Positions 1 through 64,000 of a DNA stretch of 64,000 nucleotides are shown here, one piece after another (position 1 is the first letter of the stretch; each line of letters opens with the position of its first letter). Below the pieces are notes generated by a model. The model did not search any database. It had not been told where the DNA came from and saw only the letters and a list, made by a program, of their open reading frames with translations. The position numbers and the translations under genes were made by a program. The stretch is from positions 147,588 through 211,587 of the IMG/VR virus record IMGVR_UViG_3300042289_000986. One strand, given 5' to 3'.

Positions 1-394
1 CTCTTTCTTTTATTCTATTAAATTTTAAATTCCATTTTTCTTCAAATGGAACTCTAGCAAGTTTATATCGAAATTCATCAAATGATAAACTATTTTGAGA
101 AACAAACTGATGTGTATTTTTTCGGTGCCAAGTACCTGGTGATGTAAAAGATAAATCTAGCATAACACAACCTTTTTCAATAAAAATTTTTTCACTATCT
201 TCTATGGGATTTAAATTTTGTGTATTAAGAGGATAGAATGATACATAATCAATATTGTCTTTAAAGTTATCAATTAAAAAATCATAAACTGGCCAATGAA
301 TATCATAACCTTGGTCGTGATAATATTTGGCAATAGGTAAACATATTATAATATCTCCTATTCTACCTGGTAATAAAATTCCTAACTTTTTCAT
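1..394 (-). CDS. Partial GT9-like (heptosyltransferase-like, GT-B) glycosyltransferase; runs off the window start
   Basis: Not in the ORF track. Manual translation from ATG at 394: MKKLGILLPGRIGDIIICLPIAKYYHDQGYDIHWPV...; the GRIGD-x4-LP N-terminus is typical of GT9. ATGA overlap with the upstream stop. Confidence 0.6.
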   Translation of the reverse strand, partial: MKKLGILLPGRIGDIIICLPIAKYYHDQGYDIHWPVYDFLIDNFKDNIDYVSFYPLNTQNLNPIEDSEKIFIEKGCVMLDLSFTSPGTWHRKNTHQFVSQNSLSFDEFRYKLARVPFEEKWNLKFNRIKER

Positions 395-1161
395 AGTTTT
401 AAATATTTTTCTTCAAGTTCTTTTTCGTTTTCTAATGGAATTAAAAATTGCCCATAAGGTTCTCTTTTGATTAAATTTTCAAAAATAAACTGTTTCCATT
501 TAATTGATAATGGATTTTTTTCCCATAGCTTACTATTATACACTGCTTCTGGACTTGTTTCACTCCATTTTATATCATGTTTTTCATGAGCAGCATAAAA
601 TTCTTTATTTAATATAATACATTTACTAAGGTTATACATTTTTAATGTAAATGCCACATCCCAAAGATGTTCTGCATAAATATATTTTTCAAAATGAATA
701 TTGTTAGAATTCCACCAATCTTTTTTGATTGCCCAAACATCAAAACCAGCTATTTCAATTCGATATGGTACAATATTTTCAAGTGATTGAATTGGGTGTG
801 TGTCATGACGAGACACACAATAAGTTTCATATTCTCCTGCTAAAACTAAATTTAAAAATTTTGGAGATAATAAAATATCACTATTTAAAAAAATAAAATA
901 ATCACAATTTTGTTTTGATAAAATATCAAAAAACTCTTTAGCTATTGGTTTTTGTGAATTAGAGTTATGAATAACATCTTTGGCCTTTTCATTTAACAAA
1001 GGTAAAGGAATAAATGCCTCGTCCAAATTTTTTTCATTAGGATAGAATATATTGTATAGTTTAACATTAGAATATTTTAAAGAAATTTTTTTTAAAACTT
1101 CTATACATTTTTGTTGTCTTGGACAAGTTCCAAAAATATTAATTCCTATCGCTATATTCAT
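391..1161 (-). CDS. Putative GT-A fold glycosyltransferase-like protein
   Basis: N-terminal IAIGI strand and DYFIFLNSDI (DxD-like) motif; lies in a GT cluster. Confidence 0.55.
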   Translation of the reverse strand: MNIAIGINIFGTCPRQQKCIEVLKKISLKYSNVKLYNIFYPNEKNLDEAFIPLPLLNEKAKDVIHNSNSQKPIAKEFFDILSKQNCDYFIFLNSDILLSPKFLNLVLAGEYETYCVSRHDTHPIQSLENIVPYRIEIAGFDVWAIKKDWWNSNNIHFEKYIYAEHLWDVAFTLKMYNLSKCIILNKEFYAAHEKHDIKWSETSPEAVYNSKLWEKNPLSIKWKQFIFENLIKREPYGQFLIPLENEKELEEKYLKL

Positions 1162-1945
1162 TTTTGATTGATTTTAAAAAATTAACTACATCTTCTTGGG
1201 TACTGTCTGGTATTTCATTAACCATAATACCATGTTTGTTTATAAAAAGCTGCCACTGTTCTCTAATTCTTTCTTCTCTAGAACCGTCTGGTCTTTCGGA
1301 TTGTAAACGACTTTTGGCGTTTTGGTTGTTTTCTATTAAATCATCTGAGTTTTTAAGATCAGGAAACCACCAAAAAGGAGGACAGTATTTTGTTTTTGAC
1401 TCTCGGTAAGCCATATCAATATCAAAGGGATCACGAAATTGGGTATCATATACGCCAACTTCGTCAAAACACGATGAATTGTGATAAGTGAATTCATTGC
1501 ACATGTTTTTATAAAAAGATATCCCAACATTTTCACTATAGTTAACTGTAAGTCTTGGGGTCCTATTATTTGGACTTCCAGAATCCCATGACATGCTGAC
1601 AAATGAAAAGTAATTTATGCCTGATGTTTTAGACGCTTCGATATATTTTTCAAATATATGTTCATTTTTAATGATCATATCATCTTCTATTAAGAAAATA
1701 TGCTTGCAGTTTCTATTTTTTAGAAAATTGATACAATCATTTCTACAAAAAGCTGGATAATAATTTTTGTGGTGTTGTATCCAGTTTGTATCATATAAAG
1801 ATTCATTATATCGTTCTCCTCCGTTTACTGTTACCAGTTCGTCTATTTTATTTTTAGGAAGCGAGTTATATAAATCTTTAAAATAAGATTCAGAATTGTA
1901 CGTAACGATACCTACACCTATTTTTTCTATTGGTTGTTTTTCCAT
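1139..1945 (-). CDS. GT2-family glycosyltransferase
   Basis: IGVGIVTYN start, HIFLIEDD motif, VGVYD motif; paralog of the adjacent genes. Confidence 0.75.
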   Translation of the reverse strand: MEKQPIEKIGVGIVTYNSESYFKDLYNSLPKNKIDELVTVNGGERYNESLYDTNWIQHHKNYYPAFCRNDCINFLKNRNCKHIFLIEDDMIIKNEHIFEKYIEASKTSGINYFSFVSMSWDSGSPNNRTPRLTVNYSENVGISFYKNMCNEFTYHNSSCFDEVGVYDTQFRDPFDIDMAYRESKTKYCPPFWWFPDLKNSDDLIENNQNAKSRLQSERPDGSREERIREQWQLFINKHGIMVNEIPDSTQEDVVNFLKSIKNEYSDRN

Positions 1946-2727
1946 ATAACTTTTAAGTTATCTAAACATTGTTTTTCTGAAAAATTTTTTTCAACAGGAC
2001 CATAACCTTGAACTACACTAAACCCGTTTTTAGAAATGAAATAATCTAAAGCTTTAATAAAAGTTTGTTGAAAGTCATTTTCGTTTCTTATTTTACTTTG
2101 TTGGTGATCTGGAACTATATCTTTTAAATAGTCGTTAGAATTTTCAATATCAGCAAACCACCTAAACGGTGGGTGATATTTTTTTTGAATTATTTGATAT
2201 GTGTGATCTACGTGCTCAAGAGCATTATAAAAATTTTCATCCATTAATCCAATTTTTTTAAGTACATCTATATGATAATAGCTAAATGCTCCTAGTAAAT
2301 TTGGATATAAATTTATTTTTGTGTTGTCTGGATAATTGACGGTTTTTCTAATTATTGGTGCGTTATTATAACCCAAGTTATGGTTACCATGAAGTCCATA
2401 ATTAAAGTGCTTAATACCTGTTGATTTCGATGCTTCGATATATTTTTCTAAAATTTCTTTATTTATAATTTCAATATCATCCTCCATTAAAAAAATATGA
2501 TCACATTTTTGATCAATTAAATATTCTAAAGCAATATTTTTTGCTTTAGCTACTCCTGATTTAGGAATGTTTGTATTTTTTTTATTTAGAGTAGAATTAA
2601 CCTTATTTTCACCATCATCTACTATAATTTTAATGCACTCTAAATCTAAAATAGAACTTTCAGATTTTTTGAAAAAATCTGGGCGGTCACAGGTTATTAA
2701 ACCGATTCCAATTTTTTCATTGTTCAT
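1927..2727 (-). CDS. GT2-family glycosyltransferase
   Basis: IGIGLITCDR, IIVDDG, GVAKAKN, HIFLMEDD, IGLMDENF..LEHVD: canonical GT2 motifs. Confidence 0.85.
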   Translation of the reverse strand: MNNEKIGIGLITCDRPDFFKKSESSILDLECIKIIVDDGENKVNSTLNKKNTNIPKSGVAKAKNIALEYLIDQKCDHIFLMEDDIEIINKEILEKYIEASKSTGIKHFNYGLHGNHNLGYNNAPIIRKTVNYPDNTKINLYPNLLGAFSYYHIDVLKKIGLMDENFYNALEHVDHTYQIIQKKYHPPFRWFADIENSNDYLKDIVPDHQQSKIRNENDFQQTFIKALDYFISKNGFSVVQGYGPVEKNFSEKQCLDNLKVIWKNNQ

Positions 2728-3481
2728 TTTTACTATAATTTTTTTGAATTTCTTCTAAAGATTTTAACAATTCTTCTCTGGGAACTGGTGCAGGTTCATT
2801 TTGTAAAGGTATATATTGATATTTGAACATGAAATAAGCATAAGACATGTGGACACTTTGATCAGCATTTAACATATCTTTGTAGTTTATTTTTTGGATT
2901 GTGCTACTTGATGAGTCTATATCTTTTTCAATAATAGGATGATAGTTATTTGGCGGATAAACTTTCTTTTCGCGCATTCTTAAAATATAATCAACAACAT
3001 CTAAATCTTTGGTATTAAAAAATCTTTCATCAAAATAGCCAACGTTAGAAACTATACCATTAAACAAATATATAAAATCGGCATTTAGTTTATTTGATAT
3101 TGATAAACTTTCATTTTTTTCTTCATCATCAATAGTTACAATGCTTTCAGACGGTCCCATCATAGCCCATGTTCCGAAAATTGAAGCTTTTTTAATTATG
3201 TTTTCAAAAACGTTTTCGTTTTTTATAATTTGATTTGAATTAATTAAGAAAAAATGTTTTAATCCTGCTATTCTAAATTGTGAAATGAGCCAATTACGTA
3301 AAGACGCAAACGGAACGCCATTTCCGTAAACTCTATAATTTTCTACGCTTTCAGGTATGTTATTTTTTGTATCAGAAACCACGAAGACTTTTAAATCTTT
3401 GGGAATGCTGTTATAACAATTGTTTAAATCCTCTTGCGTATAAACGTCTAATATTCCTATTCCTATTTCTTCTTTATTCAT
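2717..3481 (-). CDS. Degenerate GT2 paralog (lacks the acidic DxD motif)
   Basis: IGIGILDV, LRNWLI, HFFLINSNQ (in place of HIFLxEDD), VGYFDERF align with the neighbouring GT2s. Confidence 0.6.
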   Translation of the reverse strand: MNKEEIGIGILDVYTQEDLNNCYNSIPKDLKVFVVSDTKNNIPESVENYRVYGNGVPFASLRNWLISQFRIAGLKHFFLINSNQIIKNENVFENIIKKASIFGTWAMMGPSESIVTIDDEEKNESLSISNKLNADFIYLFNGIVSNVGYFDERFFNTKDLDVVDYILRMREKKVYPPNNYHPIIEKDIDSSSSTIQKINYKDMLNADQSVHMSYAYFMFKYQYIPLQNEPAPVPREELLKSLEEIQKNYSKNEQ

Positions 3482-4527
3482 ACTAATGAATTATACATTT
3501 CTTTTAAATATTCTACAACTTCTTTTTTATGATCAATATCTAAAGTATTGATATATTCTTCAATATCTTTTAATAAATCACCACTATTAAAGTTTTCTTC
3601 GTTTGAAATTTTTTGAATATCTTCTTCATTTTCAATATATTCTAAACGATATACTAAGGGATTCATGTTGTTAATTTTTGTGTTTAATCCCAATATAATA
3701 TCATGTTCTATTTTTAGATCGACAACCAATGCCACAATATTATTGTGTATAATTTTTTTAAGTTCTTCAACTTCATATTCATCATTAATTAGTTTTTTAG
3801 CCGATATTTTATAATGTTTTGGTGATAATGTGTTTTCAATAAAAGAAAAAGAATGTTTTTCTAAATCAAATATATAAATTCCTTTATCTTCTGCAACGGC
3901 TCCAAAATTTTGTTGATATGGACTTCCTAAATAAACTATATCACCTTCTTTATAGGTTCTGTGATCTCTTTTATGAAAATGTCCCGAAACAATCAAATTA
4001 GCTTTATTAAAAAGATTAGAGTAAGACAGTCCGTGATCACATTGTTTATAGTTATTCATATAAAATGAAACTATTTCAAAGTGACCAAAGATGATATCAA
4101 CTTTTTCTAATTTTTCAATATCATATCCCCAAGGAACAAATGTTATTTTTTTATTAAAATCAGTTTCTAAAATTAATGGAGTTTTATCAACAATTTTTAT
4201 ATTTTTCCAACCATCAAAAATAGATATTGAATTTATATTACTATCGTTTTTTAAAAAACTATCATGGTTTCCGGTGGAAATAATAATATTAAAATCTTTA
4301 AAATAATCAAAAAATTGTTTTGCAATAGATAAAGTCTCTACTGATATTTCATTTCTATTGTGAAATATATCACCAGGTATAAAAATATCATCAATTCCTT
4401 CTTCTAAGAATTTTTGAGATGCCCATTTTGCAAAATTTAAACTAACCTCATGCCACATTTCGCTGTCTTGGCCTAAACCGAGATGAATATCTGAAAAACT
4501 TCCTATTTTTTTGTTTTTTAGTTTCAT
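3478..4527 (-). CDS. gp47: Recombination endonuclease subunit (Mre11/SbcD-like, T4 gp47)
   Basis: Metallophosphoesterase motifs SDIHLG, GDIFH, GNHD, GHF, SGHFH, YLGSPYQ; next to gp55. Confidence 0.9.
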   Translation of the reverse strand: MKLKNKKIGSFSDIHLGLGQDSEMWHEVSLNFAKWASQKFLEEGIDDIFIPGDIFHNRNEISVETLSIAKQFFDYFKDFNIIISTGNHDSFLKNDSNINSISIFDGWKNIKIVDKTPLILETDFNKKITFVPWGYDIEKLEKVDIIFGHFEIVSFYMNNYKQCDHGLSYSNLFNKANLIVSGHFHKRDHRTYKEGDIVYLGSPYQQNFGAVAEDKGIYIFDLEKHSFSFIENTLSPKHYKISAKKLINDEYEVEELKKIIHNNIVALVVDLKIEHDIILGLNTKINNMNPLVYRLEYIENEEDIQKISNEENFNSGDLLKDIEEYINTLDIDHKKEVVEYLKEMYNSLV

Positions 4528-5261
4528 TCTAACAATCTATCTCTTTCTTTCATGATTCGAATATTATTATTTTTAAGCAAATTACTATATCCTTCTGACA
4601 TGGACATTAATTCTCTGCGATATTTTTCATGAGTTTCATGTATATGTTTTTCTTTTTTAATTCTATTTCGAAAAGCATTAAAAGCAATTCTTGTAAAATA
4701 TGAAAACGGATTGGTTCCCTTTTCTCTATTATATTTTTTAGATATTAAGGCTTTCATCATACGAATAATACCATCTCCAACCATTTCTTCTCTATAACTG
4801 TAATTAATAAAATTGGGAGCATAGCTTAATTTGTTTGAAATCTTACTAACCATTTCTGCTAAATCATTAGTCATTATACCAGATTCGTAAAATTTTACAA
4901 TTTCTTCATCAAACTTTTTAGGTTCAACGTAAAAAACTTTTTTATCCGGTTTTTTTTTGTTTTTTATTTTTTCAATTACTGGTTCTTCTTCAACCTCTTC
5001 CGCTTCTTCAACTTCTTCATCCTCTTCTTTTTCGTGGTCGCTTACAGAGTCAAACATAGAGGATGCATAACTAATATTTTCATCTAGATCTTCTTCTAAA
5101 GAAGAATCTTCGTTTTCATCAATAAAATCATCGTAATCAATAATTTTTTTCTTTCTTTTTTTAAAGAAAGAAGGTTTTGGTTTAATAACTTCAACTTTTT
5201 TATCTTTTTTTAATTTAGTTGTCTTGTTATCTTTTTTTAATTTAGATTGTTTTTTCTTCAT
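4524..5261 (-). CDS. gp55: Late-transcription sigma factor (T4 gp55-like) with a long charged N-terminal extension
   Basis: LSYAPNFINYSYREEMVGDG and NPFSYFTRIAFNAFRNRIKKEK are gp55 signatures. Confidence 0.9.
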   Translation of the reverse strand: MKKKQSKLKKDNKTTKLKKDKKVEVIKPKPSFFKKRKKKIIDYDDFIDENEDSSLEEDLDENISYASSMFDSVSDHEKEEDEEVEEAEEVEEEPVIEKIKNKKKPDKKVFYVEPKKFDEEIVKFYESGIMTNDLAEMVSKISNKLSYAPNFINYSYREEMVGDGIIRMMKALISKKYNREKGTNPFSYFTRIAFNAFRNRIKKEKHIHETHEKYRRELMSMSEGYSNLLKNNNIRIMKERDRLLE

Positions 5262-6663
5262 AGTTGTATTTTTCTGTATTATAGAGTTTTATGCGTTCGC
5301 TTAAATGTATTTGTCCATATTTCGTGTTATCTGCTATATCAAAAATAGTAGCCATTGTTTTTGTTGGGTGTAAACGCAATGCTCTACCTATTGATTGCAT
5401 AATTTTAATTTTTGCTTTTCCAGCAGATGCAAAAATAATGTTATGTAAATTTGGAATATTGATTCCCGTACTAAAAATTTTTGAAACAGCGACTACTATT
5501 ACATTGTTTTTTTTATTCATTAAATTTCTTACATTTTCTCTTTCTTCGATGTCGGTCGATCCTTGAATAAAATATATTGGTCTATTTTTCTCACAAATTT
5601 CTTTTAATTTTGATTCCAAATTAAGCCCATGATCAATTCTATCCACCATTATAATAGTATTGTTTGGTAGTCTATCGGCTAGTTTGGCAATAACTTCGTT
5701 TCTTCTTTCATTGTGCATTAAATATTCAATTTCTTGATTGTATGCTTCGGTTGGACGCTCTGTATTTACTTTAAACTTAGGAATATTACAATGTCGAATG
5801 TTTAAAATTACAATTTTAAAGTTTGAAACGTATTCTTGGTTTTTTAAATCTAATGTTTTTTCCTCGTAAACAACTGGACCAAGTTTTCCAAAAATATTCC
5901 ATTGATCAATGTTTGATGGTGGTAATGTTCCAGTAAAACCAAATTTAAAATCTGTATTAATTAAATTAAAAATTTTATTTATTTCGTTTCCTTTTCTTAA
6001 TCCGTGCGTTTCGTCCATTAATAATAGCTCGATGCTATCTAAAATTGATAGATCTGTCTTATTGCTTAATAGAATTTGTGTACCTGCAACTATAATTTCC
6101 GCACTTATATCTAATTGGTTACTTCCTGACCACTTTGTAACATTTTTTAAACCATAAGATATGAAATCCGAAGCCGTTTGTTCAACTAGTTGGATAGATG
6201 GTACAATTACTAGTGTTAATGCTTTATCATTTTCGATGTTTTTGCGAAAACTTTTTATAAGTCCTGCCATAATAAGAGTTTTTCCACCCGCAGTTGGAAT
6301 AGAAATCACACCCTTTCCTTTTTTTAAAGCATTAACAATTGATTTTTTTTGATAGTCTCTGTACGAAATTGATAATGTTTCTATAGTAGGATTTTTAAAA
6401 CCATTATTATTTTTTTTATAAAGAGATTCTTCAATATTATATTGAATTTGATTAGATTCTAAATATGCACATATATGATCCAATAGTCCTAATTCAAATT
6501 TACCTGATGGTGTAATGGCATGTAAACGATTTGGTATAAATTTTTTATTACTTCTATAAGCAGGATTTAAAATAGAAAAATACTCCCTCATTAAACTAAG
6601 GGTTAATACATCCGTATTAATTTGGACTTGCTTATTATTTTTTATAAGTGATAAATTGACCAT
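5242..6663 (-). CDS. uvsW: SF2 DNA helicase UvsW
   Basis: RDYQ, PTAGGKT, DETH, GFTGT, FSTGINIPNLHNIIFAS, QSIGRALR, FDIAD. Confidence 0.92.
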   Translation of the reverse strand: MVNLSLIKNNKQVQINTDVLTLSLMREYFSILNPAYRSNKKFIPNRLHAITPSGKFELGLLDHICAYLESNQIQYNIEESLYKKNNNGFKNPTIETLSISYRDYQKKSIVNALKKGKGVISIPTAGGKTLIMAGLIKSFRKNIENDKALTLVIVPSIQLVEQTASDFISYGLKNVTKWSGSNQLDISAEIIVAGTQILLSNKTDLSILDSIELLLMDETHGLRKGNEINKIFNLINTDFKFGFTGTLPPSNIDQWNIFGKLGPVVYEEKTLDLKNQEYVSNFKIVILNIRHCNIPKFKVNTERPTEAYNQEIEYLMHNERRNEVIAKLADRLPNNTIIMVDRIDHGLNLESKLKEICEKNRPIYFIQGSTDIEERENVRNLMNKKNNVIVVAVSKIFSTGINIPNLHNIIFASAGKAKIKIMQSIGRALRLHPTKTMATIFDIADNTKYGQIHLSERIKLYNTEKYNYEEKTI

Positions 6664-7061
6664 TATGTTGTTTCCATTACCATTATTTTAGTTGCATTTC
6701 CTAAATCAAATGTTATCGAACTCATAATTTTTTCTACTTTTTCCAAGTATTCAACTATGAGTTTTAATTCTTCTATATCTTCATCAATTTTTCTAATTGG
6801 TTCTGATGATTCTACTTTTAAATTTAAAGATGCTTTTGGAATTCCACTTGGTATTCCGTTTTTTTCTAAACTTTTTAAAACTTGCTCTTTTAAATCTTTT
6901 CTTTTACTTTCTAAATGATTTTTTTGTCTTTTATGATCAATAAGTCTAGACACCCATTTATGTTTTAAAGCGGGTAGCATAAGTTGCTTTTCTAAAATAT
7001 TAATTTGATCGAATTTAGTATCTTCAGCAATTTCTTCTTTGTATTTGTTGAATATATCCAT
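6663..7061 (-). CDS. uvsY: Recombination mediator UvsY-like
   Basis: Helical ~132-aa protein, EDTKFD...LPALKHKW pattern, adjacent to uvsW; start moved to ATG 7061. Confidence 0.65.
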   Translation of the reverse strand: MDIFNKYKEEIAEDTKFDQINILEKQLMLPALKHKWVSRLIDHKRQKNHLESKRKDLKEQVLKSLEKNGIPSGIPKASLNLKVESSEPIRKIDEDIEELKLIVEYLEKVEKIMSSITFDLGNATKIMVMETT

Positions 7062-7087
7062 AAATATAGATACTACGATTATACACA

Positions 7088-7345
7088 ATGTTTAACAAAT
7101 TTCAACAATTAGTTAGTGGATTATTAAAAGAAATGAATGTTTCTGGTGCTGGTGGATCTTTTGGAGCACCTGAAGCTGGATTTGAAATTAGTAATCCAAC
7201 GTCTTTAAATCCAGACAAAGGTTATACCGATAATATCAAAGCAGCCATGTCTACTGCTCAACCAAATAAAAAATCAAAAAAGAAAAAACAACCTAAAGGT
7301 GTTTTATATACAACAAGAAGAACTCTTAATAAAAAAGATTTATAA
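7088..7345 (+). CDS. Small hypothetical protein, possible internal head protein
   Basis: MFNKFQQLVSGLLKE N-terminus, basic C-terminus; TAAATA at 7061-7066. Confidence 0.55.
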   Translation: MFNKFQQLVSGLLKEMNVSGAGGSFGAPEAGFEISNPTSLNPDKGYTDNIKAAMSTAQPNKKSKKKKQPKGVLYTTRRTLNKKDL

Positions 7346-7785
7346 TGAATTTAGGTCATTGGGTTTTAAATGAAAACGTGGTCGTAGATGAAGAAACTTT
7401 TGGTTTTATATACGAAATAACAAACTTGATTACCAATAAAAAATATATTGGTAAAAAACAATGTTTTTCTAGAATTAAAAGAAAACCCTTAAAAGGTAAA
7501 AAAAGAAACAGAATATCTCAAACCGAGTCTGATTGGAAAAATTATACAAGTTCATCCAAAGATTTGAATGAAGACATTCAAAAATACGGAAAAGAAAACT
7601 TTGAATTTAAAATTTTAAAAACTTGCAACTCAAAGTGGGCTTTAGCGTATTTTGAAATTAAAGAACAAATTGAAAAAAATGTTCTTTTGCGTGACGATTA
7701 TTATAATGGAATTATAAATGTAAGAATTGGAACACCACCAAAAGAAGAATTGAATAAAAACAATCAAAATGGGGTAATTATTTAA
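7345..7785 (+). CDS. Stand-alone GIY-YIG nuclease domain protein
   Basis: FGFIYEITNLITNKKYIGKK; YTSSS; ENFEFKIL; YYN. Confidence 0.8.
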   Translation: MNLGHWVLNENVVVDEETFGFIYEITNLITNKKYIGKKQCFSRIKRKPLKGKKRNRISQTESDWKNYTSSSKDLNEDIQKYGKENFEFKILKTCNSKWALAYFEIKEQIEKNVLLRDDYYNGIINVRIGTPPKEELNKNNQNGVII

Positions 7786-7788
7786 GTT

Positions 7789-8328
7789 ATGGGCCACTGT
7801 ATTTATTGTAATTCGACTACGTATGGACGCCCATGTCTTTTTTCACCATCTAATACCCATGTTCATTTCGATGATCCTAACAAATGCATCTATTGTGGAT
7901 CAAAAAGTATAGGGAGCGGTTGTATCTATAATCCTCATGGCAAAATACATGTTAGAGGTCCTGAATTTTTAACTAACTCAAAAGATTATAGTAAAAAATC
8001 AGTAATTTTAAAATATCTTTTTGAAAACGTTAATGATTTTGGTAATCAACATTATACATCACCGTTAAACAGGTTTTATAAAAGACTTTGCCATATTATT
8101 GCAACAGCAAGTCAACCATTGTTAGAGGCTTTAAGTATTCAAATACGTCCTTCCTATACAGCATTAGACAAACAACAAACATTAAGAGTAAATGAAATTA
8201 AAAATAGGTTAAAGGAACAGTATGGTGAAATTTACGAAACGATTAAATATGCAAACTTGTCACTTCCACAGGAAATAGTGGAAGAAATCATTATAGATGT
8301 TATAATGGCCGACAGTGAAAAGAAATAA
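7789..8328 (+). CDS. Hypothetical protein with two Cys/His (Zn-finger-like) repeats
   Basis: CIYCNSTTYGRPCLFSPSNTHVH and CIYCGSKSIGSGCIYNPHGKIHV. Confidence 0.6.
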   Translation: MGHCIYCNSTTYGRPCLFSPSNTHVHFDDPNKCIYCGSKSIGSGCIYNPHGKIHVRGPEFLTNSKDYSKKSVILKYLFENVNDFGNQHYTSPLNRFYKRLCHIIATASQPLLEALSIQIRPSYTALDKQQTLRVNEIKNRLKEQYGEIYETIKYANLSLPQEIVEEIIIDVIMADSEKK

Positions 8329-8809
8329 AAAACAATATTTGGTATATTATCTTAAAGATAATATTTTAATATTGGATGTTTTTGAATATTTGGAAAGTCT
8401 AGCTTCAGATATTGTTGATTATTTGTTTGAGTGGCATTTAGTAAAAGAAAATAAAGTAAAATTTCAAAAAAAGTTAGTCTTTTCTTTTTTAAATCAGAAA
8501 ATAGAAGATGATATTTTGGTTTTTCAAAAAATAGCCAAAGATATTGATTGTTCTCTCTTATGTTTTTATAAACTTAATAACACATGTAAACAGTGGGAAC
8601 TTTTTTATGAAAATCCAAATAAAGTTATAAGTGTTTGTAAATCAATGCTTAAAAATAAACTTCCTAATTTTTTTGAAAATAAAAATGAAGATGTTCGTTT
8701 ATTTGAAAACATAAAAGGAACATTTAAAACTGTTCCGTGTTTAATTCCAACAGGAGAAGATGAATATTTTTTACAAAATTTTTTAAAAAAATTAAAAAGA
8801 GTATCTTGA
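8315..8809 (+). CDS. Hypothetical protein
   Basis: 164-aa ORF (GTG start) overlapping the upstream stop. Confidence 0.55.
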   Translation: MKRNKKQYLVYYLKDNILILDVFEYLESLASDIVDYLFEWHLVKENKVKFQKKLVFSFLNQKIEDDILVFQKIAKDIDCSLLCFYKLNNTCKQWELFYENPNKVISVCKSMLKNKLPNFFENKNEDVRLFENIKGTFKTVPCLIPTGEDEYFLQNFLKKLKRVS

Positions 8810-8834
8810 CAAAAGATATCCAAGTGGATAAAAT
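8806..8834 (+). promoter_or_regulatory. Sigma70-type promoter
   Basis: TTGACA (8806-8811), 17-bp spacer, TAAAAT (8829-8834). Confidence 0.6.
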
Positions 8835-8948
8835 AGAATGTCGTCTTTAAGTTTTCTTCTTTATTTAAAATATAATAAAGTAAAAGGTATTTAATTTATA
8901 TTTAAAATTATTCATAGGTTTTTTAAAAACATGTGTAAATATTAATAT

Positions 8949-9233
8949 ATGAATTATTTTTTAGCATTGGTTTGTGTGGCTTTTTTGTCTGGATGTGTGT
9001 GTTTAAACCCTGAACACAAGAAATTAGCACCACCTATAGCAAACACAAACAGAGTAATTGACTCGTTAGAACAAACAAAAGATGAGTTAACTAAAGCTGG
9101 TGATGCTAATACTATAGTTGGAACAAAGGTAGAAAGAGCTTTAACGTTAGCAGAACGCTTAGAGGTTATTCTTAAACAGATTGAAGAAGAAAAACAAACA
9201 TCAGAATCAAAAGAAGTTAAAAAACCTAATTAA
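8949..9233 (+). CDS. Lipoprotein, candidate outer-membrane spanin component
   Basis: Hydrophobic signal ending in lipobox LSG-C; helical C-terminal part; first gene of the lysis cassette. Confidence 0.6.
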   Translation: MNYFLALVCVAFLSGCVCLNPEHKKLAPPIANTNRVIDSLEQTKDELTKAGDANTIVGTKVERALTLAERLEVILKQIEEEKQTSESKEVKKPN

Positions 9234-9235
9234 TT

Positions 9236-9760
9236 ATGAAAAAAATATTACCCCTATTAATCTTAATAGTTTTATCTAGTTCTAGCTTTGGACAGTTTTG
9301 GAAACCAAAAGCTAAAGCCACTCCAACACCTGCAAAACCACCTGTTACTGTTGTAGAAAAATCAAAAAATCCAATACAAGAAGCAAAAGCACTTGTTAAA
9401 GAATTGCAAAACGAGTTAACTGTAGCAAAAACAGAAAATACAAAGTTAAAAAATAACCTCAACCAAGCGAATGAAAACGTTAAAAAAGGTTTTTTAGAAA
9501 TTACAAAATTAAATGAAGAAATTAATGCATTAAAAGAATGGGGAGTTATTCAACAAGCAGAGGCTCAAAAATTTATGGAGAAATATAATAGTGCTGTTAA
9601 GCGTTATCATAGATTAAAGATCATTGCAGCAATTATTGCCGCTGCTGGTGGGGTTTTGCTTGGACTACAGTTTATGAATCTTGCACCACCTCCTTATAAT
9701 TTAGGAATTCCTGTTGGTGGTGCAGCTTTATTTGCATTTTTAGTTTGGATATTTTTATAA
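9236..9760 (+). CDS. Exported coiled-coil membrane protein, candidate inner-membrane spanin component
   Basis: MKKILPLLILIVLSSSSFG signal, Pro-rich linker, long coiled coil, two C-terminal hydrophobic segments. Confidence 0.5.
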   Translation: MKKILPLLILIVLSSSSFGQFWKPKAKATPTPAKPPVTVVEKSKNPIQEAKALVKELQNELTVAKTENTKLKNNLNQANENVKKGFLEITKLNEEINALKEWGVIQQAEAQKFMEKYNSAVKRYHRLKIIAAIIAAAGGVLLGLQFMNLAPPPYNLGIPVGGAALFAFLVWIFL

Positions 9761-9763
9761 ACT

Positions 9764-10240
9764 ATGTGGAACGCAGTCACCAATACCTTTAAAAATATAT
9801 ATGCTTTTTTAAATACTGGTGTTGTGCCGCCAAATACTCCACTACCAGTTAGAGAAGAAATGAAGCGAATTAATCACTTTGCTTCTAGAAAGTTTTTTAT
9901 TGTTTTTACTTCCTTTTTAGGTCTTTGTTTTTTTTATTTTGCAAGTGTTGGAATATTGTTTTTACTTCCACAAAATGGAACAGAATTGATAAGTGGTTAT
10001 GTGACTATTTTTACTAAAACAATCGAAGTTTTGGCCGTTATTATTGCAGCATATTTAGGTGTTCAAGCTGTTGTCGATTTAAAGTACAGTAGTTCTTCTA
10101 ATGTTTCATCTGAAACAGTTAAAAGTATTGAAAAAATAGACGAAAAGGTTATCACAGAACAAACTATGAAATATGCCGAAATTTATAAAGATGATCCGTC
10201 ATATGCTCCTATAGAATGGGCTTTAAGTTATGACAAATAA
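9764..10240 (+). CDS. Putative holin (two TM segments)
   Basis: SRKFFIVF... and IEVLAVIIAAYLGVQAVVD hydrophobic segments; directly upstream of the endolysin. Confidence 0.6.
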   Translation: MWNAVTNTFKNIYAFLNTGVVPPNTPLPVREEMKRINHFASRKFFIVFTSFLGLCFFYFASVGILFLLPQNGTELISGYVTIFTKTIEVLAVIIAAYLGVQAVVDLKYSSSSNVSSETVKSIEKIDEKVITEQTMKYAEIYKDDPSYAPIEWALSYDK

Positions 10241-10937
10241 CATGAAAGTATTAGAAAGAGGGGATTTTGGCGAAGAAGTAAAACAATGGCAATTGTTTTT
10301 ACAATCTGCTGGTTATAAGATCCCATACGTTGATGGTGCGTTTGGTCCTGAAACTGAAAGAGAAACATTAAAATTTCAAACCAAAAACGGTTTAAAGCCC
10401 GATGGTGTCGTTGGTCCTAAAACTTGGAAGTTCGTAACTACTGTCAGTAGTAATACACCACTTTCACAAAAATGGCCTAAACAAAACTATAATTCTATGG
10501 TAAATTTTTATGGACCAGTTGGCGAAAACCAAACAAAATTGGATGTTCCATATAAATTAAAAATTGCTTGGGATAAAAACGTATCTTTGAGCAAGATTAC
10601 ATGTCATCAAAAGTGTGCTAAATCTTTATATACAATATTTGAAAAAACTTTGAGCACATATGGGCAAAAAGAAATTACTCGATTAAGATTAGACATCTTT
10701 GGTGGCTGTTTAAATGTCAGAAAGATGCGTGGTGGTTCTGCATGGTCTATTCATTCTTGGGGTGCTGCTGTTGATTTAGATCCAGACAACAATCAGCTAA
10801 GATGGGGTAAAGATAAAGCATCTTTTGGTAAAAAAGAATATGAAGATTTTTGGAAAATAGTTGAATCTGAAGGCTGGATCAGTTTGGGAAGAGCCAGAAA
10901 CTACGATTGGATGCATTTTCAAGCAGCAACTCTATAA
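10230..10937 (+). CDS. Endolysin: peptidoglycan-binding domain plus M15-family Zn peptidase
   Basis: PG_binding_1 pattern (LERGDFGEEVKQWQ...DGAFGPET...FQ...GLKPDGVVGPKTW); M15 motifs SIHSWGAAVD and DWMHFQ. Confidence 0.88.
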   Translation: MTNNMKVLERGDFGEEVKQWQLFLQSAGYKIPYVDGAFGPETERETLKFQTKNGLKPDGVVGPKTWKFVTTVSSNTPLSQKWPKQNYNSMVNFYGPVGENQTKLDVPYKLKIAWDKNVSLSKITCHQKCAKSLYTIFEKTLSTYGQKEITRLRLDIFGGCLNVRKMRGGSAWSIHSWGAAVDLDPDNNQLRWGKDKASFGKKEYEDFWKIVESEGWISLGRARNYDWMHFQAATL

Positions 10938-11014
10938 TATTTTGATTATCAACAACTTACAAAATTAACATTTATGTTTTTGTAAGTCTTTAATTTTGAA
11001 CAATTTATAAAAAA

Positions 11015-11257
11015 ATGGATTTATCAGACATATATTCTAAACAAGTTAAAAAAACATCTGTATCCATGTTACAAGTTGGTGGAAATTTTCCACAAATTGA
11101 AAAAGATCCAAACATCAGAAGATTAGAACAAGAAGTATATGCTAAAATGCGTAGCATAATGCCAAAAGAAGAACCACAACAAGCACCTAAAGACGAAGTT
11201 GTTGCACTATCATTTCAAGACGCATTAAAAGAACTTGCTGAATTTCAAAAAAAATAG
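11015..11257 (+). CDS. Hypothetical protein
   Basis: 80-aa ORF with ATG start. Confidence 0.55.
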   Translation: MDLSDIYSKQVKKTSVSMLQVGGNFPQIEKDPNIRRLEQEVYAKMRSIMPKEEPQQAPKDEVVALSFQDALKELAEFQKK

Positions 11258-11265
11258 TATAAATA
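11258..11265 (+). promoter_or_regulatory. T4-type late promoter
   Basis: Exact TATAAATA, 5 nt before ATG 11271. Confidence 0.7.
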
Positions 11266-11270
11266 AACAT

Positions 11271-11642
11271 ATGAGTAAATTTTCCGAACTTTTTGAACAA
11301 ATGTATCTTCCATTACAAGGCTTAGTAAATGAACAAGAAGATATGGCAAACGAAATACCTGAAGCCCAACCAGAAGTCGGTGTAGATGCCGAAACAATGA
11401 GTGAACTTCCAATTTTATCAAATGATGAAATAGCACAATTTATTGCAGGATTAAAACAATTTTATTCTCAAGAAAATCCAGCATTAACACAAGACCAAAT
11501 TGATCAAATTAAAAATGTAAACCCAAGAGACTCTAGAGAAGATTCTGCTATCAAAGCATCGATTGATGTTTTAATGAAAATTTTTAATGTTGGTGGAGTA
11601 CAAACATCTCCATCAACTATTCCTGATTCAACGTTTGAATAA
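11271..11642 (+). CDS. Acidic hypothetical protein, possible internal head protein
   Basis: Start moved to MSKFSELFE directly after TATAAATA. Confidence 0.6.
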   Translation: MSKFSELFEQMYLPLQGLVNEQEDMANEIPEAQPEVGVDAETMSELPILSNDEIAQFIAGLKQFYSQENPALTQDQIDQIKNVNPRDSREDSAIKASIDVLMKIFNVGGVQTSPSTIPDSTFE

Positions 11643-11681
11643 AAATTTGATTTATTCTAATATACTAGTAATATAGTATAC

Positions 11682-11975
11682 ATGAATAACGTAAGTTTTA
11701 ATTTAAAGTCTTTAACCAAAGAAGAAGTATCAACAATTTTAGAATCTTTATTGTTCAGTTCTTCTGTTGATGTTTGTGCTAGTTGGTATAAAGAAGATTC
11801 TTTAAACATGTTTAATTTAGCAAAAAAAATTCGAAATATTTTTCCAGAAATTTTAATTGATAATGTTTATATTATCGAAGATAAACAAAACAATTTTGAA
11901 CTTAATGATAAACATACGAAAAAAATTGTAGAATTTTTTCCTGAAATCAAAAAAGAAAAAATAGAAAATTTATGA
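11682..11975 (+). CDS. Hypothetical protein
   Basis: 97-aa ORF, ATGA-coupled to the next gene. Confidence 0.55.
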   Translation: MNNVSFNLKSLTKEEVSTILESLLFSSSVDVCASWYKEDSLNMFNLAKKIRNIFPEILIDNVYIIEDKQNNFELNDKHTKKIVEFFPEIKKEKIENL

Positions 11976-12616
11976 AAATTGCAGTAATTGGAACAGCTAA
12001 CATAGGAAAGTCAACTTATATAAAAGACTTTTTAAAAAAATGGCCAATGTATAAATTGGTCGATAGCGAATATCGAAAACTTTTAAAAGAAAAAAATCTT
12101 TCTCATAGCAAAGATGGAAATGAAGAAAGTCAAAGAATCATTCTAAATTGTTTAGTTGATGAAGTAGTCAAGTATTCAAAAGATGAATTTGCTATTTTCG
12201 ATAGATGTGTTGTTGATGTATTGGCATATTCAACTTGGTTGCATTTAAATGGGAAAATTTCTGAAAAGTTTTTAGATGAACAAAGAATTTTAATTCGAGA
12301 GACTTTAAAATTATATGATGTTTTATTTTTTATACCTTTAACTAAAGTTGCTCCAGTAGAAATAGAAGATAATGGAATTAGAGAAACCGATCCAGTTTAT
12401 CGTGAAGAAATAGATACAATATTCAAAGCATTTCAAGAATCTTATCATCGTGGTGATGGTAGAGTTTTTCCAAAAGATGATTGTCCAGCAATCATTGAAA
12501 TATTCGGAAATCCAGAACAAAGATTGAAAATGACAGAGCTTTATCTGACACAAGAAGGTAAATGCTATGGAGAAGAAGAAAGTTTAATCTCTGATATTAT
12601 CCCTGCTAAATTTTAA
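11972..12616 (+). CDS. P-loop nucleotide kinase-like protein (AAA_28/NadR-type)
   Basis: IAVIGTANIGKST Walker A, FDRCVVDVLAY, YDVLFFIP, EDNGIR. Confidence 0.75.
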   Translation: MKIAVIGTANIGKSTYIKDFLKKWPMYKLVDSEYRKLLKEKNLSHSKDGNEESQRIILNCLVDEVVKYSKDEFAIFDRCVVDVLAYSTWLHLNGKISEKFLDEQRILIRETLKLYDVLFFIPLTKVAPVEIEDNGIRETDPVYREEIDTIFKAFQESYHRGDGRVFPKDDCPAIIEIFGNPEQRLKMTELYLTQEGKCYGEEESLISDIIPAKF

Positions 12617-12618
12617 TC

Positions 12619-12647
12619 TTGATATTTTTAAATTTATGGGTTAAGAT
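12619..12647 (+). promoter_or_regulatory. Sigma70-like promoter of the primase gene
   Basis: TTGATA, 17 bp, TAAGAT; 8 nt before ATG 12656. Confidence 0.4.
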
Positions 12648-12655
12648 TGGGAATA

Positions 12656-13618
12656 ATGACCATACCCCAAACTTACATTCTTAATAAACTTTATTCATAT
12701 GCAATGGATCCAGTTTTTAGAAAACATGATGGAACTTACAATGCGGGTTGTCCTATTTGTCGAGAGGGTAAAAGTCTAGGAAAAAAGAAAAGACTTTTTT
12801 ATTATCCAACATCAAACACATTTCATTGTTTTAATTGCTCAAAAACTTGGTCTGCTTATTCTTGGATTTTGAAAGTATCTGGTCTTTCAAAAGAAGAGAT
12901 GCAGTATGAAATAAATAACAATACTTTTTCAACAGATGTTGGATCAAAGCCACTTTTTAATCCACAAAAAAGAAAAAAAGTTACAGATCTTCCATATGAT
13001 TCAATAAACCTTTTTGATGAAACACAACAAAAGTATTATTTGGATAATCCGTATTTTAAAAAAGCTTTGACTTATATCAAAGAAAGAAAATTAGATCAAG
13101 CTATTAACAAATCTCCGAATCTTTTTATAAGTTTAACAGATTTTACACACAAAAATAGAATTTGTATACCTTTTTACGATAGAAATAAAAAAATTTGTTT
13201 TTATCAAACAAGGGCTATTGATAATACAGAACCTAGATATTTGGGCAAAGAGAATTCCGATAAAACAATATTTGGGATTGATAGAATTGATACATCTTTA
13301 AATTATATTTTTATTTTCGAAGGACCGATTGATGCAATGTTTGTAAAAAATGCTATTAGTGCAGCAGGTTTAAGTTTGACACAAACACAAAAATCACAAT
13401 TAAGTGAATTTCCATTTTATGAAAAAATTTGGGTTTTAGATAATCCTAAATTTGATGAAACAGCTAAAGAAAAAACAAAAGAGCTTTTATTAAAGGGAGA
13501 AAAAGTTTTTAAATGGCCATCTGGCATGTCCTATAAGGATTTCAATGCAATGGCTATGTTTGAAGATCTTAACGAAATTCCTTATCAAAGGATTATCGAT
13601 AATGTTTTAAAGCTTTAG
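12656..13618 (+). CDS. gp61: DNA primase (T4 gp61-like)
   Basis: Zn ribbon CPIC...FHCFNC, RICIPF, TOPRIM FIFEGPIDAMF, VLDN, KDFN. Confidence 0.92.
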   Translation: MTIPQTYILNKLYSYAMDPVFRKHDGTYNAGCPICREGKSLGKKKRLFYYPTSNTFHCFNCSKTWSAYSWILKVSGLSKEEMQYEINNNTFSTDVGSKPLFNPQKRKKVTDLPYDSINLFDETQQKYYLDNPYFKKALTYIKERKLDQAINKSPNLFISLTDFTHKNRICIPFYDRNKKICFYQTRAIDNTEPRYLGKENSDKTIFGIDRIDTSLNYIFIFEGPIDAMFVKNAISAAGLSLTQTQKSQLSEFPFYEKIWVLDNPKFDETAKEKTKELLLKGEKVFKWPSGMSYKDFNAMAMFEDLNEIPYQRIIDNVLKL

Positions 13619-14214
13619 CTACCTGCTTTTAATTGTTCCGTATCACGAAGTTTTTTAGGAGCCGTAATGATATAGGTGTTAAGAATTTCTTTTAATTTTT
13701 CAACTTCACCAGCAATACGAGTAATACTATCCGAAGCTTTTCTTGTTACACCACGTAACAAACTACCTGCACGATCACCGTCTGCCAAAATTTTATGCAA
13801 AGATTCAGAAGAAGGATCATTTAAAAAACTTGCAAATTCATCTAATTTTGAAGACCAGCTTCTAATAGAATTAATAGTTTCTGATGTCATTTCTGCTGGA
13901 TTACCCTCCACATCAAATTGATCAGGAGCAGTTTCTGCTTCTAAAGAATTTTCAAAATCTTTTTTATTTGTTTCTGGTGTAAATTCTTCTGGTGACTTCA
14001 TATCACCACTTGCTGGTTCTTCTGATGGTGTTATAGTGACTTCTTCTTGTTCTTTTAACAAAGCAGCCATGAATCTAGCTGAAAAAGCATCATACGAGGA
14101 AAGATCCAAAGAAATTCTTTTAGTATTATCTTTTAAAATTCGATTTCTTTCTTTCTTTTGGCAGCAACAGTCTTTTTTCATAGTTGTTTTTGGGCTTTTT
14201 TTCTTGGATTTCAT
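13615..14214 (-). CDS. Hypothetical late protein
   Basis: 199-aa ORF; TAAATA on the minus strand at 14229-14234; basic N-terminus then ALLKE and an acidic region. Confidence 0.6.
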   Translation of the reverse strand: MKSKKKSPKTTMKKDCCCQKKERNRILKDNTKRISLDLSSYDAFSARFMAALLKEQEEVTITPSEEPASGDMKSPEEFTPETNKKDFENSLEAETAPDQFDVEGNPAEMTSETINSIRSWSSKLDEFASFLNDPSSESLHKILADGDRAGSLLRGVTRKASDSITRIAGEVEKLKEILNTYIITAPKKLRDTEQLKAGS

Positions 14215-14243
14215 GTGTATGTATGATATATTTACTCTTATCT

Positions 14244-14918
14244 ATGTCTGAAATTTTAAATAATTATCATTTTGTTGTTGCAACTCCACAAACTAAAAAA
14301 GATTTTCACAGTAAAAGTCAAATTGGTTTGTTTTTTGATAAAGCAAATATTGAAAATTACACTGTAGTTTATGAAAATAAAGAAGGTTTAGCTAAAATAT
14401 ATAATAAGTTTCTTACAGAAGATAATAGAAACAAAAAGATTGTTTTTGTGCATGATGACGTTCTTATTGAAGATTTGTTTTGGAAAGAAAAGTTGGATAT
14501 TGCTTTTGAAAAATATGATATTATCGGTTTAGCTGGTTCTAAAAAATGTAATTTGTCATCTGAGATTCCTGCATGGCATTTGATGTGCGAAAGAAATGAT
14601 TTAGTTGGCGAAGTTTCGCACTCAAAAGACAAACAAAATTGGACTACCGTTTTTGGTCCATCAGATTCCAGAGCATTAATATTGGACGGTCTTTTTATTG
14701 CTGTTAAAGTTTCAAAACTTTTAGATACAAATACTAAATTTGATGAAGATTTTACTTTTCATCATTATGATATAACATTTTGTTTAAATGCAAATAAAAA
14801 TAAATTGAAAATGGGTGTTTATCCAGTTAAAGTTACCCACTTTGGATTAGGAGATAGTATGAATTCCGATCAATGGCGTCAAAGCGCAATACATTTTAAA
14901 CAAAAATATAAAATATGA
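14244..14918 (+). CDS. GT-A glycosyltransferase-like protein (Glyco_tranf_2_5-like)
   Basis: GLAKIYN, IVFVHDDV, IIGLAG, LDGLFIAV, FDEDFTFHHYDITFCL. Confidence 0.8.
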   Translation: MSEILNNYHFVVATPQTKKDFHSKSQIGLFFDKANIENYTVVYENKEGLAKIYNKFLTEDNRNKKIVFVHDDVLIEDLFWKEKLDIAFEKYDIIGLAGSKKCNLSSEIPAWHLMCERNDLVGEVSHSKDKQNWTTVFGPSDSRALILDGLFIAVKVSKLLDTNTKFDEDFTFHHYDITFCLNANKNKLKMGVYPVKVTHFGLGDSMNSDQWRQSAIHFKQKYKI

Positions 14919-15292
14919 AAAATAGAGATACGAGATTTTTTGATTTTTTAAATTGGGTTTTTAAGAAAAGTAAAAATAAACCCGAAAACTATCAACCATC
15001 AATATTTTTATTGAATCGTTGGTTGTCTATGGCTGAATTTCACTTTGCTAAAATTGTAAATTTGACTACAAACAAATGGGCCAAGAATTTTTCTGAAATT
15101 AATTATGGAGATTTTTATTATACAATGTTTCCCAAATACGGAAAAAATATAAATTATATTAAAAAAACAAAAAACGAAAGAAGTAAGGATAACGAAGATT
15201 ATAAAAACATAGCTAATTTACTGGAATGTTCTGTTAGAGAAGTGGAAATGTATAAAAATACACTTGAAGAACTGAGGATACAGTCTAATTAA
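14915..15292 (+). CDS. gp62: Clamp-loader small subunit (T4 gp62-like)
   Basis: FFDFLN...YQPSIFLLNRWLSM...YIKK...IANLLECSVRE pattern. Confidence 0.6.
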   Translation: MKNRDTRFFDFLNWVFKKSKNKPENYQPSIFLLNRWLSMAEFHFAKIVNLTTNKWAKNFSEINYGDFYYTMFPKYGKNINYIKKTKNERSKDNEDYKNIANLLECSVREVEMYKNTLEELRIQSN

Positions 15293-15298
15293 ACTTAT

Positions 15299-15679
15299 AT
15301 GATAGCAAGACCCAAGCAAGAAGACCGCATTGGCGGAAAAGTACAATTAGACAACTACATAGGACATGAAATGAACCTAGAAGGTTGGTCTTTAACAAAA
15401 GTTTTAGATGACATTTTAATGTGTCAATATATCGATGTGAACGAAGATGGAACTGAAATAAAAAGAGGTTCTATTTGGGTTCCAATTAATACAGTTAATT
15501 TTACATGGCGTTTAGCAAAAGTATTGATCGCAGGACCTGATTGTAAAACTGTTAAAAAAGATGATGTTGTTATGTTTCCTAATGACAAAGGAATACAAGT
15601 AGCAAACATGAATGGTTTAAAAAATGTAGTATTTTTAAACGAAAGTCGTATTTTTGGTGTTTGTGAACCAAAAGATTAA
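15299..15679 (+). CDS. GroES/Cpn10-like co-chaperonin (functional analogue of T4 gp31)
   Basis: GSIWVP mobile loop, AKVLIAGPDCKTVKKDDVVMFP, FLNESRIFGV. Confidence 0.75.
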   Translation: MIARPKQEDRIGGKVQLDNYIGHEMNLEGWSLTKVLDDILMCQYIDVNEDGTEIKRGSIWVPINTVNFTWRLAKVLIAGPDCKTVKKDDVVMFPNDKGIQVANMNGLKNVVFLNESRIFGVCEPKD

Positions 15680-15681
15680 TA

Positions 15682-16062
15682 ATGAAAGTTAGTTGGGGCG
15701 ATTTAAGAAAACTTTGTTTAAAAAATGTTGTTGAATTAAAGTTTGTTCGTCGCAACAAATTAAGATATCCAGCAACTAGAAGAATGCTTTGCACTTTAGA
15801 TACGGTTCTTTTAAATTCTGATTTTGGAAAAGAAACATTAAATTTTAAACCTCCTAGATATGCTCCACCATATGATGCAAAGTCAAAAAGTTTATTAACA
15901 GTTTGGGATATCATCATGCAAGATTGGAGAAATGTTCCAGTTGATGCTTGTGAAATGGTAGTAGCAGTCCCTACATCACCACAAAATAAATTTTTAGAAT
16001 TTTTCGATAAAAAAATAGGAAAAATGTCTGCCTTACAAAAGAAATCCTTTATGGACAAATAA
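15682..16062 (+). CDS. Conserved phage protein, WYL_2/DUF2693-like SH3 barrel
   Basis: VVELKFVRR...RRMLCTLD...VWDIIMQDWRNV. Confidence 0.55.
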   Translation: MKVSWGDLRKLCLKNVVELKFVRRNKLRYPATRRMLCTLDTVLLNSDFGKETLNFKPPRYAPPYDAKSKSLLTVWDIIMQDWRNVPVDACEMVVAVPTSPQNKFLEFFDKKIGKMSALQKKSFMDK

Positions 16063-16063
16063 T

Positions 16064-16420
16064 ATGACTATTCACGGTTCAAAACTTGAAACTGCTTGTA
16101 AATTTTTACTTCAAAAAGATTTAAATTTAGAATTTAAAAATAAAACTTATAAACAAGGAAAATTAATTTTATTTTATCAACGTAATTTTTACATTACTTT
16201 TGTAATGAATACTCTAAAAAAAGATAATGAAAAAATAGAAATACCAATTCCATACGAAATAGAGCTTTACGAAGAAGATAATTTGGTGTACTTTGATTAT
16301 AGACTAAAAACGTTGGCAAAACATGCACCAGAAATTGAAACAAATATTATTCTTTACCCAAAAAAAGTTAAAAACAGTAAATTTTGGGATAGTATATTAT
16401 TAATCAATACAAATGAATAA
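16064..16420 (+). CDS. Hypothetical protein
   Basis: 118-aa ORF in a tight operon. Confidence 0.55.
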   Translation: MTIHGSKLETACKFLLQKDLNLEFKNKTYKQGKLILFYQRNFYITFVMNTLKKDNEKIEIPIPYEIELYEEDNLVYFDYRLKTLAKHAPEIETNIILYPKKVKNSKFWDSILLINTNE

Positions 16421-16667
16421 CAATAGACAAATATATAGTGTATTTTCTGGTACATTTTACGAAATTCCAGAAAAAGATATCAAATTAATTGATATTGGTC
16501 AATTACCATTGATTAAAAAACCAAGTTCTAGCTGTAATAAATGCTATGGTAGAGGTCATTTAGGGCGCGATGCTAAAAATCTAACATATCAAATATGCAA
16601 ATGTATTAGAAAAAACATCGATTTTGAAGTAATAGAGAACTTAAAGAAACAAAATATTCCTTTATAA
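16413..16667 (+). CDS. Small Zn-ribbon-like protein
   Basis: CNKCYGRG...ICKC. Confidence 0.55.
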   Translation: MNNNRQIYSVFSGTFYEIPEKDIKLIDIGQLPLIKKPSSSCNKCYGRGHLGRDAKNLTYQICKCIRKNIDFEVIENLKKQNIPL

Positions 16668-16695
16668 TACTTGTAACCGCGCATAAGTAATTTCA

Positions 16696-17574
16696 ATGAA
16701 AAATTACACCTTTGCGTGGGAAATTCAAACTTTATTAGAGCAGTTTGTTTCGGCTTTTAATGATGTAATCATTAAAAGATATGATAAAAACAAAAATGCT
16801 ATCGCTCCAACGAGCGGTTTTAAAGTTAGATATATTTATGCACCAAAACAAAGGGTAATAAATAGTCTAACAACACCCGCACCGGGTGGAATTACTGCAC
16901 CTGTCATTGCTGTTAATATAACAAGTATTTCAAGAGACAATAGTCGCGTGTTTAACAAACATGAAGGGTTTGATGTTGCTTATGTACCCAACGATGGAAG
17001 CGGAACATACGTAAAAAATATACACCAGCCAGTTCCAATTAATATTAGCGTCAATATGACAATATTGACAAAATATCAATCGGATATGGATCAAATTTTA
17101 ACTAATTTTATTCCATATTGTGATCCTTATGTTATTATTTCTTGGAAATTACCAGCAGTATCTAAATCGTCTATTCCATATGAAATAAGATCAGAAATTT
17201 TATGGAGCGGAAATGTTAATTTAAACTATCCAACTGATATATCTCCAACTCAAGCCTTTCGTCTAACAGCAGATACAAGTTTTACAATTAAAGGTTGGCT
17301 GTTTAAAAAGATGGATGAAACTATCAATAAAATTTACACAATACAATCTGATTATTACGATGGAAGGTTATTGGTACAAGATCCTGCAAAATCTCTCATA
17401 CAAAGTTTTGAAGATGTTTTCGGTCCTTGGGAAAATTACCCAGGTACAGAACTTCCACCAGAAGAAATATCTGAACTTCCTCCATTAATTGATGATAATA
17501 TCTCAAATGCATTAATAGCATTCGACGGAGCAATATTAGTTGATATTGAAGGGAACATTTTGATAAATATATAA
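16696..17574 (+). CDS. gp15: Tail sheath stabiliser/tail completion protein (T4 gp15-like) with C-terminal extension
   Basis: FVSAFNDV, YAPKQR, PVPINISVNMTILTKYQSDMDQILTNFIPY, FTIKGWLF. Confidence 0.82.
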   Translation: MKNYTFAWEIQTLLEQFVSAFNDVIIKRYDKNKNAIAPTSGFKVRYIYAPKQRVINSLTTPAPGGITAPVIAVNITSISRDNSRVFNKHEGFDVAYVPNDGSGTYVKNIHQPVPINISVNMTILTKYQSDMDQILTNFIPYCDPYVIISWKLPAVSKSSIPYEIRSEILWSGNVNLNYPTDISPTQAFRLTADTSFTIKGWLFKKMDETINKIYTIQSDYYDGRLLVQDPAKSLIQSFEDVFGPWENYPGTELPPEEISELPPLIDDNISNALIAFDGAILVDIEGNILINI

Positions 17575-17580
17575 TAATAT

Positions 17581-19470
17581 ATGGCACAAAGGAATTTTAC
17601 ACAATTTAGTCCAAGAACTTTTCCTTTAACTGGTGATTATGTCGTTGGTTATAAAAATGATGGTTCAGAAGAAATGCGAACAACCCTTCAGAACATTATT
17701 GATTTAGTTTATAACTCAGAACCAAGAAACTCAAGTGGATTTAGTATTGTTAAAGCCAATTCTTCATTTTGGGCTTATAATGGAACAGATTTAAAACAAC
17801 TTTCTGGTAATTGGCAAAGTACATTCAACACAGTATGCTCTTTATCTACTCTTTGGGATGCACAAGCAGAATTTATTGACTTAACTAATTTTGTAAGCTC
17901 TAATTCTGCTAATTGGGAATATCAAGGAACAGATATTAAAGCCTTAACGGCAAATTGGCAATCAACTTATATCTCAGTTCAAAATAATGGAGGAACCACT
18001 TGGGCTTATAATGGAACAGATGTTAAACAATTAACAGGTAATTGGCAAACAACATATTCAATTGTTAGCAGTAATTCTGCTTTATGGAACTTGGGTGGTT
18101 TCGGTTCTGGAGCAACAGGCGCAACTGGCGCAACAGGTGTCGGAGTAACTGGTGCTACTGGAACACAGGGTCCAATTGGTTCTATCGGACCAACGGGCGC
18201 AGCAGGACCATCTACTTCATATTATGAATTTAAAGCAGATGTTAATGCAACAAATACACCACCAAATGCTGGTACTATTAGATGGAATAATTTAACACAG
18301 TTAAGTGCAACACAAATTCATACAAGTCATTTAACTGATACCTTTCTTGATGTTGATATATTTTTAGCCTTACTTAAAGAAAATGATACATTAATTATTC
18401 AAGATAGAAATAATTCTGCAAATTATCAAAGATGGAGAGTTAATGCAGCACCAATTGTAGCTGATAATAGTTTTATTACATTTCCAGTTACTTTAATAAA
18501 TTCAACAACAACATTTACTAGTAATCAATCTTTAATTTTAGCAGTAGTATCAGCAGGTATAGCTGGACCTACTGGTCCAACTGGACCAACTGGAGCAGGA
18601 CAAACTGGAGCCACAGGACCAACAGGAGCTACTGGTTCAAATTTTAATTATACATCAATTACATTAAATAGAACACTTTCATCGAATGCTGGTTATATTT
18701 TTGATACAACAAGTAGTCCATTAACTGCAACATTACCTTTAAGTCCCGCAATTGGTGATTTTATTAATATAACAGCAACGATTCAACCAGGAAATCTATT
18801 AACTATCGATAGAAATGGTAGTAATATAAATTCTTCTGCTAGTGCTTTAGGTGTTGATATATCAAGTAATTTTTCTTTGGTTTACACAACATCATCTATT
18901 GGATGGAGGTTTATTCCATATTCAGGATTAACAAACCCAACTATTAAAATTTATAAAGCTGTTTGGAATACTCTTCTTACAAATTTAACTGGTACTAGTA
19001 GAATACCATTTACAACAACAGTTGTTAATACAGATCCAGAAATATTTGGTGGAATTACGAATCCTGGCATTTTAGGAGCACAATACATTACCATCAAAAA
19101 AACTGGTTATTATATGATTAATTCTAACCTTCACTTGTATGATTTACAAAACGGTTTGCAATTAATGGTTTCACTTTGGAAAAATGAACCTTCTACTGGA
19201 TACGCAACACCAGTAAAAGTCCAATCAATCGTAGATTTTCAAAGTGGAACAGTTTCACAAGACCAAATTTTATTTGGTAATGCGTTGTTAAACGTAACTC
19301 AAGATGATACTAGAATTTGGTTACAAGTTGAACACAATGGAACAAGTTTAGTTCCACCGATACCTAATGGTGGACCATTCCCATCTCTTAGAGACGTTTT
19401 AGTTGATCCTGCTCCACCAAACCAAACAACTTCAACACCACCAGATATTATCATAACAAAATTAGCATAA
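17581..19470 (+). CDS. Mosaic fibre protein (W-x-Y-x-GTD repeats, collagen segments, gp9/10-like domain, C1q/BclA-like tip)
   Basis: Three WAYNGTDLKQLSGNWQST-type repeats, G-X-T triplets, TLPLSPAIGDFI...LTIDRNG...GW module, KKTGYYMI. Confidence 0.7.
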   Translation: MAQRNFTQFSPRTFPLTGDYVVGYKNDGSEEMRTTLQNIIDLVYNSEPRNSSGFSIVKANSSFWAYNGTDLKQLSGNWQSTFNTVCSLSTLWDAQAEFIDLTNFVSSNSANWEYQGTDIKALTANWQSTYISVQNNGGTTWAYNGTDVKQLTGNWQTTYSIVSSNSALWNLGGFGSGATGATGATGVGVTGATGTQGPIGSIGPTGAAGPSTSYYEFKADVNATNTPPNAGTIRWNNLTQLSATQIHTSHLTDTFLDVDIFLALLKENDTLIIQDRNNSANYQRWRVNAAPIVADNSFITFPVTLINSTTTFTSNQSLILAVVSAGIAGPTGPTGPTGAGQTGATGPTGATGSNFNYTSITLNRTLSSNAGYIFDTTSSPLTATLPLSPAIGDFINITATIQPGNLLTIDRNGSNINSSASALGVDISSNFSLVYTTSSIGWRFIPYSGLTNPTIKIYKAVWNTLLTNLTGTSRIPFTTTVVNTDPEIFGGITNPGILGAQYITIKKTGYYMINSNLHLYDLQNGLQLMVSLWKNEPSTGYATPVKVQSIVDFQSGTVSQDQILFGNALLNVTQDDTRIWLQVEHNGTSLVPPIPNGGPFPSLRDVLVDPAPPNQTTSTPPDIIITKLA

Positions 19471-19479
19471 ATAAAAAAT

Positions 19480-20583
19480 ATGATTACACTTTCAAATTTA
19501 TATCCAATACAAAACATAGGTTTTACTGGACCTACTGGTGGAATCGGACCAACAGGTGCTCAAGGAAACACTGGTAACATTGGGCCAACTGGATCGCAAG
19601 GAAACACTGGTTTAATTGGTCCAACAGGTGCTCAAGGAAATACTGGTTTAATTGGTCCAACAGGTGCTCAAGGAAATACTGGTTTAATTGGACCAACAGG
19701 AACACAAGGAAATACTGGTATAGTAGGACCAACAGGAACACAAGGAAATACTGGCTTAACAGGACCAACTGGTGCAGGAAATACAGGATCAACAGGACCA
19801 ACTGGTATTCAAGGAAACACAGGTGAAACTGGTCCAACGGGTGCTCAAGGAAATACTGGTCCAACTGGTATTCAAGGAAACACAGGTATAATGGGTCCAA
19901 CTGGATCGCAAGGAAACACAGGAGCAACTGGAGCAGGAACAACAGGACCAACTGGTGCAACTGGCACAACATTTGATTATGTATCAATAGAAACAAATAA
20001 TACGCTTTTAAGTTCTAACGAAGGTTTTATTTTTAATACATACACATCACCAATCACCGCAACACTTCCATTAAATCCATTAACTGGTGCATTTATTAAT
20101 ATTACATTTGAAAAATACAGTTCAAATAATTTAACAATTGAAAGAAATGGAAGTAATATCGATGGTGTTGCTGAAGATTTAATTTGTGATGTATCAGGAA
20201 ACTTTTCTTTAATTTATACAAATATTGTAGTTGGTTGGAAATTTATTCCATATTCAGGATTAACATTTGCACCAGCAACTCTAACATTAGATACAGTTAC
20301 TACAAGTAGATCTTTTGAATTAACAGATAGTAGTGAATTTATCACTGCTAATTCTAATAATGCAATTACATTAACTATTCCAGATGATAATTCTGTTAAT
20401 TTTACCAACGGAACACAAATTAGTATACTTCGTTTAAATACAGGAACAGTTGCATTATCTGCTGCAAACGGAGTAACATTAAGAAGTGCAGAAAATAAAC
20501 GCAGCATAAGAGCACAAAATTCTGTTGCTACTGTTGTTAAATTATCTGCCAATGATTGGAGTCTTTTTGGAGATATATCATAA
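19480..20583 (+). CDS. Collagen-like fibre protein
   Basis: Long G-X-Y run (GPT/GAQ/GNT) followed by a domain paralogous to the one in 17581..19470. Confidence 0.75.
19525..19965 (+). repeat. Collagen-coding tandem repeats (36-bp [12 protein letters not shown] units)
   Basis: Near-identical ggtccaacaggtgctcaaggaaatactggtttaatt units. Confidence 0.85.
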
Positions 20584-21287
20584 TGAGAGTATTTTCGGGA
20601 TCTTTAGCAGGATCAAACTCTTTAATAGGTGAAGATCGCGCCATTAATTACGGAGGTTCTTTCGCTGGTGCATCTAATTTTGGCTATGGTTTTGATGCTT
20701 GGGATTTTACATCAACAGGTAATGCGGGTGCGTTTATTGGACCTTCGTTTGGTGGTTTAATAGATACAAACGGTTCTTCTTTTGGATTATATGGTAATGG
20801 AGCAGGAAGTAATTTTATTGATGTAAGAAGAAACCTTCCTGCAAATTTATCGGTAGGATATGCATTATCCGCAGCAATATCTGTCAATTTTAGAAATGGA
20901 AATAAAGGATTTAGTGTTTACCATAATAACACTTGGGATCCCAACCAAGAAGTCTTTAACTTTAATGTAGGATCCAATGATTATATTATTAATGGAGTAG
21001 GAACTGGACAGGCATATTCTTCAACAATGGTTGCAAAGATTGTTTTGAAAAAAACTAATTTAAATTCTTATAGTTATTCTGTTACATTGGGAACAACGAC
21101 ATATACTGCAAATGATATAACACGTAACGGTTATAGTAATATTAGAGGTTTTAAATTTTATATTTCAAATACTGAAGGAGCACCAAATAACGATTTATAT
21201 TTTAACAGTATAAAAGTTTATAAAATAGACGAACCTATCAGTACAATACCAACATCAACATTTACAACTTTTGTGTCTTATGAATAA
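20583..21287 (+). CDS. Putative virion beta-sandwich (lectin-like) protein
   Basis: G/S/N/F-rich beta-type sequence ending NNDLYFNSIKV; start moved to ATG 20583. Confidence 0.5.
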   Translation: MRVFSGSLAGSNSLIGEDRAINYGGSFAGASNFGYGFDAWDFTSTGNAGAFIGPSFGGLIDTNGSSFGLYGNGAGSNFIDVRRNLPANLSVGYALSAAISVNFRNGNKGFSVYHNNTWDPNQEVFNFNVGSNDYIINGVGTGQAYSSTMVAKIVLKKTNLNSYSYSVTLGTTTYTANDITRNGYSNIRGFKFYISNTEGAPNNDLYFNSIKVYKIDEPISTIPTSTFTTFVSYE

Positions 21288-22503
21288 CATTAAAGATATA
21301 GAAAAATTAACACAAAAGCTTTTAGCAGAAACTCCAGAATATGTTCATTCGGTTGGTTATGGTTTTAAAGAAGTTGATGGAAAATTAACAGACGAATTTT
21401 CTATAGTTTTTGGTGTTACAGAAAAAAAACCATTATCATCTATTCCACAAAATGAAATTTTACCATCAACAATAACAACAGAAGATGGTAGTATTTTTAC
21501 TACTGATGTTATTCAAATACCACAAGCTGTTGCATACCCATCTTGCTATGAAATTAGTAATTCAGTTGAACCCGTTTCATTACATAGATCATCTCGAACA
21601 ACATATATCGGTGGAACAAGAATATCAATAGATAATCCATTAAATTTAGGAAACAGTGCATTTACAGGAACTATGGGACTTATCTGTAAAGATCTCACCG
21701 ACAATACTCTTGTTGCATTAACAAATGCACACGTTGCTGCTTATACAGAAAGAGACGCATCTTTATTGTCTTCAAGTTTTAGCAATAGACAAACAACAGT
21801 ATACCAAGCTTTCCCTTGGTCAAATCAATCTACAATGAAATTAAAAAGGTATGTTCCGCTTTTAGCAAGTGGAAACACAATTGATGCAGCAGTTGTAGCC
21901 ATAACAAATTCAAGTAGAGTAAACACACTTACATCTTTTAAACAATTAAATTTAAATTATGGAAATCTTGAATTTGCCACTACCTCTGAAATTGATAATT
22001 TGGTCATAAATAAAAATCCAATTTTTAAATCAGGTGCAACAACTGGTCCTGTTGGATGGCCAGGTTCTATACCTTGGGGTTCTGAATCGTGTTCTCTTAC
22101 TGCTACCCAAGTCGGAGTTTCTGTAGGTGTTAATTTTAGTGGAAATATTTTAAATTTTACATCATGTTTAACTTATAGAGGAACATTTACTGTTGCTAGT
22201 AGTGGTGGAGATTCGGGTAGTGCTGTTTGTGCATTAATAAACCCCGAAAGTCAATCTTTAAGCGCATGGAAAGTGGTTGGTTTAACTTTTGCTGGTTCAG
22301 ATTTAGGAGATAATAGTCCATCGTATGCATGTCGCATCGATAATATTTGTTCTACTTTACAATTAACAGCATGGGATGGTCAAACCACCGCTTTAACAAA
22401 TTTGGGAAATGAAAGAGTTAAATATGTAGAAGGAAAATCATCAGAACCGTTTGTTATAGAAAATGGAAAAAGATATTGGCAGACAGGATTAACCGTTATT
22501 TAA
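21280..22503 (+). CDS. Trypsin-like (S1, Nal1-like) serine protease
   Basis: Catalytic triad motifs LTNAHVA, IDAAVV, GGDSGS; KSGATTG; VGLTFAG. Confidence 0.8.
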   Translation: MNNIKDIEKLTQKLLAETPEYVHSVGYGFKEVDGKLTDEFSIVFGVTEKKPLSSIPQNEILPSTITTEDGSIFTTDVIQIPQAVAYPSCYEISNSVEPVSLHRSSRTTYIGGTRISIDNPLNLGNSAFTGTMGLICKDLTDNTLVALTNAHVAAYTERDASLLSSSFSNRQTTVYQAFPWSNQSTMKLKRYVPLLASGNTIDAAVVAITNSSRVNTLTSFKQLNLNYGNLEFATTSEIDNLVINKNPIFKSGATTGPVGWPGSIPWGSESCSLTATQVGVSVGVNFSGNILNFTSCLTYRGTFTVASSGGDSGSAVCALINPESQSLSAWKVVGLTFAGSDLGDNSPSYACRIDNICSTLQLTAWDGQTTALTNLGNERVKYVEGKSSEPFVIENGKRYWQTGLTVI

Positions 22504-22505
22504 TT

Positions 22506-22844
22506 ATGAAAAACGTAGAAATATATGATCAATATGCAAATGTTTATTTGAATAATCAAACTAATGAATTAGTTGTATTAAATTTAAATTATAATGAAGA
22601 ATTAGATACAAGTTTATATACTTTGGTTCATTCTAGTTCTGGTTTTGTTATATCAAAAGGTGAAAATTTAAACACGGAAAGTGCATTAAGTTTAGTCGAA
22701 GAACTTTATGTAGAATCCCAAAATTTAGGAGAAAATTATCAAGAAAAAAATATAAATTTAGAAAATGGCTACGTGGAAATGATTATATCTTTCAATGACG
22801 GTAAAAAACTTAATAGAGTTATCTATATTAAGGATAATTTATAA
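22506..22844 (+). CDS. Hypothetical acidic protein
   Basis: ORF directly after the protease; start moved to ATG 22506. Confidence 0.5.
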   Translation: MKNVEIYDQYANVYLNNQTNELVVLNLNYNEELDTSLYTLVHSSSGFVISKGENLNTESALSLVEELYVESQNLGENYQEKNINLENGYVEMIISFNDGKKLNRVIYIKDNL

Positions 22845-22868
22845 TGTAAAGTGATAAATATTTAGAAT

Positions 22869-24320
22869 ATGGCTTTATTATCTGAAAAATATCCAATTAC
22901 TCAGTCTACAGGACCAACAGGTTCAACAGGAGCAACTGGTGCTGGCCAAACTGGTGCTACTGGAAACACTGGTATAGTAGGACCAACTGGAGCACAAGGA
23001 AATACTGGTGATATTGGACCAACAGGCTCTCAAGGAAACACAGGTATAGTAGGCCCAACTGGAGCACAAGGAAATACTGGTGATATTGGACCAACAGGCT
23101 CTCAAGGAAACACAGGTATAGTAGGCCCAACTGGAGCACAAGGAAATACTGGCCAAACAGGTTCGCAAGGAAACACTGGCGCAACTGGTAATGATGGATC
23201 AACTGGTCCTACAGGTTCAGGAAACACAGGAGCAACAGGTCAAACTGGAGCACAAGGAAATACAGGTGATATCGGTCCAACTGGAGCACAAGGAAATACA
23301 GGCCAAACTGGTGCTCAAGGAAATACAGGCATAGTGGGTCCAACTGGAACACAAGGAAATACAGGTGCAACAGGATCCACTGGTTTAGCAGGAGACAAAT
23401 ATACTACAACATCAACTACTAATACAAACATAGCCACAGGGTCAAAAACATTCACTGTTGATAGTGGTCTTGCTTATAGTATAGGACAATCTGTAATAGT
23501 TTCTTTTGATTCTTCTAATAAAATGGAAGGATCTGTTACAAGTTATTCTGGTACAACATTGATTGTAGATGTAACAACAATTACAGGTTCTGGAACATAT
23601 AATAGTTGGAGCGTAAGCTTGTCTGGAGCACCTGGACCCGCTGGTTTAACAGGCGCAACGGGAGCCACTGGTACTAATGGTACGAATGGAACAACTGGAG
23701 CAACAGGTGCTACTGGTACGGATGGAACAACAGGCGCAACGGGAGCCACTGGTACTAATGGTACGAATGGAACAACTGGAGCAACAGGTGCTACTGGTAC
23801 GGATGGAACAACAGGCGCAACAGGTGCTACTGGTACGAATGGAACAAACGGATCAACTGGATCAACTGGAACAACAGGAACTACTGGTGATTCCGCTTGG
23901 AAAATATTTGATATGAGTTTTGATTACGGTGAATATGATGTAAATAACGTTGTTACAAATGCAATTATTAGCAATGCTATAGTCACAATTCCATCTTGTG
24001 TCTTAATGGATAATACCAGCAATACTCATGCAAGCGCAAACGTAAACATAAGACTTGTAATCTTACAAGAGTATGGAGGAATTACAAACATGACATATGA
24101 TATACTTGCATATTCTGGAGGAAGTCCAACTGTTTATACTCCAACACTAACACAATTTACAACAAATGGACCCAATAATGCTGCTACAGAGCATGTTATT
24201 GGTAACTGGTTTACCCATAACATATCTGCACAAGGTACAACATTTCAACTAAGAGCATCTCGAAACGCTAATGGTTTTACAAGAATTAAAAAAGTTTATT
24301 TACAAGTTAGGAAAAACTGA
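22869..24320 (+). CDS. Collagen-like fibre protein
   Basis: Two G-X-T-rich collagen runs separated by a beta domain ([17 protein letters not shown]...[10 protein letters not shown]). Confidence 0.75.
22905..23890 (+). repeat. Collagen-coding repeats including 63-bp and 81-bp direct duplications
   Basis: [21 protein letters not shown] units at about 22970-23150; 81-bp unit at 23649 and 23730. Confidence 0.8.
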
Positions 24321-24332
24321 TAAATTAATAAT

Positions 24333-24548
24333 ATGGCATATTTTGATACAGAATTAAATGAAGCATGGGCATGGTTTGCGGTAAACTGGGAATTGTGGAT
24401 AAATTTAAATACATCACTAACTGATGGTTTAAAATTTGTGTTTGATAATACTGGTGGACCATCTGGACCGCATAAAGAAACACATTGGCAGTGGGTTAGA
24501 AATAATAGAGAAGAATTATTAAATTTATACAATTCTTTAAAGAACTAA
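24333..24548 (+). CDS. Small Trp-rich hypothetical protein
   Basis: 71-aa ORF following a fibre gene. Confidence 0.5.
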   Translation: MAYFDTELNEAWAWFAVNWELWINLNTSLTDGLKFVFDNTGGPSGPHKETHWQWVRNNREELLNLYNSLKN

Positions 24549-25646
24549 TTTTTCTTTAAAAAAATTTATATTTTGTTGAATTCTTGGTTTTTGGTCTTCA
24601 GGTATTTTGTGAATTAATTCTTCACAGATCCTTAAACCTTCTTCATAATGTCCTGTCCAATAACAAGAGACAGAAAATTCATCATCTAAACCATAATCCC
24701 ATATCCAACTTTCAACAAACAAACCTGTTTTATCAATCTTTAATGTTTTAGCATATCTACCAAGAATATAAGCTTGATGATCTCTTTGATGCATTCTACA
24801 AAAACGAATAGCACCATGCAATGCTTCAATTCTTGATGTGCATTTTTCATATGCTCGAAGATAACTTTGTACAATATCATCTTCAGGATATCCCATGATT
24901 TCTTTTAATCGAGCTATTTGATATAAAGACCAATAAACTTCTTGATCCCAACCTCCCAACTCTGCTCTTTTATTGTACCAATATATTGCCTTTCCTTTTT
25001 GTTCACAATCTTTGTATGATTGAGCAAGATAAAAAGTATATCTTGGAATTAAATGCGGGTCTTTTTCTGTTTTTAATGCATCTTCTAAGACTTTAGCATC
25101 TTTTTGATACTTTTCATTATCACTATTTCTCGCAGAATCTTGTATAGGTACATTATATATTCCTTTTGCAGTATCCCTGCTTAAAATTGGCTCTGCACAC
25201 TCAAGATATTCGTGTAAAATGCTTTTATAAAAATATTTTTTAGAATTTTTAAATAAATTTGTTCTTGCATATTCAATATTTGCATATTTGCATGTTATAT
25301 AATATAAATCTGCTGTTAAATTGTTTTTAAAATCGTTTACATTAAAGTTTTCATCAAATTTTAATATTTCATCAGCATCAATTGTTAAAACATAATCAAT
25401 ATCAGCATGTTTTCGAAGGTTTTCTAATGACTTAGTTCTGTTAAATGAAAAGTTTTCCCATTTTTCTTCATTTACTTCTCCATCAACGTTGTTATTTTTT
25501 AACCAATCTTTAATAATTTGAATTGTATTGTCTGTTGAACCAGTATCCGATATACAAACATAATCGATTAGTGGTTTTACACTATCTAAACATCGCTGAA
25601 TCACTTTAGATTCATTTTTAACTATCATACACAAACCTATCTTCAT
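24537..25646 (-). CDS. GT2 glycosyltransferase with TPR repeats
   Basis: IGLCMIVKNE, DTGSTDNT, NFSFNR, IDADE, LHEY, followed by TPR helices (RYTFYLAQSYKD...AIYWY). Confidence 0.88.
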   Translation of the reverse strand: MKIGLCMIVKNESKVIQRCLDSVKPLIDYVCISDTGSTDNTIQIIKDWLKNNNVDGEVNEEKWENFSFNRTKSLENLRKHADIDYVLTIDADEILKFDENFNVNDFKNNLTADLYYITCKYANIEYARTNLFKNSKKYFYKSILHEYLECAEPILSRDTAKGIYNVPIQDSARNSDNEKYQKDAKVLEDALKTEKDPHLIPRYTFYLAQSYKDCEQKGKAIYWYNKRAELGGWDQEVYWSLYQIARLKEIMGYPEDDIVQSYLRAYEKCTSRIEALHGAIRFCRMHQRDHQAYILGRYAKTLKIDKTGLFVESWIWDYGLDDEFSVSCYWTGHYEEGLRICEELIHKIPEDQKPRIQQNINFFKEKLVL

Positions 25647-26539
25647 GTTTTAATTAACTTTAATACATTTAAATATACCATTTCTACACTAATTCCAGCC
25701 ATACAAGCATGTTTTGGATCTTCATAAGTTTGATCTGGTGGATTTTGACATGGACCCATCGACATTGTACTGATTTTAGGATCTTCTTTAAAGCATGGTT
25801 GACAAGGCAAATTTAATGATATGTTAATATTAAAAGGATAACCTGTTCCGTTATATTGAGTTGAACCAAAAAGTATTATTGCTTTAGTTCTTCCCTTATT
25901 TCTCCATTGAATGTTTGATGTAACCTGAAAAACAGAATCCAATCCAATGTGACCTAGTGCCCATGCTTGGGCCGCAACTTTTTCTTCAAAAGAATCACTA
26001 CAAAATGAACCATCTATGTTATTCATGATGATATCATGAGGTCCTCCTATTTGGTATATTTCAATTTCAGGATGATTTTGTTTTATTAAATCAATTAATT
26101 TTTGCCAACCCCACCATTCTTTATATGCAGACCACCCAGTTTTGTTTTGAAATGTAATATATCTTGGAGTATTTCGATTCTTAATTTTTTTAGGTAATGG
26201 TGGAAGATCAAGTTCAAAGTCATCAAATGTAAAATTTACACCCAATTCATTTGCAAAATAATAGAGTATATGATTTTGCATTTTTTTATGAGGATATCCT
26301 TCGTGCAATGGATACCCAACAAGATTTACAGTTTTTGAGAAATTATTTGAATCATATTTTTCTAACGGATAAAAATGTTCTAACAAATTATTATTTTTTA
26401 CAAAATTATTTAAAATTGAATGAATAGATTCATGACAAAAATAATGCACTTCGTATTTTTCTTTTAACTGTTTTACAAAATTAAAATTTAATAAAACATC
26501 GCCAATTGCACCTGGTCGATATAAGGCTACTTTTTGCAT
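25643..26539 (-). CDS. GT9 (heptosyltransferase-like) glycosyltransferase
   Basis: RPGAIGDVL, KEW, QIGG, HIGLDS, IILFGST, LPCQPC, CMAGISVEMV. Confidence 0.8.
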   Translation of the reverse strand: MQKVALYRPGAIGDVLLNFNFVKQLKEKYEVHYFCHESIHSILNNFVKNNNLLEHFYPLEKYDSNNFSKTVNLVGYPLHEGYPHKKMQNHILYYFANELGVNFTFDDFELDLPPLPKKIKNRNTPRYITFQNKTGWSAYKEWWGWQKLIDLIKQNHPEIEIYQIGGPHDIIMNNIDGSFCSDSFEEKVAAQAWALGHIGLDSVFQVTSNIQWRNKGRTKAIILFGSTQYNGTGYPFNINISLNLPCQPCFKEDPKISTMSMGPCQNPPDQTYEDPKHACMAGISVEMVYLNVLKLIKT

Positions 26540-26569
26540 TTATATAGTATATTTTAATATAAATAAAAA

Positions 26570-27472
26570 TCAATAAGGACTATTGGATACTCTTGTAATA
26601 AGCATATATGGTTGAGTACCAAAATTATTATTAAATACTGGATACCCTTGATTACCGTTTCCGCCGTTTGCACCGCCATGTAAAACTGTTACCGCATAAA
26701 AAGTTTGTGGTGATAAAAGTACACTAATAGAACCTCTTTGAGAAGATTCTCCATTTCCTGTTGTATCCGTAAATCCTTGCGCTATATTTCCAATTAAAGT
26801 TGCAAGATTTACGTTTGATGTATTAATAAATTGATTGTTTTGATATAAACGAAGTCTCATAAAATCTGTTGGATCTGTCATATCATACGAAGCATATCTT
26901 ATTTCAATATTATATAAACCACCTTCAGTAACAGTAAAATTTGTATGTGTTCCAGTGTTGTTTCCAGTTTCTAAAACAGGAGATATATAAAACGTCAGAG
27001 GAGTATTAAAAGAAATTACATTTTCTAAATTATACAACCATCGATTCCATCGAATAACGTTTTCAATTCCATTTGTTGTGTTTGATAATCCATTATTTAA
27101 ATTTATATCAAATCTTAAATAACAAGGATTAACTGAACCAGAAGGACCAGTTGGTCCAGTTGGTCCTATTGGCCCTCCTGATGGACCAGTTGGTCCAGTT
27201 GGTCCTATTGGCCCTCCTGATGGACCAGTTGGACCTGTAACCCCTGTTGGTCCTGTGTTTCCAAAACCTGTAGCTCCAGTTGGTCCCGTTGGTCCAGTTA
27301 CTCCTGTATTTCCAGAACCCGTAGCTCCAGTTGGACCAGTTGATCCTGTGTTTCCTGTAGCACCAATTGCACCCAAATTTGGGATATCAGAAGTTTCTAT
27401 TACATTAATAGAACGAACCGTAGCATCTTTGGGTTCTATATGCTTTCCATAAATGTTAAATTCCAATGCCAT
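26570..27472 (-). CDS. Short collagen-like protein with C1q/BclA-like C-terminal domain
   Basis: GPT repeats, then [15 protein letters not shown]...PYMLITRVS. Confidence 0.7.
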
Positions 27473-27473
27473 T

Positions 27474-27683
27474 TTAATTAAATGTACCAGTTATAGGATC
27501 GTATGTTTTATCTAAAAGACTTATATCGTAATCACTTTCTATGCATAATGCGTTTTGAGTATTTGCGCTTCTATTATTATTTTCATCAATAGAAATATTA
27601 GTAACTTCAAAATTTTCATCTTTAAAAGATGAAAATTGAATTGGTTTATTTGTAAATGGATTTATTAGAATATAGTAGTTCAT
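27474..27683 (-). CDS. Small fibre-associated protein
   Basis: 69 aa ending [14 protein letters not shown], between two paralogous tip genes. Confidence 0.45.
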
Positions 27684-27685
27684 AA

Positions 27686-28381
27686 TTAAGATATTTTTAT
27701 TACATGAAAATAAGGTCTGGTTCCATATGAATTTTCAAAAACAGGAAAACCACCAGTTCCAGGAGTAGGTGTAGTAATAACTGCTGTTCCTCCAGTATGG
27801 AAAAATGTTGCAACTATATAATAAGGAACTGCATTAACATCCAATATAAATGTACCTCTTCTTTGGGCAGCAGCGTTATTAGATGTTCCGACAATGCCAT
27901 CACCGATTGTATCAATTAAAGTTCCGCCGACTGTTGTAGTTATTGGCGTTGATTGTTGTCCTCTTAATCTTAATCTTAGTGTTGCTCCAGTTGGATTATT
28001 TAAATCATAAGAAGCATATCTAATATCTATTAAATATCTTCCAGTTTGTTTTAAAATCATGTTATTTAAAGTAGCATCTGCTTCAATGATATTCGTATTT
28101 GTTTGAAGTGTTACTGCATTCCAATCAACAATATATTCAACACTATTATATGTATTTACTAATCCAGCATTTGATGTTATTTCCATTTCGGCGGCTGGAA
28201 ATGATACAGCACCACTAGACCAACTAGCAGAATTTTGTCTTACGAAAGTTGTTACAGGTAAACCATTAGAAAAATTTATATAATTAATTTTTTTAGTTGT
28301 GCCATTATTTACAATAGGCAAAACATCAGTATTCGCGGGTTGACTTATTTCTAATAATTGAGATATTTTTTTATCAGCCAT
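27686..28381 (-). CDS. Fibre tip protein (MADKKISQL N-terminus; C-terminal domain paralogous to 26570..27472)
   Basis: QTGRYLIDIRYASYD...FPVFENSYGTRPYFHVIKIS matches the downstream paralog. Confidence 0.65.
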   Translation of the reverse strand: MADKKISQLLEISQPANTDVLPIVNNGTTKKINYINFSNGLPVTTFVRQNSASWSSGAVSFPAAEMEITSNAGLVNTYNSVEYIVDWNAVTLQTNTNIIEADATLNNMILKQTGRYLIDIRYASYDLNNPTGATLRLRLRGQQSTPITTTVGGTLIDTIGDGIVGTSNNAAAQRRGTFILDVNAVPYYIVATFFHTGGTAVITTPTPGTGGFPVFENSYGTRPYFHVIKIS

Positions 28382-28420
28382 AATATTATTTATTCGTTTT
28401 TTTCATTTTTAAAGAACAAA

Positions 28421-29251
28421 TCAAGGAGGGGGTAATACAGGTGTATCATCTTGCATAAGTCTGTCATTATCTTCAGTTAATATATATCCAAACATATTAT
28501 CTAATAACAAACCAAACAATGTAGTTGATACATATTGTTGTGGTTGATTTAAATCAAACAACTCAGTAGAACCAAAAAATGTATTATTAACATTAGTCAG
28601 TGTAATTTTTGTTATTTTTCCAGTAATTGTTAAAACGTAATTTGATTCTCCAATATTATTAAAATATGTATTTGTTGGAAATTGATGTAAAATATCATCA
28701 TTTGAACCCCATATATTTTCACCACCACTTAAATAAAAAATAATTGTTTTTCCAGTTGTAAAATTAACATAAGAATATACTTCTCCTTGAACGACACTCC
28801 GAAAAAACACATTTCCTTTGGAAGCATCAATAATATATGATCCTCCTGAAGATAAGGAAAAAGAAGTAACTACATTAGAATAAGTCCAAAAAGATGAATT
28901 AGTGTTTACTAAAGAATAAACACTGTTCCAATTAGAACTTAATGCACAAACAGTACTTGTCGAAGATGTCCATTGTGAACTTAAATTCCCAACTAAAGTT
29001 AAATCAGCACTATTACCACCAGTACCCGTTGATTTTAAAATTAAATCGGTGTTTTGTATACCATTTTTATACCAATATTCAGTTACACCAACACCAACAG
29101 CAGAAACACCTACCGTTAAACCAATTCTTCTGACATTTGGGTTAATATTATCATTGGCATCATTAATAGAAGACCAAGGACCGTAACGCGAATCTACGTT
29201 CGCATATGGATCAACTAAATAAATTGGTGCTGATAAGTTAAAAGTACTCAT
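28421..29251 (-). CDS. Fibre-associated structural protein
   Basis: N-terminal NVDSRYGPW...EYWYKNGI module shared with 29253..31148; C-terminal ILTEDNDRLMQD. Confidence 0.65.
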   Translation of the reverse strand: MSTFNLSAPIYLVDPYANVDSRYGPWSSINDANDNINPNVRRIGLTVGVSAVGVGVTEYWYKNGIQNTDLILKSTGTGGNSADLTLVGNLSSQWTSSTSTVCALSSNWNSVYSLVNTNSSFWTYSNVVTSFSLSSGGSYIIDASKGNVFFRSVVQGEVYSYVNFTTGKTIIFYLSGGENIWGSNDDILHQFPTNTYFNNIGESNYVLTITGKITKITLTNVNNTFFGSTELFDLNQPQQYVSTTLFGLLLDNMFGYILTEDNDRLMQDDTPVLPPP

Positions 29252-29252
29252 T

Positions 29253-31148
29253 TTATGCTAAAGTAAAATCAATTCTAAGATTAAATGGAACTGATGTGGT
29301 TTGTACATATCTTTTATATGGCCTATCGACGCCACTTGCATCTTTCACGCTAGTTGCACTTAAAGTAAATGCGCTCGTAACGTTTTGGAAATTTTCTGTT
29401 CTTGCTAATATTAAAGATTTATTATCTGGAATAGTTAAAACCGTATTATTTTCTGTCACTTGTATTGAAAAACTATTTACGTTATCAAAACTACTCAAAG
29501 GTAAAGTTCTTAAATTAATTGGTATTATAGCAACAGATCCATAAAATTGAATATATCTTCCCGTGTAAGATCGACTTGTTTCTACCGAATCTGCTAAAAT
29601 TCTACCTCTACTATCAGGATTTCCCAAAATATTATTTAATATCGGTCCATTATTATAAGACACAACATTTTTAAACGTTGTTGTTCCTAGTTCTACAACC
29701 TCGTTTAGAGGATAAACAAAAGAAGCTGGTAATTGTGCTTGTAAAATGTTATTTCTATATAAAGTAAAACTTATTGCCGAACCTGCTAGGTTTTGATTCC
29801 AATTTAAATTTAAATTTTGTACAATAACCTGTCCAACTTCATAATTTGTTGTGTTAAAATTTGTTAAACTTGCTGTTGGTGGCAAATAACCAGTCGGAGC
29901 AGGTACTAACAAGTTTAAATTGTTTTCAATATTTTGAATTTTGAATGCTATAGCACTATTTTGAACCGCATTAGTTGAACTTAAATTTAAAGCACTATCA
30001 TAAATAGAAATTGTACTCCAACTTGATGATAAAGCACACACACTACTATAAACGGAGTTCCAATTTAATCCGTTAATATTAATTAAATTTCTTGCACTTA
30101 ATTCAAAACCACTTGTACTTTGCCAAGTAGAATAAACAGAATTCCAATTAGAAGATAAAGAACAAGTTGTATTAAATGTACTCTCCCATTTTCCACTTAA
30201 ACTGTTTAATTGAAAATTAGCATTTCCAGAATTATTGTTAACCCAAGTGTTTACTTGATTTATATTTGCACTATTATTGTTTACAAATGTTCTTGCAGAT
30301 ATATCGAATGCACTATTGTTATTCCAGCTACTGTAAACACTGTTCCAATTTCCACTATTTGCATTAACATTAGTTAATACGTTTTGTATGTTAGCACTAT
30401 TTGAATTTACATTACTGAAAACACTTTCATATTTTCCACTATTGGTATTGTATATCGTATATACACTTTGATTATTACTACTATTTGTGTTTACATTACT
30501 GAAAACACTATTCCAATTACTACTATTTGAATTTACATTACTGAAAACACTTTCATACTTTCCACTGTTTGTGTTAAAAATAGTATAGTTGCTTTCATAT
30601 TTTGCACTGTTTGAATTTACATTACTGAAAACACTTTCATACTTTCCACTATTGGTATTAAAAGTAGTATAATTGTTTTGATTATTAGCACTATTTGCAT
30701 TTACATTACTGAAAACACTTTCGTATCTTCCGCTATTTGTGTTAAAAATGTTATATACCGAATTTAAATTTGAAGACAAAGAACAAACTGTAAAAAAATT
30801 AGAATTCCATTGATCAGAATTTCCAGTTTTTGCATAAATTATGTTATTGGTGCTAAAGGAACTAGTGGTAGTCAAATTACCTGTTAACGCTCCACCACTC
30901 AAAGGAAGATATCCACTTAAATCAACGCTTTTTATAATTAAGTCGGTGTCAGTTATTCCATTTTTAAAATGATATTCAACAGCACCCGTTGATATTGATG
31001 ATATAGCAACGGTTAAGCCTAATTGTCTCAAACCAGCCGTAACTTCTAATGCACGTTGAATGGTTGGCCAAGGACCATAGCGATAATCTAAGTTAGCCGC
31101 TGGCTGAACTATTCCTATTTTTTTGGCTAATGGAAATGTATCACTCAT
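29253..31148 (-). CDS. Asn/Ser-rich repeat fibre protein
   Basis: 14-aa repeats (YESVFSNVNSNSAN) between conserved N- and C-terminal modules. Confidence 0.7.
   Translation of the reverse strand: MSDTFPLAKKIGIVQPAANLDYRYGPWPTIQRALEVTAGLRQLGLTVAISSISTGAVEYHFKNGITDTDLIIKSVDLSGYLPLSGGALTGNLTTTSSFSTNNIIYAKTGNSDQWNSNFFTVCSLSSNLNSVYNIFNTNSGRYESVFSNVNANSANNQNNYTTFNTNSGKYESVFSNVNSNSAKYESNYTIFNTNSGKYESVFSNVNSNSSNWNSVFSNVNTNSSNNQSVYTIYNTNSGKYESVFSNVNSNSANIQNVLTNVNANSGNWNSVYSSWNNNSAFDISARTFVNNNSANINQVNTWVNNNSGNANFQLNSLSGKWESTFNTTCSLSSNWNSVYSTWQSTSGFELSARNLININGLNWNSVYSSVCALSSSWSTISIYDSALNLSSTNAVQNSAIAFKIQNIENNLNLLVPAPTGYLPPTASLTNFNTTNYEVGQVIVQNLNLNWNQNLAGSAISFTLYRNNILQAQLPASFVYPLNEVVELGTTTFKNVVSYNNGPILNNILGNPDSRGRILADSVETSRSYTGRYIQFYGSVAIIPINLRTLPLSSFDNVNSFSIQVTENNTVLTIPDNKSLILARTENFQNVTSAFTLSATSVKDASGVDRPYKRYVQTTSVPFNLRIDFTLA
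30380..30760 (-). repeat. 42-bp-period coding repeats
   Basis: Recurrent tttacattactgaaaacact core. Confidence 0.8.
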
Positions 31149-33883
31149 GATAAGGTTATAGTAAAGTTGCTGTTATATGGATTAACAGTTGTATATGTAT
31201 ACAACTTATAATCTCTTGGTGTTCCACCAGCATCTGGAACTTGGATTGAAGATAAACTAAATTCAGTTGTAAGAGTTTCAAAACTTCCTGTGATAATACT
31301 TACGAGTTGTTTTGAAGATGGTATAGCTATAGCAATATTTCTAGTGTAAACATAAAATGTAAAACTATTAGTGGTTGTGTAGTTCGATCCTGTTAAATTT
31401 CTAATTAAAGATGGTGTAGCAGGAATAGAATTAACCGATCCAAAAAATTGTCGATAATATGCATTATAATCACGATTGATGCTCTTTGTTCCAGCAGGAA
31501 TTACATCTCTTGCATCTGGTAAACCAAGCGCATTTTGTTTTACTGCGCCCGATAAGTGAGTTACAATACAAGTATATCTAGTCAATCCTAAATCTGCTGG
31601 TTCACTTACATTACGAGTAAATGGAGTAGATTGCTCTTGAACTAATGTAGAATTTTTTTCTAATCTATAATTTGTAGCAGCACCACCATCGTTTTGCGTA
31701 TAACCTAAAACCAAACTTCTTGTTACAGTTTGTCCAACTTCAAATTCTGTTGGACTAAATGTGGTAAGAGTGGCGGCTGGTGCTGTATATGTTGGCGCAG
31801 GAACTAATACGTTTAGACTATTTTCAATTTGTAAAATTCTATTTGTTACGGCACTGTTTGTTACTGTATTTGTAGATGTAGCATTTAATTGTTGATCAAC
31901 ACTGCTTAAAGGAATGAATTTACTGTTACTAAACAATATAGTTGCATACGTAGAACTATTCGAACATACACTACTATAAAGACTGTTAAAGTTGGAAGAA
32001 TTTTGATTTACAAAAGTTCTAGCATTTAAATCCAATGAACTATTTGCATTTGAATTTGTATAAACACTCTCCCATCTTCCAGAAAGTGCTTTTAAATCAG
32101 TTCCTTGATAATTCCAAACTGTCCCTGAATTATTTTGTACTGTAATATAAGTTTCTTGCCAATTACTTGAATTTGAATTTACATTACTAAAAACGCTATT
32201 AAAGTTATCTGATAAAGAACAAACAGTTGAAAAATTACTAACCCAAAATGAAGAATTGTTTAATGTGTTTGTATAGTTACTATTCCAATTAGCACTATTT
32301 GAATTTACATTACTGAAAACATTTTCATACTTGGAAGAGTTTGAATTTACATTACTGAAAACACTTTCATACTTTCCACTGTTTGTATTGTATATCGTAT
32401 ATACACTTTGATTGTTAGCACTATTTGAATTTACATTACTAAAAACACTTTCATATTTTCCACTATTTGAATTAAACGTAGTATAGTTGCTTTCATATTT
32501 CCCACTATTGGCATTAAATCTACTAAAAACACTTTCATACTTGGAAGAGTTAGAGTTTACATTACTGAAAACACTTTGATTGTTAGCACTATTTGAATTT
32601 ACATTACTGAAAACACTTTCATATTTTCCACTATTTGTGTTAAATGTAGTGTAATTGCTACCATACTGTGCGCTATTTGAATTAAACGTAGTATAGTTGC
32701 TTTCATATTTCCCACTATTGGCATTAAATCTACTAAAAACACTTTCATATTTTGCAGAATTTGAATTGTTAGTCGAATAAACACTATCCCAATTTTGAAT
32801 ATTTAAATTATTTCCTAAAACTTTTCCTGATGCACTTAAATCACCAAATATTAAAGTATTACCGACCAAATTACCTTCAATATTAGCTTTTAATGTATCA
32901 ATTTTTAAAGTAGAATCATTAATATCAACATTTTGACCAGAAATTGAACTTAAGTTTGAAAACAAAAACCATTTTTTTGTAAAAGCATCTCTAACTAATC
33001 CTGAATACCTTTGACCTAAGTCAATTGCTGATGTATAACCAACAAAACCAATATCAACAATATCCGCAGGATTTCCAGAAGCCAAATAAATTAAAGAATT
33101 GCTTAATACTAAATCTTCAGTTGTAATTTGGGTCGAAGATCCTAAAAGGAATAAATTTCCACCAATACTAACATCACCTAAAACATAACCACCACTTAAT
33201 GCTAAAAAATTATTAGCAGTATATTGTTTTGTGGCAAAACTACTACTGTTTGAATTGTAGTTTGAATAAACACTGTCCCAATTTGCGCTTGTAGTGTTTA
33301 CTTTAGAGTTAACATTATTGAGATTGGCACTATTATTGTTTACAAAAGTTCGAACATCAACAAAACTAGAACTATTATTGTTAAAAGAACTATAAACACT
33401 ATTCCAAATTGCAGAATTAGAATTTACATTACTAAAAACGCTTTCATATTTTGCAGAATTTAAATTATTAGTCGAATAAACACTATTCCAATTATTAGAA
33501 TATAAATTGACAATAGATTCAGTGTTTTCCCAGCCTGAAGAATTATTAAGCGTGATTGTATAAACACTATCCCAATTTGCAGAGTTTGAATTTACAAAAT
33601 TATAATTTGAAATCCAATTAGCAGAATTTGTATTAACTGTATTAAAAGTATTTTCCCAATTAGCGGATAATGTTCCTGTTTGTAACGGAAGAACAGACTT
33701 ATCTCCTCTTATTATATAAGCAGCATTTAAAGCTGTAACAGAAACAATCTGTCCAACATATGCCGTTGGATTTGTCGCTGCATATGCTGTTAACTGCTGA
33801 TATGTAGCAACAACAAGAGTATCATCAATTGGAAAATTTCCCAATCTTAAAAAATTTGTTGGTAATGATACAGGATCTGCCAT
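31145..33883 (-). CDS. Asn/Ser-rich repeat fibre protein
   Basis: 14-aa repeats, central ADIVDIGFVG..YSGLVRDA beta module, C-terminal domain paralogous to neighbours. Confidence 0.7.
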   Translation of the reverse strand: MADPVSLPTNFLRLGNFPIDDTLVVATYQQLTAYAATNPTAYVGQIVSVTALNAAYIIRGDKSVLPLQTGTLSANWENTFNTVNTNSANWISNYNFVNSNSANWDSVYTITLNNSSGWENTESIVNLYSNNWNSVYSTNNLNSAKYESVFSNVNSNSAIWNSVYSSFNNNSSSFVDVRTFVNNNSANLNNVNSKVNTTSANWDSVYSNYNSNSSSFATKQYTANNFLALSGGYVLGDVSIGGNLFLLGSSTQITTEDLVLSNSLIYLASGNPADIVDIGFVGYTSAIDLGQRYSGLVRDAFTKKWFLFSNLSSISGQNVDINDSTLKIDTLKANIEGNLVGNTLIFGDLSASGKVLGNNLNIQNWDSVYSTNNSNSAKYESVFSRFNANSGKYESNYTTFNSNSAQYGSNYTTFNTNSGKYESVFSNVNSNSANNQSVFSNVNSNSSKYESVFSRFNANSGKYESNYTTFNSNSGKYESVFSNVNSNSANNQSVYTIYNTNSGKYESVFSNVNSNSSKYENVFSNVNSNSANWNSNYTNTLNNSSFWVSNFSTVCSLSDNFNSVFSNVNSNSSNWQETYITVQNNSGTVWNYQGTDLKALSGRWESVYTNSNANSSLDLNARTFVNQNSSNFNSLYSSVCSNSSTYATILFSNSKFIPLSSVDQQLNATSTNTVTNSAVTNRILQIENSLNVLVPAPTYTAPAATLTTFSPTEFEVGQTVTRSLVLGYTQNDGGAATNYRLEKNSTLVQEQSTPFTRNVSEPADLGLTRYTCIVTHLSGAVKQNALGLPDARDVIPAGTKSINRDYNAYYRQFFGSVNSIPATPSLIRNLTGSNYTTTNSFTFYVYTRNIAIAIPSSKQLVSIITGSFETLTTEFSLSSIQVPDAGGTPRDYKLYTYTTVNPYNSNFTITLS
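32280..32790 (-). repeat. 42-bp-period coding repeats
   Basis: Same nucleotide core as 30380-30760. Confidence 0.8.
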
Positions 33884-33884
33884 A

Positions 33885-36869
33885 TTAGATAGTTATAATA
33901 TAAGAAGTTGCCGATCCAAACGGAATTAAAGGTGTGAAATAATACACTCTATAATTAGTTGGAAAAAGATTGTTTGCAGCAGATACGCTGACTGTTGTTT
34001 GTGTAAATGTAGTTTTTACATCGCTTTGAAGCGGTGGATAGAAAATTGTAGTTACTGCTTGAAGAGATGCAGGATATGCAAGTATGACTCTGTTTGCTCC
34101 TGCTGGAACATTTATAGTGAATTGACTTCCATTTTGAGGGTTTAAAAGATTTTGAGTTAAAGCTCTTACTTGTGGTGAAGTTGTTGGTACAAAATTTTGA
34201 ACATCGGCCCCAAAAAATGCTCTTCTTCTACCGTTTAAAGTCATGGATGTCGATACACTATTTTCTGGATCTGGAGTTAGATATATATTATTTCTACTAT
34301 CGTATGGCTGATCACCTTGTCCATAATTACAGGTAACATTATAAACGTTTGATCCATCTAAAATAATTGCTTGAGCAGATGTAGTTGTAAATGTAGAATT
34401 TGTTGTATTTGTTGCGGAGCTAAAAGCAACATAACTCGTTGCTGGACCCGTTCTAAAATTCTGAAACGTATTTGGTTCCCATATACTATTAACAGTTTTA
34501 CCAACAATTTGTCCGCGAGTATAATTTAATGTTAATTGAACTGATGTTGTTCCTATTTCTACGTTTGTTCCATTACCACCATGATTACTTGTAACTGTTA
34601 ACGTTCTGTTTGTAAAAGTTGGATAATAAATTTTTGTTAAAAGTGCTTGAACAAATTGTTGAAAAGTTGTTCCTGCATTAAAAACCTGTGCAGCAGTTAT
34701 TGCACCCACAGACAAATCACTTGTTACGGTAGATGTTAATTTTCCTAAATTTGACCAATCCGAACTTAATCCAGTAGCCAATGAATATATTGAACTCCAA
34801 CTGGCACTGTTTGTATTAACTGTTGTATTTAAGCTAATAATATTAGAACTATTATTGTTTACAAAAGTCCTTGCTGCTAAATCCAAACCACTATTTTGAT
34901 TCAAAGTCGTATAAGAACTATTCCAATTTGCAGATAAACTAAAAACAGTATTATAAACACTATTATCGGCACTAGTAGTTTGTACAAAATTTTGAACTTC
35001 TAATAAGTTTCCACTATTTTGATTCCACGTAGTATAAGCACTATCCCAGTTCGCACTAGTATTATTAGTGACAGAATTTACGGCTAAAATATTTGAACTA
35101 TTACTGTTTACAAAAGTCCTTGCTGCTAAATCCAAACTACTATTTTGATTCCAAGTAGTATAAACACTGTTCCAATTTGTTGATAATGAACAAACAGTAT
35201 TATAAACACTATTGTTAGCACTTGTAGTTTGTACAAAATTTTCAACTGCTTTTAAATTTGAACTAAGATTATTCCAGCTACTATAAACACTATCCCAATT
35301 TCCACTTGTGGTGTTAACTTTAGTGTTAACATTAATAATATTTGAACTGTTTGTGTTTACAAAAGTCCTTGCTGCTAAATCTAAACCACTATTTTGATTC
35401 CAAGTAGTAAAAGAACTATTCCAGTTAGCACTAGTGTTGTTAGTGACAGAATTTACTTGTAATATATTTGAACTGTTTGTGTTTACAAAAGTCCTTGCTG
35501 CTAAATCTAAACCACTATTTTGATTCCACGTAGTATAAGCACTATCCCAGTTCGCACTTGTTGAGTTTACTTTAGTGTTAACATTAATAATATTTGAACT
35601 ATTACTGTTTACAAAACTTCTTGCGGCTAAATCAAATGCACTGTTAGAATTCCAGCTACTATAAACACTATCCCAATTTCCACTCGTTTGAATGACTTTA
35701 CTATTAACTTGTAAAGAATTTGAACTATTATTGTTTACAAAACTTCTTGCGGCTAAATTCAAACCACTATTTTGATTCCAAGTAGTATAAACACTGTCCC
35801 AGTTCGCACTCGTTTGATTGACTTTACTATTAACTTGTAAAGAATTTGCGCTGTTATTATTAACAAAAGTTCTTGCGGCTAAATCAAATGCACTATTAGA
35901 ATTCCAGCTACTATAAACACTATTCCAGTTGGCACTAGTATTGTTAGTAAGTGAATTTACTTGTAATATGTTTGAACTATTTGATAAAACAAAACTTACG
36001 ATTTCATTTTGATCTTCTTCGTTTGCACTAGTTTGATTAATATATGAATAAACACTATTCCATAAATTGGAATTTCCACCTAAAGCATAGATGACATTTG
36101 TTGAGCTTAAAATTGCACTAGTAGAAAGATTACCAATTAAATAACCCCCACTTAGTGGCAAATATCCAGTAACAATATTGACTAAATTACCACCTGCTGC
36201 ATAAGATGCTGAATTTGCTAAAAGATTTGTATAAGCTTGTTGCCAAAACGATGAGTTACTACGAGTTGTACTATAAACAGAATTCCAAATAGCAGCACTG
36301 ACTGTTGAAAGATTAACATAAAATGAAGAACTTTTGGAAATGTTTGTAAATGATTGATTCCAATTTTCATAATTTGAAAGAACTTGTTGTGAAGTAAAAA
36401 TCCAGTTTGCGGAGTTGGTTATTACTAAATTTCCAACAGGTCCAAATTTTAAAATTTTATTTGCAGTGTCAACATAAAATGCATCCTGTGCAGCACTAAC
36501 TAAAGATAAATCACTTTGGTTGGCTTTTAATGCCAAAGCTGTAATTTGTGCTAAAGAAAGAGGCTTATTTAAATCACTGGTATTATCAACTTGATCTAAA
36601 CCAATTTCATCTTTAGTTATGATTACATGACCAATTTTTCCATTAACACTAAAAACAAAACCACCTTGATTTATGTTTATTGTTTCGTTTATATTTAAAT
36701 CCGTTGGATTAATTGAAACGTTTGGTGAAGAAATAGAACTAACGTTTATTATAGATGTATCAATACCATCATTTACATTTACAGATTGATTGGTTGTATT
36801 TGGGTTTGCATTTATTACAACCAAATCTGTAGATGATGGATTAACATTTACTATAATTGAATCACTCAT
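33885..36869 (-). CDS. Asn/Ser/Trp-rich repeat fibre protein
   Basis: About 42-aa repeats (SANWDSVYTTWNQNSGLDLAARTFVNTNSSNI..VN); SVNGKIGHVIITKDEIGLDQVDNTSDLNKP fibre motif. Confidence 0.7.
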   Translation of the reverse strand: MSDSIIVNVNPSSTDLVVINANPNTTNQSVNVNDGIDTSIINVSSISSPNVSINPTDLNINETININQGGFVFSVNGKIGHVIITKDEIGLDQVDNTSDLNKPLSLAQITALALKANQSDLSLVSAAQDAFYVDTANKILKFGPVGNLVITNSANWIFTSQQVLSNYENWNQSFTNISKSSSFYVNLSTVSAAIWNSVYSTTRSNSSFWQQAYTNLLANSASYAAGGNLVNIVTGYLPLSGGYLIGNLSTSAILSSTNVIYALGGNSNLWNSVYSYINQTSANEEDQNEIVSFVLSNSSNILQVNSLTNNTSANWNSVYSSWNSNSAFDLAARTFVNNNSANSLQVNSKVNQTSANWDSVYTTWNQNSGLNLAARSFVNNNSSNSLQVNSKVIQTSGNWDSVYSSWNSNSAFDLAARSFVNSNSSNIINVNTKVNSTSANWDSAYTTWNQNSGLDLAARTFVNTNSSNILQVNSVTNNTSANWNSSFTTWNQNSGLDLAARTFVNTNSSNIINVNTKVNTTSGNWDSVYSSWNNLSSNLKAVENFVQTTSANNSVYNTVCSLSTNWNSVYTTWNQNSSLDLAARTFVNSNSSNILAVNSVTNNTSANWDSAYTTWNQNSGNLLEVQNFVQTTSADNSVYNTVFSLSANWNSSYTTLNQNSGLDLAARTFVNNNSSNIISLNTTVNTNSASWSSIYSLATGLSSDWSNLGKLTSTVTSDLSVGAITAAQVFNAGTTFQQFVQALLTKIYYPTFTNRTLTVTSNHGGNGTNVEIGTTSVQLTLNYTRGQIVGKTVNSIWEPNTFQNFRTGPATSYVAFSSATNTTNSTFTTTSAQAIILDGSNVYNVTCNYGQGDQPYDSRNNIYLTPDPENSVSTSMTLNGRRRAFFGADVQNFVPTTSPQVRALTQNLLNPQNGSQFTINVPAGANRVILAYPASLQAVTTIFYPPLQSDVKTTFTQTTVSVSAANNLFPTNYRVYYFTPLIPFGSATSYIITI
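34800..35980 (-). repeat. About 126-bp coding tandem repeats
   Basis: Recurrent acaaaagtccttgctgctaaatc / acaaaacttcttgcggctaaat units. Confidence 0.8.
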
Positions 36870-37255
36870 TGTGGAATAGGCGAATGTTCAGGTATTTGTG
36901 TCATTACCTCCCAATAATTTTGAGGAAGATTTGAAACAATTGGCCAATGACCCATGAGATATGTTTTTACTTCATTGTTTTGTAATTTTAATCGAATACG
37001 CCATTTATACAAATCAACAGGAATGTTTACCGTGGTGGCTGGAACTGATATTGTTCCATTTAATGGGTTTGTTATTAAAACACCGCTATTTGAAGAATTT
37101 AATGAAAAAACAACAGGACTGTCAATTGATCTTAAAACTTCCATTTCAACAAATGCATTTGTAAGATTTAATGCAGAGTTGTTTCTTTGAAAAGTTATAC
37201 TGTTAATACCTTCCCAAGTATCACCAGTTATGTGTGGCGGAATATCATAAGTCAT
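36866..37255 (-). CDS. BppU-N-like Ig-fold adaptor protein
   Basis: GDTW...ALNLTNAFVEMEV...ITNPLNGTI...YKWRI...VKTYLMG pattern. Confidence 0.55.
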   Translation of the reverse strand: MTYDIPPHITGDTWEGINSITFQRNNSALNLTNAFVEMEVLRSIDSPVVFSLNSSNSGVLITNPLNGTISVPATTVNIPVDLYKWRIRLKLQNNEVKTYLMGHWPIVSNLPQNYWEVMTQIPEHSPIPQ

Positions 37256-37289
37256 ATTCTATACTTATGATTTTAAACTGTATATTTGA

Positions 37290-39158
37290 TTAGCTTGCTG
37301 TAGGAATTGTAGGAGTTTCTGATGCTGCCGTTTCTGGTGCTGCTGTTTCTCCTCCACCTTCCGTTCCAGCTTCTGCTTCAGGGGTTTCTGCTGCTTCTCC
37401 ACCGCCAGTTTCACCAAATTCTGGTATTTCGGATGCACTTGTTCCACCACCACCAGAATCAAGTCCACCGCCTTCTGTAGATGCATCTTCTGCTGCTTGA
37501 ATGTGTTCTCTCCAATTTGGACCTGTTGTTGCAATTTGTTCCAATTCCCATTTCAATGCTGCATCCTTTCTTAACCATTCCATATTTTCACTTATACGAG
37601 AATCATTATATTCCAGATAATGTCTTTGAGCAAAAGTTTTTGATATAGATTCGTTTTGACACATATCATTGAAAATTTTGAATTTTAATTCAAATTCTTG
37701 ATTTTTGCGAATAGCAAAGAAGTTTGATGGTGGATTAAATTCTAAATTAAAGTAAGATTCGTGAAGTTTGTAATCTTTCCACCAGTTTCTTATTTTTAAA
37801 TGTGTAATAAATGCGTTTTTAATTCCTTCTGCAAATTGACTTTGTAAACGGACAATAAATTTTGCAAAACGGAGTTCCTCTCTTAAAATTTCTGCACCAT
37901 CTTTGTAACCTTCTTCAGGATTTAATCTGGTTAAAGGAACTTTTAAACTTTTATAAAGTTTATTGACAAAATACATCAAGTCTTTAAGCTCTCCAAGGTT
38001 TTGTCCACCTTGCATTAACTCTACGTCTGATCCTTGTTCTCCAGAACGCTTGGCAAACCAATATGAGTCTAACATTGATTGTGGATCATATATATTTGCT
38101 GCTCCCGATTGTCCCTTATTACTATCGTAAGATTTTTTATTCCAATAAGATTGCATTAACTGGCGCAAATATGCTTCTGCTTTTGCTGGTGGCATATTTC
38201 CGACATCAATTTTGAATTTTAATCTTTCAGGGGCACGAACCATTCTATAAATAACAATAGAGTCTTCAATCAAAGAAAGTTGTTTATATGCTCTTCTTGC
38301 GTTTTCAATAAAAGGAACTCGCATCGTCATATCCTCATTCCATAAACCAGAATTTACATATGTTACTTGGTTTCCTTGAAACGTCACAATTTGTTGTTGT
38401 AAAGCATTTGCTGGAGTTGGTGGTTGGAAGTTGGATTGGCTTAATTGGGCCGCTGGATTTTGTTGTAAACTAATTGGTTTTTGAAAAACAAAATTTTGTA
38501 CAACGTTGTTTTGAACATTATCATATACCGGATTTATTAATTCAGAAGGAACACTCAAAACACCAATAATACCAAGTTCTTTTTTTGCTTCATGGATAAT
38601 ATTTTCAAAAAATACTTCTCCTTCTACTAATAATTGACGACAATATCCCCAACCTTTATTTTCAAAATCAAAAACATTTACGAACTTGTAAAATTCTTTT
38701 TCGAGTTCGCTTCTTTCTTTATTTTCTAATTTAGAAAAACTAGAAAATTGAATTTTTATAACTTTTCCATTTTCATCTTTATTGACAAATTCATCACAAA
38801 TTTCATCTAAACAATCGCCAACTTCAGCATAAGCTGCCATTCTTCTATATTCAGCCAATCTTCTTGTCTTATCAGTATCTACTTGGGCATAAATGTATTT
38901 GTGATAAGCTTGATCTGAAACAAAACTATTTGGACTATATGAGTCACCAACATCCTTCATATAAGGACCTGTGATGACAGATTGTTGCATCAACCTTAGT
39001 TCTTTTCTTTTAGAAAGACGGTCAAATAATTCATATCTTGGATTATTAACGTCAGCTTCTATTGTTTGTTGAACATAAGGAAGTTTTGATAAAATTGAAG
39101 AAACAAAACTTCTACCAGTATCTGGTTGACGGTTACTTGTTTGGAAAAAATCTGCCAT
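37290..39158 (-). CDS. gp20: Portal vertex protein (T4 gp20)
   Basis: YKQLSLIEDSIVIYRMVRAPERLKFKIDVGNMPPAKAEAYL, SMLDSYWF, YFVNKLYKSLKVP, ILREELRFAKFI. Confidence 0.96.
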   Translation of the reverse strand: MADFFQTSNRQPDTGRSFVSSILSKLPYVQQTIEADVNNPRYELFDRLSKRKELRLMQQSVITGPYMKDVGDSYSPNSFVSDQAYHKYIYAQVDTDKTRRLAEYRRMAAYAEVGDCLDEICDEFVNKDENGKVIKIQFSSFSKLENKERSELEKEFYKFVNVFDFENKGWGYCRQLLVEGEVFFENIIHEAKKELGIIGVLSVPSELINPVYDNVQNNVVQNFVFQKPISLQQNPAAQLSQSNFQPPTPANALQQQIVTFQGNQVTYVNSGLWNEDMTMRVPFIENARRAYKQLSLIEDSIVIYRMVRAPERLKFKIDVGNMPPAKAEAYLRQLMQSYWNKKSYDSNKGQSGAANIYDPQSMLDSYWFAKRSGEQGSDVELMQGGQNLGELKDLMYFVNKLYKSLKVPLTRLNPEEGYKDGAEILREELRFAKFIVRLQSQFAEGIKNAFITHLKIRNWWKDYKLHESYFNLEFNPPSNFFAIRKNQEFELKFKIFNDMCQNESISKTFAQRHYLEYNDSRISENMEWLRKDAALKWELEQIATTGPNWREHIQAAEDASTEGGGLDSGGGGTSASEIPEFGETGGGEAAETPEAEAGTEGGGETAAPETAASETPTIPTAS

Positions 39159-39234
39159 GATTATATTATATTTAGTCTGACTTATAAGTAATCAATGTTT
39201 TTTGTTTATTAAAGAATAAGTATTCAAAATTAGC

Positions 39235-39780
39235 ATGGCAAACACTTATATTCACACATTACCAGATGTTTTAGCAACTGATCCTAATGCATATACTATT
39301 TTAGATTATGAAAATCAATTTGAAGAATATGTAACAGCAAAAGTTACTCTTGCATCTTTAGCTAATTTTACAAACAATACATTTTTAAATAGTACACCAT
39401 ATTTAAATAGTCTTTCTGCTACAACATACGTAGAAAACAATAGCGCAAACATTCAAGGAATTTCAAATGTCGTAAATTCGTTTAGTTCAAACAGTATTAA
39501 TGTTAATACTTTTGTTAATAGTAATAGTTCAAATATACAATCTGTTTATACTCATTATAATTCACAAAGTGCTAATTTTGCGACTAGAAACTATGTCAAT
39601 GGCGGGTTTTTACCGCTGTCTGGTGGAGATGTTATTGGTGAATTGTTTGCTACACAATATGGAGTAGGAAACACAGTAATTGTCGATGGAACGTTGGGTA
39701 CGGTTGTTAGAAAAATGCAAATATTTGATATAAATGGCGCTTCTATAGGATTTATCCCAATTTATAATTCTATAACTTAA
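39235..39780 (+). CDS. Short fibre-like structural protein
   Basis: N/S repeats and ATRNYVNGGFLPLSGG motif shared with the other fibre genes. Confidence 0.6.
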   Translation: MANTYIHTLPDVLATDPNAYTILDYENQFEEYVTAKVTLASLANFTNNTFLNSTPYLNSLSATTYVENNSANIQGISNVVNSFSSNSINVNTFVNSNSSNIQSVYTHYNSQSANFATRNYVNGGFLPLSGGDVIGELFATQYGVGNTVIVDGTLGTVVRKMQIFDINGASIGFIPIYNSIT

Positions 39781-40334
39781 ACCAAATAAGAAATTGTTAT
39801 TTGTTGGTTTGTATCTGAAGTTAAAATAAATTTATTATCAGAAGCAACTAAAACAAATTCAACCATAAAATCCAACGGATCAATAACTTGGACACCGGAA
39901 ACACATGGAAGCTGTATATCTACTGCTCCAACAAATGAACTAACAAACGGGACACGACTATCTCTACTAAGTTTACCATATCCTGCTTCGTTTTCTATAA
40001 TAATATCAAAAAAACCATCTCTCTTTGGGGTTTGCGGTATTGTAAATGCTAGATATTTTTCTTTATAAATATAAAAAGGAACTTTAATTCCTTCAAACGG
40101 TAAATTTGATGCAGATAAGTTTTTAACAGCAGAAAAAGGATTCCAAATAGTTGTTCCTTCAAACATAACTTCATTATCAGGAACTAAATACACTGCTCTT
40201 ATATCAAAAAAATTATTACCTTTAACTAAAATGTTAAAATTTTGAACAGATGTCAAAAGCGGGTTAGTAACTACAAATTTATAAGGCTTAACATCGGTAA
40301 TTTTTGGTTTTCCGTGAATAAAAAAGCGATCCAT
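39777..40334 (-). CDS. IPT/TIG-like Ig-fold structural protein
   Basis: PKITDVKP...VKGNNF...FDIIIENEAGY. Confidence 0.55.
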   Translation of the reverse strand: MDRFFIHGKPKITDVKPYKFVVTNPLLTSVQNFNILVKGNNFFDIRAVYLVPDNEVMFEGTTIWNPFSAVKNLSASNLPFEGIKVPFYIYKEKYLAFTIPQTPKRDGFFDIIIENEAGYGKLSRDSRVPFVSSFVGAVDIQLPCVSGVQVIDPLDFMVEFVLVASDNKFILTSDTNQQITISYLV

Positions 40335-40408
40335 TGTTAATATTACTTATTAAAGATCTATTTGTTTTTATTTAAAGAAATAAATAAGTATAGTCTAAGT
40401 ATATTTGA

Positions 40409-41269
40409 ATGAGTTCTGTTTTACCAAATAAATTTCACGGAAGTACTACCTTTAATTCCAAAATTAAAAGCTATAATCACTTAGCCCAAAGAATTCGTCG
40501 TACTTTGGGTGAACCATTAGTTGAAATTGAAATAAGCAGCGAACAAATGTATGAGATAATTGATATTGCGGTAGAATATTTTACAAAGTTCGCAGGTGAA
40601 ACTGAAGAATATCTTATATTTCGATCAGATCTCTATAAAAGAGGGGTTGGACTTCAAATTGATAAACTTTTCAACGTTTCTCCAGAAATGTACAACACAA
40701 TGACAGATTCTTTGAGCGGTGGGTGGGATTCAGATTTGGATGAGTATAGAAGAGTAATAGATGTCTTTTCGTTTGCAGAGGGAAATAACTCTGGTGTTAA
40801 TACACTCTTTACAATTGAACACACAATAGCTCAACAAGCATATTTTGGACATCTTTTAGGTAATGTTGGTTATGATTTAGTTACTTGGCACACTTTAAAA
40901 AATTGGATTGATGTCAGAGAAAAAATATTGGGACTTATGCCTTATTTAAGATTTGATCCTGATACACAGATTTTAAAAATTATTCCAGAACCAAGTAATA
41001 CAGTTTACTATGGTTTAATAGGTTGCAAGCTTCAAAAACCACTTAAGCATTTAGTTTCACAACTTTGGGTTTATAGATATGCCTTGGCTTTATCAAAAAT
41101 AACCATAGGTCATGTTAGAGGAAAATATACAGGTACTAATTTGTTTGGAGGTCAAACTGTAAATGCATCTGATCTTATGAGACAAGGTGAAAAAGAAAAA
41201 GACGAACTTGAAAAAGAAATTATGACTGATCTCGTAGATCGTTCCCCAACCCGATTCTTTATCGGTTAA
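40409..41269 (+). CDS. gp13: Neck protein (T4 gp13-like)
   Basis: RTLGEPLVEIEI..EQ...IDIAVEYF; WVYRYALAL; GGQTVN; FFIG C-terminus. Confidence 0.85.
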   Translation: MSSVLPNKFHGSTTFNSKIKSYNHLAQRIRRTLGEPLVEIEISSEQMYEIIDIAVEYFTKFAGETEEYLIFRSDLYKRGVGLQIDKLFNVSPEMYNTMTDSLSGGWDSDLDEYRRVIDVFSFAEGNNSGVNTLFTIEHTIAQQAYFGHLLGNVGYDLVTWHTLKNWIDVREKILGLMPYLRFDPDTQILKIIPEPSNTVYYGLIGCKLQKPLKHLVSQLWVYRYALALSKITIGHVRGKYTGTNLFGGQTVNASDLMRQGEKEKDELEKEIMTDLVDRSPTRFFIG

Positions 41270-41270
41270 A

Positions 41271-41732
41271 ATGAATAAAAATTTAGGTAAAAAAAATAAA
41301 AATTTTGTTCAAGGAATTTATAATCCAAAAAATCCTCAAAAGTATTATGGGAAAGGACAAATCATTTATCGTTCCATGATGGAACTAAAAGCTTTTCGAT
41401 ATTTAGATAATAACCCCAATGTTCTCACATGGTCTTCAGAATCAGTAGTAATTCCTTATATATCACCAGCAGATGGTAGAATGCATCGTTATTTTGTTGA
41501 TTTGGTAGCAAAGTTAAAATCAAAAGATGGAACAATAAAAAAATTGCTTATTGAAGTAAAACCAGAAAGGCAAACCATGCCACCTACAGAATCTCCAAAC
41601 AAAAAACAAAAAACATTAATATATGAAAAATATCAATATGCGGTAAATACTGCGAAATGGCAAGCAGCGCAAGCATGGTGCAAAACAAAAGGTTACACCT
41701 TTTTAATTTTAAACGAAAAACATTTAAAATGA
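41271..41732 (+). CDS. gp4: Head completion nuclease (T4 gp4-like, TnsA-type PD-(D/E)xK)
   Basis: YNPKNPQKY, IIYRS, WSSESVVIPY, HRYFVD, LIEVKP, NTAKWQAA. Confidence 0.9.
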   Translation: MNKNLGKKNKNFVQGIYNPKNPQKYYGKGQIIYRSMMELKAFRYLDNNPNVLTWSSESVVIPYISPADGRMHRYFVDLVAKLKSKDGTIKKLLIEVKPERQTMPPTESPNKKQKTLIYEKYQYAVNTAKWQAAQAWCKTKGYTFLILNEKHLK

Positions 41733-41764
41733 ATAAAGTAAGTGTAAGTAATAATTAAAGATAT

Positions 41765-42436
41765 ATGAGTAACGTTTACAATCTGTTGGTTGAAACTCCC
41801 AATTATGAATTAAAATATTTGGTCGAAGAAAAAAATAGAAATTCACCATCAAGCGTTTGGCTTAATGGACCAATGTTAATGGCAAACAAGCCAAATAGAA
41901 ACAATCGAGTTTATCCATTAGAAGAAATGGTAAAAGAAGTAAATCGTTATACCGATGAAATGATTAGAAGTAGTCGAGCAACAGGTGAACTCAATCACCC
42001 AACAACACCAGAAGTTAATTTGGAAAGAGCTTGCCACATGGTAACAGAATTAAAACAAGATGGCGATATTTTTATTGGCAAATCAAAAGTTTTATCAACA
42101 CCAATGGGACAAGTTGTTCGTTCTTTGATGTTGGATGGTGTTAAATTGGGTGTATCATCAAGAGCACTTGGAAGAGTAGATGATAAAAATGGAATCGGGC
42201 ATGTTTCCGATTTTCGTTTAGTTGCTATTGATGTTGTAGCAGACCCATCAGTTCCAACAGCATTTGTAAACGGAATTTTAGAATCAAAAAAATGGGTACT
42301 TTCTAATAATGGAGAGTTTGAACCATTTTATGAAAAATTTGAACAAAGTATTTCAAAATTACCTAGAAATAATAAAAAACAATATTTGCAAGAATGTATC
42401 ATTCAATTCATTAACGAATTGAAATGTTTATCATAA
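41765..42436 (+). CDS. gp21: Prohead core protease (T4 gp21)
   Basis: NRNNRVYP, GELNHP, LSTPMG, GVSSRALG, DVVADPSVPTAFVNGILE. Confidence 0.95.
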   Translation: MSNVYNLLVETPNYELKYLVEEKNRNSPSSVWLNGPMLMANKPNRNNRVYPLEEMVKEVNRYTDEMIRSSRATGELNHPTTPEVNLERACHMVTELKQDGDIFIGKSKVLSTPMGQVVRSLMLDGVKLGVSSRALGRVDDKNGIGHVSDFRLVAIDVVADPSVPTAFVNGILESKKWVLSNNGEFEPFYEKFEQSISKLPRNNKKQYLQECIIQFINELKCLS

Positions 42437-42464
42437 ATGTAATTTAAAAAGATAAATATATAAT

Positions 42465-42674
42465 ATGGAAGCTCGTAAATTAATTTCAAAATTTTTAACA
42501 AGTCTTTGTGAAAAGAATTATTCTGAAGCACATAAAGATTTAGAAAAAGTTGTTGCTCATAAAGCAACAAAGAAAATTGCAAAAACTGCCGAAAAAGTAA
42601 AAGGCAAACCTGCCACAAAAACAAAAAAAGGAAAAGCAGGAAAAAATTCAAAAAACGTAACTAAAAAAGGATAA
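42465..42674 (+). CDS. Small Lys-rich prohead-associated protein
   Basis: 69 aa between gp21 and gp22, own TAAATA at 42453. Confidence 0.55.
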   Translation: MEARKLISKFLTSLCEKNYSEAHKDLEKVVAHKATKKIAKTAEKVKGKPATKTKKGKAGKNSKNVTKKG

Positions 42675-42691
42675 GTTATATTATAGATAAT

Positions 42692-43588
42692 ATGAACATC
42701 AAAGCAATATTAGAAAAATTTGATAAAGAAGTGCTCTCGGAAGAAGCAGCAACCGCCATTGCCGAAGCCTTCGAAACCGCAGTCAACGAAAAAGTTGAAG
42801 CAAGAACAAAACTCGAAGTTGAAAGCGCAGTTTCAAAAATCGATGAAGATCATGCTTCAAAATTAAAAAAACTTTTGGAAGCCATCGATACCGATCACAC
42901 ATCAAAATTAGAAAAAGTGGTTGAGGCTATTACAGAAAATCATACAGAAAAATTAAATCAAATTGCTTCATATTATCGCAAAGCCTTAAATGAAAAAGCT
43001 AATCAATTTTCAGAAAAAGTTATCAATGAGTTAAGCAACTACTTGGATCTTTATTTGGAAAAAATGCTTCCTCAAGACCAATTGACCGAAGCTGTCAATA
43101 ATACCTATGCTCGTAAGAAACTCGATGCAATTCGTAATTTAGTTGGCATGGATGCCGAATATATAAACGAAAGTGTCAAAGAAACCATTTCTTCTGGCAA
43201 AAAGAAAATTGATGAATTAACAGAAAAACTTAATGAATCTTATAAAGAGAATGAATCTCTTTTACAAAAAATTAAAAAAGCTGAAACAACAGTATTTTTG
43301 GAAGAAAAAACCAAAGGAATGCCTTCAGCTAAAAAAGATTTTGTTTTAAAATTATTGAACGACAAAAACAGTTCTTATGTTCAAGAGAACTTTAACTATG
43401 TTGTTGAGATGTTCGAACGTAGCGAAGAAGATGCTACAACTGAACTTGTAGAAGAAGCAAAGCAAAAGGCTGTAAGCCGTGATGCTAAAGTTCCTTCTAA
43501 AGAAGTTGTAACAGAATCAAAAGAAGCTACTCCTAACGAGGAATATAGTCTCGTTAGCGGATATCTGAATGAATTAAAAAGAAAGTAA
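42692..43588 (+). CDS. gp22: Prohead scaffolding protein (T4 gp22-like)
   Basis: Acidic coiled coil, FETAVNEKV, LSNYLD, position directly upstream of gp23. Confidence 0.85.
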   Translation: MNIKAILEKFDKEVLSEEAATAIAEAFETAVNEKVEARTKLEVESAVSKIDEDHASKLKKLLEAIDTDHTSKLEKVVEAITENHTEKLNQIASYYRKALNEKANQFSEKVINELSNYLDLYLEKMLPQDQLTEAVNNTYARKKLDAIRNLVGMDAEYINESVKETISSGKKKIDELTEKLNESYKENESLLQKIKKAETTVFLEEKTKGMPSAKKDFVLKLLNDKNSSYVQENFNYVVEMFERSEEDATTELVEEAKQKAVSRDAKVPSKEVVTESKEATPNEEYSLVSGYLNELKRK

Positions 43589-43626
43589 TTTCTTTTTAAT
43601 TCGTATTCTATCCATAGGAGAACAAT

Positions 43627-45084
43627 ATGAAAAACGTTAATCCAGCCACAGGCTACATTGACCGTTCTCGCGCTCAACAGCTTGTTGAGAAATGGGCACC
43701 AGTACTTGATTACACATCCGATAAGGTTGCGCCAATCGAAGACGAACATGCTCGTTTAACAACAGCTATTTTGATGGAAAACCAAGAAAGATGGTGCATC
43801 GAAGAAGGATCTGGTGGTAACTCAGCAGGACCTCTCGGAGCATTCGGCACAGGTGCAGGAACAACCTCACTCTACGCCCCTCCAGGAACGGTTACATCAG
43901 GAGATAGATATGCAACAGGAGATGCTCGCTTACCTAAGATTCTTATCCCAATGGTTCGCCGTACCTTCCCAGAGCTTATCACAAACGAGATCGTCGGTGT
44001 TCAGCCAATGAGTGGTCCAGTCGGATTGGCCTTCGCATTGCGTTATCGCTATGAAGCAGACAGTCTTGGTGCTAATGGCATCGACGGCTATGCTACAGGG
44101 TCAACCGATAAGGGACCAGGTGGTGTAGATCGTGGTGTATCAGACCAAGCAGAACTCGGATACAACTTCCTCGACACTCGTTTCACAGGAACAAGCTCAT
44201 CATTCTTAAGCGGAAACACTGATTTCAGTCTTATCCAATCAGATCGTGGTGTAGCAGCAATCTTGAAAGATTTCGAATTAACAGGAAACATTCCTCAAGT
44301 CACAGTAGAATTCAGCAAAACAGCCGTCGAAGCTGGCACACGCCGCCTCGCCGCTCGCTGGAGTGTTGAACTCGAACAAGACCTTAAGAACATGAACGGA
44401 CTCGATATCGATTCTGAATTAACAAACGCTATGTCGTATGAAATTCAGGCCGAAATCGACCGCGAAATGGTCATGAGAATGGTTCAAGTCTGTCTCAACG
44501 CTAACCAAGGAAACGGATACAGCTTCTGGTACGCAGCTTCAGCCGATGCACGTTGGCTCGGAGAGCGTAACCGCGACTTCTACAGTAAAGTGATTGTTGA
44601 GGCTAACCGCATCGCAATCCGCAACCGTAGAGGAAGTGCAAACTTCATCATTGCCACACCTCGCGTGTGTGCAATTCTTGAAATGTTGCCAGAGTTTCAA
44701 TGGATGCCAGTGAATGGCAACATCAATACGCAACCAACAGGCATTGCCAAAGTTGGTACGCTTGGTGGAAGATTCACTGTCTACCGTGACACTCGCACAG
44801 ATGCTCAGTATCTCGCAGGTCAAAGACAAACCGCACTGGAATATGCTCTGTTAGGTTACAAAGGAACTGAATACTATGACACAGGTATCGTATACTGCCC
44901 TTACATCCCAGTTATGATCCAACGCACTGTCGGTCCTAATGACTTCGCTCCTCGCGTAGGTCTTATGACACGTTATGGTGTTGTTGATCATATCTTTGGT
45001 GCTAATCTTTATTACCACCTTATCATCGTATCAGGTCTTGGAACAGCCAATGTCGCTCAAGACAATGGCCGTCTCTATCTGTAA
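43627..45084 (+). CDS. gp23: Major capsid protein (T4 gp23)
   Basis: EKWAPVL, TAILMENQE, IVGVQPMSGPVGLAFALR, WSVELEQDLK, EIQAEIDRE, YCPYIP, TRYG; SD AGGAG upstream. Confidence 0.98.
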   Translation: MKNVNPATGYIDRSRAQQLVEKWAPVLDYTSDKVAPIEDEHARLTTAILMENQERWCIEEGSGGNSAGPLGAFGTGAGTTSLYAPPGTVTSGDRYATGDARLPKILIPMVRRTFPELITNEIVGVQPMSGPVGLAFALRYRYEADSLGANGIDGYATGSTDKGPGGVDRGVSDQAELGYNFLDTRFTGTSSSFLSGNTDFSLIQSDRGVAAILKDFELTGNIPQVTVEFSKTAVEAGTRRLAARWSVELEQDLKNMNGLDIDSELTNAMSYEIQAEIDREMVMRMVQVCLNANQGNGYSFWYAASADARWLGERNRDFYSKVIVEANRIAIRNRRGSANFIIATPRVCAILEMLPEFQWMPVNGNINTQPTGIAKVGTLGGRFTVYRDTRTDAQYLAGQRQTALEYALLGYKGTEYYDTGIVYCPYIPVMIQRTVGPNDFAPRVGLMTRYGVVDHIFGANLYYHLIIVSGLGTANVAQDNGRLYL

Positions 45085-45102
45085 TCGAATAAGATCGCTC
45101 AC

Positions 45103-45139
45103 AAAAAAACCCAACCATCGAAAGGTGGTTGGGTTTTTT
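45103..45139. terminator. Bidirectional rho-independent terminator after gp23
   Basis: A7-CCCAACCATC-GAAA-GGTGGTTGGG-T6 between convergent genes. Confidence 0.9.
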
Positions 45140-45159
45140 ATTTAAAAAATAAAAAAAAA

Positions 45160-45483
45160 TTATTGAATAATTTGTTTTATAAGTTTATCAACAATGGCTT
45201 GGTCGTTTAAAGAACCAAAATTATTTGGAAATTTGTGTTTTAACGGGTTTAAAAATAATTTATTTCCTACTTGGTGTTTAAGCTCTTTGATAAATTCTTG
45301 TTTTTTATTATCATCTGAACTATTATAATATTCTTTTGCATTCATTATGAATTGATCATAAGTTGAATCATCATAATCCTCTGCTTCAAAGTCAAAACCT
45401 GCTAATTCCGTGTTTGTGTTGAACTTAATCCAAGGTGTTTCGTTTAAAATTTCGTTTATTTTTTGATCAAATAATTTCATCAT
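45160..45483 (-). CDS. Hypothetical late protein, possible internal head protein
   Basis: MKLFDQKINEILNE N-terminus; TAAGTA at 45487-45492. Confidence 0.55.
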   Translation of the reverse strand: MMKLFDQKINEILNETPWIKFNTNTELAGFDFEAEDYDDSTYDQFIMNAKEYYNSSDDNKKQEFIKELKHQVGNKLFLNPLKHKFPNNFGSLNDQAIVDKLIKQIIQ

Positions 45484-45499
45484 CAATACTTATTTAAAA

Positions 45500-45988
45500 T
45501 TATTCCAATCTTTCGTAATTACCTTCTATGATATCATCTTTGATTGATTTTTTTGCACCTTTATCAAATAGCTGAGACATTATCTCATCTCTTGTAGCAA
45601 TTAAAACATTTGTTTGTTGTGGAAGTTTTGGAAGTTTACTATTTGCTTCAATTTCCATTTTTTTAATTTCTTTATTACTTTTTTCTTGTTTGTTTTGAAG
45701 ATTAATTTTGTTAAGTTGATCCAATGCTTTTGTTGCGGAGTTTATCAATTGAGATAATGCTGCAATTTCTTTTGGATCACTACCTGTTAAAACATTATCT
45801 TTTAAAGATTGAACTGCACCTAATGTTGATTCTACTAATTCCGCAGATTTTTTATAAACGTAATCACCAACATTTTCATCGGTAACAGTCTCTGCATTAT
45901 CATTTTTATAAACCTTTGGTTCTGAAGGAACTGCATCGGCTTTTAATTCTTCAATAATAGAATCAATTTCGCTGTTTTGGTTTGACAT
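45500..45988 (-). CDS. gp16: Probable terminase small subunit (T4 gp16-like)
   Basis: Two-helix core (DYVYKKSAELVE...DPKEIAALSQLI) and C-terminal QQTNVLIATRDEIMSQL resembling the gp16 NxxFxGSTxEL segment. Confidence 0.55.
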   Translation of the reverse strand: MSNQNSEIDSIIEELKADAVPSEPKVYKNDNAETVTDENVGDYVYKKSAELVESTLGAVQSLKDNVLTGSDPKEIAALSQLINSATKALDQLNKINLQNKQEKSNKEIKKMEIEANSKLPKLPQQTNVLIATRDEIMSQLFDKGAKKSIKDDIIEGNYERLE

Positions 45989-46088
45989 TGTGAATATATA
46001 CTTACTTTCATACTAACAAGATAAAATACAAAATCAACTTTTTAGTATTGTCTTGATGTTTGTGGTTTTTGTGATAGAATTCATAATA

Positions 46089-47015
46089 ATGAATAAATAC
46101 CAAGATCTTTGGGTTCAAAAATATGCGCCCCAATCTTTAGATGAAATTGTTCTATCAGAAGAGAACAGGGAGTTTTTTTCTTCTATAAATGAAGACACTC
46201 CACATTTATTGTTTTATGGTAATGCAGGAACAGGCAAGACAACTTTAGCTAAGATTATTGTCAAAAACATTTTAAAATGTCAATATCTTTATATAAATGC
46301 TTCTGATGAAAACGGTGTCGATACAATTAGAAATAAAGTTATATCTTTCTCACAAACGAGAAGTTTAGATGGTAAAAAGAAAGTTATCATACTTGATGAA
46401 TTTTGCGGAACAACACCAGAAGCTCAAAGAATTTTAAGAAATGTGATGGAAGAGTATGCCAGCACAACTCGTTTTATTTTAACAGCAAATTATATCAATA
46501 GAATTACTGAACCAATTCGTTCACGTTGTTTGATTTTTAACATACAACCGAAAATTGAAGATATCTTAAAAAGGTGTTCTTTCATTTTAAAAAGTGAAAA
46601 TGTAAAAGTTGAAGATACTCAAAAAGAAAAATTAGTTAATCATATTAATTTGAATTTTCCTGACATGAGAAGAATCATTAATGATTTGCAAAAATTTTCT
46701 ATTCAGGGTCATCTTAATATATCAACTAAAAATCAAATAAAAGATATATCTCAAGAATTGTTTAAAAAGTTATTGGAAAAGAAAGGTGTTTTAGAAATTA
46801 GAAAATTTGTCATTGAAGAAGAAAAAAACTTTGCTTCAGATTATCAAAATTTGATGAAAGAGTTATTTGATTTGATATTTTATTCTAAAATTTCTGAGGA
46901 TAAGAAAAAATCTTTGTTATTAGATATTGGCGAACATATGTATAGAGACAATTTTGTAATCGACCACGAAATTAATTTCTTCTGTTGTTTGATGAATTTA
47001 CATAAAAGTTTTTGA
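46089..47015 (+). CDS. gp44: Clamp-loader large subunit (T4 gp44/RFC-like AAA+)
   Basis: LWVQKYAP, GNAGTGKTT, INASDENGVDTIR, IILDE, RFILTANY, IRSRC, FPDMR; start moved to ATG 46089. Confidence 0.93.
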   Translation: MNKYQDLWVQKYAPQSLDEIVLSEENREFFSSINEDTPHLLFYGNAGTGKTTLAKIIVKNILKCQYLYINASDENGVDTIRNKVISFSQTRSLDGKKKVIILDEFCGTTPEAQRILRNVMEEYASTTRFILTANYINRITEPIRSRCLIFNIQPKIEDILKRCSFILKSENVKVEDTQKEKLVNHINLNFPDMRRIINDLQKFSIQGHLNISTKNQIKDISQELFKKLLEKKGVLEIRKFVIEEEKNFASDYQNLMKELFDLIFYSKISEDKKKSLLLDIGEHMYRDNFVIDHEINFFCCLMNLHKSF

Positions 47016-47022
47016 TTGTAAA

Positions 47023-47544
47023 TTAAATTTTTGTATTTTTTACAGGAAGAGAATTGTCTGTAGGTTGATTACCCAAACTTACATTAACTTGAACAATTTG
47101 TGGTTTTTGATCACCAATTGGTTTTTCGTATTTGTTTGGAACACCTTGAACTGGTGGAAGGTTTACACCAAAATTAAGAACTTCTACATAATCCCAGTTA
47201 CCAGGCACAGTAAACTCTGCCAATTCTGTTGGTGTTGAAACTGTTCTTGGATCCATTTTAAGAACCAAGTAAACATCACCAGTTCCTTCATTACTATTAG
47301 CGTCTTTTATATTTTGTTCAGAACTTCTACCAGCAACTCTTTTAATAAAGAAGAAATAGTCTCTTTCGATTAAATCAGTCAGCCAATTGATAAAATCTGA
47401 GTCTCTTCCATAATGTTGCTGACAATAAGGACTTTTTAAAAATTCTTTTTTTACTTTTATAGGAGAACCTTCACGAAACCCTCCATTTGAATAATGAGAA
47501 AAAGCAGTTTCTAACAGAGTATTAAATTTATTGAACTTTGACAT
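47023..47544 (-). CDS. Hypothetical late protein
   Basis: MSKFNKFNTLLE N-terminus; TAAATA at 47554-47559. Confidence 0.6.
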   Translation of the reverse strand: MSKFNKFNTLLETAFSHYSNGGFREGSPIKVKKEFLKSPYCQQHYGRDSDFINWLTDLIERDYFFFIKRVAGRSSEQNIKDANSNEGTGDVYLVLKMDPRTVSTPTELAEFTVPGNWDYVEVLNFGVNLPPVQGVPNKYEKPIGDQKPQIVQVNVSLGNQPTDNSLPVKNTKI

Positions 47545-47620
47545 GGTTTATAATATTTACTTCAAAATAAGCCCAAAACCATAAAAGATTTAACAGATTT
47601 TGAACATAAGTATTTATGCC

Positions 47621-48127
47621 GTGGCAAAAGTAGATTTAAATAACTTAATTAGACCAAAACAACAAAACAATCCTTCTACAGTATTGTCTAAAAAAGTAGA
47701 AGTAGTTGGTTCGGTTTATACAGATTTACATTTAGACTTACAATTTAGTAAAAGCATAGGATTAGGAAATTCACCAGCAAATTCTAACGATATTATGGTC
47801 GATACCGATGAAGAAGCAATCAAAAATTCTATTAGAAACATTTTTTCAATTAGAAAGGGTGATAAACTTTTAAATCCTGATTTTGGTTCTTCTTTGGAAC
47901 AATATCTTTTTGAACCAGTTTCTGAAGTATATGCCAGAGCAATTGCAGACGATATACTGAATACTTTAGAGACATATGAACCTAGAATCGAAGTAACAAA
48001 AGTTACAATTGTTCCTAAACATGATGATAATCAATATGAAACATATGTAAAATATAGATTTTTAGAAATAAAAAAAGAAAGTATTTTAAGTATTATTGCC
48101 AAAAGAGGAGGAGAAATCTTAATATAA
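47621..48127 (+). CDS. gp25: Baseplate wedge subunit (T4 gp25-like)
   Basis: DEEAIKNSIRNIF..RKGD...PDFGS.L..YLFEP, YEPRI; GTG start 8 nt after TAAGTA. Confidence 0.88.
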   Translation: MAKVDLNNLIRPKQQNNPSTVLSKKVEVVGSVYTDLHLDLQFSKSIGLGNSPANSNDIMVDTDEEAIKNSIRNIFSIRKGDKLLNPDFGSSLEQYLFEPVSEVYARAIADDILNTLETYEPRIEVTKVTIVPKHDDNQYETYVKYRFLEIKKESILSIIAKRGGEILI

Positions 48128-48140
48128 GATAATTATTACA

Positions 48141-49946
48141 ATGACAAACGACTATTTAAACAATAATAACTCATATATCAGTTTTGATGCAACCAGTATT
48201 AGAGATTTAATAGTTAACAGATTAAATCAAAGTGAAATCTTTACCGATCAAAATTATCAAGGATCGAACATGTCTGCTTTCTTGGATGTAATAGGTTTTA
48301 GTTTTAGTACTCTGCTTTATTATTTAAATAAAACTGCTTCTGAAACTTTATATTCCGAAACTCAAATATATGAAAATATTAATAGATTAGTAAAAATTTT
48401 AAATTATAATCCTATAGGTAGAATTGGACAAAATGTTCCTTTCAAATTAACGGCTGGAGAAAATTTAAATATTGGAAACTATGTTATCCCAAGATTCAGT
48501 TATTTAAGCGTTGGAGGAACAAATTTTTCTTTTAATCGTGATATTCAAATTTATAAACCAACAGTTGGTAACGTATCAATTGATGAAGTTTCTAACAAAT
48601 ATCTTTTATATCAAGGATTATTTCAAGAGTATCCGACTTATACGGCTATTGGAATTGAAAATGAAGTCATGTATCTTTCTTTTCTTGAATCTGTTTATAT
48701 TGATCATTTTAACATTTATGTTTTTGTAAAAGAAAAAAATAATAACCGCTGGCAAGAATGGGAAAGAGTTCCTGAAACTTTCTTATATGGATCTAATGAA
48801 AACGTTTATCAAATAAGATTAAACGAAAATAAAAGATATGAAATAAAATTTGGAGATAATATTAATGGTAAAAAATTAAAAGAAGGTGATGAGGTAGCTG
48901 TTTATTTTTTAAATGTTGATCCCGAAGCTTCAAATATTGGACCTAATTCTTTTGGAAAATCTAAAATTGTTCAATACAATTCAATAAGATTTGAACAAAT
49001 ATATAATAATATTAAAAATAATATTTTAGGAGAAGTTCTAACTTCAGAAAATTTACAGTATTTATCTTTAGATAACGACTATCCCTCAACTTTTTACACC
49101 GACGAAGAATCTGTTGATTCTATTCGTTCAAATGCAGCAAAAAATTTCAGATCACAATATAGATTAGTAACATCTTTAGATTATGAAACTTATATTAAAA
49201 CGAATTATTCAAGCCTTTTAGCTGATGTTAAAGTTTTAAATAATGAAGATTATTTAAGAACTCATATCAAATATTTGTATAATATTGGTTTAAATCAACC
49301 ACAAAAAGATGATAAAATTTTGATAAATCAAATTAAATTTGCTGATAGTTGTAACTTTAATAATTTATATGTTTACACAGTTCCAAAAAGTGAACTTCAA
49401 AATTATTTAGCACCATCTCAAAAAGAAGTTATCATTAATGGTTTACAAAGTAGCAAAACTTTGACATCAGAAATTGTACCAATGGACCCTATTTATATCT
49501 ATGTAGATTTTTATGTTAACAGTCCATTTACTTCTCCTAGTCCAAATGATTTAGCAGAAAACTATTTGGTTATTACCAAAACCCCAAACAGTAGAAGAGC
49601 CAATTCAGCAATTCTTTCTGATATTGAAAATTTAATTAAACAAACCTTTAATAGAAAAACTAATAAACTTGGAGAATTAATTGATATATATCAATTGTCT
49701 ACAAGCATTCTTAATATTGAAAGCGTAGATAGAGTTCAGACATATAGGGCCGATATAGATGCTTATACAGAAGGAGTTTCTCTATTACTTTGGAATTATT
49801 ATTACCCATTAGCAGATTCACAAGTTTATACTCAAAACGTAGAGTTGGAATTTTTTCAATATCCAATTTTTAACAATATTGAAAATGTTTCTTCAAGAAT
49901 AAAAATAAATGAACCAACGGGAACAATCAAAGTTGCTGATTTTTAA
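48141..49946 (+). CDS. gp6: Baseplate wedge subunit (T4 gp6-like)
   Basis: FTDQNYQGSNMS, YEIKFGDNINGKKL, EESVDSIR.NA...F.SQYRLVTSLDYE. Confidence 0.85.
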   Translation: MTNDYLNNNNSYISFDATSIRDLIVNRLNQSEIFTDQNYQGSNMSAFLDVIGFSFSTLLYYLNKTASETLYSETQIYENINRLVKILNYNPIGRIGQNVPFKLTAGENLNIGNYVIPRFSYLSVGGTNFSFNRDIQIYKPTVGNVSIDEVSNKYLLYQGLFQEYPTYTAIGIENEVMYLSFLESVYIDHFNIYVFVKEKNNNRWQEWERVPETFLYGSNENVYQIRLNENKRYEIKFGDNINGKKLKEGDEVAVYFLNVDPEASNIGPNSFGKSKIVQYNSIRFEQIYNNIKNNILGEVLTSENLQYLSLDNDYPSTFYTDEESVDSIRSNAAKNFRSQYRLVTSLDYETYIKTNYSSLLADVKVLNNEDYLRTHIKYLYNIGLNQPQKDDKILINQIKFADSCNFNNLYVYTVPKSELQNYLAPSQKEVIINGLQSSKTLTSEIVPMDPIYIYVDFYVNSPFTSPSPNDLAENYLVITKTPNSRRANSAILSDIENLIKQTFNRKTNKLGELIDIYQLSTSILNIESVDRVQTYRADIDAYTEGVSLLLWNYYYPLADSQVYTQNVELEFFQYPIFNNIENVSSRIKINEPTGTIKVADF

Positions 49947-49952
49947 TAAAAT

Positions 49953-52900
49953 ATGGAGGAAGAAAAATTTATAGTATATCCAAATAAAGGATATGTAGAT
50001 ATTACTAATTTTAGTTTTAATGTTGATGGTTTATCAGCATATAACTACACAAAATATCTTTGGGATTTTGGTGACGGTGTTCGTTCTAGAGAAAAAAATC
50101 CAACGCATGTTTTTGTTACTCCCAGTTCATTTGAAGTAACTTTAAATGCTTATTATGGCATAAGCTCTTATGATGTTTATACAAAAAATATAAATGTTGA
50201 TCTATATCTTAATAATTCAATTTACTTTGATTATGTTCCACCTCCAACTTTTGCAGGACATTTAAATAGATATCCTTTTAAAATAAACATAACTTCACCC
50301 GATTTAGATCCGCATGTTATAGATTTATACGCAAATTTTTCTCGATCATATTCTCCACAAGACCCAACAAACAAATGGACATTTTTAAGACCCCAATGGA
50401 GATTTATTGATAAAAACGGAAAACAAATTTCACAAATTATTACTGAAGATACCGTTATAAAAGTCGATGAAAATGGAAAAATAAATCCAAATGGAATTGT
50501 TGCAGGAGTAACTGGAACTGCCGAATTTTATTTTGTAGATGATATCTATAATTTTGATTTAGCAATAAAGGGACAACCACACACATCGATCATTGCAACT
50601 TTGGCGACTAGTGCTACTAAATCTTTTGGTGATCCTAAAAATTTAAGCCCAAATATTCCAAGCTATAGCAATAGTTTAGCTCAAGTAATATTACCTTATA
50701 TTGTTTTGTGGAGAACACCAGACCAGTTAAGAATTACAGAAAATGGTATAAGAGAACATAGTAACCCACGTTGGGTGAACTCAAAAATACCATTGATTAT
50801 AAATCCAAATTTTAAATCTTTGGAGTATCCCGATTTACTGAGTGATGGAAATGGCGTCAAATTGTGGCAACCTGATTCATTTTTTACTGAATATCTTCCT
50901 TTTGACAATACTAGTTCTATTCCTTTAAGCGTTGGGTTTCAAAATTTAAGTTCATATATATCACCACAACCTTTAGAATTTAAATATGTGGATGATACAA
51001 CATATAAAGTAGCAGGATATTATAAAGGAACGATGGTAGTAAAATCTACTGCATTAAACGAAACCTTAAGTGCAGCTATTAATTTTAATATTCCAGAACT
51101 TTCTGGTAACTATTTTAATCCTTTAATTTGGATACCAAACCAAGCAGCAGGTACTATGAACGTGGTCCAATACATCAAAAATCCACACACGGGTAAATTG
51201 TTTTTCAATAGTAATGCAGCAAAAAATCAAAATAAAGCAATAGTTAAAAGTTTTGAAGTACCAATTTGTTTCGATCCTGACTACACAACAGACGTAATGG
51301 CAATTACAGGCAGTCACGGAATTAATTGTATAGCAGCACTACCTCTTCCATGTTATCATGCATGGGCAATCGATTCAGATTTAAATAAACTGTATAGATT
51401 TTCTTCAAATGGAAATACATTGTGTTCTATAGATTTAAGAACAATTTTAGGAAATGCTTCAAGTAAATTTGTTTCTCCTGCTTTTTGTGTTTTAGATGGA
51501 GAACAAAATTTGTGGGTTACTTTGTACGACACAACATCAACTTTAAAGTTAGATAGTCAAGGAAAATTAATATTTGGCGTTTCTCCATTAACTAGTTTTT
51601 ATCATTTAACTTCACACAATAACAAATATCTTTTTGATAGTCAATTTTATCCCATAACAGCAAACAACGGTTCACAAATTCAGAATTTTATTAACCCAAC
51701 AGGAATAGATACAGATTTGAATAATAATGCATGGGTTACATATTCAAATCCATTTAGTAGCTATGTGTGCAAGATATCATCTAATGGAGTAACTCTTTCA
51801 ACAATACAATATCCATTATATTCTTCTCCTACAGAAATATTGTGTGATAATCAAAATAATGTTTGGATCGCTTTAACAAATCAAATTTACAGAGAAAAAA
51901 GTTACTTGGAAAAAAGAAACACCAATGGTGTTTTATTAAGTACGTTTGGACCTTTTAAATTCATAAATCATTTGACCTTAGATAATTATCAGAATATCTG
52001 GTTTACTCACAGCTATCAATATATTGGATCAATTGTTAACAATGTTGTATCTTCTTACAAGATACCAATGGAAGGAATTTATGCAAATATTCCTGATTGG
52101 GTTGATACTAAAAATTTTATATTTCAAACATCATCCACCAATTACTTGCTTTGGAGTAACACACTATCAAGTAACTATTGGAGTAAAAATAATGTATTAG
52201 CTTTAGAAAATGCTGGAATAGCTCCCAACAACACACCAACAGCCGAATATATTTTAGAAGATAAAAATAATCTTTCTCAGTATTTTATTTTTAATAGTAC
52301 GGGTGCTCAAATCTCTGGCCAACAAACTGCATCTGTATATGTCAAACCCGACACACGCCAATATATACAATTAAGTTTATCAAGTCCTAACAGTTCAAAT
52401 TATGCCAGAACTATTTTCTACGTTCCATCTGCGGGATCTCCATCTTTAACAAGTTTATCAGGAACTGCGGGGATTGATCTTTCGGGTAATTGGTATCGTT
52501 GTTACATTACAGGAACAACTACAGAACTACAAAACGTATTTACTATCAATCTTCATAATGGTGTTTCAAGCAATTATATCGGAACTTCAAGTTCATTTGC
52601 ACCATTTTTGTGTGCAGTATATAACAATAAACCATCAAGCGAATTTAGTCCATTAAGTAATACAGCATTTTCTGGTTTTGATGTTGGTTTATTTGATCCT
52701 GCTGCTGCTAGTGCATTGTCAGCATTTAGTTTGAATGGGTTATATATTTGGGGAACTCAGTTAGAATTAGGATCGCAACCCACACAACAACTAGAAACAC
52801 TATCTACAATCAAAGGACAAAATGCTATAACATTTGAAGTTATAGGAAATATAGATGAAACCGCACTAAAGGGAATAGCTTTTAATGGAAACAAATATCT

Positions 52901-53993
52901 TTATATTTTAAATTCTTTTGAAAATAAAGTTGTTGTTTTTAATACCATTAATAAAAACATTGAAGATACTTTTTATGTAAACCCCAAAGGATTTAATTTT
53001 TATCCTGATGATAAAAATGAAATAACAATAAGAGACATTACACAAATTTTACAACCAATTGTTAGCATTAGTCCTCCTACAAAAGTAGAATATCATCCTT
53101 GGGTAAACTCAATAATGGCAACAGGAGATTGGACAAGTTGGAAATGGTCAAACAAATATCGAAATATATCAACTTTAAATAAAACCATCTCTGGGGTTTC
53201 TCGACATTTAGACTTTTATGATAAAAATCCGTATGAAATCTTTAAAAGAAATGAAGATCACGATTTTTCTGAACAAATGAGATCCGTAACATTTGTTGAA
53301 AGTTTGAAAAATAGTCAATTTTTATATAATAAATTTTTAAAAGCAATTTTTGGAAAAGATTTACACGATGATTTGGGTGTACTTTCTTATGAAAAAGTAG
53401 CCAATTTTATTAAAAACCAAGCAGATATTGATGAGTGTGATATAAACGCATTATATAACTTGGCAGCATCCGTTGATTTAGATTCTGATGACTTTCGTTT
53501 GAATTATCCATTTTTTATTAAAAGATTGATGGATATCTTTAGTATTAATAAATCAATTCTTTGGGGAGATAAAGATAAAAGTGCTTATAACTTTTCTGAT
53601 GGTGGTAACTATGGAATTTTAAATAGAGGAAATAAAATTGATATCAACGGTTCAATTTATGCTGGAACTCCAGTTTTATTAAAAACAAAATCTCTTCAAA
53701 AATATAACCTCATACAAACTGGAAATATCAACGGAAATTCTTTTTATGATATTAACATATTAGCCGATTTCTTAAAATTAGGAGAAGATTGGGGTTCTTA
53801 TTATGAATTTTACGAATATATCCCTACAACATCGAATGAACAAGTCGAGGGTGTTATTGATTGGGATAATCCAAACACCACTTTACAATATTATAATTCT
53901 TCTAGTGAATTTTGGTTTGGCGATGAAAAAGCGATGGAGACATCGTTTGCTTATGAATTATACAAAGGATTAAAATTGTTAGAGTCTTCTTGA
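49953..53993 (+). CDS. Large baseplate protein: PKD domain, beta-propeller repeats, inserted carbohydrate-binding-like module
   Basis: YLWDFGDG...NPTHVF; repeated D..NN.WV blades; WYRC...LYIWGTQLELG module; follows gp6. Confidence 0.65.
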   Translation: MEEEKFIVYPNKGYVDITNFSFNVDGLSAYNYTKYLWDFGDGVRSREKNPTHVFVTPSSFEVTLNAYYGISSYDVYTKNINVDLYLNNSIYFDYVPPPTFAGHLNRYPFKINITSPDLDPHVIDLYANFSRSYSPQDPTNKWTFLRPQWRFIDKNGKQISQIITEDTVIKVDENGKINPNGIVAGVTGTAEFYFVDDIYNFDLAIKGQPHTSIIATLATSATKSFGDPKNLSPNIPSYSNSLAQVILPYIVLWRTPDQLRITENGIREHSNPRWVNSKIPLIINPNFKSLEYPDLLSDGNGVKLWQPDSFFTEYLPFDNTSSIPLSVGFQNLSSYISPQPLEFKYVDDTTYKVAGYYKGTMVVKSTALNETLSAAINFNIPELSGNYFNPLIWIPNQAAGTMNVVQYIKNPHTGKLFFNSNAAKNQNKAIVKSFEVPICFDPDYTTDVMAITGSHGINCIAALPLPCYHAWAIDSDLNKLYRFSSNGNTLCSIDLRTILGNASSKFVSPAFCVLDGEQNLWVTLYDTTSTLKLDSQGKLIFGVSPLTSFYHLTSHNNKYLFDSQFYPITANNGSQIQNFINPTGIDTDLNNNAWVTYSNPFSSYVCKISSNGVTLSTIQYPLYSSPTEILCDNQNNVWIALTNQIYREKSYLEKRNTNGVLLSTFGPFKFINHLTLDNYQNIWFTHSYQYIGSIVNNVVSSYKIPMEGIYANIPDWVDTKNFIFQTSSTNYLLWSNTLSSNYWSKNNVLALENAGIAPNNTPTAEYILEDKNNLSQYFIFNSTGAQISGQQTASVYVKPDTRQYIQLSLSSPNSSNYARTIFYVPSAGSPSLTSLSGTAGIDLSGNWYRCYITGTTTELQNVFTINLHNGVSSNYIGTSSSFAPFLCAVYNNKPSSEFSPLSNTAFSGFDVGLFDPAAASALSAFSLNGLYIWGTQLELGSQPTQQLETLSTIKGQNAITFEVIGNIDETALKGIAFNGNKYLYILNSFENKVVVFNTINKNIEDTFYVNPKGFNFYPDDKNEITIRDITQILQPIVSISPPTKVEYHPWVNSIMATGDWTSWKWSNKYRNISTLNKTISGVSRHLDFYDKNPYEIFKRNEDHDFSEQMRSVTFVESLKNSQFLYNKFLKAIFGKDLHDDLGVLSYEKVANFIKNQADIDECDINALYNLAASVDLDSDDFRLNYPFFIKRLMDIFSINKSILWGDKDKSAYNFSDGGNYGILNRGNKIDINGSIYAGTPVLLKTKSLQKYNLIQTGNINGNSFYDINILADFLKLGEDWGSYYEFYEYIPTTSNEQVEGVIDWDNPNTTLQYYNSSSEFWFGDEKAMETSFAYELYKGLKLLESS

Positions 53994-54028
53994 AACTAGG
54001 TTTTTTAATCTAAATATATAAGATAAAC

Positions 54029-57000
54029 ATGGCTGACTCATTTAGCATAACCCATACAGGCAATTGGCCTAATGAAACATATCAAATTGTTCCAAACTAT
54101 GATGCTATTAGCCCAGATTTTGGGTATGTCATTTTTCAAAATAATTTTAAATATTTTAACACGCCAATTAAAAGCGTTGACTCTAGATTATTAACAAATG
54201 TTTTTAGTTACAAGAACACTGTCACGGCACTAGGTCCCAAAAACAATCCTTTAGAAAATAATCAGTTAGAAGAAGATTATTATCAAATGTCAGTTTTTAA
54301 TAATACTTTTTTCACGTTTTCTCCATCTGCATTAAGATTGATAGATGCTGGTCCTACATTTAATTATTTTCAAATTGATTTAGATAACCCAGAAGGTTTT
54401 ACAGAATTTCATTCTTATATATTATACCCTTTTTCTTTATATCTAAGGCCAATTAGTGCTAAAAAAATTAATGATAATAGTTTTGAATTTGTAACATCAG
54501 CCGTATTATTAAGTGCTCAATCATTTTATTATTTAACAACCACTGGTGATGTCGATGCTTATATCAACCACTTAAATTATAAACCAAAATATAGAAATTT
54601 ACCAACCAATATTAATTTAAATTACAGCATAAGTGGGTTTGAATTTTATGCTGATAGACAACTTCCACAAATATATTCTTCTCAAATTTATAATTTTGAT
54701 AGGAATGCAATGCTTTTAAACAATCCAGTAAACATAAGACCAGATTATACATCTTTTAATTTTGATGTTATATATCCTCCATTTACTTTTCAAGCAGGGT
54801 TTCCAGAAGAACAACAATATGCTGGAATAGCTCAAGAAAATCCAGAAAATTATCGATATGTCAACGGTTTTACTTCTGCTTACATTTCTCGTTATGATCC
54901 TAGAATTTCTTCAATAGAAACATTTCAATTAGTGCAAAGCTCTTTAAATGAGCTTTCTCTTGATAATATTTCTAATTGTATATTAAGGTGTGAATTAAAT
55001 GTTTCTAATTCTAATTTAAAAACTTTTATATACAAATATAGAAATAATATAGGTAATTCAATTCCATTGGTTTCGGCTGTAACAAATACAAATTTGGGTA
55101 TTCGATATGCTGCTGATTACGGTAGAATTTTAAACACATCGGTACATTCTAATATTTTTTCATTTAAAGTAGGGACAGAATTTCAAAATGTTCAATCTTT
55201 AAGTGGTTTTAAAATTGCTTCTAACGTGCAAAATTTTGATACCGCTGTTTGGAATTTAAAATATCCACCACATTATTATTCATATAAAACATATTTTGAT
55301 GCAAATTCTTTAGGCTTTAATAAAAACAGTGATACGTCTTATTTAAATTTTTATTTATCAAGTCAGATTATTTCAGAAGATGATTTAAATTGTGTTTTTA
55401 AAAATGTATTAACGACAGATTTTAATACACTGGTTTTGGATTTAACATCCTATGCTACAAAAGATTCAATTAAATTTACTCCTATAAATGTCAATTTTGC
55501 CTCAAGAGATATTTCTTTATTTAGAGTTGTTTTATCTTCAATAACTGCACAATATAGTCCAGATAATGTTAACTTTTTTGATTATAATTTAAACTCTACA
55601 CCTTGGATAAATGCAGCATCCGCGCAATTTTTCAAAATTTATTATAATAAACAATATGGAGAAATGGATTTTGTATTAAATCCATGTTTAAGCACATCAA
55701 TTGGTACAAACATTGATTCAAAATATAATATCAAGAAAGATTTCGCTAAAGGATCTATACAAACCATAGATACTGATTTATTTTTAACAGTATTGGATGA
55801 AAAAGAAAATCAAATTGATTTGACAGTAAAATCAATAACATCCATGAATGAATTTCCTTTTAGAGATTTAACAAATACAGTTATAAGCTGGAATGTTAGC
55901 CCATCTTCAAATTTAGTATCAATTAATGCTATTGACTCTGATGGAAAATTTCTTCAAAAAATAACACCGAACCAACCTGTATCGTTTGATTTTAATACCT
56001 ACACTGTACGTGTATCTGGTTATGCAAAGGACACTACAACGATTACGTTTTCTTCACAATTTTGGGGATTATTTGATAGTATCCAAACAAACCAATCACT
56101 TTTTAACATATACAAAAATAAAAAATTTCAAATTGGATTGTTGAATCCAGTTTTTAATAATTTCGATACTAAACAATTTAGATTGACAGCTTTTTTGGAA
56201 TATGAAGGTCAAAAATTTGATATTCCAAAAACATTTAATGATGAAGATGTTTACATGTATTGGACTTGGAAGCATGATGAAGATTTTGATGATAGATTTA
56301 TTCCAGTAAATGTTTATGATAAAAATTTAACCGCACAATATCAATATGGTCAATCGGGACTAGCAACAGTTTTAAGTTCCATTTATGTTGAAGTTAAAAA
56401 CAAGTATGACATGGATCTTATTTCGGACCCATCTACTCCTTTTTCTCACGAAATAACATTTTATTTGTTTTCTAATATTTCTGTGCCGCCTGTATCGGGA
56501 CAGTTTTCTTTAACATTAGATGCATATCCAGCAAAAAGTGTTTTTAATACTGATTTTAGAACAACTTATAACGGATTTCCTAATGTTACTGTATCAGATA
56601 CAAGAAATAATCAATATGTTATTACAAGACCAGATAGTGATAATAACAATTTTGTATTTTTTGCCAATACTGATATTTTACCAACTTTAAGTGCTCAAAG
56701 TTTTGCTTGGTTAGCTTCGAGTGATAATGGGACGTTATCCGCTTTATCATCCACAAAATTTTCAGATATTTCGGCTTTTAGATATAGAATATCAAATCCA
56801 AACATTAAAGTAACTACCATAACATTATCAGCTATAAAAGCATTAATACCAAATTGGACAGAAAGATTTGATACACAAACTAAAATCACCATTTATACAG
56901 AACCTTCTGCTATATTTTTTGATCCTTTAAAATTTACAATCTATCCTCCTTTTATGTGGGGTCTTAGTGGTAGATATGTGAAACTCTTACAAGACAATGA

Positions 57001-60000
57001 TTATACATTAGCTGCGAATCCGACAGCCTATGCAAATACTATTTCTGAAACTCATGGGTTTTACATATCTGCCAATAAAGTTTATTTTGATAGTTATAAA
57101 GTTTATTCTGGTAATGATTTAACATACGTCGATACTATTACATCAAAATTTGAATATGTAGAAATACCGTTTAGAACCGAATTTTTCCAAAATACGGGAT
57201 TAAGAATAACTTTAGCAAGTTTTGGTGAAAAATATCCAGAATATAATGGTTTTACATACCAAACATTATCAGGAAGTAGTATTGTAACTTTACCATTTAA
57301 TAATTTTGCTTTTACTATTCCCTTTAGTTCTACAGTACCAGTTTCAGCAAAATTTACACAATCTCCAAAATTAAAACAATACGATACACTTTATTTGACG
57401 TTTAGTTCAACCATCACATCAATTGATATTGATGAAAATAGAATTATTACGGTTGATCAATTTTTTACTGGAGAGGGGGGAAAACCTCTTTCTGGATTTC
57501 CAACACAAAATCTTCAAGAAATTTTATCAGGCAATGTAATAGTTTATACTCTTTCTTCTCCAACATGGAAAGTAAATCAATTTATTCCAGCCCTACAAGG
57601 AAGATATCAATTATTTATTTTGGCTGTTGGAGATCCTGCACAACCTCTTAATATTAGCAAATACAAATATAATAGTTTAAATTTATCTGCATCGGGAAAC
57701 ATGCCAGTATGGATACCACCATCTACATTTGATTTGTATCCAGTAACACCATTAACCGCAAATTGCATAGCATATTGGAATTTTAATGAAGTAAGCGGTA
57801 ATCGAATTGATTCAACTGGAAATGGCTACAATCTAATGTTGTCGTCTATCCCATCTATAAGCTCACTACCACTAACTAGTATTGGTTTTATTGGATCTCG
57901 ATCTCTTTCAGCTTCTGTTACTGGTGTGTTTTTACAAACAACAGGAATAAATTTTGAAGGAGATTGGTCAATTTCATATTGGCAAAAATTAAATGTTCCC
58001 GAATCAGAAGTAGAAAGAGTAGATAATTTTATTACAAAATCTTCGGAAGGAAATAGTATTAATCCATTAAGTGGAATTATGATTACAACATCTCCAATGA
58101 TGATTTATGAAAATTATCCTCTTTATGAGCAAGCAGCAATTTATAACGGACCTTATCCAGAACCTTATAAATGGAATCATATTGTTTTTTCGGCCAAAAA
58201 TAAATTGTTGAGCGTTTGGATCAATAGTGTTAAGGTTGTAGATGAATTATTTTTATCTGATGCTTTGTTAGATTATATGTCAATTTCTAACAATTACCCA
58301 TTTAGAATTAATGGCCAAAATCGTTCTGTAGAAATAGACGAAATGGGTATTTGGTATAGAGCATTGGAAGGTCCCGATATATATGCTTTATATAACTATA
58401 AATTAACCTATCCGTTTCCTTACACTTTACCAGAAGCATATATTGAAGAGAGACAATTGTGGAAAGTTATAAACCAACCAGTAACTGCTAATCCACTAAC
58501 ATTAGTTGCATATAGTACAAGCGTTATACCAGAAGTTTATGTTTCGACATATTTTGCTTTAACAGGACAAGAAATTTTTATTCAATTTGAAACACCTGAA
58601 AATAATCAAAATCTTTATATTACATCTTATCGTACAAATTTTGGAGATCTTTCAACTTCTGAATTTGATCAACCGAATGAAATTGGATCAAATATTGAAT
58701 ATTCTGACATCAACGATACGGTAAGACACAGTTATAAAGAACCAGGCATCTATAATCTTTCATTTGATGTAATTTATAATACGGGAGAAATTAAAAAGTT
58801 TAACTTAGAATCTCCAATTACAATTTATACAGAATGGCCAAACTACGATCAACAAAAAATAAGATTTTTAAATGAAACAGTTTTAAATTTTGGTGATGAA
58901 TTAGAAAATACATATACATTAGATCAAATAGACATTCAACCTAATGAGTTTGGGGATGTTGATATATTTAATACCAGTATAACAAGATTGTATAATAACT
59001 TTGAATATTTAAAATTCAATTCACAAACAATTAATACAAATTCTCCAACCTTATTTTATGGTTGGTTAGGAACCGAAGAAAACAATACTGCAAGAGGTAT
59101 TCAGTGGAACACAAAAGATTATGGATTTTTCGAATGGGATAAACCATATTTGGCATCACTTAGAGTTACTTTTAATGAAAATTTAAATAATGTTGAATAC
59201 AACAAAAAATTCTTTTCAAATATTATTTGTGTTTCGGAAACAAAAGACCACTTATTAGTTATTGATGGAACAGAATTTAGAGCTTTTTCTTCTGGAAAAA
59301 TTCCGCAAGAAAGATTTTTTGAAAATATTGAAGATATACGTCCACTAATTCCAAGTCCAGTTAGTATTGATTCTTTTACAGATTCAGACAACTCTTCTTA
59401 TGTTTATGTTGCGGATAATGTTAGAAATAGAATCTATAAATTTAATTTAGATTTTTCTTTTGTTCCACAAATTAATGTTCAATTAGTTGTTGGAAACTTT
59501 GGAAAAAGAGAGGAACCTAATAAATTTAATGCACCTTCAAAAATAATTTATGCTAATGATTTTGTTTATGTTCTTGATTATAATAATCAATGCGTAAAAC
59601 AATTTACTTCTGACTTAAATTGGACTTTTACATATTTTGACGATGCTTTTGATAACGAACAACCCGAAGCTTTAGCAGTCCACCCAAACATTGAAATATC
59701 ATTTTTATATGTTTTGACAAACCAAAGAAGAGTATTTATTTTTGATCAGTTTAATACTGTACCGTTTCAAATTATAGATTTACCAGAAACTTTTGATTCA
59801 CAAGAATTAATGGAAATTAGTTTTGATGAAGCAGGAGAATTTTTCTATGTTTTAACAAGAAAAAATATATACAAATATACTATAAGTGGAACTTTTATCG
59901 GAGATGTTGACATACCAAACAGTAGTGAATTAAATTATAACTATATCAAACAATCACAATTCCACTCTATGTTGATATGTTCTGATAGATGTATTTTAAA

Positions 60001-60637
60001 AATACAGGATTTAATTCAACTATATAGAATCGGTGATGGATTAGAACAACGCTATTGGTCACTAGATCAGCTTCTTTTAAATAGAAATGAATTTGCAGAT
60101 GATACAAATTATAATCGCTGCATGATTCGTTTAGTGCAAAACATTAAAAACTTTAGAAATATTTTTAATTCTAAATTTGTCGTTGCAACTGAACAACTTC
60201 CATCAGGAACCGTTTCTTATTTTACATTAGTTCCAATTTCTACTGACGAACTTCCTAGTTTTTCTAATGATATCGAAAATGAAAATATTGGAGTGGGGGT
60301 AAATGAACTTCACGTTCCACCTGTATTAAATAGAGAATTCAAAAAAATATACGAATCTTTGGATATTTTAAGAGAATATCTCACAGTTTCAGATATTCGA
60401 ATTCAATCGGGACTTAATAAAGGATGTTTTTCTCCTTTCTGTTGGTCGTGGAGAGCAATGTCTTGTTACAATTTAAGTTTACCCGTTATTCGAATTTGCA
60501 ATATTAACCCAATTACATACATCGAACTAGAAAAAGATTTTCCTGTTAAATATGCACCAACAACTATATGGGGAGAAGCATCAGCTTCTTGTTGCAAGGA
60601 TTTTAATCAAATAGCAAATCCTTTATATCAAGAATAA
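54029..60637 (+). CDS. Very large (2202 aa) baseplate/tail protein with LamG-like, PKD-like and NHL-like domains
   Basis: IAYWNFNE...WNHIVF...IDEMGIWYRAL; HSYKEPGIYNL; VYVADNVRNRIYKF, FNAPS, VYVLDYNN. Confidence 0.65.
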   Translation: MADSFSITHTGNWPNETYQIVPNYDAISPDFGYVIFQNNFKYFNTPIKSVDSRLLTNVFSYKNTVTALGPKNNPLENNQLEEDYYQMSVFNNTFFTFSPSALRLIDAGPTFNYFQIDLDNPEGFTEFHSYILYPFSLYLRPISAKKINDNSFEFVTSAVLLSAQSFYYLTTTGDVDAYINHLNYKPKYRNLPTNINLNYSISGFEFYADRQLPQIYSSQIYNFDRNAMLLNNPVNIRPDYTSFNFDVIYPPFTFQAGFPEEQQYAGIAQENPENYRYVNGFTSAYISRYDPRISSIETFQLVQSSLNELSLDNISNCILRCELNVSNSNLKTFIYKYRNNIGNSIPLVSAVTNTNLGIRYAADYGRILNTSVHSNIFSFKVGTEFQNVQSLSGFKIASNVQNFDTAVWNLKYPPHYYSYKTYFDANSLGFNKNSDTSYLNFYLSSQIISEDDLNCVFKNVLTTDFNTLVLDLTSYATKDSIKFTPINVNFASRDISLFRVVLSSITAQYSPDNVNFFDYNLNSTPWINAASAQFFKIYYNKQYGEMDFVLNPCLSTSIGTNIDSKYNIKKDFAKGSIQTIDTDLFLTVLDEKENQIDLTVKSITSMNEFPFRDLTNTVISWNVSPSSNLVSINAIDSDGKFLQKITPNQPVSFDFNTYTVRVSGYAKDTTTITFSSQFWGLFDSIQTNQSLFNIYKNKKFQIGLLNPVFNNFDTKQFRLTAFLEYEGQKFDIPKTFNDEDVYMYWTWKHDEDFDDRFIPVNVYDKNLTAQYQYGQSGLATVLSSIYVEVKNKYDMDLISDPSTPFSHEITFYLFSNISVPPVSGQFSLTLDAYPAKSVFNTDFRTTYNGFPNVTVSDTRNNQYVITRPDSDNNNFVFFANTDILPTLSAQSFAWLASSDNGTLSALSSTKFSDISAFRYRISNPNIKVTTITLSAIKALIPNWTERFDTQTKITIYTEPSAIFFDPLKFTIYPPFMWGLSGRYVKLLQDNDYTLAANPTAYANTISETHGFYISANKVYFDSYKVYSGNDLTYVDTITSKFEYVEIPFRTEFFQNTGLRITLASFGEKYPEYNGFTYQTLSGSSIVTLPFNNFAFTIPFSSTVPVSAKFTQSPKLKQYDTLYLTFSSTITSIDIDENRIITVDQFFTGEGGKPLSGFPTQNLQEILSGNVIVYTLSSPTWKVNQFIPALQGRYQLFILAVGDPAQPLNISKYKYNSLNLSASGNMPVWIPPSTFDLYPVTPLTANCIAYWNFNEVSGNRIDSTGNGYNLMLSSIPSISSLPLTSIGFIGSRSLSASVTGVFLQTTGINFEGDWSISYWQKLNVPESEVERVDNFITKSSEGNSINPLSGIMITTSPMMIYENYPLYEQAAIYNGPYPEPYKWNHIVFSAKNKLLSVWINSVKVVDELFLSDALLDYMSISNNYPFRINGQNRSVEIDEMGIWYRALEGPDIYALYNYKLTYPFPYTLPEAYIEERQLWKVINQPVTANPLTLVAYSTSVIPEVYVSTYFALTGQEIFIQFETPENNQNLYITSYRTNFGDLSTSEFDQPNEIGSNIEYSDINDTVRHSYKEPGIYNLSFDVIYNTGEIKKFNLESPITIYTEWPNYDQQKIRFLNETVLNFGDELENTYTLDQIDIQPNEFGDVDIFNTSITRLYNNFEYLKFNSQTINTNSPTLFYGWLGTEENNTARGIQWNTKDYGFFEWDKPYLASLRVTFNENLNNVEYNKKFFSNIICVSETKDHLLVIDGTEFRAFSSGKIPQERFFENIEDIRPLIPSPVSIDSFTDSDNSSYVYVADNVRNRIYKFNLDFSFVPQINVQLVVGNFGKREEPNKFNAPSKIIYANDFVYVLDYNNQCVKQFTSDLNWTFTYFDDAFDNEQPEALAVHPNIEISFLYVLTNQRRVFIFDQFNTVPFQIIDLPETFDSQELMEISFDEAGEFFYVLTRKNIYKYTISGTFIGDVDIPNSSELNYNYIKQSQFHSMLICSDRCILKIQDLIQLYRIGDGLEQRYWSLDQLLLNRNEFADDTNYNRCMIRLVQNIKNFRNIFNSKFVVATEQLPSGTVSYFTLVPISTDELPSFSNDIENENIGVGVNELHVPPVLNREFKKIYESLDILREYLTVSDIRIQSGLNKGCFSPFCWSWRAMSCYNLSLPVIRICNINPITYIELEKDFPVKYAPTTIWGEASASCCKDFNQIANPLYQE

Positions 60638-60681
60638 ATAGCTTTGATTAATAAAACTTATAGATAAATATTTAACAACAA

Positions 60682-61092
60682 ATGAATAGGTTTCATTCTA
60701 AATTTCATAGAAAAAATCATCACACAAACACAGATCCTTATAATCCAGACGCAGGACATGACCCTATAGCAAGTCCAGATGCTCCTTTTCAAGGTATTTT
60801 CTGTGTTAATGGTAATTTGAGTTCAAGTGGAGGTTTGACTGTTAGCGGATTTAATATTTCGAGGGGTTATAGAACAGTGGGATTTACTACCCTTGTAGCA
60901 GGTTCTTCCGCTTTGGTAACCACAACAGCAATTCAAGCTAGTTCGATTGTTCTGTTAACCCCACAAACTTCATCTGTAAATATTGGAACACCATTTATCA
61001 GAACAAGAATACCATCAGTTAGCTTTACAATATCATCTACACATGCAAATGATAGAAGTACGATTGGTTGGTTTATCTTACAAACACAATAA
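60682..61092 (+). CDS. Small structural protein with His-rich N-terminus
   Basis: MNRFHSKFHRKNHHT...; C-terminal beta domain ending IGWFILQ. Confidence 0.6.
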   Translation: MNRFHSKFHRKNHHTNTDPYNPDAGHDPIASPDAPFQGIFCVNGNLSSSGGLTVSGFNISRGYRTVGFTTLVAGSSALVTTTAIQASSIVLLTPQTSSVNIGTPFIRTRIPSVSFTISSTHANDRSTIGWFILQTQ

Positions 61093-61105
61093 ATATTAAA
61101 AGATC

Positions 61106-64000
61106 ATGGCAGAGATTAGAACAAAATTAATAACACAATTGCCATTAGGAATTTTTTTGGATGGTGAAGAAATTCTCCCAATGCAACAACAAGGAGTTAC
61201 AAGAAAACTCCAAACAAAAGACATCATTCTTTATACCAAAAAACAAGATTATGCTACTTGGGTAAATCAAGCATCAACTAATCTCCTCACAATAGATCTT
61301 TCTTCGCGTTTTATAAGATTATACAACCAACAACCAAATGACAATTTAAATCCTGAATTTTTTATTGGTGAATTTGACACTTTAACAAATACTACAGAAT
61401 TAACTAGTTTAACAGGATATACTTTTTATTATAACGAGTCATCAAATAATTTTGTATTCACGGCTCACACATCAAGTTCAAATCATTCAAGGGTTTTAAC
61501 TGCATATTATATTGATCAAAATGCTATTACATATATTAATAATCTTTCAACATCTAATGTTTTAAGTGCTAAACAGATATTTGTTACAGATTCAATAACT
61601 ATTTCTGCAAATACAAATTCTGATGGTTTGTATATTGTTCAAAACGGAACTGGTAATGCAGTAGAAGTTTTTGATGAAATCAATGACACAACACCATTTG
61701 TAATCAACAGTTTAGGAAATGTTGGAATTAAAACGTCAAATCCTCTAATTGACCTGACGATCAATGGTAATTTAAGTTCAAATTCAAATTTAAGTGCCAG
61801 AAATGTACACGTAACCAATTCGGTTATAGTTTCAGCTAACACAAATTCTAGTGGCCTATATGTTGTTCAAAACGGAACTGGTAATGCAGTAGAAGTTTTT
61901 GATGAAATCAATGACACAACACCATTTGTAATCAACAGTTTAGGAAATGTTGGAATTAAAACCACAAACCCTCTGGTTGATCTAACAATTAATGGTAATT
62001 TAAGTTCCAATTCAAATTTAAGTGCCAGAAATGTATTTGTTACAGATTCAATAACTATTTCTGCAAATACAAATTCTGATGGTTTGTATATTGTTCAAAA
62101 CGGAACTGGTAATGCAGTAGAAGTTTTTGATGAAATCAATGACACAACACCATTTGTTATTAATAATATAGGAAATATTGGAATTAAAACTTCAAATCCT
62201 CTAATTGACCTGACGATCAATGGTAATTTAAGTTCAAATTCAAATTTAAGTGCAACCAATATACATCTTTTAAACTCTCTCGGTATTAATGTTAATAATC
62301 CAATGGAAAGATTAACCTTATTAGGTAATCTTTCCACAAACGGTAATATTATAGGAACTAATAATTTACATTTATCAGGTGTAATGACTATACCGGGTGG
62401 CGCGGGTGGAGATAGTCGTAACTGGGTTTCTAACTTTAACAACGTGTGCGCTTTATCTGCAAGATGGGAGAGCATTTATAGCTATTGGAACCCATTAACA
62501 GCAAATACAGCACAAGTCGTATCTCATGTTAATGCAAATTCTGCAAACTGGAATTCGACATTTTCAACATGGAATGCTACAAGTGCCTTTGAACTTTCTG
62601 CAAGAAATTTTATAAATCAAAATAATAGAAATATTGTTAGCAATTATAGTCATTATAATGCTAATAGTGGTTTATTTGCAACATATGCATATGCCAATGG
62701 GTTTTTACCTATTTCTGGGGGAGCCGTAACTGGAAACGTAACCTTATGTGCAAATTTAATTGTGGTTGGTGCTTTAACGGCACAAAAATTTACCGTTCTG
62801 GAAACTCAAACTCTTCCAACCACGGCAAGTCAATTAACAGTTTCATTAGATGGAAACATTGGAACATCATTAACTGTTAATCAAGACGTTTTAGTTGGAA
62901 GAAATATGTTTCTTTCCGGTTACTTTTTAGTTCCAGGTGGCGCGGGTGGAGATAGTCGTAACTGGGTTTCTAACTTTAACAACGTGTGCGCTTTATCTGC
63001 AAGATGGGAGAGCATTTATAGCTATTGGAACCCATTAACAGCAAATACAGCACATTCAACAACTTATGTAAACAATACAAGTTCAACAATTAATAGCGTC
63101 AATTCTTATGTTAATACTAATCGTATTAATTTAAGTGAAGTGGCAACAACTGTAAATTCAAATAGTTCTATTTGGATATTTAATGGTGGAAATACGGGTG
63201 CGGTTACAGTAGGAACAAACAACAATACAAATCTTTCTCTTGAAACCAACAATATAACAAGAATGACGGTGTTGAGCGGTGGAAATATCGGTATCAACCA
63301 ATTAACTCCAACCAGCAGACTCCATGTGACGGACAATTCTTCAAACCCCACAGTTCTTATTACACAAGCTGGTGCTGGTGAAGGATTAAGAATTACACAA
63401 TTAGGAACGGGATATGCTTTATTGGTAGAAGATGTTGTATCAGACACAACACCATTTGTCATTGATGCTGACGGAAATATTGGTGTGAGCACTGCTTCAC
63501 CAACAAATAAAATAACTATTTTAAGTAATTCTAATAATATTAACGATTATCCAATTAGAATTAATAATAATTCAAACAATTATGCATCCGGTATTGGCGC
63601 ATATGGCATATCAAACAGAATTGGCACATCCACAAATATTGATTATACTTTAGACATAGGAAACGACATTTTCTTTAAAAATAATAATTCAAATACAGTT
63701 GTTATTAAATCTGGTGGAAATGTGGGTATATCTACAACAACACCAAATGAAAGATTAACAGTTTTTGGAAATGTTAGTGCAAATGGAATAATTTACGATT
63801 CGACAAGTAGTTCAACCGATTGGAACATATCTTTCAACAGAAGTACATTTTTAACAACAGCAAGTAGTGATTGGAACACATCTTTCAACAGAAGTACAAT
63901 CTTGGCAGCAGCAAGTAGTGATTGGAACACATCTTTCAACAGAAGTACAATCTTGGCAGCAGCAAGTAGTGATTGGAACACATCTTTCAACAGAAGTACA
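61106..64000 (+). CDS. Partial long tail-fibre protein (runs off the window end)
   Basis: Not in the ORF track (no stop in window). Manual translation: MAEIRTKLITQLP...; repeated GNVGIxTxxP beta-fibre motifs and N/S/W repeats. Confidence 0.8.
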   Translation, partial: MAEIRTKLITQLPLGIFLDGEEILPMQQQGVTRKLQTKDIILYTKKQDYATWVNQASTNLLTIDLSSRFIRLYNQQPNDNLNPEFFIGEFDTLTNTTELTSLTGYTFYYNESSNNFVFTAHTSSSNHSRVLTAYYIDQNAITYINNLSTSNVLSAKQIFVTDSITISANTNSDGLYIVQNGTGNAVEVFDEINDTTPFVINSLGNVGIKTSNPLIDLTINGNLSSNSNLSARNVHVTNSVIVSANTNSSGLYVVQNGTGNAVEVFDEINDTTPFVINSLGNVGIKTTNPLVDLTINGNLSSNSNLSARNVFVTDSITISANTNSDGLYIVQNGTGNAVEVFDEINDTTPFVINNIGNIGIKTSNPLIDLTINGNLSSNSNLSATNIHLLNSLGINVNNPMERLTLLGNLSTNGNIIGTNNLHLSGVMTIPGGAGGDSRNWVSNFNNVCALSARWESIYSYWNPLTANTAQVVSHVNANSANWNSTFSTWNATSAFELSARNFINQNNRNIVSNYSHYNANSGLFATYAYANGFLPISGGAVTGNVTLCANLIVVGALTAQKFTVLETQTLPTTASQLTVSLDGNIGTSLTVNQDVLVGRNMFLSGYFLVPGGAGGDSRNWVSNFNNVCALSARWESIYSYWNPLTANTAHSTTYVNNTSSTINSVNSYVNTNRINLSEVATTVNSNSSIWIFNGGNTGAVTVGTNNNTNLSLETNNITRMTVLSGGNIGINQLTPTSRLHVTDNSSNPTVLITQAGAGEGLRITQLGTGYALLVEDVVSDTTPFVIDADGNIGVSTASPTNKITILSNSNNINDYPIRINNNSNNYASGIGAYGISNRIGTSTNIDYTLDIGNDIFFKNNNSNTVVIKSGGNVGISTTTPNERLTVFGNVSANGIIYDSTSSSTDWNISFNRSTFLTTASSDWNTSFNRSTILAAASSDWNTSFNRSTILAAASSDWNTSFNRST
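61580..62255 (+). repeat. Three 228-bp (76-aa) tandem coding repeats
   Basis: caaaacggaactggtaatgcagtag recurs at 61640, 61868 and 62096. Confidence 0.9.
62396..63054 (+). repeat. Identical 119-bp direct repeat pair (62396-62514 and 62936-63054)
   Basis: No mismatch seen by eye; 540 bp apart, in frame. Confidence 0.9.
63809..64000 (+). repeat. 51-bp (17-aa) tandem coding repeat ASSDWNTSFNRSTILAA
   Basis: Units start at 63860, 63911 and 63962, with a degenerate copy upstream. Confidence 0.9.

What the first reader, a model, noticed from the sequence alone, without database searches (positions are those of the whole stretch)
7061..61106. TAA(A/G)TA late promoter directly before about 20 start codons: near-leaderless late mRNAs
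Seen on +: 8936, 11260, 16684, 17564, 19468, 22855, 39217, 40396, 41745, 42453, 47607, 54011, 60665, 61090. Seen on -: 14229, 37262, 39169, 40344, 45487, 45999, 47554. Almost all end 5-14 nt before the start codon, with no Shine-Dalgarno in between. Established: T4 gp55 recognises TATAAATA and starts a few nt downstream. Inference: this gp55 reads a relaxed hexamer (A or G at position 4), most late genes have their own promoter, and leaders are about 0-8 nt. The sigma70-like promoters at 12619 and 46053 also end 8 nt before the ATG. One promoter per gene would explain the freely scrambled gene order.
Basis: partly seen in the sequence, partly recalled or inferred. Interest (0 to 1): 0.62.

Follow-up and report, generated by a model that had tools for sequence, protein, structure and literature searches.

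The report
Phage promoters placed against start codons
A lake-water relative of phage T4 puts its late promoter TAA(A/G)TA, and its early host-type promoters too, 5-8 bases before the start codon, so most of its messages should have almost no leader and no ribosome-binding site; no RNA data were available to confirm this.

Summary
The window is the last 64 kb of a circular 211,444-bp T4-like phage genome from lake water (32% GC).

- **Motif enrichment.** An unbiased hexamer count over -30..-1 of 213 crude gene calls ranks TAAGTA (23 seen, 0.8 expected) and TAAATA (49 seen, 4.0 expected) first and second.
- **Spacing.** The motif ends 5-14 nt before the ATG, most often 5-6 nt. Across 484 distinct sites in the clade it almost never ends closer than 5 nt.
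- **What that implies.** In T4 the late element spans -13..-6, so 5 nt puts +1 on the A of ATG.
- **Supporting features.** There is no -35 element, and the motif is depleted elsewhere in the genome. It precedes T4 late-gene orthologs and not early ones. It is kept gene by gene in relatives whose portals are 43-83% identical. A gp55 homolog lies at 4524-5261(-).
- **New here.** Early genes show the same layout. Sigma70-type TTGNNN-N16-18-TANNNT elements end exactly 6 nt before the ATG. Shine-Dalgarno sequences are absent genome-wide. 89 further genes are stop/start coupled.
- **Controls.** T4, CP220, P-SSM3 and C48C1 keep 13-40-nt gaps between motif and ATG and carry SD sequences. Pelagibacter phage HTVC008M has 12 TAAATA sites exactly 5 nt before an ATG that opens a long reading frame.

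Transcription start sites remain unmapped.

The parts
4524..5261 (-). gp55-like late sigma factor, 245 aa, with about 90 extra N-terminal residues compared with T4 gp55
   Evidence: T4 gp55 matches at E = 3e-9. phrog_234 'late sigma transcription factor' matches at 7e-26. The alignment keeps T4 L54, Y97 (pocket for A-12) and T99 (pocket for A-8); H95 is F and R57 is A (residue roles from PMC7892883). It is the only sigma region-2-like ORF in the genome.
8936..8941 (+). TAAATA, 7 nt before ATG 8949 (94 aa, unknown)
11260..11265 (+). TAAATA, 5 nt before ATG 11271 (123 aa, unknown)
14229..14234 (-). TAAATA, 14 nt before ATG 14214 (199 aa, unknown)
16684..16689 (+). TAAGTA, 6 nt before ATG 16696 (gp3-like tail sheath stabilizer)
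17564..17569 (+). TAAATA, 11 nt before ATG 17581 (629-aa tail-fiber-like protein)
19468..19473 (+). TAAATA, 6 nt before ATG 19480 (collagen-repeat tail fiber)
22855..22860 (+). TAAATA, 8 nt before ATG 22869 (483-aa collagen-repeat protein)
28387..28392 (-).
37262..37267 (-). TAAGTA, 6 nt before ATG 37255 (129 aa, phrog_1084)
   Evidence: motif kept in 9 of 12 relatives
39169..39174 (-). TAAATA, 10 nt before ATG 39158 (portal, gp20)
   Evidence: TAARTA kept in 30 of 38 distinct upstream sequences of relatives, 37 of 38 with the relaxed pattern TAA[AGT]T[AT]
39217..39222 (+). TAAGTA, 12 nt before ATG 39235 (181 aa); divergent partner of the portal promoter in a 76-nt spacer
40344..40349 (-). TAAGTA, 9 nt before ATG 40334 (185 aa)
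40396..40401 (+). TAAGTA, 7 nt before ATG 40409 (gp13-like head-tail adaptor)
   Evidence: kept in 24 of 26 relatives
41745..41750 (+). TAAGTA, 14 nt before ATG 41765 (gp21 prohead protease)
   Evidence: kept in 16 of 18 relatives
42453..42458 (+). TAAATA, 6 nt before ATG 42465 (69 aa)
   Evidence: kept in 9 of 10 relatives
45487..45496 (-). Overlapping TAAATA (45491-45496, gap 7) and TAAGTA (45487-45492, gap 3) before ATG 45483 (107 aa)
45999..46004 (-). TAAGTA, 10 nt before ATG 45988 (162 aa)
47554..47559 (-). TAAATA, 9 nt before ATG 47544 (173 aa)
   Evidence: kept in 6 of 7 relatives
47607..47612 (+).
   Evidence: relatives carry TAAGTA or TAAATA 9-10 nt before their ATG
54011..54016 (+). 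TAAATA, 12 nt before ATG 54029 (2202 aa)
60665..60670 (+). TAAATA, 11 nt before ATG 60682 (136 aa)
61090..61095 (+). TAAATA, 10 nt before ATG 61106 (1285-aa ORF that runs across the circular junction)
12619..12647 (+). Sigma70-type early promoter TTGATA-N17-TAAGAT, ending 8 nt before ATG 12656 (gp61-like primase)
11647..11674 (+). Sigma70-type promoter TTGATT-N16-TAATAT, ending 7 nt before ATG 11682
26546..26573 (-). Sigma70-type promoter TTGATT-N16-TATACT, ending 6 nt before ATG 26539
3490..3518 (-). Sigma70-type promoter TTGTAG-N17-TATAAT, ending 8 nt before ATG 3481 (glycosyltransferase)
7070..7105 (-). Two overlapping sigma70-type candidates before uvsY (ATG 7061): TTGAAA-N16-TATAAT (gap 16) and TTGTTA-N17-TAGTAT (gap 8)
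43589..43626 (+). Exception: the leader of the major capsid gene (gp23, ATG 43627). It has no TAARTA, a GGAG 6 nt before the ATG, and a small conserved palindromic block.

Best explanation
TAA(A/G)TA, usually preceded by A and followed by T, is the -10-like core of this phage's late promoters. The phage's gp55-family sigma (window 4524-5261, minus strand), bound to host RNA polymerase core, reads it without any -35 element.

In T4 the element occupies -13..-6. Here the motif ends 5-6 nt (range 5-14) before the start codon. Transcription should therefore begin on the A of the ATG or at most about 9 nt upstream.

The resulting late mRNAs have no room for, and do not contain, a Shine-Dalgarno sequence. 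They would be translated by 5'-end (leaderless-type) initiation. Downstream cistrons would be read by stop/start coupling.

The same architecture holds for early genes, whose canonical TTGACA/TATAAT-type promoters end 6 nt before the ATG. It is therefore a genome-wide and clade-wide design, not a property of gp55.

**Shown:** motif statistics, spacing, gene-class association, conservation in relatives, presence of gp55, and absence of SD.

**Inferred:** that gp55 reads both the A and the G variant, where transcription starts, and how translation begins.
For: **1. Enrichment and depletion**
- TAAGTA and TAAATA are the top two hexamers in -30..-1.
- They stand out from same-composition controls.
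- They are depleted elsewhere in the genome, observed/expected about 0.67.

**2. Spacing**
- In this genome the gap from motif end to ATG peaks at 5 nt (10 genes) and 6 nt (18 genes).
- In 484 distinct clade sites the counts by gap are 3 nt: 5, 4 nt: 11, 5 nt: 81, 6 nt: 98, then a steady decline.
- The floor at 5 nt equals T4's distance from -6 to +1 (PMC1524935).

**3. No -35 element**
- No upstream position carries information.
- TTG at the right spacing occurs in only about 8 of 65 sites.

**4. gp55**
- A homolog is present with the Y97 and T99 pocket residues kept (PMC7892883).
- No other sigma factor was found.

**5. Gene class**
- 13 of 19 late orthologs have the motif against 1 of 14 early orthologs, p = 0.0009.

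**6. Conservation in relatives**
- Motif-bearing genes keep the motif in 89 of 105 orthologous upstream regions. Non-motif genes have it in 2 of 26 (p = 1e-13).
- Pooled over 44 related loci, TAAATA is seen 241 times against 19.6 expected and TAAGTA 107 times against 4.7.

**7. Early promoters**
- TTGNNN-N16-18-TANNNT elements end 5-8 nt before the ATG in 23 cases against about 2 expected.
- In three complete genomes this pattern spikes at exactly 6 nt (41 cases). These bipartite elements can only be promoters, and they sit at the same place as TAARTA.

**8. No SD, and coupling**
- SD-like words are at background level.
- 89 of 213 genes are coupled to the gene upstream; the commonest arrangement is a 4-nt overlap.

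**9. Controls run through the same pipeline**
- In T4 the gap from its late promoter to the ATG is 13-35 nt, and SD hexamers top the list.
- In CP220, P-SSM3 and C48C1 the gaps are mostly 15-40 nt.

**10. HTVC008M**
- It has 12 TAAATA sites exactly 5 nt before an ATG that opens a long ORF.
- The six checked against the record coincide with annotated gene starts. Five of those are structural genes: gp2, gp48, head closure, a baseplate wedge protein and a tape-measure-like protein.
Against: - No transcription start site is mapped. All 23 runs listed for this DNA are typed as DNA, and no holder is on record as RNA.
- gp33 and gp45 homologs were not detected.
- About a third of the sites have gaps of 9-14 nt. 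These would give 4-9-nt leaders rather than none.
- gp25 probably starts with GTG, which classical leaderless translation disfavours.
- The major capsid gene has no TAARTA and carries a conserved SD-like GGAG. So the host ribosome may use SD after all.
- A purine preference at the predicted +1 is only weak.
- My gene caller prefers ATG and long ORFs.
Confidence: 0.7

Rival explanations
1. TAARTA is not a promoter. It is an mRNA-level translation signal, a non-SD ribosome-binding element. It might be read by ribosomes carrying the phage's own bS21, with transcripts starting further upstream.
For: - The motif sits at a short, fixed distance from the start codon.
- The genome has no SD.
- The phage encodes bS21, a protein of the mRNA-binding platform of the ribosome.
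Against: - The motif matches the T4-family late promoter core, and gp55 is present (PMC1524935).
- It is restricted to late-gene orthologs and absent from the 89 coupled genes.
- Early genes have unmistakable bipartite sigma70 promoters at the same position.
- In a 24-nt divergent spacer at genome 116356/116381, the two motifs overlap as reverse complements. That leaves no room for upstream promoters outside the opposing gene.
- The sharp floor at 5 nt equals the T4 start-site offset.
- The motif is depleted on both strands of the genome.
Confidence: 0.1
2. TAARTA is a late promoter, but the closeness to the ATG reflects only genome compaction in a host that needs no SD. Most late protein would then be made from long polycistronic transcripts, and the ATG-adjacent promoters would add little. 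Leaderless initiation would not be the main route.
For: - SD is absent even before internal cistrons.
- About half of the late genes lack a motif of their own.
- Motifs lie inside or at the end of the upstream ORF in 13 of 47 same-strand cases.
Against: - The ATG is almost never closer than 5 nt to the motif. The sigma70-type -10 shows a spike at exactly 6 nt. Both point to selection for the ATG to be the first thing transcribed, not merely for short spacers.
- Divergent gene pairs have no upstream transcript to rely on.
Confidence: 0.15
3. The pattern is a chance by-product of an AT-rich genome and of TAA stop codons lying just upstream of the next gene.
For: The genome is 32% GC. The motif contains TAA.
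Against: - Same-composition hexamers do not behave this way.
- Only 6 of 47 motifs share their TAA with the upstream stop codon.
- TAACTA is not enriched.
- The pattern is kept across diverged relatives.
- AT-rich controls CP220 (27% GC) and T4 lack it.
Confidence: 0.01

Closest known systems
Phage T4 late transcription (gp55/gp33/gp45 acting on TATAAATA)
   Same: - A gp55-family sigma is encoded.
- The promoter is a -10-like A/T element with the TAAATA core and no -35.
- It lies before virion genes.
- The first T of the T4 octamer is not conserved here. This is also reported for RB49, KVP40, S-PM2 and for Aeh1 (CTAAATA) (PMC1524935).
   Different: - Position -8 may be A or G (44 vs 21 sites).
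- The element ends 5-6 nt before the ATG, against 13-35 nt in T4.
- There is no SD.
- gp33 and gp45 are not detectable by sequence.
- gp55 has an N-terminal extension of about 90 aa, and H95 is F.
[quoted passage not shown]
   Same: A TANNNT -10 element lies a few bp before the start codon. There is no 5'UTR and no ribosome-binding site. This matches the early genes here, where the gap spikes at 6 nt.
   Different: - Here the genome is a phage genome of 32% GC, and the host is unknown.
- The layout covers nearly all promoter-proximal genes.
- It extends to a second promoter class that depends on a phage sigma factor.
Thermus phage phiYS40, whose middle and late mRNAs are leaderless (summarised in PMC3594737)
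   Same: A large myovirus whose middle and late transcripts lack leaders and are still translated.
   Different: phiYS40 is not reported there as a gp55-type system. Its host phylum is known to be rich in leaderless genes, and it is reported to shift the IF2/IF3 balance. Here a T4-type late sigma is used, and the phage encodes bS21 and a tmRNA.
Pelagibacter phage HTVC008M (cultured T4-like phage, Kyanoviridae)
   Same: It has 12 TAAATA sites exactly 5 nt before an ATG that opens a long ORF. The six checked against the record coincide with annotated gene starts, and five of those are virion genes.
   Different: About half of HTVC008M genes have SD-like sequences, and its sigma70-type promoters are not placed against the ATG. 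It uses no TAAGTA variant. The portal of this phage is at most about 31% identical to any isolate's portal.

Membership tests
T4-type late promoter system (gp55-dependent) | The phage encodes a gp55-family late sigma factor | tested here: met
   Window 4524-5261(-): T4 gp55 at E = 3e-9, phrog_234 at 7e-26, pocket residues Y97 and T99 conserved
T4-type late promoter system (gp55-dependent) | A short A/T-rich -10-like element (TATAAATA type) that works without a -35 element | tested here: met
   Consensus aTAA(A/G)TAt; no information at -35; TTG at the right spacing in about 8 of 65 sites. Function as a promoter was not assayed.
T4-type late promoter system (gp55-dependent) | The element lies before late (virion, packaging) genes and not before early replication genes | tested here: met
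   13 of 19 late orthologs against 1 of 14 early orthologs, p = 0.0009
T4-type late promoter system (gp55-dependent) | gp33 co-activator and gp45 sliding-clamp activator are present | tested here: inconclusive
   No hit with T4 gp33 or gp45 or with PF02916. A gp44-like clamp loader is present. These proteins are small and fast-evolving, so absence is not shown.
T4-type late promoter system (gp55-dependent) | Transcription starts about 6 nt downstream of the last A of the element | not testable with these tools
   No RNA run holds this phage. Indirect support: the ATG is almost never closer than 5 nt to the motif.
T4-type late promoter system (gp55-dependent) | Late mRNAs carry a leader with a Shine-Dalgarno sequence, as in T4 | tested here: not met
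   Gap of 5-14 nt and no SD, against 13-35 nt plus SD in T4
Leaderless-gene architecture (-10 adjacent to the ORF) | The -10 element ends about 5-8 nt before the start codon | tested here: met
   Late motif peaks at 5-6 nt. The sigma70-type -10 spikes at 6 nt.
Leaderless-gene architecture (-10 adjacent to the ORF) | No SD upstream of the start codon | tested here: met
   SD words are at or below expectation in both late and non-late genes; 16 of 216 genes against 138 of 235 in T4
Leaderless-gene architecture (-10 adjacent to the ORF) | The mRNA 5' end is at, or within a few nt of, the AUG, and the mRNA is translated | not testable with these tools
   No RNA or ribosome data
Bacteroidota-type expression signals (no SD; -33 TTTG / -7 TAnnTTTG promoters) | Early promoters of the form TTTG-N19-21-TAnnTTTG | tested here: not met
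   That pattern is not enriched. The aligned early promoters read TTGA(C/T)(A/T) and TA(A/T)(A/T)AT. T precedes TTG in only 9 of 26, and there is no TTTG tail.

The most novel reading that the evidence does not exclude
An abundant, uncultured clade of freshwater T4-like phages, and in part the cultured pelagiphage HTVC008M, may express nearly its whole proteome from leaderless mRNAs plus stop/start coupling.

Both host-sigma early promoters and gp55 late promoters would be positioned so that +1 is the A of the AUG.

The phage-encoded bS21, and perhaps the tmRNA, would help bias host ribosomes towards such messages. The SD-led capsid gene would be the deliberate exception. That would be a translational take-over written into mRNA architecture.
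Probability: 0.25. Interest if true: 0.8.

Novelty: new variant of a known kind. Interest (0 to 1): 0.66.

Why it matters
T4 late transcription is a textbook system, and its messages are described as carrying a leader with an SD sequence. A large environmental branch of the T4 superfamily that places both promoter classes so that transcripts begin at the AUG would show three things.

- The gp55 mechanism is compatible with leaderless expression.
- Leaderless translation can carry an entire lytic programme outside Deinococcus-Thermus and the archaea.
- Start codons and late operons in such metagenomic phages can be annotated directly from the motif. A published attempt reported that late promoters could not be found in pelagimyophages (PMC7029224).

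It also constrains the unknown host, which should have canonical sigma70 promoters, little or no use of SD, and ribosomes that accept 5'-AUG messages. HTVC008M on Pelagibacter HTCC1062 offers a cultured system in which to test the idea.

Tried and rejected
- **Eukaryotic-virus late promoters** (poxvirus TAAAT, baculovirus TAAG). I considered these on first sight of the motif. I dropped them because the genome encodes T4 portal, gp23, gp55, gp41, gp44 and related proteins.
- **Bacteroidota host signals.** Not met.
- **Near-identical or close isolates.** Megablast found nothing. The best portal and capsid matches among isolates are about 30-35% identical.
- **RNA evidence.** Twenty of them are lake-water metagenomes that hold the stretch. 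I did not use read laying, because contigs cannot show 5' ends.
- **Host identification**, all without result:
  - the bS21 protein against species genomes found no relative;
  - the protein atlas returned only viral bS21 clusters;
  - The one-piece tmRNA argues weakly against an alphaproteobacterial host.
- **gp33 and gp45.** Not found.
- **A second sigma factor** that might read the G variant. None found.
- **Purine preference at the predicted +1.** Weak only.
- **Software.** No motif-discovery program such as MEME and no gene finder were available. I used exhaustive hexamer statistics and a simple codon-bias gene caller, which favours ATG and misses small genes (83% coding, against probably more than 90%).

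Full report
**What the sequence is**

The window is the last 64 kb of a 211,587-bp contig with an exact 143-bp terminal repeat. That makes it a circular assembly of 211,444 bp. GC content is 32%. The DNA is held by many lake-water metagenomes, and no run on record as RNA holds it.

It is a distant member of the T4 superfamily:
- Portal_T4 at 37290-39158(-) and Gp23 capsid protein at 43627-45084(+).
- gp55, gp41, gp47, uvsY, gp61, gp44, gp3, gp13, gp21, gp22, gp25, gp6, endolysin and collagen-like fibers inside the window.
- Tail sheath, tail tube, large terminase and gp32 elsewhere in the genome.

No isolate is close. Portal and capsid identity to isolates is at most 31-35%. IMG/VR holds 70 related loci with portals 43-83% identical.

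**Check of the observation**

All 21 coordinates carry the hexamer. One more site was missed, at 28387-28392(-).

I called 213 genes with a simple codon-bias caller and counted every hexamer in -30..-1. TAAGTA (23 seen, 0.8 expected) and TAAATA (49 seen, 4.0 expected) rank first and second. Other results:
- 65 genes have the motif within 14 nt of the ATG. The gap from motif end to ATG peaks at 5 nt (10 genes) and 6 nt (18 genes).
- Same-composition permutations do not behave this way. The same holds in a test that uses no gene calls.
- The motif is depleted elsewhere, observed/expected about 0.67 under an order-4 Markov model. Other hexamers containing TAA are not depleted.
- The TAA of the motif is the upstream stop codon in only 6 of 47 cases.
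- The extended consensus is aTAA(A/G)TAt, with no information at the -35 position.

**What it is**

A gp55 homolog lies at 4524-5261(-). Against T4 gp55 it keeps L54, Y97 and T99. Y97 and T99 line the pockets that hold A-12 and A-8 (PMC7892883). H95 has become F. It is the only sigma-like ORF in the genome.

The motif precedes 13 of 19 recognisable late orthologs and 1 of 14 early ones (p = 0.0009).

In relatives the pattern is kept gene by gene:

| Gene | Relatives with the motif |
|---|---|
| portal | 30 of 38 (37 of 38 with the relaxed pattern TAA[AGT]T[AT]) |
| gp13 | 24 of 26 |
| gp21 | 16 of 18 |
| head-closure gene (no motif here) | 0 of 13 |
| gp23 (no motif here) | 2 of 13 |

These counts come; pooled, p = 1e-13. 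A and G interchange at orthologous sites. Some relatives use TAATTA instead. Pooled over 44 related loci, the same two hexamers are again the top two.

This is the signature of a T4-type late promoter whose position -8 tolerates A or G.

**Where transcription should start**

In T4 the element spans -13..-6 (PMC1524935). Five nt between the motif and the ATG would therefore put +1 on the A of the ATG.

In 484 distinct clade sites the gap counts are 3 nt: 5, 4 nt: 11, 5 nt: 81, 6 nt: 98, 7 nt: 52, and then a steady decline to 16 nt. The floor sits exactly at the T4 offset. That is what one expects if the ATG must lie inside the transcript and is preferably its first codon.

Early genes are built the same way.
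- Sigma70-type TTGNNN-N16-18-TANNNT elements end 5-8 nt before the ATG in 23 cases against about 2 expected.
- Their consensus is canonical, TTGA(C/T)(A/T) and TA(A/T)(A/T)AT. It is not the Bacteroidota type.
- In this genome plus two near-complete relatives (225 kb and 195 kb) the gap spikes at exactly 6 nt, with 41 cases. That is the textbook distance from -7 to +1.

SD-like words are at background level throughout the genome. They occur before 16 of 216 genes here against 138 of 235 in T4.

Of the 213 genes:
- 89 are stop/start coupled to the gene upstream, most often by a 4-nt overlap;
- 65 lie next to a late motif;
- 23 lie next to a sigma70-type promoter;
- 36 fit none of these. Several of those are near-miss promoters or starts I called wrongly.

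The design is thus genome-wide and clade-wide: a promoter against the ATG, or coupling to the gene before.

**Controls**

| Phage | Result with the same pipeline |
|---|---|
| T4 | Late promoter to ATG 13-35 nt; SD hexamers top the list |
| Campylobacter phage CP220 (27% GC), Prochlorococcus phage P-SSM3, phage C48C1 | Gaps mostly 15-40 nt, with SD |
| Pelagibacter phage HTVC008M | 12 TAAATA sites exactly 5 nt before an ATG that opens a long ORF |

HTVC008M is the exception among the controls. The six of its sites that I checked against the record coincide with annotated gene starts. Five of those are structural genes: gp2, gp48, head closure, a baseplate wedge protein and a tape-measure-like protein. 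About half of its genes still have SD-like sequences, and its sigma70-type promoters are not placed against the ATG.

I found no paper describing this. One paper reports that a late-promoter search failed in pelagimyophages (PMC7029224; literature searches).

**Mechanism and rivals**

The best reading (confidence 0.7) is that gp55-bound RNA polymerase starts at or just before the AUG of late genes. The messages would be translated as leaderless or near-leaderless mRNAs, and downstream cistrons by coupling.

The main rivals are:
- The motif is an mRNA-level ribosome signal (0.1). This is weakened by the bipartite early promoters at the same position, the gene-class restriction, the overlapping divergent motif pair in a 24-nt spacer, and the 5-nt floor.
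- The adjacency is only compaction, with expression mostly polycistronic (0.15).
- Chance (0.01).

Points that count against the best reading:
- No start site is mapped.
- gp33 and gp45 were not found.
- Gaps of 9-14 nt imply short leaders rather than none.
- gp25 probably starts with GTG.
- The capsid gene has a conserved GGAG leader.

**Comparison with what is known**

The closest known systems are:
- T4 late transcription. It has the same sigma family and core motif, but differs in spacing, SD use and the G variant.
- The '-10 adjacent to the ORF' leaderless genes of Deinococcus-Thermus (PMC12340547).
- The leaderless middle and late mRNAs of Thermus phage phiYS40 (PMC3594737).

The combination found here is a gp55-type late promoter fused to the start codon, within a whole-genome leaderless layout, in an abundant freshwater clade. 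I rate that a new variant of a known kind.

**Limits**

- Gene calls are crude.
- The host is unknown.
Only about half of the late genes have their own motif.

Noticed in passing
G000:C1:70276-70491 (+), outside the window; locus L087:14276-14491: The phage encodes a ribosomal protein bS21 homolog of 71 aa (PF01165, above the family cut-off). The 195-kb relative has one, and the 225-kb relative does not. bS21 sits beside the anti-SD region of the ribosome, so it may bear on SD-free translation.
   Followed up: partly
G000:C1:65194-65653 (-), and 20 tRNA genes between about 36 and 84 kb, outside the window: A full-length one-piece tmRNA (Rfam RF00023, 138 bits; tag peptide ADEEMLLAA according to ARAGORN) and 20 tRNA genes. 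Neither matches the two-piece alpha, beta or cyanobacterial tmRNA types.
   Followed up: partly
window 43589-43626 (+), upstream of the gp23 capsid gene: The capsid gene is the exception. It has no TAARTA. Its 38-nt spacer holds a GGAG 6 nt before the ATG and a small palindromic block (CTATCCATAG). The block, together with GGAG or GAAAGG, is conserved in relatives, and a few relatives have TTGATT-N17-TAAATA instead.
   Followed up: partly
Pelagibacter phage HTVC008M (NC_020484), for example 11961, 18932, 19445 and 49749 (+), and before the starts at 16007 and 18916 (-): Twelve TAAATA motifs lie exactly 5 nt before an ATG that opens a long ORF in a cultured pelagiphage. Six were checked against the record and coincide with annotated gene starts, five of them structural genes. 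This implies leaderless late mRNAs there too, and I found no report of it.
   Followed up: partly
G000:C1:116356 (-) / 116381 (+), outside the window: Two divergent genes, a 130-aa ORF and the large terminase, are 24 nt apart. Their TAAATA and TAAGTA motifs overlap as reverse complements within the sequence TAAGTATTTA.
   Followed up: no
window 47600-48127 (+): The gp25-like baseplate wedge gene probably starts at GTG 47621 (protein begins MAKVDLNNL...).
   Followed up: partly
related loci L023, L028, L032-L034, L036, L038, L041, L044 (upstream of the portal gene): Some relatives carry TAATTA where others have TAAATA or TAAGTA. In this genome TAATTA is mildly enriched before starts (13 of 186 copies) and strongly depleted overall (observed/expected 0.56). 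It may be a third allowed variant. TAACTA is not enriched.
   Followed up: partly
window 61106-64000 and contig start: The contig is circular, with a 143-bp exact terminal repeat. The last ORF of the window runs across the junction and totals 1285 aa.
   Followed up: yes
window 1139-3481 (-) and 24537-25646 (-): Three tandem paralogous glycosyltransferase genes lie next to the replication genes, and a fourth glycosyltransferase lies among the fiber genes.
   Followed up: no
window 17581-24320 (+) and 26570-27472 (-): Four collagen-repeat (G-X-Y) tail-fiber-like proteins. Three of them have their own TAARTA motif.
   Followed up: no
G000:C1:66733-66801 (-), inside a 390-aa ORF: A weak sigma70 region-4-like helix-turn-helix (E = 0.009) in an early gene that has its own TTGACA-N17-TAATAT promoter 7 nt before the ATG. 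It could be a transcription regulator.
   Followed up: no

What the first reader, a model, noticed from the sequence alone, without database searches (positions are those of the whole stretch)
16696..40334. Second docking pair: C-terminal 'L-x-x-[DE]-x-[GN]-x-x-[LI]' tails next to genes starting 'MA-x-x-x-[IF]-[ST]-Q-[LF]'
Seen: gp15 has an extra tail (ALIAFDGAILVDIEGNILINI) and is followed by 17581 (MAQRNFTQF...GDYVVGY). 28421 ends LLLDNMFGYILTEDNDRLMQD and is followed by 27686 (MADKKISQL...TDVLPIV..GTTKKI). 39777 ends LVASDNKFILTSDTNQQI and abuts 39235 (MANTYIHTLP...TAKVT). 61106 also begins MAEIRTKLITQLP...EILPM..GVTRKL. Inference: a short beta-hairpin hook grafted onto core proteins recruits fibres with the matching N-terminal domain, which would hang a collagen fibre from the tail-completion/neck region.
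Basis: partly seen in the sequence, partly recalled or inferred. Interest (0 to 1): 0.62.

Follow-up and report, generated by a model that had tools for sequence, protein, structure and literature searches.

The report
Two-part connector for phage fibres
Several virion proteins of this T4-like phage, including the neck protein gp15, end in a short repeat tail and are followed by a fibre gene that starts with a matching 40-residue domain; the same pairing occurs in many unrelated phages, so it is probably a portable connector that fixes fibres to the virion.

Summary
All the quoted sequences are present. The window is the last 64 kb of a 211.6-kb T4-like phage. Two of the three claimed pairs are real and general.

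- **Type I pair:** 28421 (tail YILTEDNDRLMQD) followed by 27686 (MADKKISQL..DVLPIV..TTKKI).
- **Type II pair:** gp15 (tail ALIAFDGAILVDIEGNILINI) followed by collagen fibre 17581 (MAQRNFTQF..GDYVVGYK).

**Outside support.** In unrelated IMG/VR contigs, the gene directly upstream of an N-domain gene ends in such a tail in 20 of 66 cases. Only 1 of 273 other ORFs does (p 8e-15). The carrier proteins fall into 13 unrelated groups. Tail type tracks N-domain type even where the carriers are homologous. A cultured case is Erythrobacter phage ZS04.

**Weaker items.** The third pair (39777/39235) is convergent and not recognised by the outside models. 61106 has a clear type I domain but no tail-bearing neighbour.

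**Interpretation.** Comparative genomics supports docking. Binding itself is untested, and the co-fold gave no answer. In relatives gp15 is fused to, or followed by, the 39777-like protein, and in one contig that protein carries the tail and precedes the fibre. This supports fibres at the neck.

Neither module is in Pfam, NCBIfam or PDB, and PHROGs has no family for the type I domain or the carriers. I rate it a new variant of known fibre-docking systems.

The parts
16696..17574 (+). gp15 tail sheath stabiliser / tail terminator, 292 aa. Core is aa 1-224.
   Evidence: PF16724 E 1.6e-19 and phrog_227. T4 gp15 structures 4HUH/3J2M at E 3e-6. AF2 core pLDDT 70-90.
17368..17505 (+). gp15 extension, aa 225-270: a conserved proximal strand (DGRLLVQD...) followed by a poorly conserved Pro/Glu-rich linker.
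   Evidence: Identity to L004: 95% for aa 225-246, 30% with indels for aa 247-270. pLDDT is mostly below 50 from aa 211 on.
17506..17571 (+). Type II tail of gp15 (ALIAFDGAILVDIEGNILINI), two octad repeats at the extreme C-terminus.
   Evidence: Top hit of the external type II tail model among 292 proteins, though at a weak 5.6 bits. Kept in L001-L004. 56% identity to L004 with the hydrophobic pattern retained.
17581..17715 (+). Type II N-domain of the collagen-like fibre (MAQRNFTQF..GDYVVGYKNDG..EEMRTT).
   Evidence: External type II model: 76 bits, E 2e-23, the only hit in the genome.
17581..19470 (+). Collagen-like fibre, 629 aa.
   Evidence: G-X-Y runs, phrog_6320 tail fibre E 9e-17.
28421..29251 (-). 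Carrier protein, 276 aa. It has an N-terminal 'RYGPW' domain shared with 29253 and with the L157 carrier, plus fibre-like SxNW repeats.
   Evidence: BLAST to the L157 carrier E 3e-16.
28424..28519 (-). Type I tail of 28421 (LFGLLLDNMFGYILTEDNDRLMQD, then DTPVLPPP).
   Evidence: Top hit of the external type I tail model among 292 proteins, 11.9 bits.
28256..28381 (-). Type I N-domain of 27686 (MADKKISQLLEISQPANTDVLPIVNNGTTKKINYINF).
   Evidence: External model 72.5 bits, E 3e-22. AF2 pLDDT about 90 for aa 1-40, with a hairpin at 20-33 and a helix at 34-39.
27686..28381 (-). Short fibre, 231 aa, carrying the type I N-domain. Its C-terminal end resembles that of collagen fibre 26570.
39777..40334 (-). 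Neck-module protein, 185 aa. In relatives its homologue follows gp15 or is fused to it.
   Evidence: 25 homologues next to gp15; fusions in L014, L018, L019, L022, L023, L030, L031.
39780..39863 (-). Candidate tail of 39777 (EFVLVASDNKFILTSDTNQQITISYLV). Membership is doubtful.
   Evidence: Not in the top 14 of either external tail model. Homologues in L026/L029 carry clear type I tails and L159 carries a type II tail.
39235..39378 (+). Divergent N-domain-like start of fibre 39235 (MANTYIHTLPDVLATDPNAYTILDYEN..TAKVT).
   Evidence: Type I model 7.4 bits, E 0.06, rank 4. Type II model 3.6 bits, not significant. Convergent with 39777.
61106..61240 (+). Type I N-domain of the long fibre 61106. No tail-bearing gene lies next to it.
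   Evidence: 16.9 bits, E 6e-5. Upstream proteins 60682 and 54029 end without the motif.

Best explanation
The region holds members of a widespread two-part connector.

Part one is a C-terminal tail on a protein already built into the virion. It consists of two or three repeats of about eight residues (hydrophobic-hydrophobic-L-x-E/D-D/N-G/D-x), often at the end of a flexible linker. Part two is a domain of about 40 residues at the very start of a fibre, usually encoded by the next gene.

I infer that the tail forms a beta-hairpin or short meander that pairs with the exposed beta-hairpin of the N-domain and so fixes the fibre to its carrier.

There are two cognate kinds:
- Type I: LLQEDG-like tails with MADKKISQL..D-h-LP-h-V..TKK-h domains. 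Here this is 28421 followed by 27686.
- Type II: IL-x-I-x-GD-x-I-x-x-I tails with MA..FT-x-F..GDY-h-VGYK domains. Here this is gp15 followed by collagen fibre 17581.

Because gp15 caps the tail at the neck, 17581 would be a neck fibre or whisker.

Shown: the association, the co-variation of types, the modularity and the autonomous fold of the N-domain. Inferred: binding, the geometry, the copy number, and where the fibres sit on the virion.
For: 1. Enrichment. A tail model trained only on this phage clade scores at least 5 bits on 20 of 66 non-redundant ORFs directly upstream of N-domain genes in unrelated IMG/VR contigs. It does so on 1 of 273 other ORFs (odds ratio 118, p 8e-15). Gaps between the two genes run from -1 to 39 nt.
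2. The reverse test. Tail models trained only on outside contigs rank the 28421 tail (type I) and the gp15 tail (type II, a weak 5.6 bits) first among all 292 proteins of this genome. Each lies directly before the matching N-domain type.
3. Modularity. The carriers fall into 13 BLAST-unlinked groups of 77-830 aa, and the fibre bodies into 13 groups.
4. Type switching. The L157 carrier is homologous to 28421 (E 3e-16, same gene position after a 29253-like gene). It bears a type II tail and precedes a type II fibre. 39777-like proteins bear type II tails (L159) or type I tails (L026/L029).
5. Co-variation. Tail similarity and N-domain similarity correlate: Mantel r 0.66 for one pair per family (p 2e-4) and r 0.41 within type I (p 0.006).
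6. Conservation pattern. Against L004, the gp15 linker is 30% identical, the tail 56% and the fibre N-domain 62%, while the fibre's C-terminal 269 aa are 99% identical.
7. Fold. AF2 folds N-domain aa 1-40 at pLDDT about 90 as a hairpin plus helix.
8. Neck context. gp15::39777-like fusions occur in relatives, and L159 has the order gp15, 39777-like protein with tail, fibre.
9. Cultured example. The tail protein of Erythrobacter phage ZS04 ends DLRLTEDGDVRATEAGDLRVLEA directly before MATKKISELVAAS....
Against: - No direct evidence of binding exists. The single co-fold job gave no answer.
- 46 of 66 N-domain genes in the sample have no tail-bearing gene directly upstream. Examples are Cyanophage KBS-S-2A and the tandem fibres of L010/L038.
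- Some tails are not next to an N-domain gene: L026/L029 tails precede the portal gene, and L008-type gp15 tails precede gp13.
- In L036 the motif sits at the N-terminus of the gene after gp15.
- Adjacent genes share history, so the Mantel correlation alone does not prove contact.
- The AF2 hairpin in the gp15 tail has pLDDT about 30.
- The tail models are short and score low (5-12 bits).
Confidence: 0.7

Rival explanations
1. The tail and the N-domain are conserved gene-boundary cassettes. They serve as homology patches for recombination that shuffles fibre genes, and they do not bind each other.
For: They sit exactly at gene junctions. Carriers and fibre bodies are mosaic. The C-terminal 269 aa of 17581 are 99% identical to L004 while the N-domain is 62% identical, which shows recent exchange nearby.
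Against: Conservation is in the amino-acid pattern, while the sequences themselves are only 20-60% identical, too diverged for DNA homology patches. The N-domain folds confidently as a domain. Tails also occur away from N-domain genes. The type match holds within homologous carrier families. The two roles are not exclusive.
Confidence: 0.1
2. The tails act on something other than the neighbouring fibre. They might be a self-association cap, a strand given to the sheath or neck ring, or a site for an assembly chaperone. They lie near N-domain genes only because both are common in fibre modules.
For: Many gp15 relatives have a single conserved strand right after the core (DSIILTEL, DGNLLTYLN; internal SEILIDIDD in the fusions) with no fibre gene next to it. 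The window's gp15 keeps this proximal strand too (DGRLLVQD, 95% conserved). The L036 motif is N-terminal.
Against: The enrichment is specific to the ORF immediately upstream and is not seen in other ORFs of the same loci (1 of 273). Tail type follows N-domain type. The proximal strand is a separate element from the distal double repeat.
Confidence: 0.15
3. Chance resemblance of short, low-information motifs.
For: A looser double pattern hits about 45 of 291 genome proteins. The 39777 and G000 23111 tails are not recognised by the outside models.
Against: Fisher p 8e-15 in independent loci. Rank-1 hits of outside models fall exactly on the predicted partners.
Confidence: 0.03

Closest known systems
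Branched receptor-binding proteins of Klebsiella podophages (KP32, K11, KP34): the T4gp10-like branching domain of RBP1 and the conserved N-terminal docking peptide of RBP2 (PMC6872550; PMC13352976)
   Same: A short conserved N-terminal element on an exchangeable fibre or spike docks on a dedicated element of a protein already in the virion. The genes are adjacent and the system is modular.
   Different: There the socket is an internal T4gp10-like domain. Here it is a repeat tail of about 20 residues at the extreme C-terminus of very diverse carriers. No Pfam family was found in the carriers or fibres scanned apart from gp15's own and a sub-threshold collagen match. The N-domain sequences are unrelated. 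Two cognate types exist here.
RcGTA / roseophage R4C baseplate: the C-terminal fibre-binding domain of the megatron protein holds the N-terminal extension of the trimeric tail fibre (PMC10276861)
   Same: The C-terminal part of a large tail protein binds the N-terminus of the fibre. In R4C the fibre is encoded by the next gene.
   Different: That socket is a domain of about 300 residues, and the fibre's N-terminal region is a coiled-coil rod. The N-domain profile finds no chain in the PDB.
T4 fibritin (wac) whiskers and collar at the neck (own knowledge of the T4 neck; not tested here)
   Same: Fibres attached at the head-tail junction of a T4-like myovirus.
   Different: As I recall, fibritin is a coiled-coil fibre held at the gp13/gp14 neck, without a gp15 tail. 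Here the fibre is collagen-like and the proposed hook is a C-terminal extension of gp15.
T7 gp17 N-terminal domain on the gp11/gp12 adaptor-nozzle, and the K1E/K1-5/SP6 adaptor protein with its short N-terminal tailspike peptides (own knowledge)
   Same: A conserved N-terminal anchor allows the distal receptor-binding part to be swapped.
   Different: Different folds and sequences. The anchor there is about 150 residues (T7), or the adaptor is a separate protein. No Pfam family of any kind was found in the N-domain proteins' anchor region.

Membership tests
T4 gp15 tail sheath stabiliser / tail terminator (PF16724) | Profile match above the curated cut-off | tested here: met
   16696-17574: 70.5 bits against a cut-off of 25, E 1.6e-19, aa 10-224. 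phrog_227 E 3.5e-19.
T4 gp15 tail sheath stabiliser / tail terminator (PF16724) | Sequence similarity to the solved T4 gp15 | tested here: met
   4HUH/3J2M at E 3e-6, aa 103-224 aligned to T4 aa 102-220.
T4 gp15 tail sheath stabiliser / tail terminator (PF16724) | Position in the neck gene module (with gp13, gp14, portal) | tested here: inconclusive
   In relatives gp15 lies next to the portal or gp13. In the window it is 22 kb away from them, on the other strand from the portal.
Type I fibre N-domain (defined here: MADKKISQL..D-h-LP-h-V..T-K-K-h) | Significant match to a profile built from unrelated contigs, at the very N-terminus | tested here: met
   27686 at E 3e-22, 61106 at E 6e-5, G000 22204 at E 7e-8. 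39235 reaches only E 0.06. 17581 is not significant.
Type II fibre N-domain (defined here: MA..FT-x-F..GDY-h-VGYK-x-DG..E-h-K-T) | Significant match to a profile built from outside contigs | tested here: met
   17581 at 76 bits, E 2e-23, the only hit in the genome. 39235 at 3.6 bits, not significant.
One superfamily joining type I and type II N-domains | Profile-profile similarity | tested here: inconclusive
   hhalign probability 47%, E 2e-4, colinear over 39 columns from Met1.
Repeat tail (defined here) | Match to tail profiles built from outside contigs, at the extreme C-terminus | tested here: met
   28421 ranks first for type I (11.9 bits). gp15 ranks first for type II (5.6 bits). 39777 and G000 23111 are not in the top 14.
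Repeat tail / N-domain docking pair | Physical binding of the tail to the N-domain | not testable with these tools
Pull-down or cryo-EM is needed.
Klebsiella-type anchor-branch RBP system | A T4gp10-like branching domain in the carrier | tested here: not met
   No Pfam hit in 28421, 39777 or eight outside carriers.
Collagen-like phage fibre (17581) | G-X-Y triple-helix repeats | tested here: met
   G-X-Y runs at aa 174-212 and 317-354 can be read directly. PHROG collagen-like tail fibre families reach 9e-17. Pfam Collagen is below its cut-off (15.8 bits against 27.2).

The most novel reading that the evidence does not exclude
The tail and the N-domain are the two halves of a portable split connector with at least two orthogonal specificities. 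It is used by contractile- and long-tailed phages of many hosts to hang fibres on almost any structural protein: neck terminator, neck Ig-like protein, baseplate fibres, tail tip proteins, or small adaptors. If so, the wiring of fibres on a virion could be read from sequence alone, and this phage carries collagen whiskers hooked on gp15.
Probability: 0.5. Interest if true: 0.8.

Novelty: new variant of a known kind. Interest (0 to 1): 0.68.

Why it matters
Most fibre genes of environmental phages are unannotated, and nothing in their sequence says where on the particle they sit. A connector that can be recognised from sequence would allow three things:
- Fibres and their carriers could be annotated in thousands of uncultured phages. 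The type I pattern alone matched at least 600 stretches in IMG/VR.
- Virion architecture could be predicted, for example neck fibres in T4-like phages that lack fibritin.
- Fibre modules could be seen to swap while keeping their attachment.

It would also add a small natural pair of orthogonal docking modules to the known anchor-branch systems. Neither module is in Pfam, NCBIfam or the PDB, and PHROGs has no family for the type I domain or the carriers scanned.

Tried and rejected
- **Co-fold.** Three copies of 27686 aa 1-75 with three copies of 28421 aa 227-276, using my own alignments, scored 0.02 against a mark of 0.32. The verdict was 'no answer', and this is evidence neither for nor against binding. 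The cap is one job, so gp15/17581 and 1:1 stoichiometry were not tried.
- **Word-based protein search.** 27686 aa 1-45 found only two near-identical proteins.
- **The search for related loci with whole 27686.** No relatives.
- **PDB sequence searches.** The N-domain profiles and 39777 gave nothing.
- **Foldseek of the N-domain model against PDB.** Nothing significant. The only phage-related row was Agrobacterium phage Milano 8fqc_S1: 35 columns, rmsd 2.2, E 7.4. I treat it as a lead only.
- **tblastn of the 28421 tail and of the L064 carrier against cultured phages.** Nothing usable.
- **Full-text search for the tail peptides.** No phage paper.
- **Natural fusions of tail and N-domain in one reading frame.** None among 107 loci.
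Rejected as too loose and replaced by profiles trained on outside data.
- **The large representative-protein search.** Not run, because IMG/VR already showed the family is large.
Full report
**Setting.**
The window is bases 147,588-211,587 of a 211,587-bp IMG/VR virus record with terminal repeats. GC content is about 30%. It is a T4-like myovirus. Family scans identify:
- gp15, the tail sheath stabiliser (16696-17574)
- the portal gp20 (37290-39158, minus strand)
- gp13 (40409) and gp14 (41271)
- the prohead protease, scaffold and major capsid protein (41765-45084)
- gp25 and gp6 baseplate proteins (47600-49946)
- four collagen-like fibres (17581, 19480, 22869 and 26570)

No close relative exists among cultured phages.

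**Observation.**
All quoted peptides are present.
- gp15 matches Pfam PF16724 up to residue 224 and T4 gp15 structures up to residue 224. Residues 225-292 are an extension ending ALIAFDGAILVDIEGNILINI.
- 17581 starts 6 nt downstream of gp15.
- 28421 ends LFGLLLDNMFGYILTEDNDRLMQDDTPVLPPP and lies 39 nt before 27686.
- 39777 and 39235 are convergent and overlap by 4 nt.
- 61106 has no tail-bearing neighbour.

The relaxed C-terminal pattern hits 20 of 64 window proteins.

**The N-terminal domain is a real and large family.**
- Cyanophage KBS-S-2A has two annotated tail fibre proteins that begin MANVKITDL..TDVLPIV..TKKV and MADARISQLP..ADIIPF..TRKI.
- A search of IMG/VR with a three-sequence alignment matched at least 600 stretches. 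Of these, 146 were confirmed and 80 kept as L063-L142.
- A profile built only from 23 of these outside sequences was scored on the first 60 residues of all 292 proteins of the genome. It gave 27686 at E 3e-22, a gene outside the window (G000 22204-23094, minus strand) at E 7e-8, 61106 at E 6e-5, 39235 at E 0.06 (rank 4), and 17581 not significant.
- 17581 belongs to a second subfamily, MA..FT-x-F..GD[YF]-h-VGYK-x-DG..E-h-K-T, with 27 loci (L143-L169). An outside profile of it scores 17581 at E 2e-23 and nothing else in the genome.
- The two profiles align end to end from Met1 (hhalign E 2e-4, probability 47%). They have the same layout, and common descent is likely but unproven.
- AF2 with a 55-row alignment folds residues 1-40 of 27686 at pLDDT about 90. 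The model has a short turn at ISQL, a beta-hairpin at 20-33 and a helix at 34-39.
- Pfam and NCBIfam hold no family for either domain, and the PDB holds no chain that matches the domain profiles. PHROGs gave nothing for 27686, 39235 and an outside type I fibre.

**The tails recur directly upstream of these domains in unrelated phages.** Examples:

| Locus | Upstream protein | C-terminal end |
|---|---|---|
| L063 | 827 aa | YILLEDEIGYLLQEDDSVLVESTTLI |
| L064 | 102 aa | GYLLQEDDFYILQEDGDKVYL |
| L070, L073, L080 | about 100 aa | YMVTENDDFLMTEDNNNLIT |
| L078 group | about 740 aa | YDYILLENDAYMLQENGSSRFYI |
| L093 | about 80 aa | GFLLQENNDYLLQENNDRILL |
| L094 | 103 aa | NLLCENGDNLVQEDGGLILLE |
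| L122 | 819 aa | SYILQEDDELLVSNLQVLY |

- The gaps to the fibre gene run from -1 to 39 nt.
- A tail profile trained only on this phage's own clade scored at least 5 bits on 20 of 66 non-redundant upstream C-termini. It did so on 1 of 273 other ORFs in the same loci (odds ratio 118, p 8e-15). That one exception is itself a tail-bearing protein 1.7 kb upstream of the fibre gene in L074.
- Type II fibres are preceded by a different tail flavour that ends I-x-x-I: L157 GDILLSIGGDNIIEI, L159 ILSIDGSFLVTISGDYIVQI, L162 LLGELLLTFEDEIIKEI, L164 and L169.
- In the reverse test, tail profiles trained only on outside contigs were scanned over all 292 full-length proteins of this genome. The 28421 tail ranked first for type I (11.9 bits) and the gp15 tail ranked first for type II (5.6 bits). 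Each lies directly before the matching N-domain type.
- A cultured example is Erythrobacter phage ZS04. Its tail protein ends DLRLTEDGDVRATEAGDLRVLEA, followed with no gap by MATKKISELVAAS...

**Modularity and co-variation.**
- With the last 30 residues removed, 21 carriers fall into 13 BLAST-unlinked groups. With the first 50 residues removed, the fibres fall into 13 groups.
- Where carriers are homologous, the tail type still follows the fibre. The L157 carrier shares the RYGPW N-terminal domain with 28421 (E 3e-16) and the same position after a 29253-like gene, yet it has a type II tail and a type II fibre.
- 39777-like proteins carry type II tails (L159) or type I tails (L026, L029).
- Tail similarity and N-domain similarity correlate: Mantel r 0.82 for all 25 pairs, 0.66 for one pair per family, and 0.41 within type I (p 0.006). 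Adjacent genes share history, so this shows joint inheritance or transfer as a unit. It does not show contact.
- Between the window and L004, the gp15 core is 83% identical, the proximal strand 95%, the linker 30% with indels, the tail 56% and the fibre N-domain 62%. The fibre's last 269 residues are 99% identical.

**Neck context.**
- In relatives the order is gp15, 39777-like protein, portal. In seven contigs the first two are one fused protein. So 39777 is a gp15-associated neck protein.
- L159 has gp15, then a 39777-like protein with a type II tail, then a type II fibre.
- L036 carries the motif at the N-terminus of the gene after gp15, followed by a type II fibre.
- The slot after gp15 also holds proteins of 537 aa (L036) and 833 aa (L017) with other domains. 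It looks like a hot spot for neck appendages.
- AF2 models gp15 residues 211-292 at low confidence, mostly pLDDT below 50, with a weak hairpin at 280-290. That is compatible with a flexible arm but proves nothing.

**Limits.**
- Adjacency is not obligatory. 46 of 66 sampled N-domain genes lack a tail-bearing gene directly upstream, and some tails precede the portal or gp13.
- The records of L010 and L038 hold three tandem type I fibres 27 kb from a tail-bearing gp15.
- The third pair of the finding rests on appearance and on its relatives only.
- A possible fourth pair lies outside the window. G000 23111-23431 (minus strand) ends FNLETILANLDTGDAEILL, 16 nt before the type I fibre 22204-23094. 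That tail is not recognised by the outside models either.

**Mechanism.**
The most likely mechanism is beta-sheet pairing of the tail hairpin with the N-domain hairpin, giving a composite small domain. Specificity would be set by the two types. Trimeric fibres would collect three tails, which means two fibres per gp15 hexamer if the ratio is 1:1. All of this is inference.

**Comparison with known systems.**
The closest known systems are:
- Klebsiella branched RBPs, with a T4gp10-like domain and a conserved N-terminal peptide (PMC6872550, PMC13352976)
- the megatron fibre-binding domain of RcGTA and R4C (PMC10276861)
- T7 gp17 and SP6-type adaptors, and T4 fibritin (own knowledge)

The logic is the same. 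The parts differ: the sequences, the size of the socket, its C-terminal position, the diversity of carriers and the two types. I found no description of this pair in the papers searched.

**Verdict.**
This is a real feature, a new variant of a known kind. Confidence in docking is about 0.7, and in the neck-fibre reading about 0.55.

Noticed in passing
window 39777-40334 (-); L014, L018, L019, L022, L023, L030, L031: The 185-aa protein 39777 is a conserved neighbour of gp15 in relatives and is fused to gp15 in seven contigs. In L020 a single stop separates the two parts (the gp15 ORF runs into ..ISARPQF). This looks like gene fission or fusion at the neck.
   Followed up: partly
window 16696-40334: Relatives have the order gp15, 39777-like, portal on one strand. 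Here gp15 (+) is 22 kb from 39777 (-). A fibre cassette lies at 17581-24320 (+), and the block 24537-40334 is on the other strand. This suggests an inversion plus an insertion.
   Followed up: no
window 17581-19470 vs L004 4895-6766: The fibre is mosaic. The C-terminal 269 aa are 99% identical to L004, while the N-domain is 62% identical and aa 46-175 are 58% identical. This suggests recent exchange of the receptor-binding end.
   Followed up: partly
window 39235-39780 vs L059 1753-3429: The same fibre is 181 aa here and 558 aa in L059. The N-terminal region and the last 144 aa are shared. The middle consists of SxN-type repeats, so the fibre differs in length between lineages.
   Followed up: no
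window 28421-36869 (-): 28421 and 29253 share an N-terminal 'RYGPW' domain. 29253, 31145 and 33885 share a C-terminal end (..RPYK.Y..T..P....). They form a paralogous set of large structural proteins with no PHROG function.
   Followed up: no
G000 22204-23431 (-), outside the window (L062): A further type I N-domain fibre (296 aa, E 7e-8) is preceded at 16 nt by a 106-aa protein ending FNLETILANLDTGDAEILL. This may be a fourth pair.
   Followed up: partly
L170 (Flavobacterium phage vB_FspS_sniff9-1, gp70): The annotated minor tail protein has an N-domain-like segment inside it (aa ~105-140, ..LTDATTPLSGTEEIPIVQSGVTKKV) and a tail-like KYWLFEDSEIGLF near its start. Both modules may therefore be in one chain. 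This protein could not be folded under the tool rules.
   Followed up: no
window 61106-64000 and G000 45-1106: The long fibre 61106 runs off the end of the record into the terminal repeat. It carries many tandem repeats (SSDWNTSFNRST and units of about 90 aa).
   Followed up: no
window 54029-60637 (+): A 2202-aa protein follows the gp6-like and a 1346-aa baseplate-region protein. It was not put through any family scan. It ends in a Cys-rich stretch.
   Followed up: no
L036 4714-6327; L122 2-2461: Proteins with RCC1-like repeats act as carriers (L122, phrog_16766) or occupy the slot after gp15 (L036).
   Followed up: no

What the first reader, a model, noticed from the sequence alone, without database searches (positions are those of the whole stretch)
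16696..64000. L-S-[A/G/S] tripeptide concentrated in outer virion proteins: candidate sequon of a phage-encoded virion glycosylation system
Seen: by eye I count about 18 LS[A/G/S] in the 2202-aa protein (LLSAQ, SLSGF, TLSAL, GLSGR, NLSAS, PLSGI...), about 9 in the 1346-aa protein, about 10 in 29253..31148, about 8 in 31145..33883, 5 in the 276-aa 28421 protein, and single copies in gp23 (FLSGN) and gp13 (SLSGG). Many lie in non-repetitive, unrelated domains. I found none in UvsW, primase, gp47, gp44, gp55, portal or gp6, although all contain LS dipeptides. A rough composition estimate predicts only about 3 in the 2202-aa protein. The window also encodes at least 8 GT-like genes. Established: bacterial O-glycosylation systems use short Ser/Thr sequons, and some phages glycosylate their virions. 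Inference: the motif was selected repeatedly on exposed virion proteins as an acceptor for a glycan coat made by the phage GTs.
Basis: partly seen in the sequence, partly recalled or inferred. Interest (0 to 1): 0.85.

Follow-up and report, generated by a model that had tools for sequence, protein, structure and literature searches.

The report
Leu-Ser-small tripeptide in phage fibre proteins
The excess of Leu-Ser-(Ala/Gly/Ser) in this uncultured T4-like phage's fibre and outer baseplate proteins is real and specific to its lineage, but it looks like a structural habit of beta-strand ends and fibre repeats rather than a sugar-attachment signal, and the phage's fibre-linked glycosyltransferase more plausibly acts on neighbouring collagen-like (Gly-X-Thr) fibres.

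Summary
Observation confirmed.

- **Size of the effect.** The excess is 3.5-5.5x over composition. It survives dipeptide-preserving shuffles (2202-aa protein: 18 vs 6.7, P<1/3000).
- **Level.** It is at the protein level, since the codons are diverse.
- **Controls.** It is absent from this phage's enzymes and core virion proteins, and from the T4 and P-SSM2 fibre and giant baseplate proteins (ratio about 0.9-1.0).

Interpretation only partly supported.

- **Fibres.** The motif is one variant of a 14-residue repeat (…[N/L/T]-S-[A/S/G]-N-W-x-S-V-Y…) or part of LSGG.
- **The two giant proteins.** Most sites sit in alignment columns that are conserved across large homologue families. Each position varies by residue class: L/I/V/F; S/T/N/D/K/C; G/A/S. 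AlphaFold models place them mostly at strand ends and tight turns of tandem Ig/FN3-like domains and of a PKD + NHL-propeller protein.
- **Lineage-private sites.** These occur only at about the dipeptide-level expectation.
- **Other phages.** Large proteins next to the candidate glycosyltransferase in other phages are mostly not enriched (median 1.18x).

Six GT-like genes are supported, not eight. One is a GT2+TPR enzyme built like C. difficile SgtA. Across IMG/VR it is tightly linked to collagen-like G-X-T genes (45/78 loci vs 5/72 controls). That points to a different and better-precedented acceptor. I put the sequon reading at about 0.1.

The parts
54029..60637 (+). 2202-aa distal baseplate protein. 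It has 18 LS[AGS], all between aa 161 and 1347. Residues about 440-1130 are modelled as tandem Ig/FN3/MG-like beta-sandwich domains.
   Evidence: statistics. (16 homologues, each with 7-20 motifs against 1.6-4.5 expected). (AlphaFold model plus Foldseek).
49953..53993 (+). 1346-aa protein in the gp7 position, just after gp25 and gp6. It contains a PKD domain, a six-bladed NHL-type propeller, and a clade-specific beta-meander insertion (aa about 720-990). It has 9 LS[AGS].
   Evidence: (93 homologues, 3.3x, hot columns). (model pLDDT 80.5; NHL / streptogramin-lyase-like fold).
28421..36869 (-). Four tail-fibre-like genes (276, 631, 912 and 994 aa) built largely of a 14-residue repeat N-S-[N/L/T]-S-[A/S/G]-N-W-[N/D]-S-V-Y-S-T-[W/V]. 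They hold 28 LS[AGS] in total.
   Evidence: repeat register and spacings in multiples of 14. (tail-fibre-like neighbours in the ESM Atlas).
39235..39780 (+). 181-aa fibre-like protein with the same 14-residue repeat and an LPLSGG motif.
17581..19470 (+). 629-aa protein with short collagen-like runs plus copies of the fibre repeat. It has 3 LS[AGS].
19480..20583 (+). Collagen-like fibre protein with 46 G-X-Y triplets, 27 of them with Thr at Y.
22869..24320 (+). Collagen-like fibre protein with 80 G-X-Y triplets, 48 of them with Thr at Y.
26570..27472 (-). Collagen-like fibre protein with 22 G-X-Y triplets, 14 of them with Thr at Y. Its C-terminal domain is paralogous to 27686-28381.
24537..25646 (-). 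GT2 (GT-A) glycosyltransferase with a DAD motif and a TPR-like C-terminal half. It has the architecture of SgtA and GmaR.
   Evidence: Synteny.
25643..26539 (-). 298-aa GT9-like (heptosyltransferase-like) protein with a conserved C-x2-C-x14-C-x14-C motif. Its stop overlaps the start of the GT2-TPR gene.
   Evidence: ESM Atlas features only. (conserved Cys). No Pfam, PHROG, NCBIfam or PDB sequence hit.
14184..14918 (+). Glyco_tranf_2_5 glycosyltransferase-like protein.
1139..3481 (-). Three tandem paralogous GT2-like genes (268, 266 and 254 aa) next to gp47, gp55 and UvsW.
   Evidence: 391-1161 is not a detectable paralogue.

Best explanation
LS[AGS] is a structural sequence habit, not a modification signal. 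It takes the form 'aliphatic residue, small hydroxyl residue, small residue' in the beta-rich and fibrous peripheral virion proteins of one uncultured clade of T4-like phages.

In the fibres, Leu is one of three residues (N/L/T) allowed at one position of a 14-residue repeat. That repeat's core is S-[A/S/G]-N-W-x-S-V-Y. Further copies come from the LSGG motif.

In the two giant baseplate proteins, the motif mostly marks strand ends, strand starts and tight turns. These lie in tandem Ig/FN3-like domains, in NHL propeller blades and in a beta-meander. The excess there is carried mainly by positions inherited within each family, on top of family-wide dipeptide preferences (LS, S-small and L-x-small, each about 1.4-1.6x).

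Shown: the statistics, the repeat register, the column conservation and class-wise substitution, and the secondary-structure context. Inferred: that packing and turn geometry is the cause.

Separately (inferred): the phage probably does glycosylate part of its virion. The likeliest acceptor is Thr at the Y position of its G-X-T collagen-like fibres. The likeliest enzyme is the SgtA-like GT2-TPR, possibly together with the adjacent GT9-like enzyme.
For: Fibres:
- In 35 W-x-S-x-Y units, position -4 is N12/L10/T8, position -3 is S in 27, and position -2 is A/S/G in 29. Spacings are multiples of 14.
- There are five LSGG copies.

gp7-like family:
- All 93 homologues are enriched about 3.3x.
- 17 columns hold 343 of 554 motifs; the remainder is 211 vs 167 expected.
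- At hot columns the residues are L/I/V/F, then S/T/N/D/C, then G (up to 92/93) or S/T/A, then an aromatic residue or N.

2202-aa family:
- Enrichment holds in all 16 homologues.
- 15 of the window protein's 18 sites are shared with another lineage.
- Private sites are 39 vs 19.6, about the dipeptide-level expectation.
- Motif Ser is only moderately more conserved than other Ser (55% vs 40%) and is replaced by T, K, N, D and C.

Graded specificity: LS[AGS] 5.5x, LT[AGS] 2.4x, [IVFM]S[AGS] 2.0x. LC[AGS] is also enriched.

Models: both proteins are almost entirely beta. In confidently modelled regions, about 10 of 16 motifs lie at strand termini or adjacent turns.

There is no flanking consensus.

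GT side:
- GT2 domain plus a DAD motif.
- The best solved relatives are GmaR and SunS.
- Homologues carry TPR Pfam domains.
- SgtA is a 358-aa GT-A+TPR O-GlcNAc transferase that acts on Thr of the GPT collagen repeats of BclA3, which is encoded next to it (PMC7157674).
- G-X-T dominates the window's collagen-like proteins.
- 45/78 GT2-TPR loci carry a (GXY)>=6 ORF, against 5/72 control loci.
- In 28 of 59 distinct loci that ORF lies within 1.5 kb, and Thr is by far the commonest Y residue.
Against: - Three or more families with no detectable homology share the same tripeptide excess in one phage lineage. Analogous beta-rich proteins of T4 and P-SSM2 show none. A purely structural cause does not obviously predict that lineage specificity.
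- Ser is favoured over Thr, although Thr has the higher beta-strand propensity.
- After dipeptide-preserving shuffling the 2202-aa protein is still 2.7x enriched.
- Outside the repeat region the fibres still have roughly 10 sites against about 3.6 expected. This is a hand count.
- An unrelated 1168-aa protein in a relative (L085) has 15 vs 2.3.
- The 2202 model is of low confidence outside aa about 440-1130.
- The collagen-Thr acceptor is inferred from synteny and analogy only.
Confidence: 0.6

Rival explanations
1. L-S-[A/G/S] is an O-glycosylation sequon, or a strand-turn structural acceptor motif. It would be recognised in the cytoplasm by phage glycosyltransferases (the GT2-TPR and/or the GT9-like enzyme of the fibre gene block) and maintained by selection on exposed virion proteins.
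For: - The enrichment is robust and specific to peripheral proteins and to this lineage.
- It occurs in unrelated families.
- Motif density is kept at 4-6x in lineages that share only 0-5 sites.
- Substitutions at Ser columns are mostly polar or charged, implying exposure.
- Two GT genes are embedded in the fibre gene block. One is closest to the protein/peptide glycosyltransferases GmaR, SunS and ThuS.
- The GT9-like protein has a conserved four-Cys cluster. It is reminiscent of the iron finger of the autotransporter heptosyltransferases, which modify Ser on beta-helices (PMC4358343).
Against: - Ser is replaced by N, D, K, C or G in about 45% of homologue cells, and S/N/D are equally common at one hot column.
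- Private sites are not above the dipeptide-level background.
- Fibre copies are explained by the repeat.
- There is no extended consensus, and three residues carry too little information for specificity.
- There is no significant avoidance of the motif in non-target proteins.
- Large proteins adjacent to GT2-TPR homologues in other phages have a median ratio of 1.18, and only 4 of 55 are significant.
- The GT is linked to G-X-T collagen-like genes instead.
- No known sequon has this form (my recollection of the literature, not tested here).
Confidence: 0.1
2. The excess is a composition or repeat artefact with no biological content.
For: Part of the excess reduces to dipeptide preferences: the expectation for the 2202-aa protein rises from 2.7 to 6.7. 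The 994-aa fibre is not significant. The 1346-aa protein is marginal after dipeptide control (P=0.022).
Against: - The 2202-aa protein and three fibres remain significant after dipeptide-preserving shuffles.
- LSA and LSG rank first and second of 8000 tripeptides.
- BLAST finds no internal repeats in aa 1-1350 of the 2202-aa protein.
- Controls of similar composition and fold class sit at about 1.0.
Confidence: 0.05
3. The motif reflects a DNA-level signal (a favoured or avoided oligonucleotide, a methylation or restriction site) read through the genetic code.
For: None found.
Against: Motif codons are varied. Leu uses TTA, CTT, TTG and CTA. Ser uses both the AGY and TCN boxes. The third residue uses GCN, GGN, TCN and AGY. 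Proportions are close to each protein's overall codon usage.
Confidence: 0.01
4. The motif is a recognition element for some other factor acting on peripheral virion proteins. Examples would be a fibre-assembly chaperone or a different Ser-directed modification such as acylation or phosphorylation.
For: The same statistical specificity as for the sequon reading. A 129-aa ORF and other unknown ORFs sit in the fibre block.
Against: - No candidate enzyme or chaperone was identified.
- The same substitution pattern argues against it as against the sequon reading.
- There is no extended consensus.
Confidence: 0.05

Closest known systems
C. difficile SgtA / BclA3 (GT-A + TPR O-GlcNAc transferase acting on a collagen-like exosporium protein)
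   Same: The window GT (369 aa) has an N-terminal GT2/GT-A domain with a DxD motif and a TPR-like C-terminal half. It is encoded beside collagen-like proteins whose Y position is mostly Thr. That matches SgtA, which is 358 aa, is GT-A + TPR, and is encoded immediately upstream of bclA3 with its GPT repeats.
   Different: - Viral rather than clostridial.
- The direct sequence relationship to SgtA was not tested, because no SgtA sequence was available in the tools.
- TPR hits in the window protein itself fall below the Pfam cut-off.
- Activity and sugar are unknown.
- It says nothing in favour of LS[AGS] as the acceptor.
Listeria GmaR (flagellin O-GlcNAc transferase) and SunS/ThuS (peptide S/O-glycosyltransferases)
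   Same: These are the best solved-structure and NCBIfam matches of the GT2 domain: GmaR 7.5e-11, SunS 2.4e-8, TIGR04195 4e-10. They are cytoplasmic enzymes that glycosylate proteins or peptides rather than lipids.
   Different: Matches cover only the first ~95-195 residues (the GT-A half) and lie far below the family cut-offs (39 bits vs 350). No acceptor similarity was demonstrated.
Mycobacteriophage virion glycosylation (phage-encoded GTs decorating capsid and tail tube proteins)
   Same: Both involve phage-encoded GTs proposed or shown to decorate virion proteins. The literature was seen only through citing papers, so the details are my recollection.
   Different: In my recollection the acceptors there are Ser/Thr-rich C-terminal extensions, not a dispersed tripeptide. 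The phage lineage and the GT families are different. No homology was tested.
Bacterial autotransporter heptosyltransferases (TibC/AAH) modifying Ser on beta-helix adhesins
   Same: Both show cytoplasmic hyper-glycosylation of Ser on beta-rich surface proteins. The window's GT9-like protein has a conserved four-Cys cluster, like the TibC iron finger (PMC4358343).
   Different: - The window protein is 298 aa against about 406 aa, so it would lack the N-terminal beta-barrel.
- There is no sequence or profile match to any solved heptosyltransferase.
- The GT9 assignment rests on language-model features only.
Periodic fibre repeats of phage tail fibres / fibritin-like shafts
   Same: A 14-residue periodic repeat with conserved W, S, V/Y and small residues fills the shafts of four to six proteins. 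Structure neighbours are tail-fibre families.
   Different: There is no Pfam or PHROG match for these repeats. The fold (coiled coil or beta) was not determined.

Membership tests
Protein O-glycosylation sequon (generic) | Short motif over-represented on the exposed acceptor proteins | tested here: met
   3.5-5.5x in fibres and giant baseplate proteins; about 0.6-0.7x in enzymes and core virion proteins.
Protein O-glycosylation sequon (generic) | Acceptor hydroxyl residue maintained (Ser/Thr only) where the site is conserved | tested here: not met
   Ser columns carry N, D, K, C, G and Q in many homologues. One hot column is S34/N30/D24 and another is C55/S19.
Protein O-glycosylation sequon (generic) | Motif excess tracks presence of the transferase across genomes | tested here: inconclusive
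   T4 and P-SSM2 show no excess, and no T4-like isolate appears among the 12 isolate-phage records matching the GT2-TPR. Large proteins beside GT2-TPR homologues in other phages have a median ratio of 1.18. Whole contigs could not be fetched, so GT absence in enriched relatives is untested.
Protein O-glycosylation sequon (generic) | Glycan detected on the motif Ser | not testable with these tools
   Needs glycoproteomics.
Bacteroidota general O-glycosylation motif D-(S/T)-(A/I/L/V/M/T) | Asp immediately before the acceptor | tested here: not met
   Leu precedes the Ser by definition. The form of the motif is my recollection of the literature.
SgtA/GmaR-type GT-A + TPR protein O-GlcNAc transferases | N-terminal GT2/GT-A domain with DxD | tested here: met
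   PF00535 3e-10 and PF13704. D90-A-D92. GmaR and SunS are the best PDB hits.
SgtA/GmaR-type GT-A + TPR protein O-GlcNAc transferases | C-terminal TPR repeats | tested here: inconclusive
   TPR_14 E=0.0026 and TPR_2 E=0.033, both below the gathering scores. Several ~50%-identical homologues carry TPR Pfams.
SgtA/GmaR-type GT-A + TPR protein O-GlcNAc transferases | Gene adjacent to its collagen-like (G-X-T) substrate gene | tested here: met
   In the window the GT is flanked by collagen-like genes. 45/78 GT loci vs 5/72 control loci have a (GXY)>=6 ORF; in 28/59 distinct loci it lies within 1.5 kb.
SgtA/GmaR-type GT-A + TPR protein O-GlcNAc transferases | UDP-GlcNAc-dependent transfer to Thr/Ser of the substrate | not testable with these tools
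   An enzyme assay is needed.
BAHT (TibC/AAH) heptosyltransferases | GT-B / GT9-like catalytic core | tested here: inconclusive
   ESM Atlas neighbours carry PF01075. No Pfam, PHROG, NCBIfam or PDB sequence hit.
BAHT (TibC/AAH) heptosyltransferases | Four-Cys iron finger inserted in the C-lobe | tested here: inconclusive
   C246, C249, C264 and C279 are conserved in all 8 homologues. Equivalence to TibC Cys339/342/358/370 was not aligned.
BAHT (TibC/AAH) heptosyltransferases | N-terminal beta-barrel and dodecameric ring | not tested
   At 298 aa the protein is too short to hold the ~97-residue barrel. The oligomeric state is unknown.
Periodic fibre repeat | Regular period with position-specific conservation | tested here: met
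   35 units, spacings in multiples of 14, position-specific residues. Extensive cross-matches among six proteins.
NHL beta-propeller / PKD (1346-aa protein) | Fold match to solved NHL propellers and a PKD Pfam hit | tested here: met
   PF18911 and PF00801. Foldseek hits to Thin/TRIM2 NHL domains and virginiamycin B lyase, TM (target) 0.56-0.62.
Tandem Ig/FN3/MG-like array (2202-aa protein) | Fold match to multi-domain beta-sandwich chains | tested here: met
   Foldseek E down to 5e-12 against complement C5, alpha-2-macroglobulin, gp130 and fibronectin. The low global TM is expected for a flexible array. Model pLDDT is 58 overall and 70-90 in aa 440-1130.

The most novel reading that the evidence does not exclude
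The serines of L-S-[A/G/S] at strand-end turns of fibre and distal baseplate proteins are O-glycosylated in the cytoplasm. The enzymes would be the fibre-block pair: the SgtA/GmaR-like GT2-TPR plus the GT9-like protein with its four-Cys cluster. Glycosylation would be directed by a structural motif, comparable to the heptosylation of beta-helix autotransporters. It would give a whole uncultured clade of roughly 200-kb T4-like phages a glycan-coated adsorption apparatus.
Probability: 0.1. Interest if true: 0.85.

Novelty: new member of a known kind. Interest (0 to 1): 0.35.

Why it matters
If the motif were a sequon, it would be the first dispersed glycosylation signal described on a myovirus adsorption apparatus. 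It would also give a way to predict glycan-shielded phages from sequence alone. The evidence here favours a less dramatic reading: a lineage-specific structural sequence habit.

Two things remain useful.

- The excess is a clean, reproducible marker of the peripheral virion proteins of a large clade with no cultured member. The major capsid protein is only about 35% identical to those of isolates.
- The by-product finding is testable. An SgtA-like GT2-TPR gene is tightly linked to G-X-T collagen-like fibre genes in dozens of viral contigs. This is a better-founded candidate for phage fibre glycosylation.

Tried and rejected
- **DNA k-mer cause.** Rejected, because the codons are diverse.
- **Internal repeats in the 2202-aa protein.** BLAST finds none in aa 1-1350.
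- **Shared domain between the 2202 and gp7-like families.** hhalign gives probability 0.4%. Only a 15-residue 'W-x-F-x-x-L-S-G'-like stretch aligns.
- **Extended consensus around 68 non-repeat motif instances.** None was found beyond mild depletion of basic and aromatic residues at -1.
- **Solvent accessibility of motif serines.** Not possible, because model coordinates are not exposed to scripts. I used DSSP context and substitution spectra instead.
- **Checking that LPLSGG is a common tail-fibre motif.** tblastn of a 40-aa piece gave no match. One FLPLSGGTLTG example turned up in an unrelated locus. Otherwise this rests on my recollection.
- **Sequence and profile searches of the GT9-like protein against solved structures.** There was no heptosyltransferase hit. 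The profile picked up the methyltransferase domain that is fused in two homologues.
- **Contig-name overlap between GT2-TPR loci and gp7-like loci in IMG/VR.** Only the window's own contig is shared. The GT list is truncated at 80 of more than 553, so this is uninformative.
- **Isolate relatives for a with/without-GT comparison.** The gp7-like protein has no isolate homologue. The GT2-TPR occurs only in a few jumbo or megaphage records.
- **A wrong P-SSM2 region** was fetched first.
- **tRNA scan.** None found.

Full report
**What the window is.** It is the last 64 kb of a 211,587-bp IMG/VR contig. The genome is a T4-like myovirus of about 30% G+C. Its major capsid protein is only about 35% identical to the nearest isolates, which are cyanophages. 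Identified genes:
- gp47-like phosphoesterase, gp55-like sigma factor, UvsW, UvsY and a segE-like endonuclease;
- an endolysin and primase;
- gp15, several collagen-like proteins and a GT2 gene;
- portal and gp13;
- gp14, gp21, scaffold, gp44, gp25 and gp6.

The 1346-aa and 2202-aa genes follow gp25 and gp6. They therefore occupy the position of the distal baseplate proteins.

Against per-protein composition, the excess is 18 vs 2.7, 9 vs 2.2, 10 vs 1.8, 8 vs 2.7 and 5 vs 0.65.
- In the two giant proteins LSA and LSG are the two most over-represented of all 8000 tripeptides, and LSS is seventh. This disposes of the look-elsewhere objection.
- With dipeptide-preserving shuffles the 2202-aa protein is still 18 vs 6.7 (P<1/3000). 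Three fibres remain significant, the 1346-aa protein is marginal (P=0.022) and the 994-aa fibre is not significant.
- The codons used are varied, so the signal is at the protein level.
- Controls are flat. Window enzymes give 0.72x and window core virion proteins 0.58x. T4 baseplate and fibre proteins give 0.95x. P-SSM2 gp7 (5195 aa), gp8 and PSSM2_113 (2506 aa) give 0.88x.

The absence of the motif from UvsW, primase and the other enzymes is not informative in itself, because their summed expectation is about 2.7.

**Fibres.** Six proteins share a 14-residue repeat. Aligning 35 units on their Trp gives N-S-[N12/L10/T8]-S27-[A14/S8/G7]-N-W-[N/D]-S-V-Y-S-T-[W/V], with spacings in multiples of 14.
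- LS[AGS] is simply the Leu variant of one repeat position.
- Five more copies are LSGG (four of them in L-[P/A]-L-SGG).
- By a hand count, the non-repeat parts of the four fibres still hold about 10 sites against about 3.6 expected. Repeat collapsing therefore removes most of the fibre excess, but not all.
- The hydrophobic spacing 0, 3, 7, 10 would fit two heptads. I did not test the fold.

**The gp7-position protein.**
- It has 93 full-length homologues, all metagenomic, and all enriched about 3.3x.
- In an alignment, the 554 motifs fall in 132 columns. Seventeen columns hold 343 of them. The rest is 211 against 167 expected.
- At the hot columns each position varies by class, independently of the others. 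The first is L/I/V/F. The second is S/T/N/D, with one column C55/S19 and another S34/N30/D24. The third is a nearly invariant Gly, or S/T/A. The fourth is aromatic or Asn.
- The AlphaFold model (pLDDT 80.5) shows a PKD domain, a six-bladed NHL-type propeller and a beta-meander insertion.
- Of the window protein's nine motifs, four sit at strand C-termini or in a hairpin turn, each next to a one- to four-residue turn. One sits at a strand start, two in short helices, one in a loop and one in a low-confidence stretch.
- The insertion (aa about 720-990) is present in only 13 homologues. It resembles a Rhodobacter phage tail-fibre segment.

**The 2202-aa protein.**
- Sixteen homologues down to 26% identity all have 7-20 motifs against 1.6-4.5 expected.
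- Positions are partly conserved, with substitutions such as LVSS, LISS, MFSS, TLCAL, RLTAQ and KIKAR.
- Motif Ser is conserved in 55% of cells against 40% for other Ser. When replaced, it becomes T20, K15, N11, D8 or C7. That suggests exposed polar positions under only moderate constraint.
- Distant lineages share few sites (0-7) yet keep a high density. However, sites private to one lineage total 39 against 19.6 by composition. That factor of about 2 is roughly what dipeptide preferences alone give (6.7 vs 2.7). No selection on the tripeptide itself needs to be invoked for new sites. The remaining excess lies in inherited positions.
- The model is confident only for aa about 440-1130. There it is a string of Ig/FN3/macroglobulin-like sandwiches. 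Motifs in that region lie within strands or immediately before or after them.
- The two giant families are not detectably related.

**Breadth of the signal.**
- The specificity is graded: LS[AGS] 5.5x, LT[AGS] 2.4x and [IVFM]S[AGS] 2.0x, with LN and LD about 1. The families also show LC[AGS] enrichment.
- Flanking positions carry no consensus.
- Across 72 IMG/VR loci of the clade, gp7-like (3.3x), 2202-like (3.8x), a 60682-like family (2.9x) and gp13-like proteins (3.7x) are enriched. By contrast gp6 and the capsid protein are about 1.4x, the clamp loader 1.05x, the scaffold 0.6x and the protease 0.2x.
- This clade-wide, class-specific pattern in unrelated families, with Ser preferred over Thr, is the part I cannot fully explain by structure. 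It is the reason the sequon reading keeps a non-trivial probability.

**Glycosyltransferases.** Six have support:
- three tandem GT2-like paralogues at 1139-3481;
- a Glyco_tranf_2_5 protein at 14184-14918;
- a GT2 at 24537-25646;
- a GT9-like protein at 25643-26539, assigned from Atlas features only.

The last two lie on the minus strand in the same block as the collagen-like gene 26570-27472, the fibres and the portal. Co-transcription is my inference.

**The GT2-TPR enzyme.**
- Its best solved relatives are GmaR, SunS and ThuS, which are protein or peptide glycosyltransferases. Its best NCBIfam hit is SunS. Both matches are weak and confined to the first ~95-195 residues (the GT-A half).
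- It has a DAD motif.
- Its C-terminal half gives sub-threshold TPR hits. Homologues at about 50% identity carry TPR Pfams, and the family has more than 1500 members.
- This is the architecture and size of C. difficile SgtA. That enzyme is an O-GlcNAc transferase encoded next to bclA3, and it glycosylates Thr (and Ser) in the GPT collagen repeats (PMC7157674).

**Link to collagen-like genes.**
- The window's collagen-like proteins have Thr at the Y position in 27/46, 48/80 and 14/22 triplets.
- In IMG/VR, 45 of 78 GT2-TPR loci contain an ORF with at least six consecutive G-X-Y triplets, against 5 of 72 control loci.
- In 28 of 59 distinct loci that ORF is within 1.5 kb, and Thr is overwhelmingly the Y residue.
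- By contrast, 55 large proteins next to GT2-TPR homologues have a median LS[AGS] ratio of 1.18, with four outliers.

If this phage glycosylates its virion, the best-supported acceptor is the G-X-T collagen-like fibre, not LS[AGS].

**The GT9-like protein.** It has a conserved C-x2-C-x14-C-x14-C cluster. The cluster recalls the iron finger of the autotransporter heptosyltransferases (PMC4358343). No sequence-level link could be shown.

**Verdict.** My best explanation (confidence about 0.6) is a structural one: fibre-repeat and strand-end/turn positions inherited within families, plus family-wide dipeptide preferences. The sequon interpretation is not refuted, but several comparative tests count against it, and I put it at about 0.1. 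A better-founded glycosylation hypothesis emerged as a by-product: an SgtA-like GT2-TPR acting on G-X-T collagen-like fibres.

Noticed in passing
window 24537-25646 (-) with 19480-20583, 22869-24320, 26570-27472; loci L016-L093: The GT2-TPR gene is strongly linked to collagen-like G-X-T genes across viral contigs. 45/78 loci have such an ORF against 5/72 control loci, often the adjacent gene. This mirrors sgtA-bclA3 of C. difficile and is a candidate phage fibre glycosylation module.
   Followed up: partly
window 25643-26539 (-); L087:9173-10933, L092:7423-8970: The 298-aa GT9-like protein has an invariant C-x2-C-x14-C-x14-C cluster. In two distant homologues it is fused to an N-terminal SAM-methyltransferase domain. 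It has no Pfam, PHROG or PDB sequence match.
   Followed up: partly
window 1139-3481 (-): Three tandem paralogous GT2-like genes (24-31% identical to one another) sit next to gp47, gp55 and UvsW in the DNA-metabolism block. They could serve DNA hypermodification as well as any glycan. The target was not investigated.
   Followed up: no
window 49953-53993 (+), aa about 720-990: A beta-meander insertion is present in only 13 of 93 homologues. It resembles a tail-fibre segment of Rhodobacter phages RcapMu and RcWaterboi (about 26% identity), which suggests module exchange.
   Followed up: partly
L085:1659-5165 (-) and L039:3203-6340 (+): Large proteins have very strong LS[AGS] excess (15 vs 2.3 and 11 vs 2.8) but no BLAST similarity to any window protein. 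Both lie near GT2-TPR homologues in other phages.
   Followed up: partly
whole window: The clade has no cultured representative. The capsid protein is about 35% identical to isolates, and the gp7-like protein has about 100 metagenomic homologues but no isolate homologue. The host is unknown, and the window holds no tRNA genes.
   Followed up: partly
window 7345-7785 (+): A segE-like GIY-YIG homing endonuclease gene (PF19835, 2e-31) lies between the uvsY block and downstream small ORFs.
   Followed up: no
window 10230-10937 (+): A likely endolysin, with PG_binding_1 plus Peptidase_M15_4 domains.
   Followed up: no
window 62095-62475 (-) and 63106-63492 (-): Two small Leu-rich ORFs (14-20% Leu) share a 30-residue segment: the C-terminus of one matches the N-terminus of the other at 57% identity. 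This may be a split or duplicated gene near the contig end.
   Followed up: no
window 60682-61092 (+); loci L101-L172: The 136-aa ORF after the 2202-aa gene matches part of much longer proteins (mean about 700 aa) in related phages, and those are also about 2.9x enriched in LS[AGS]. The window copy may be a short version or a remnant.
   Followed up: no
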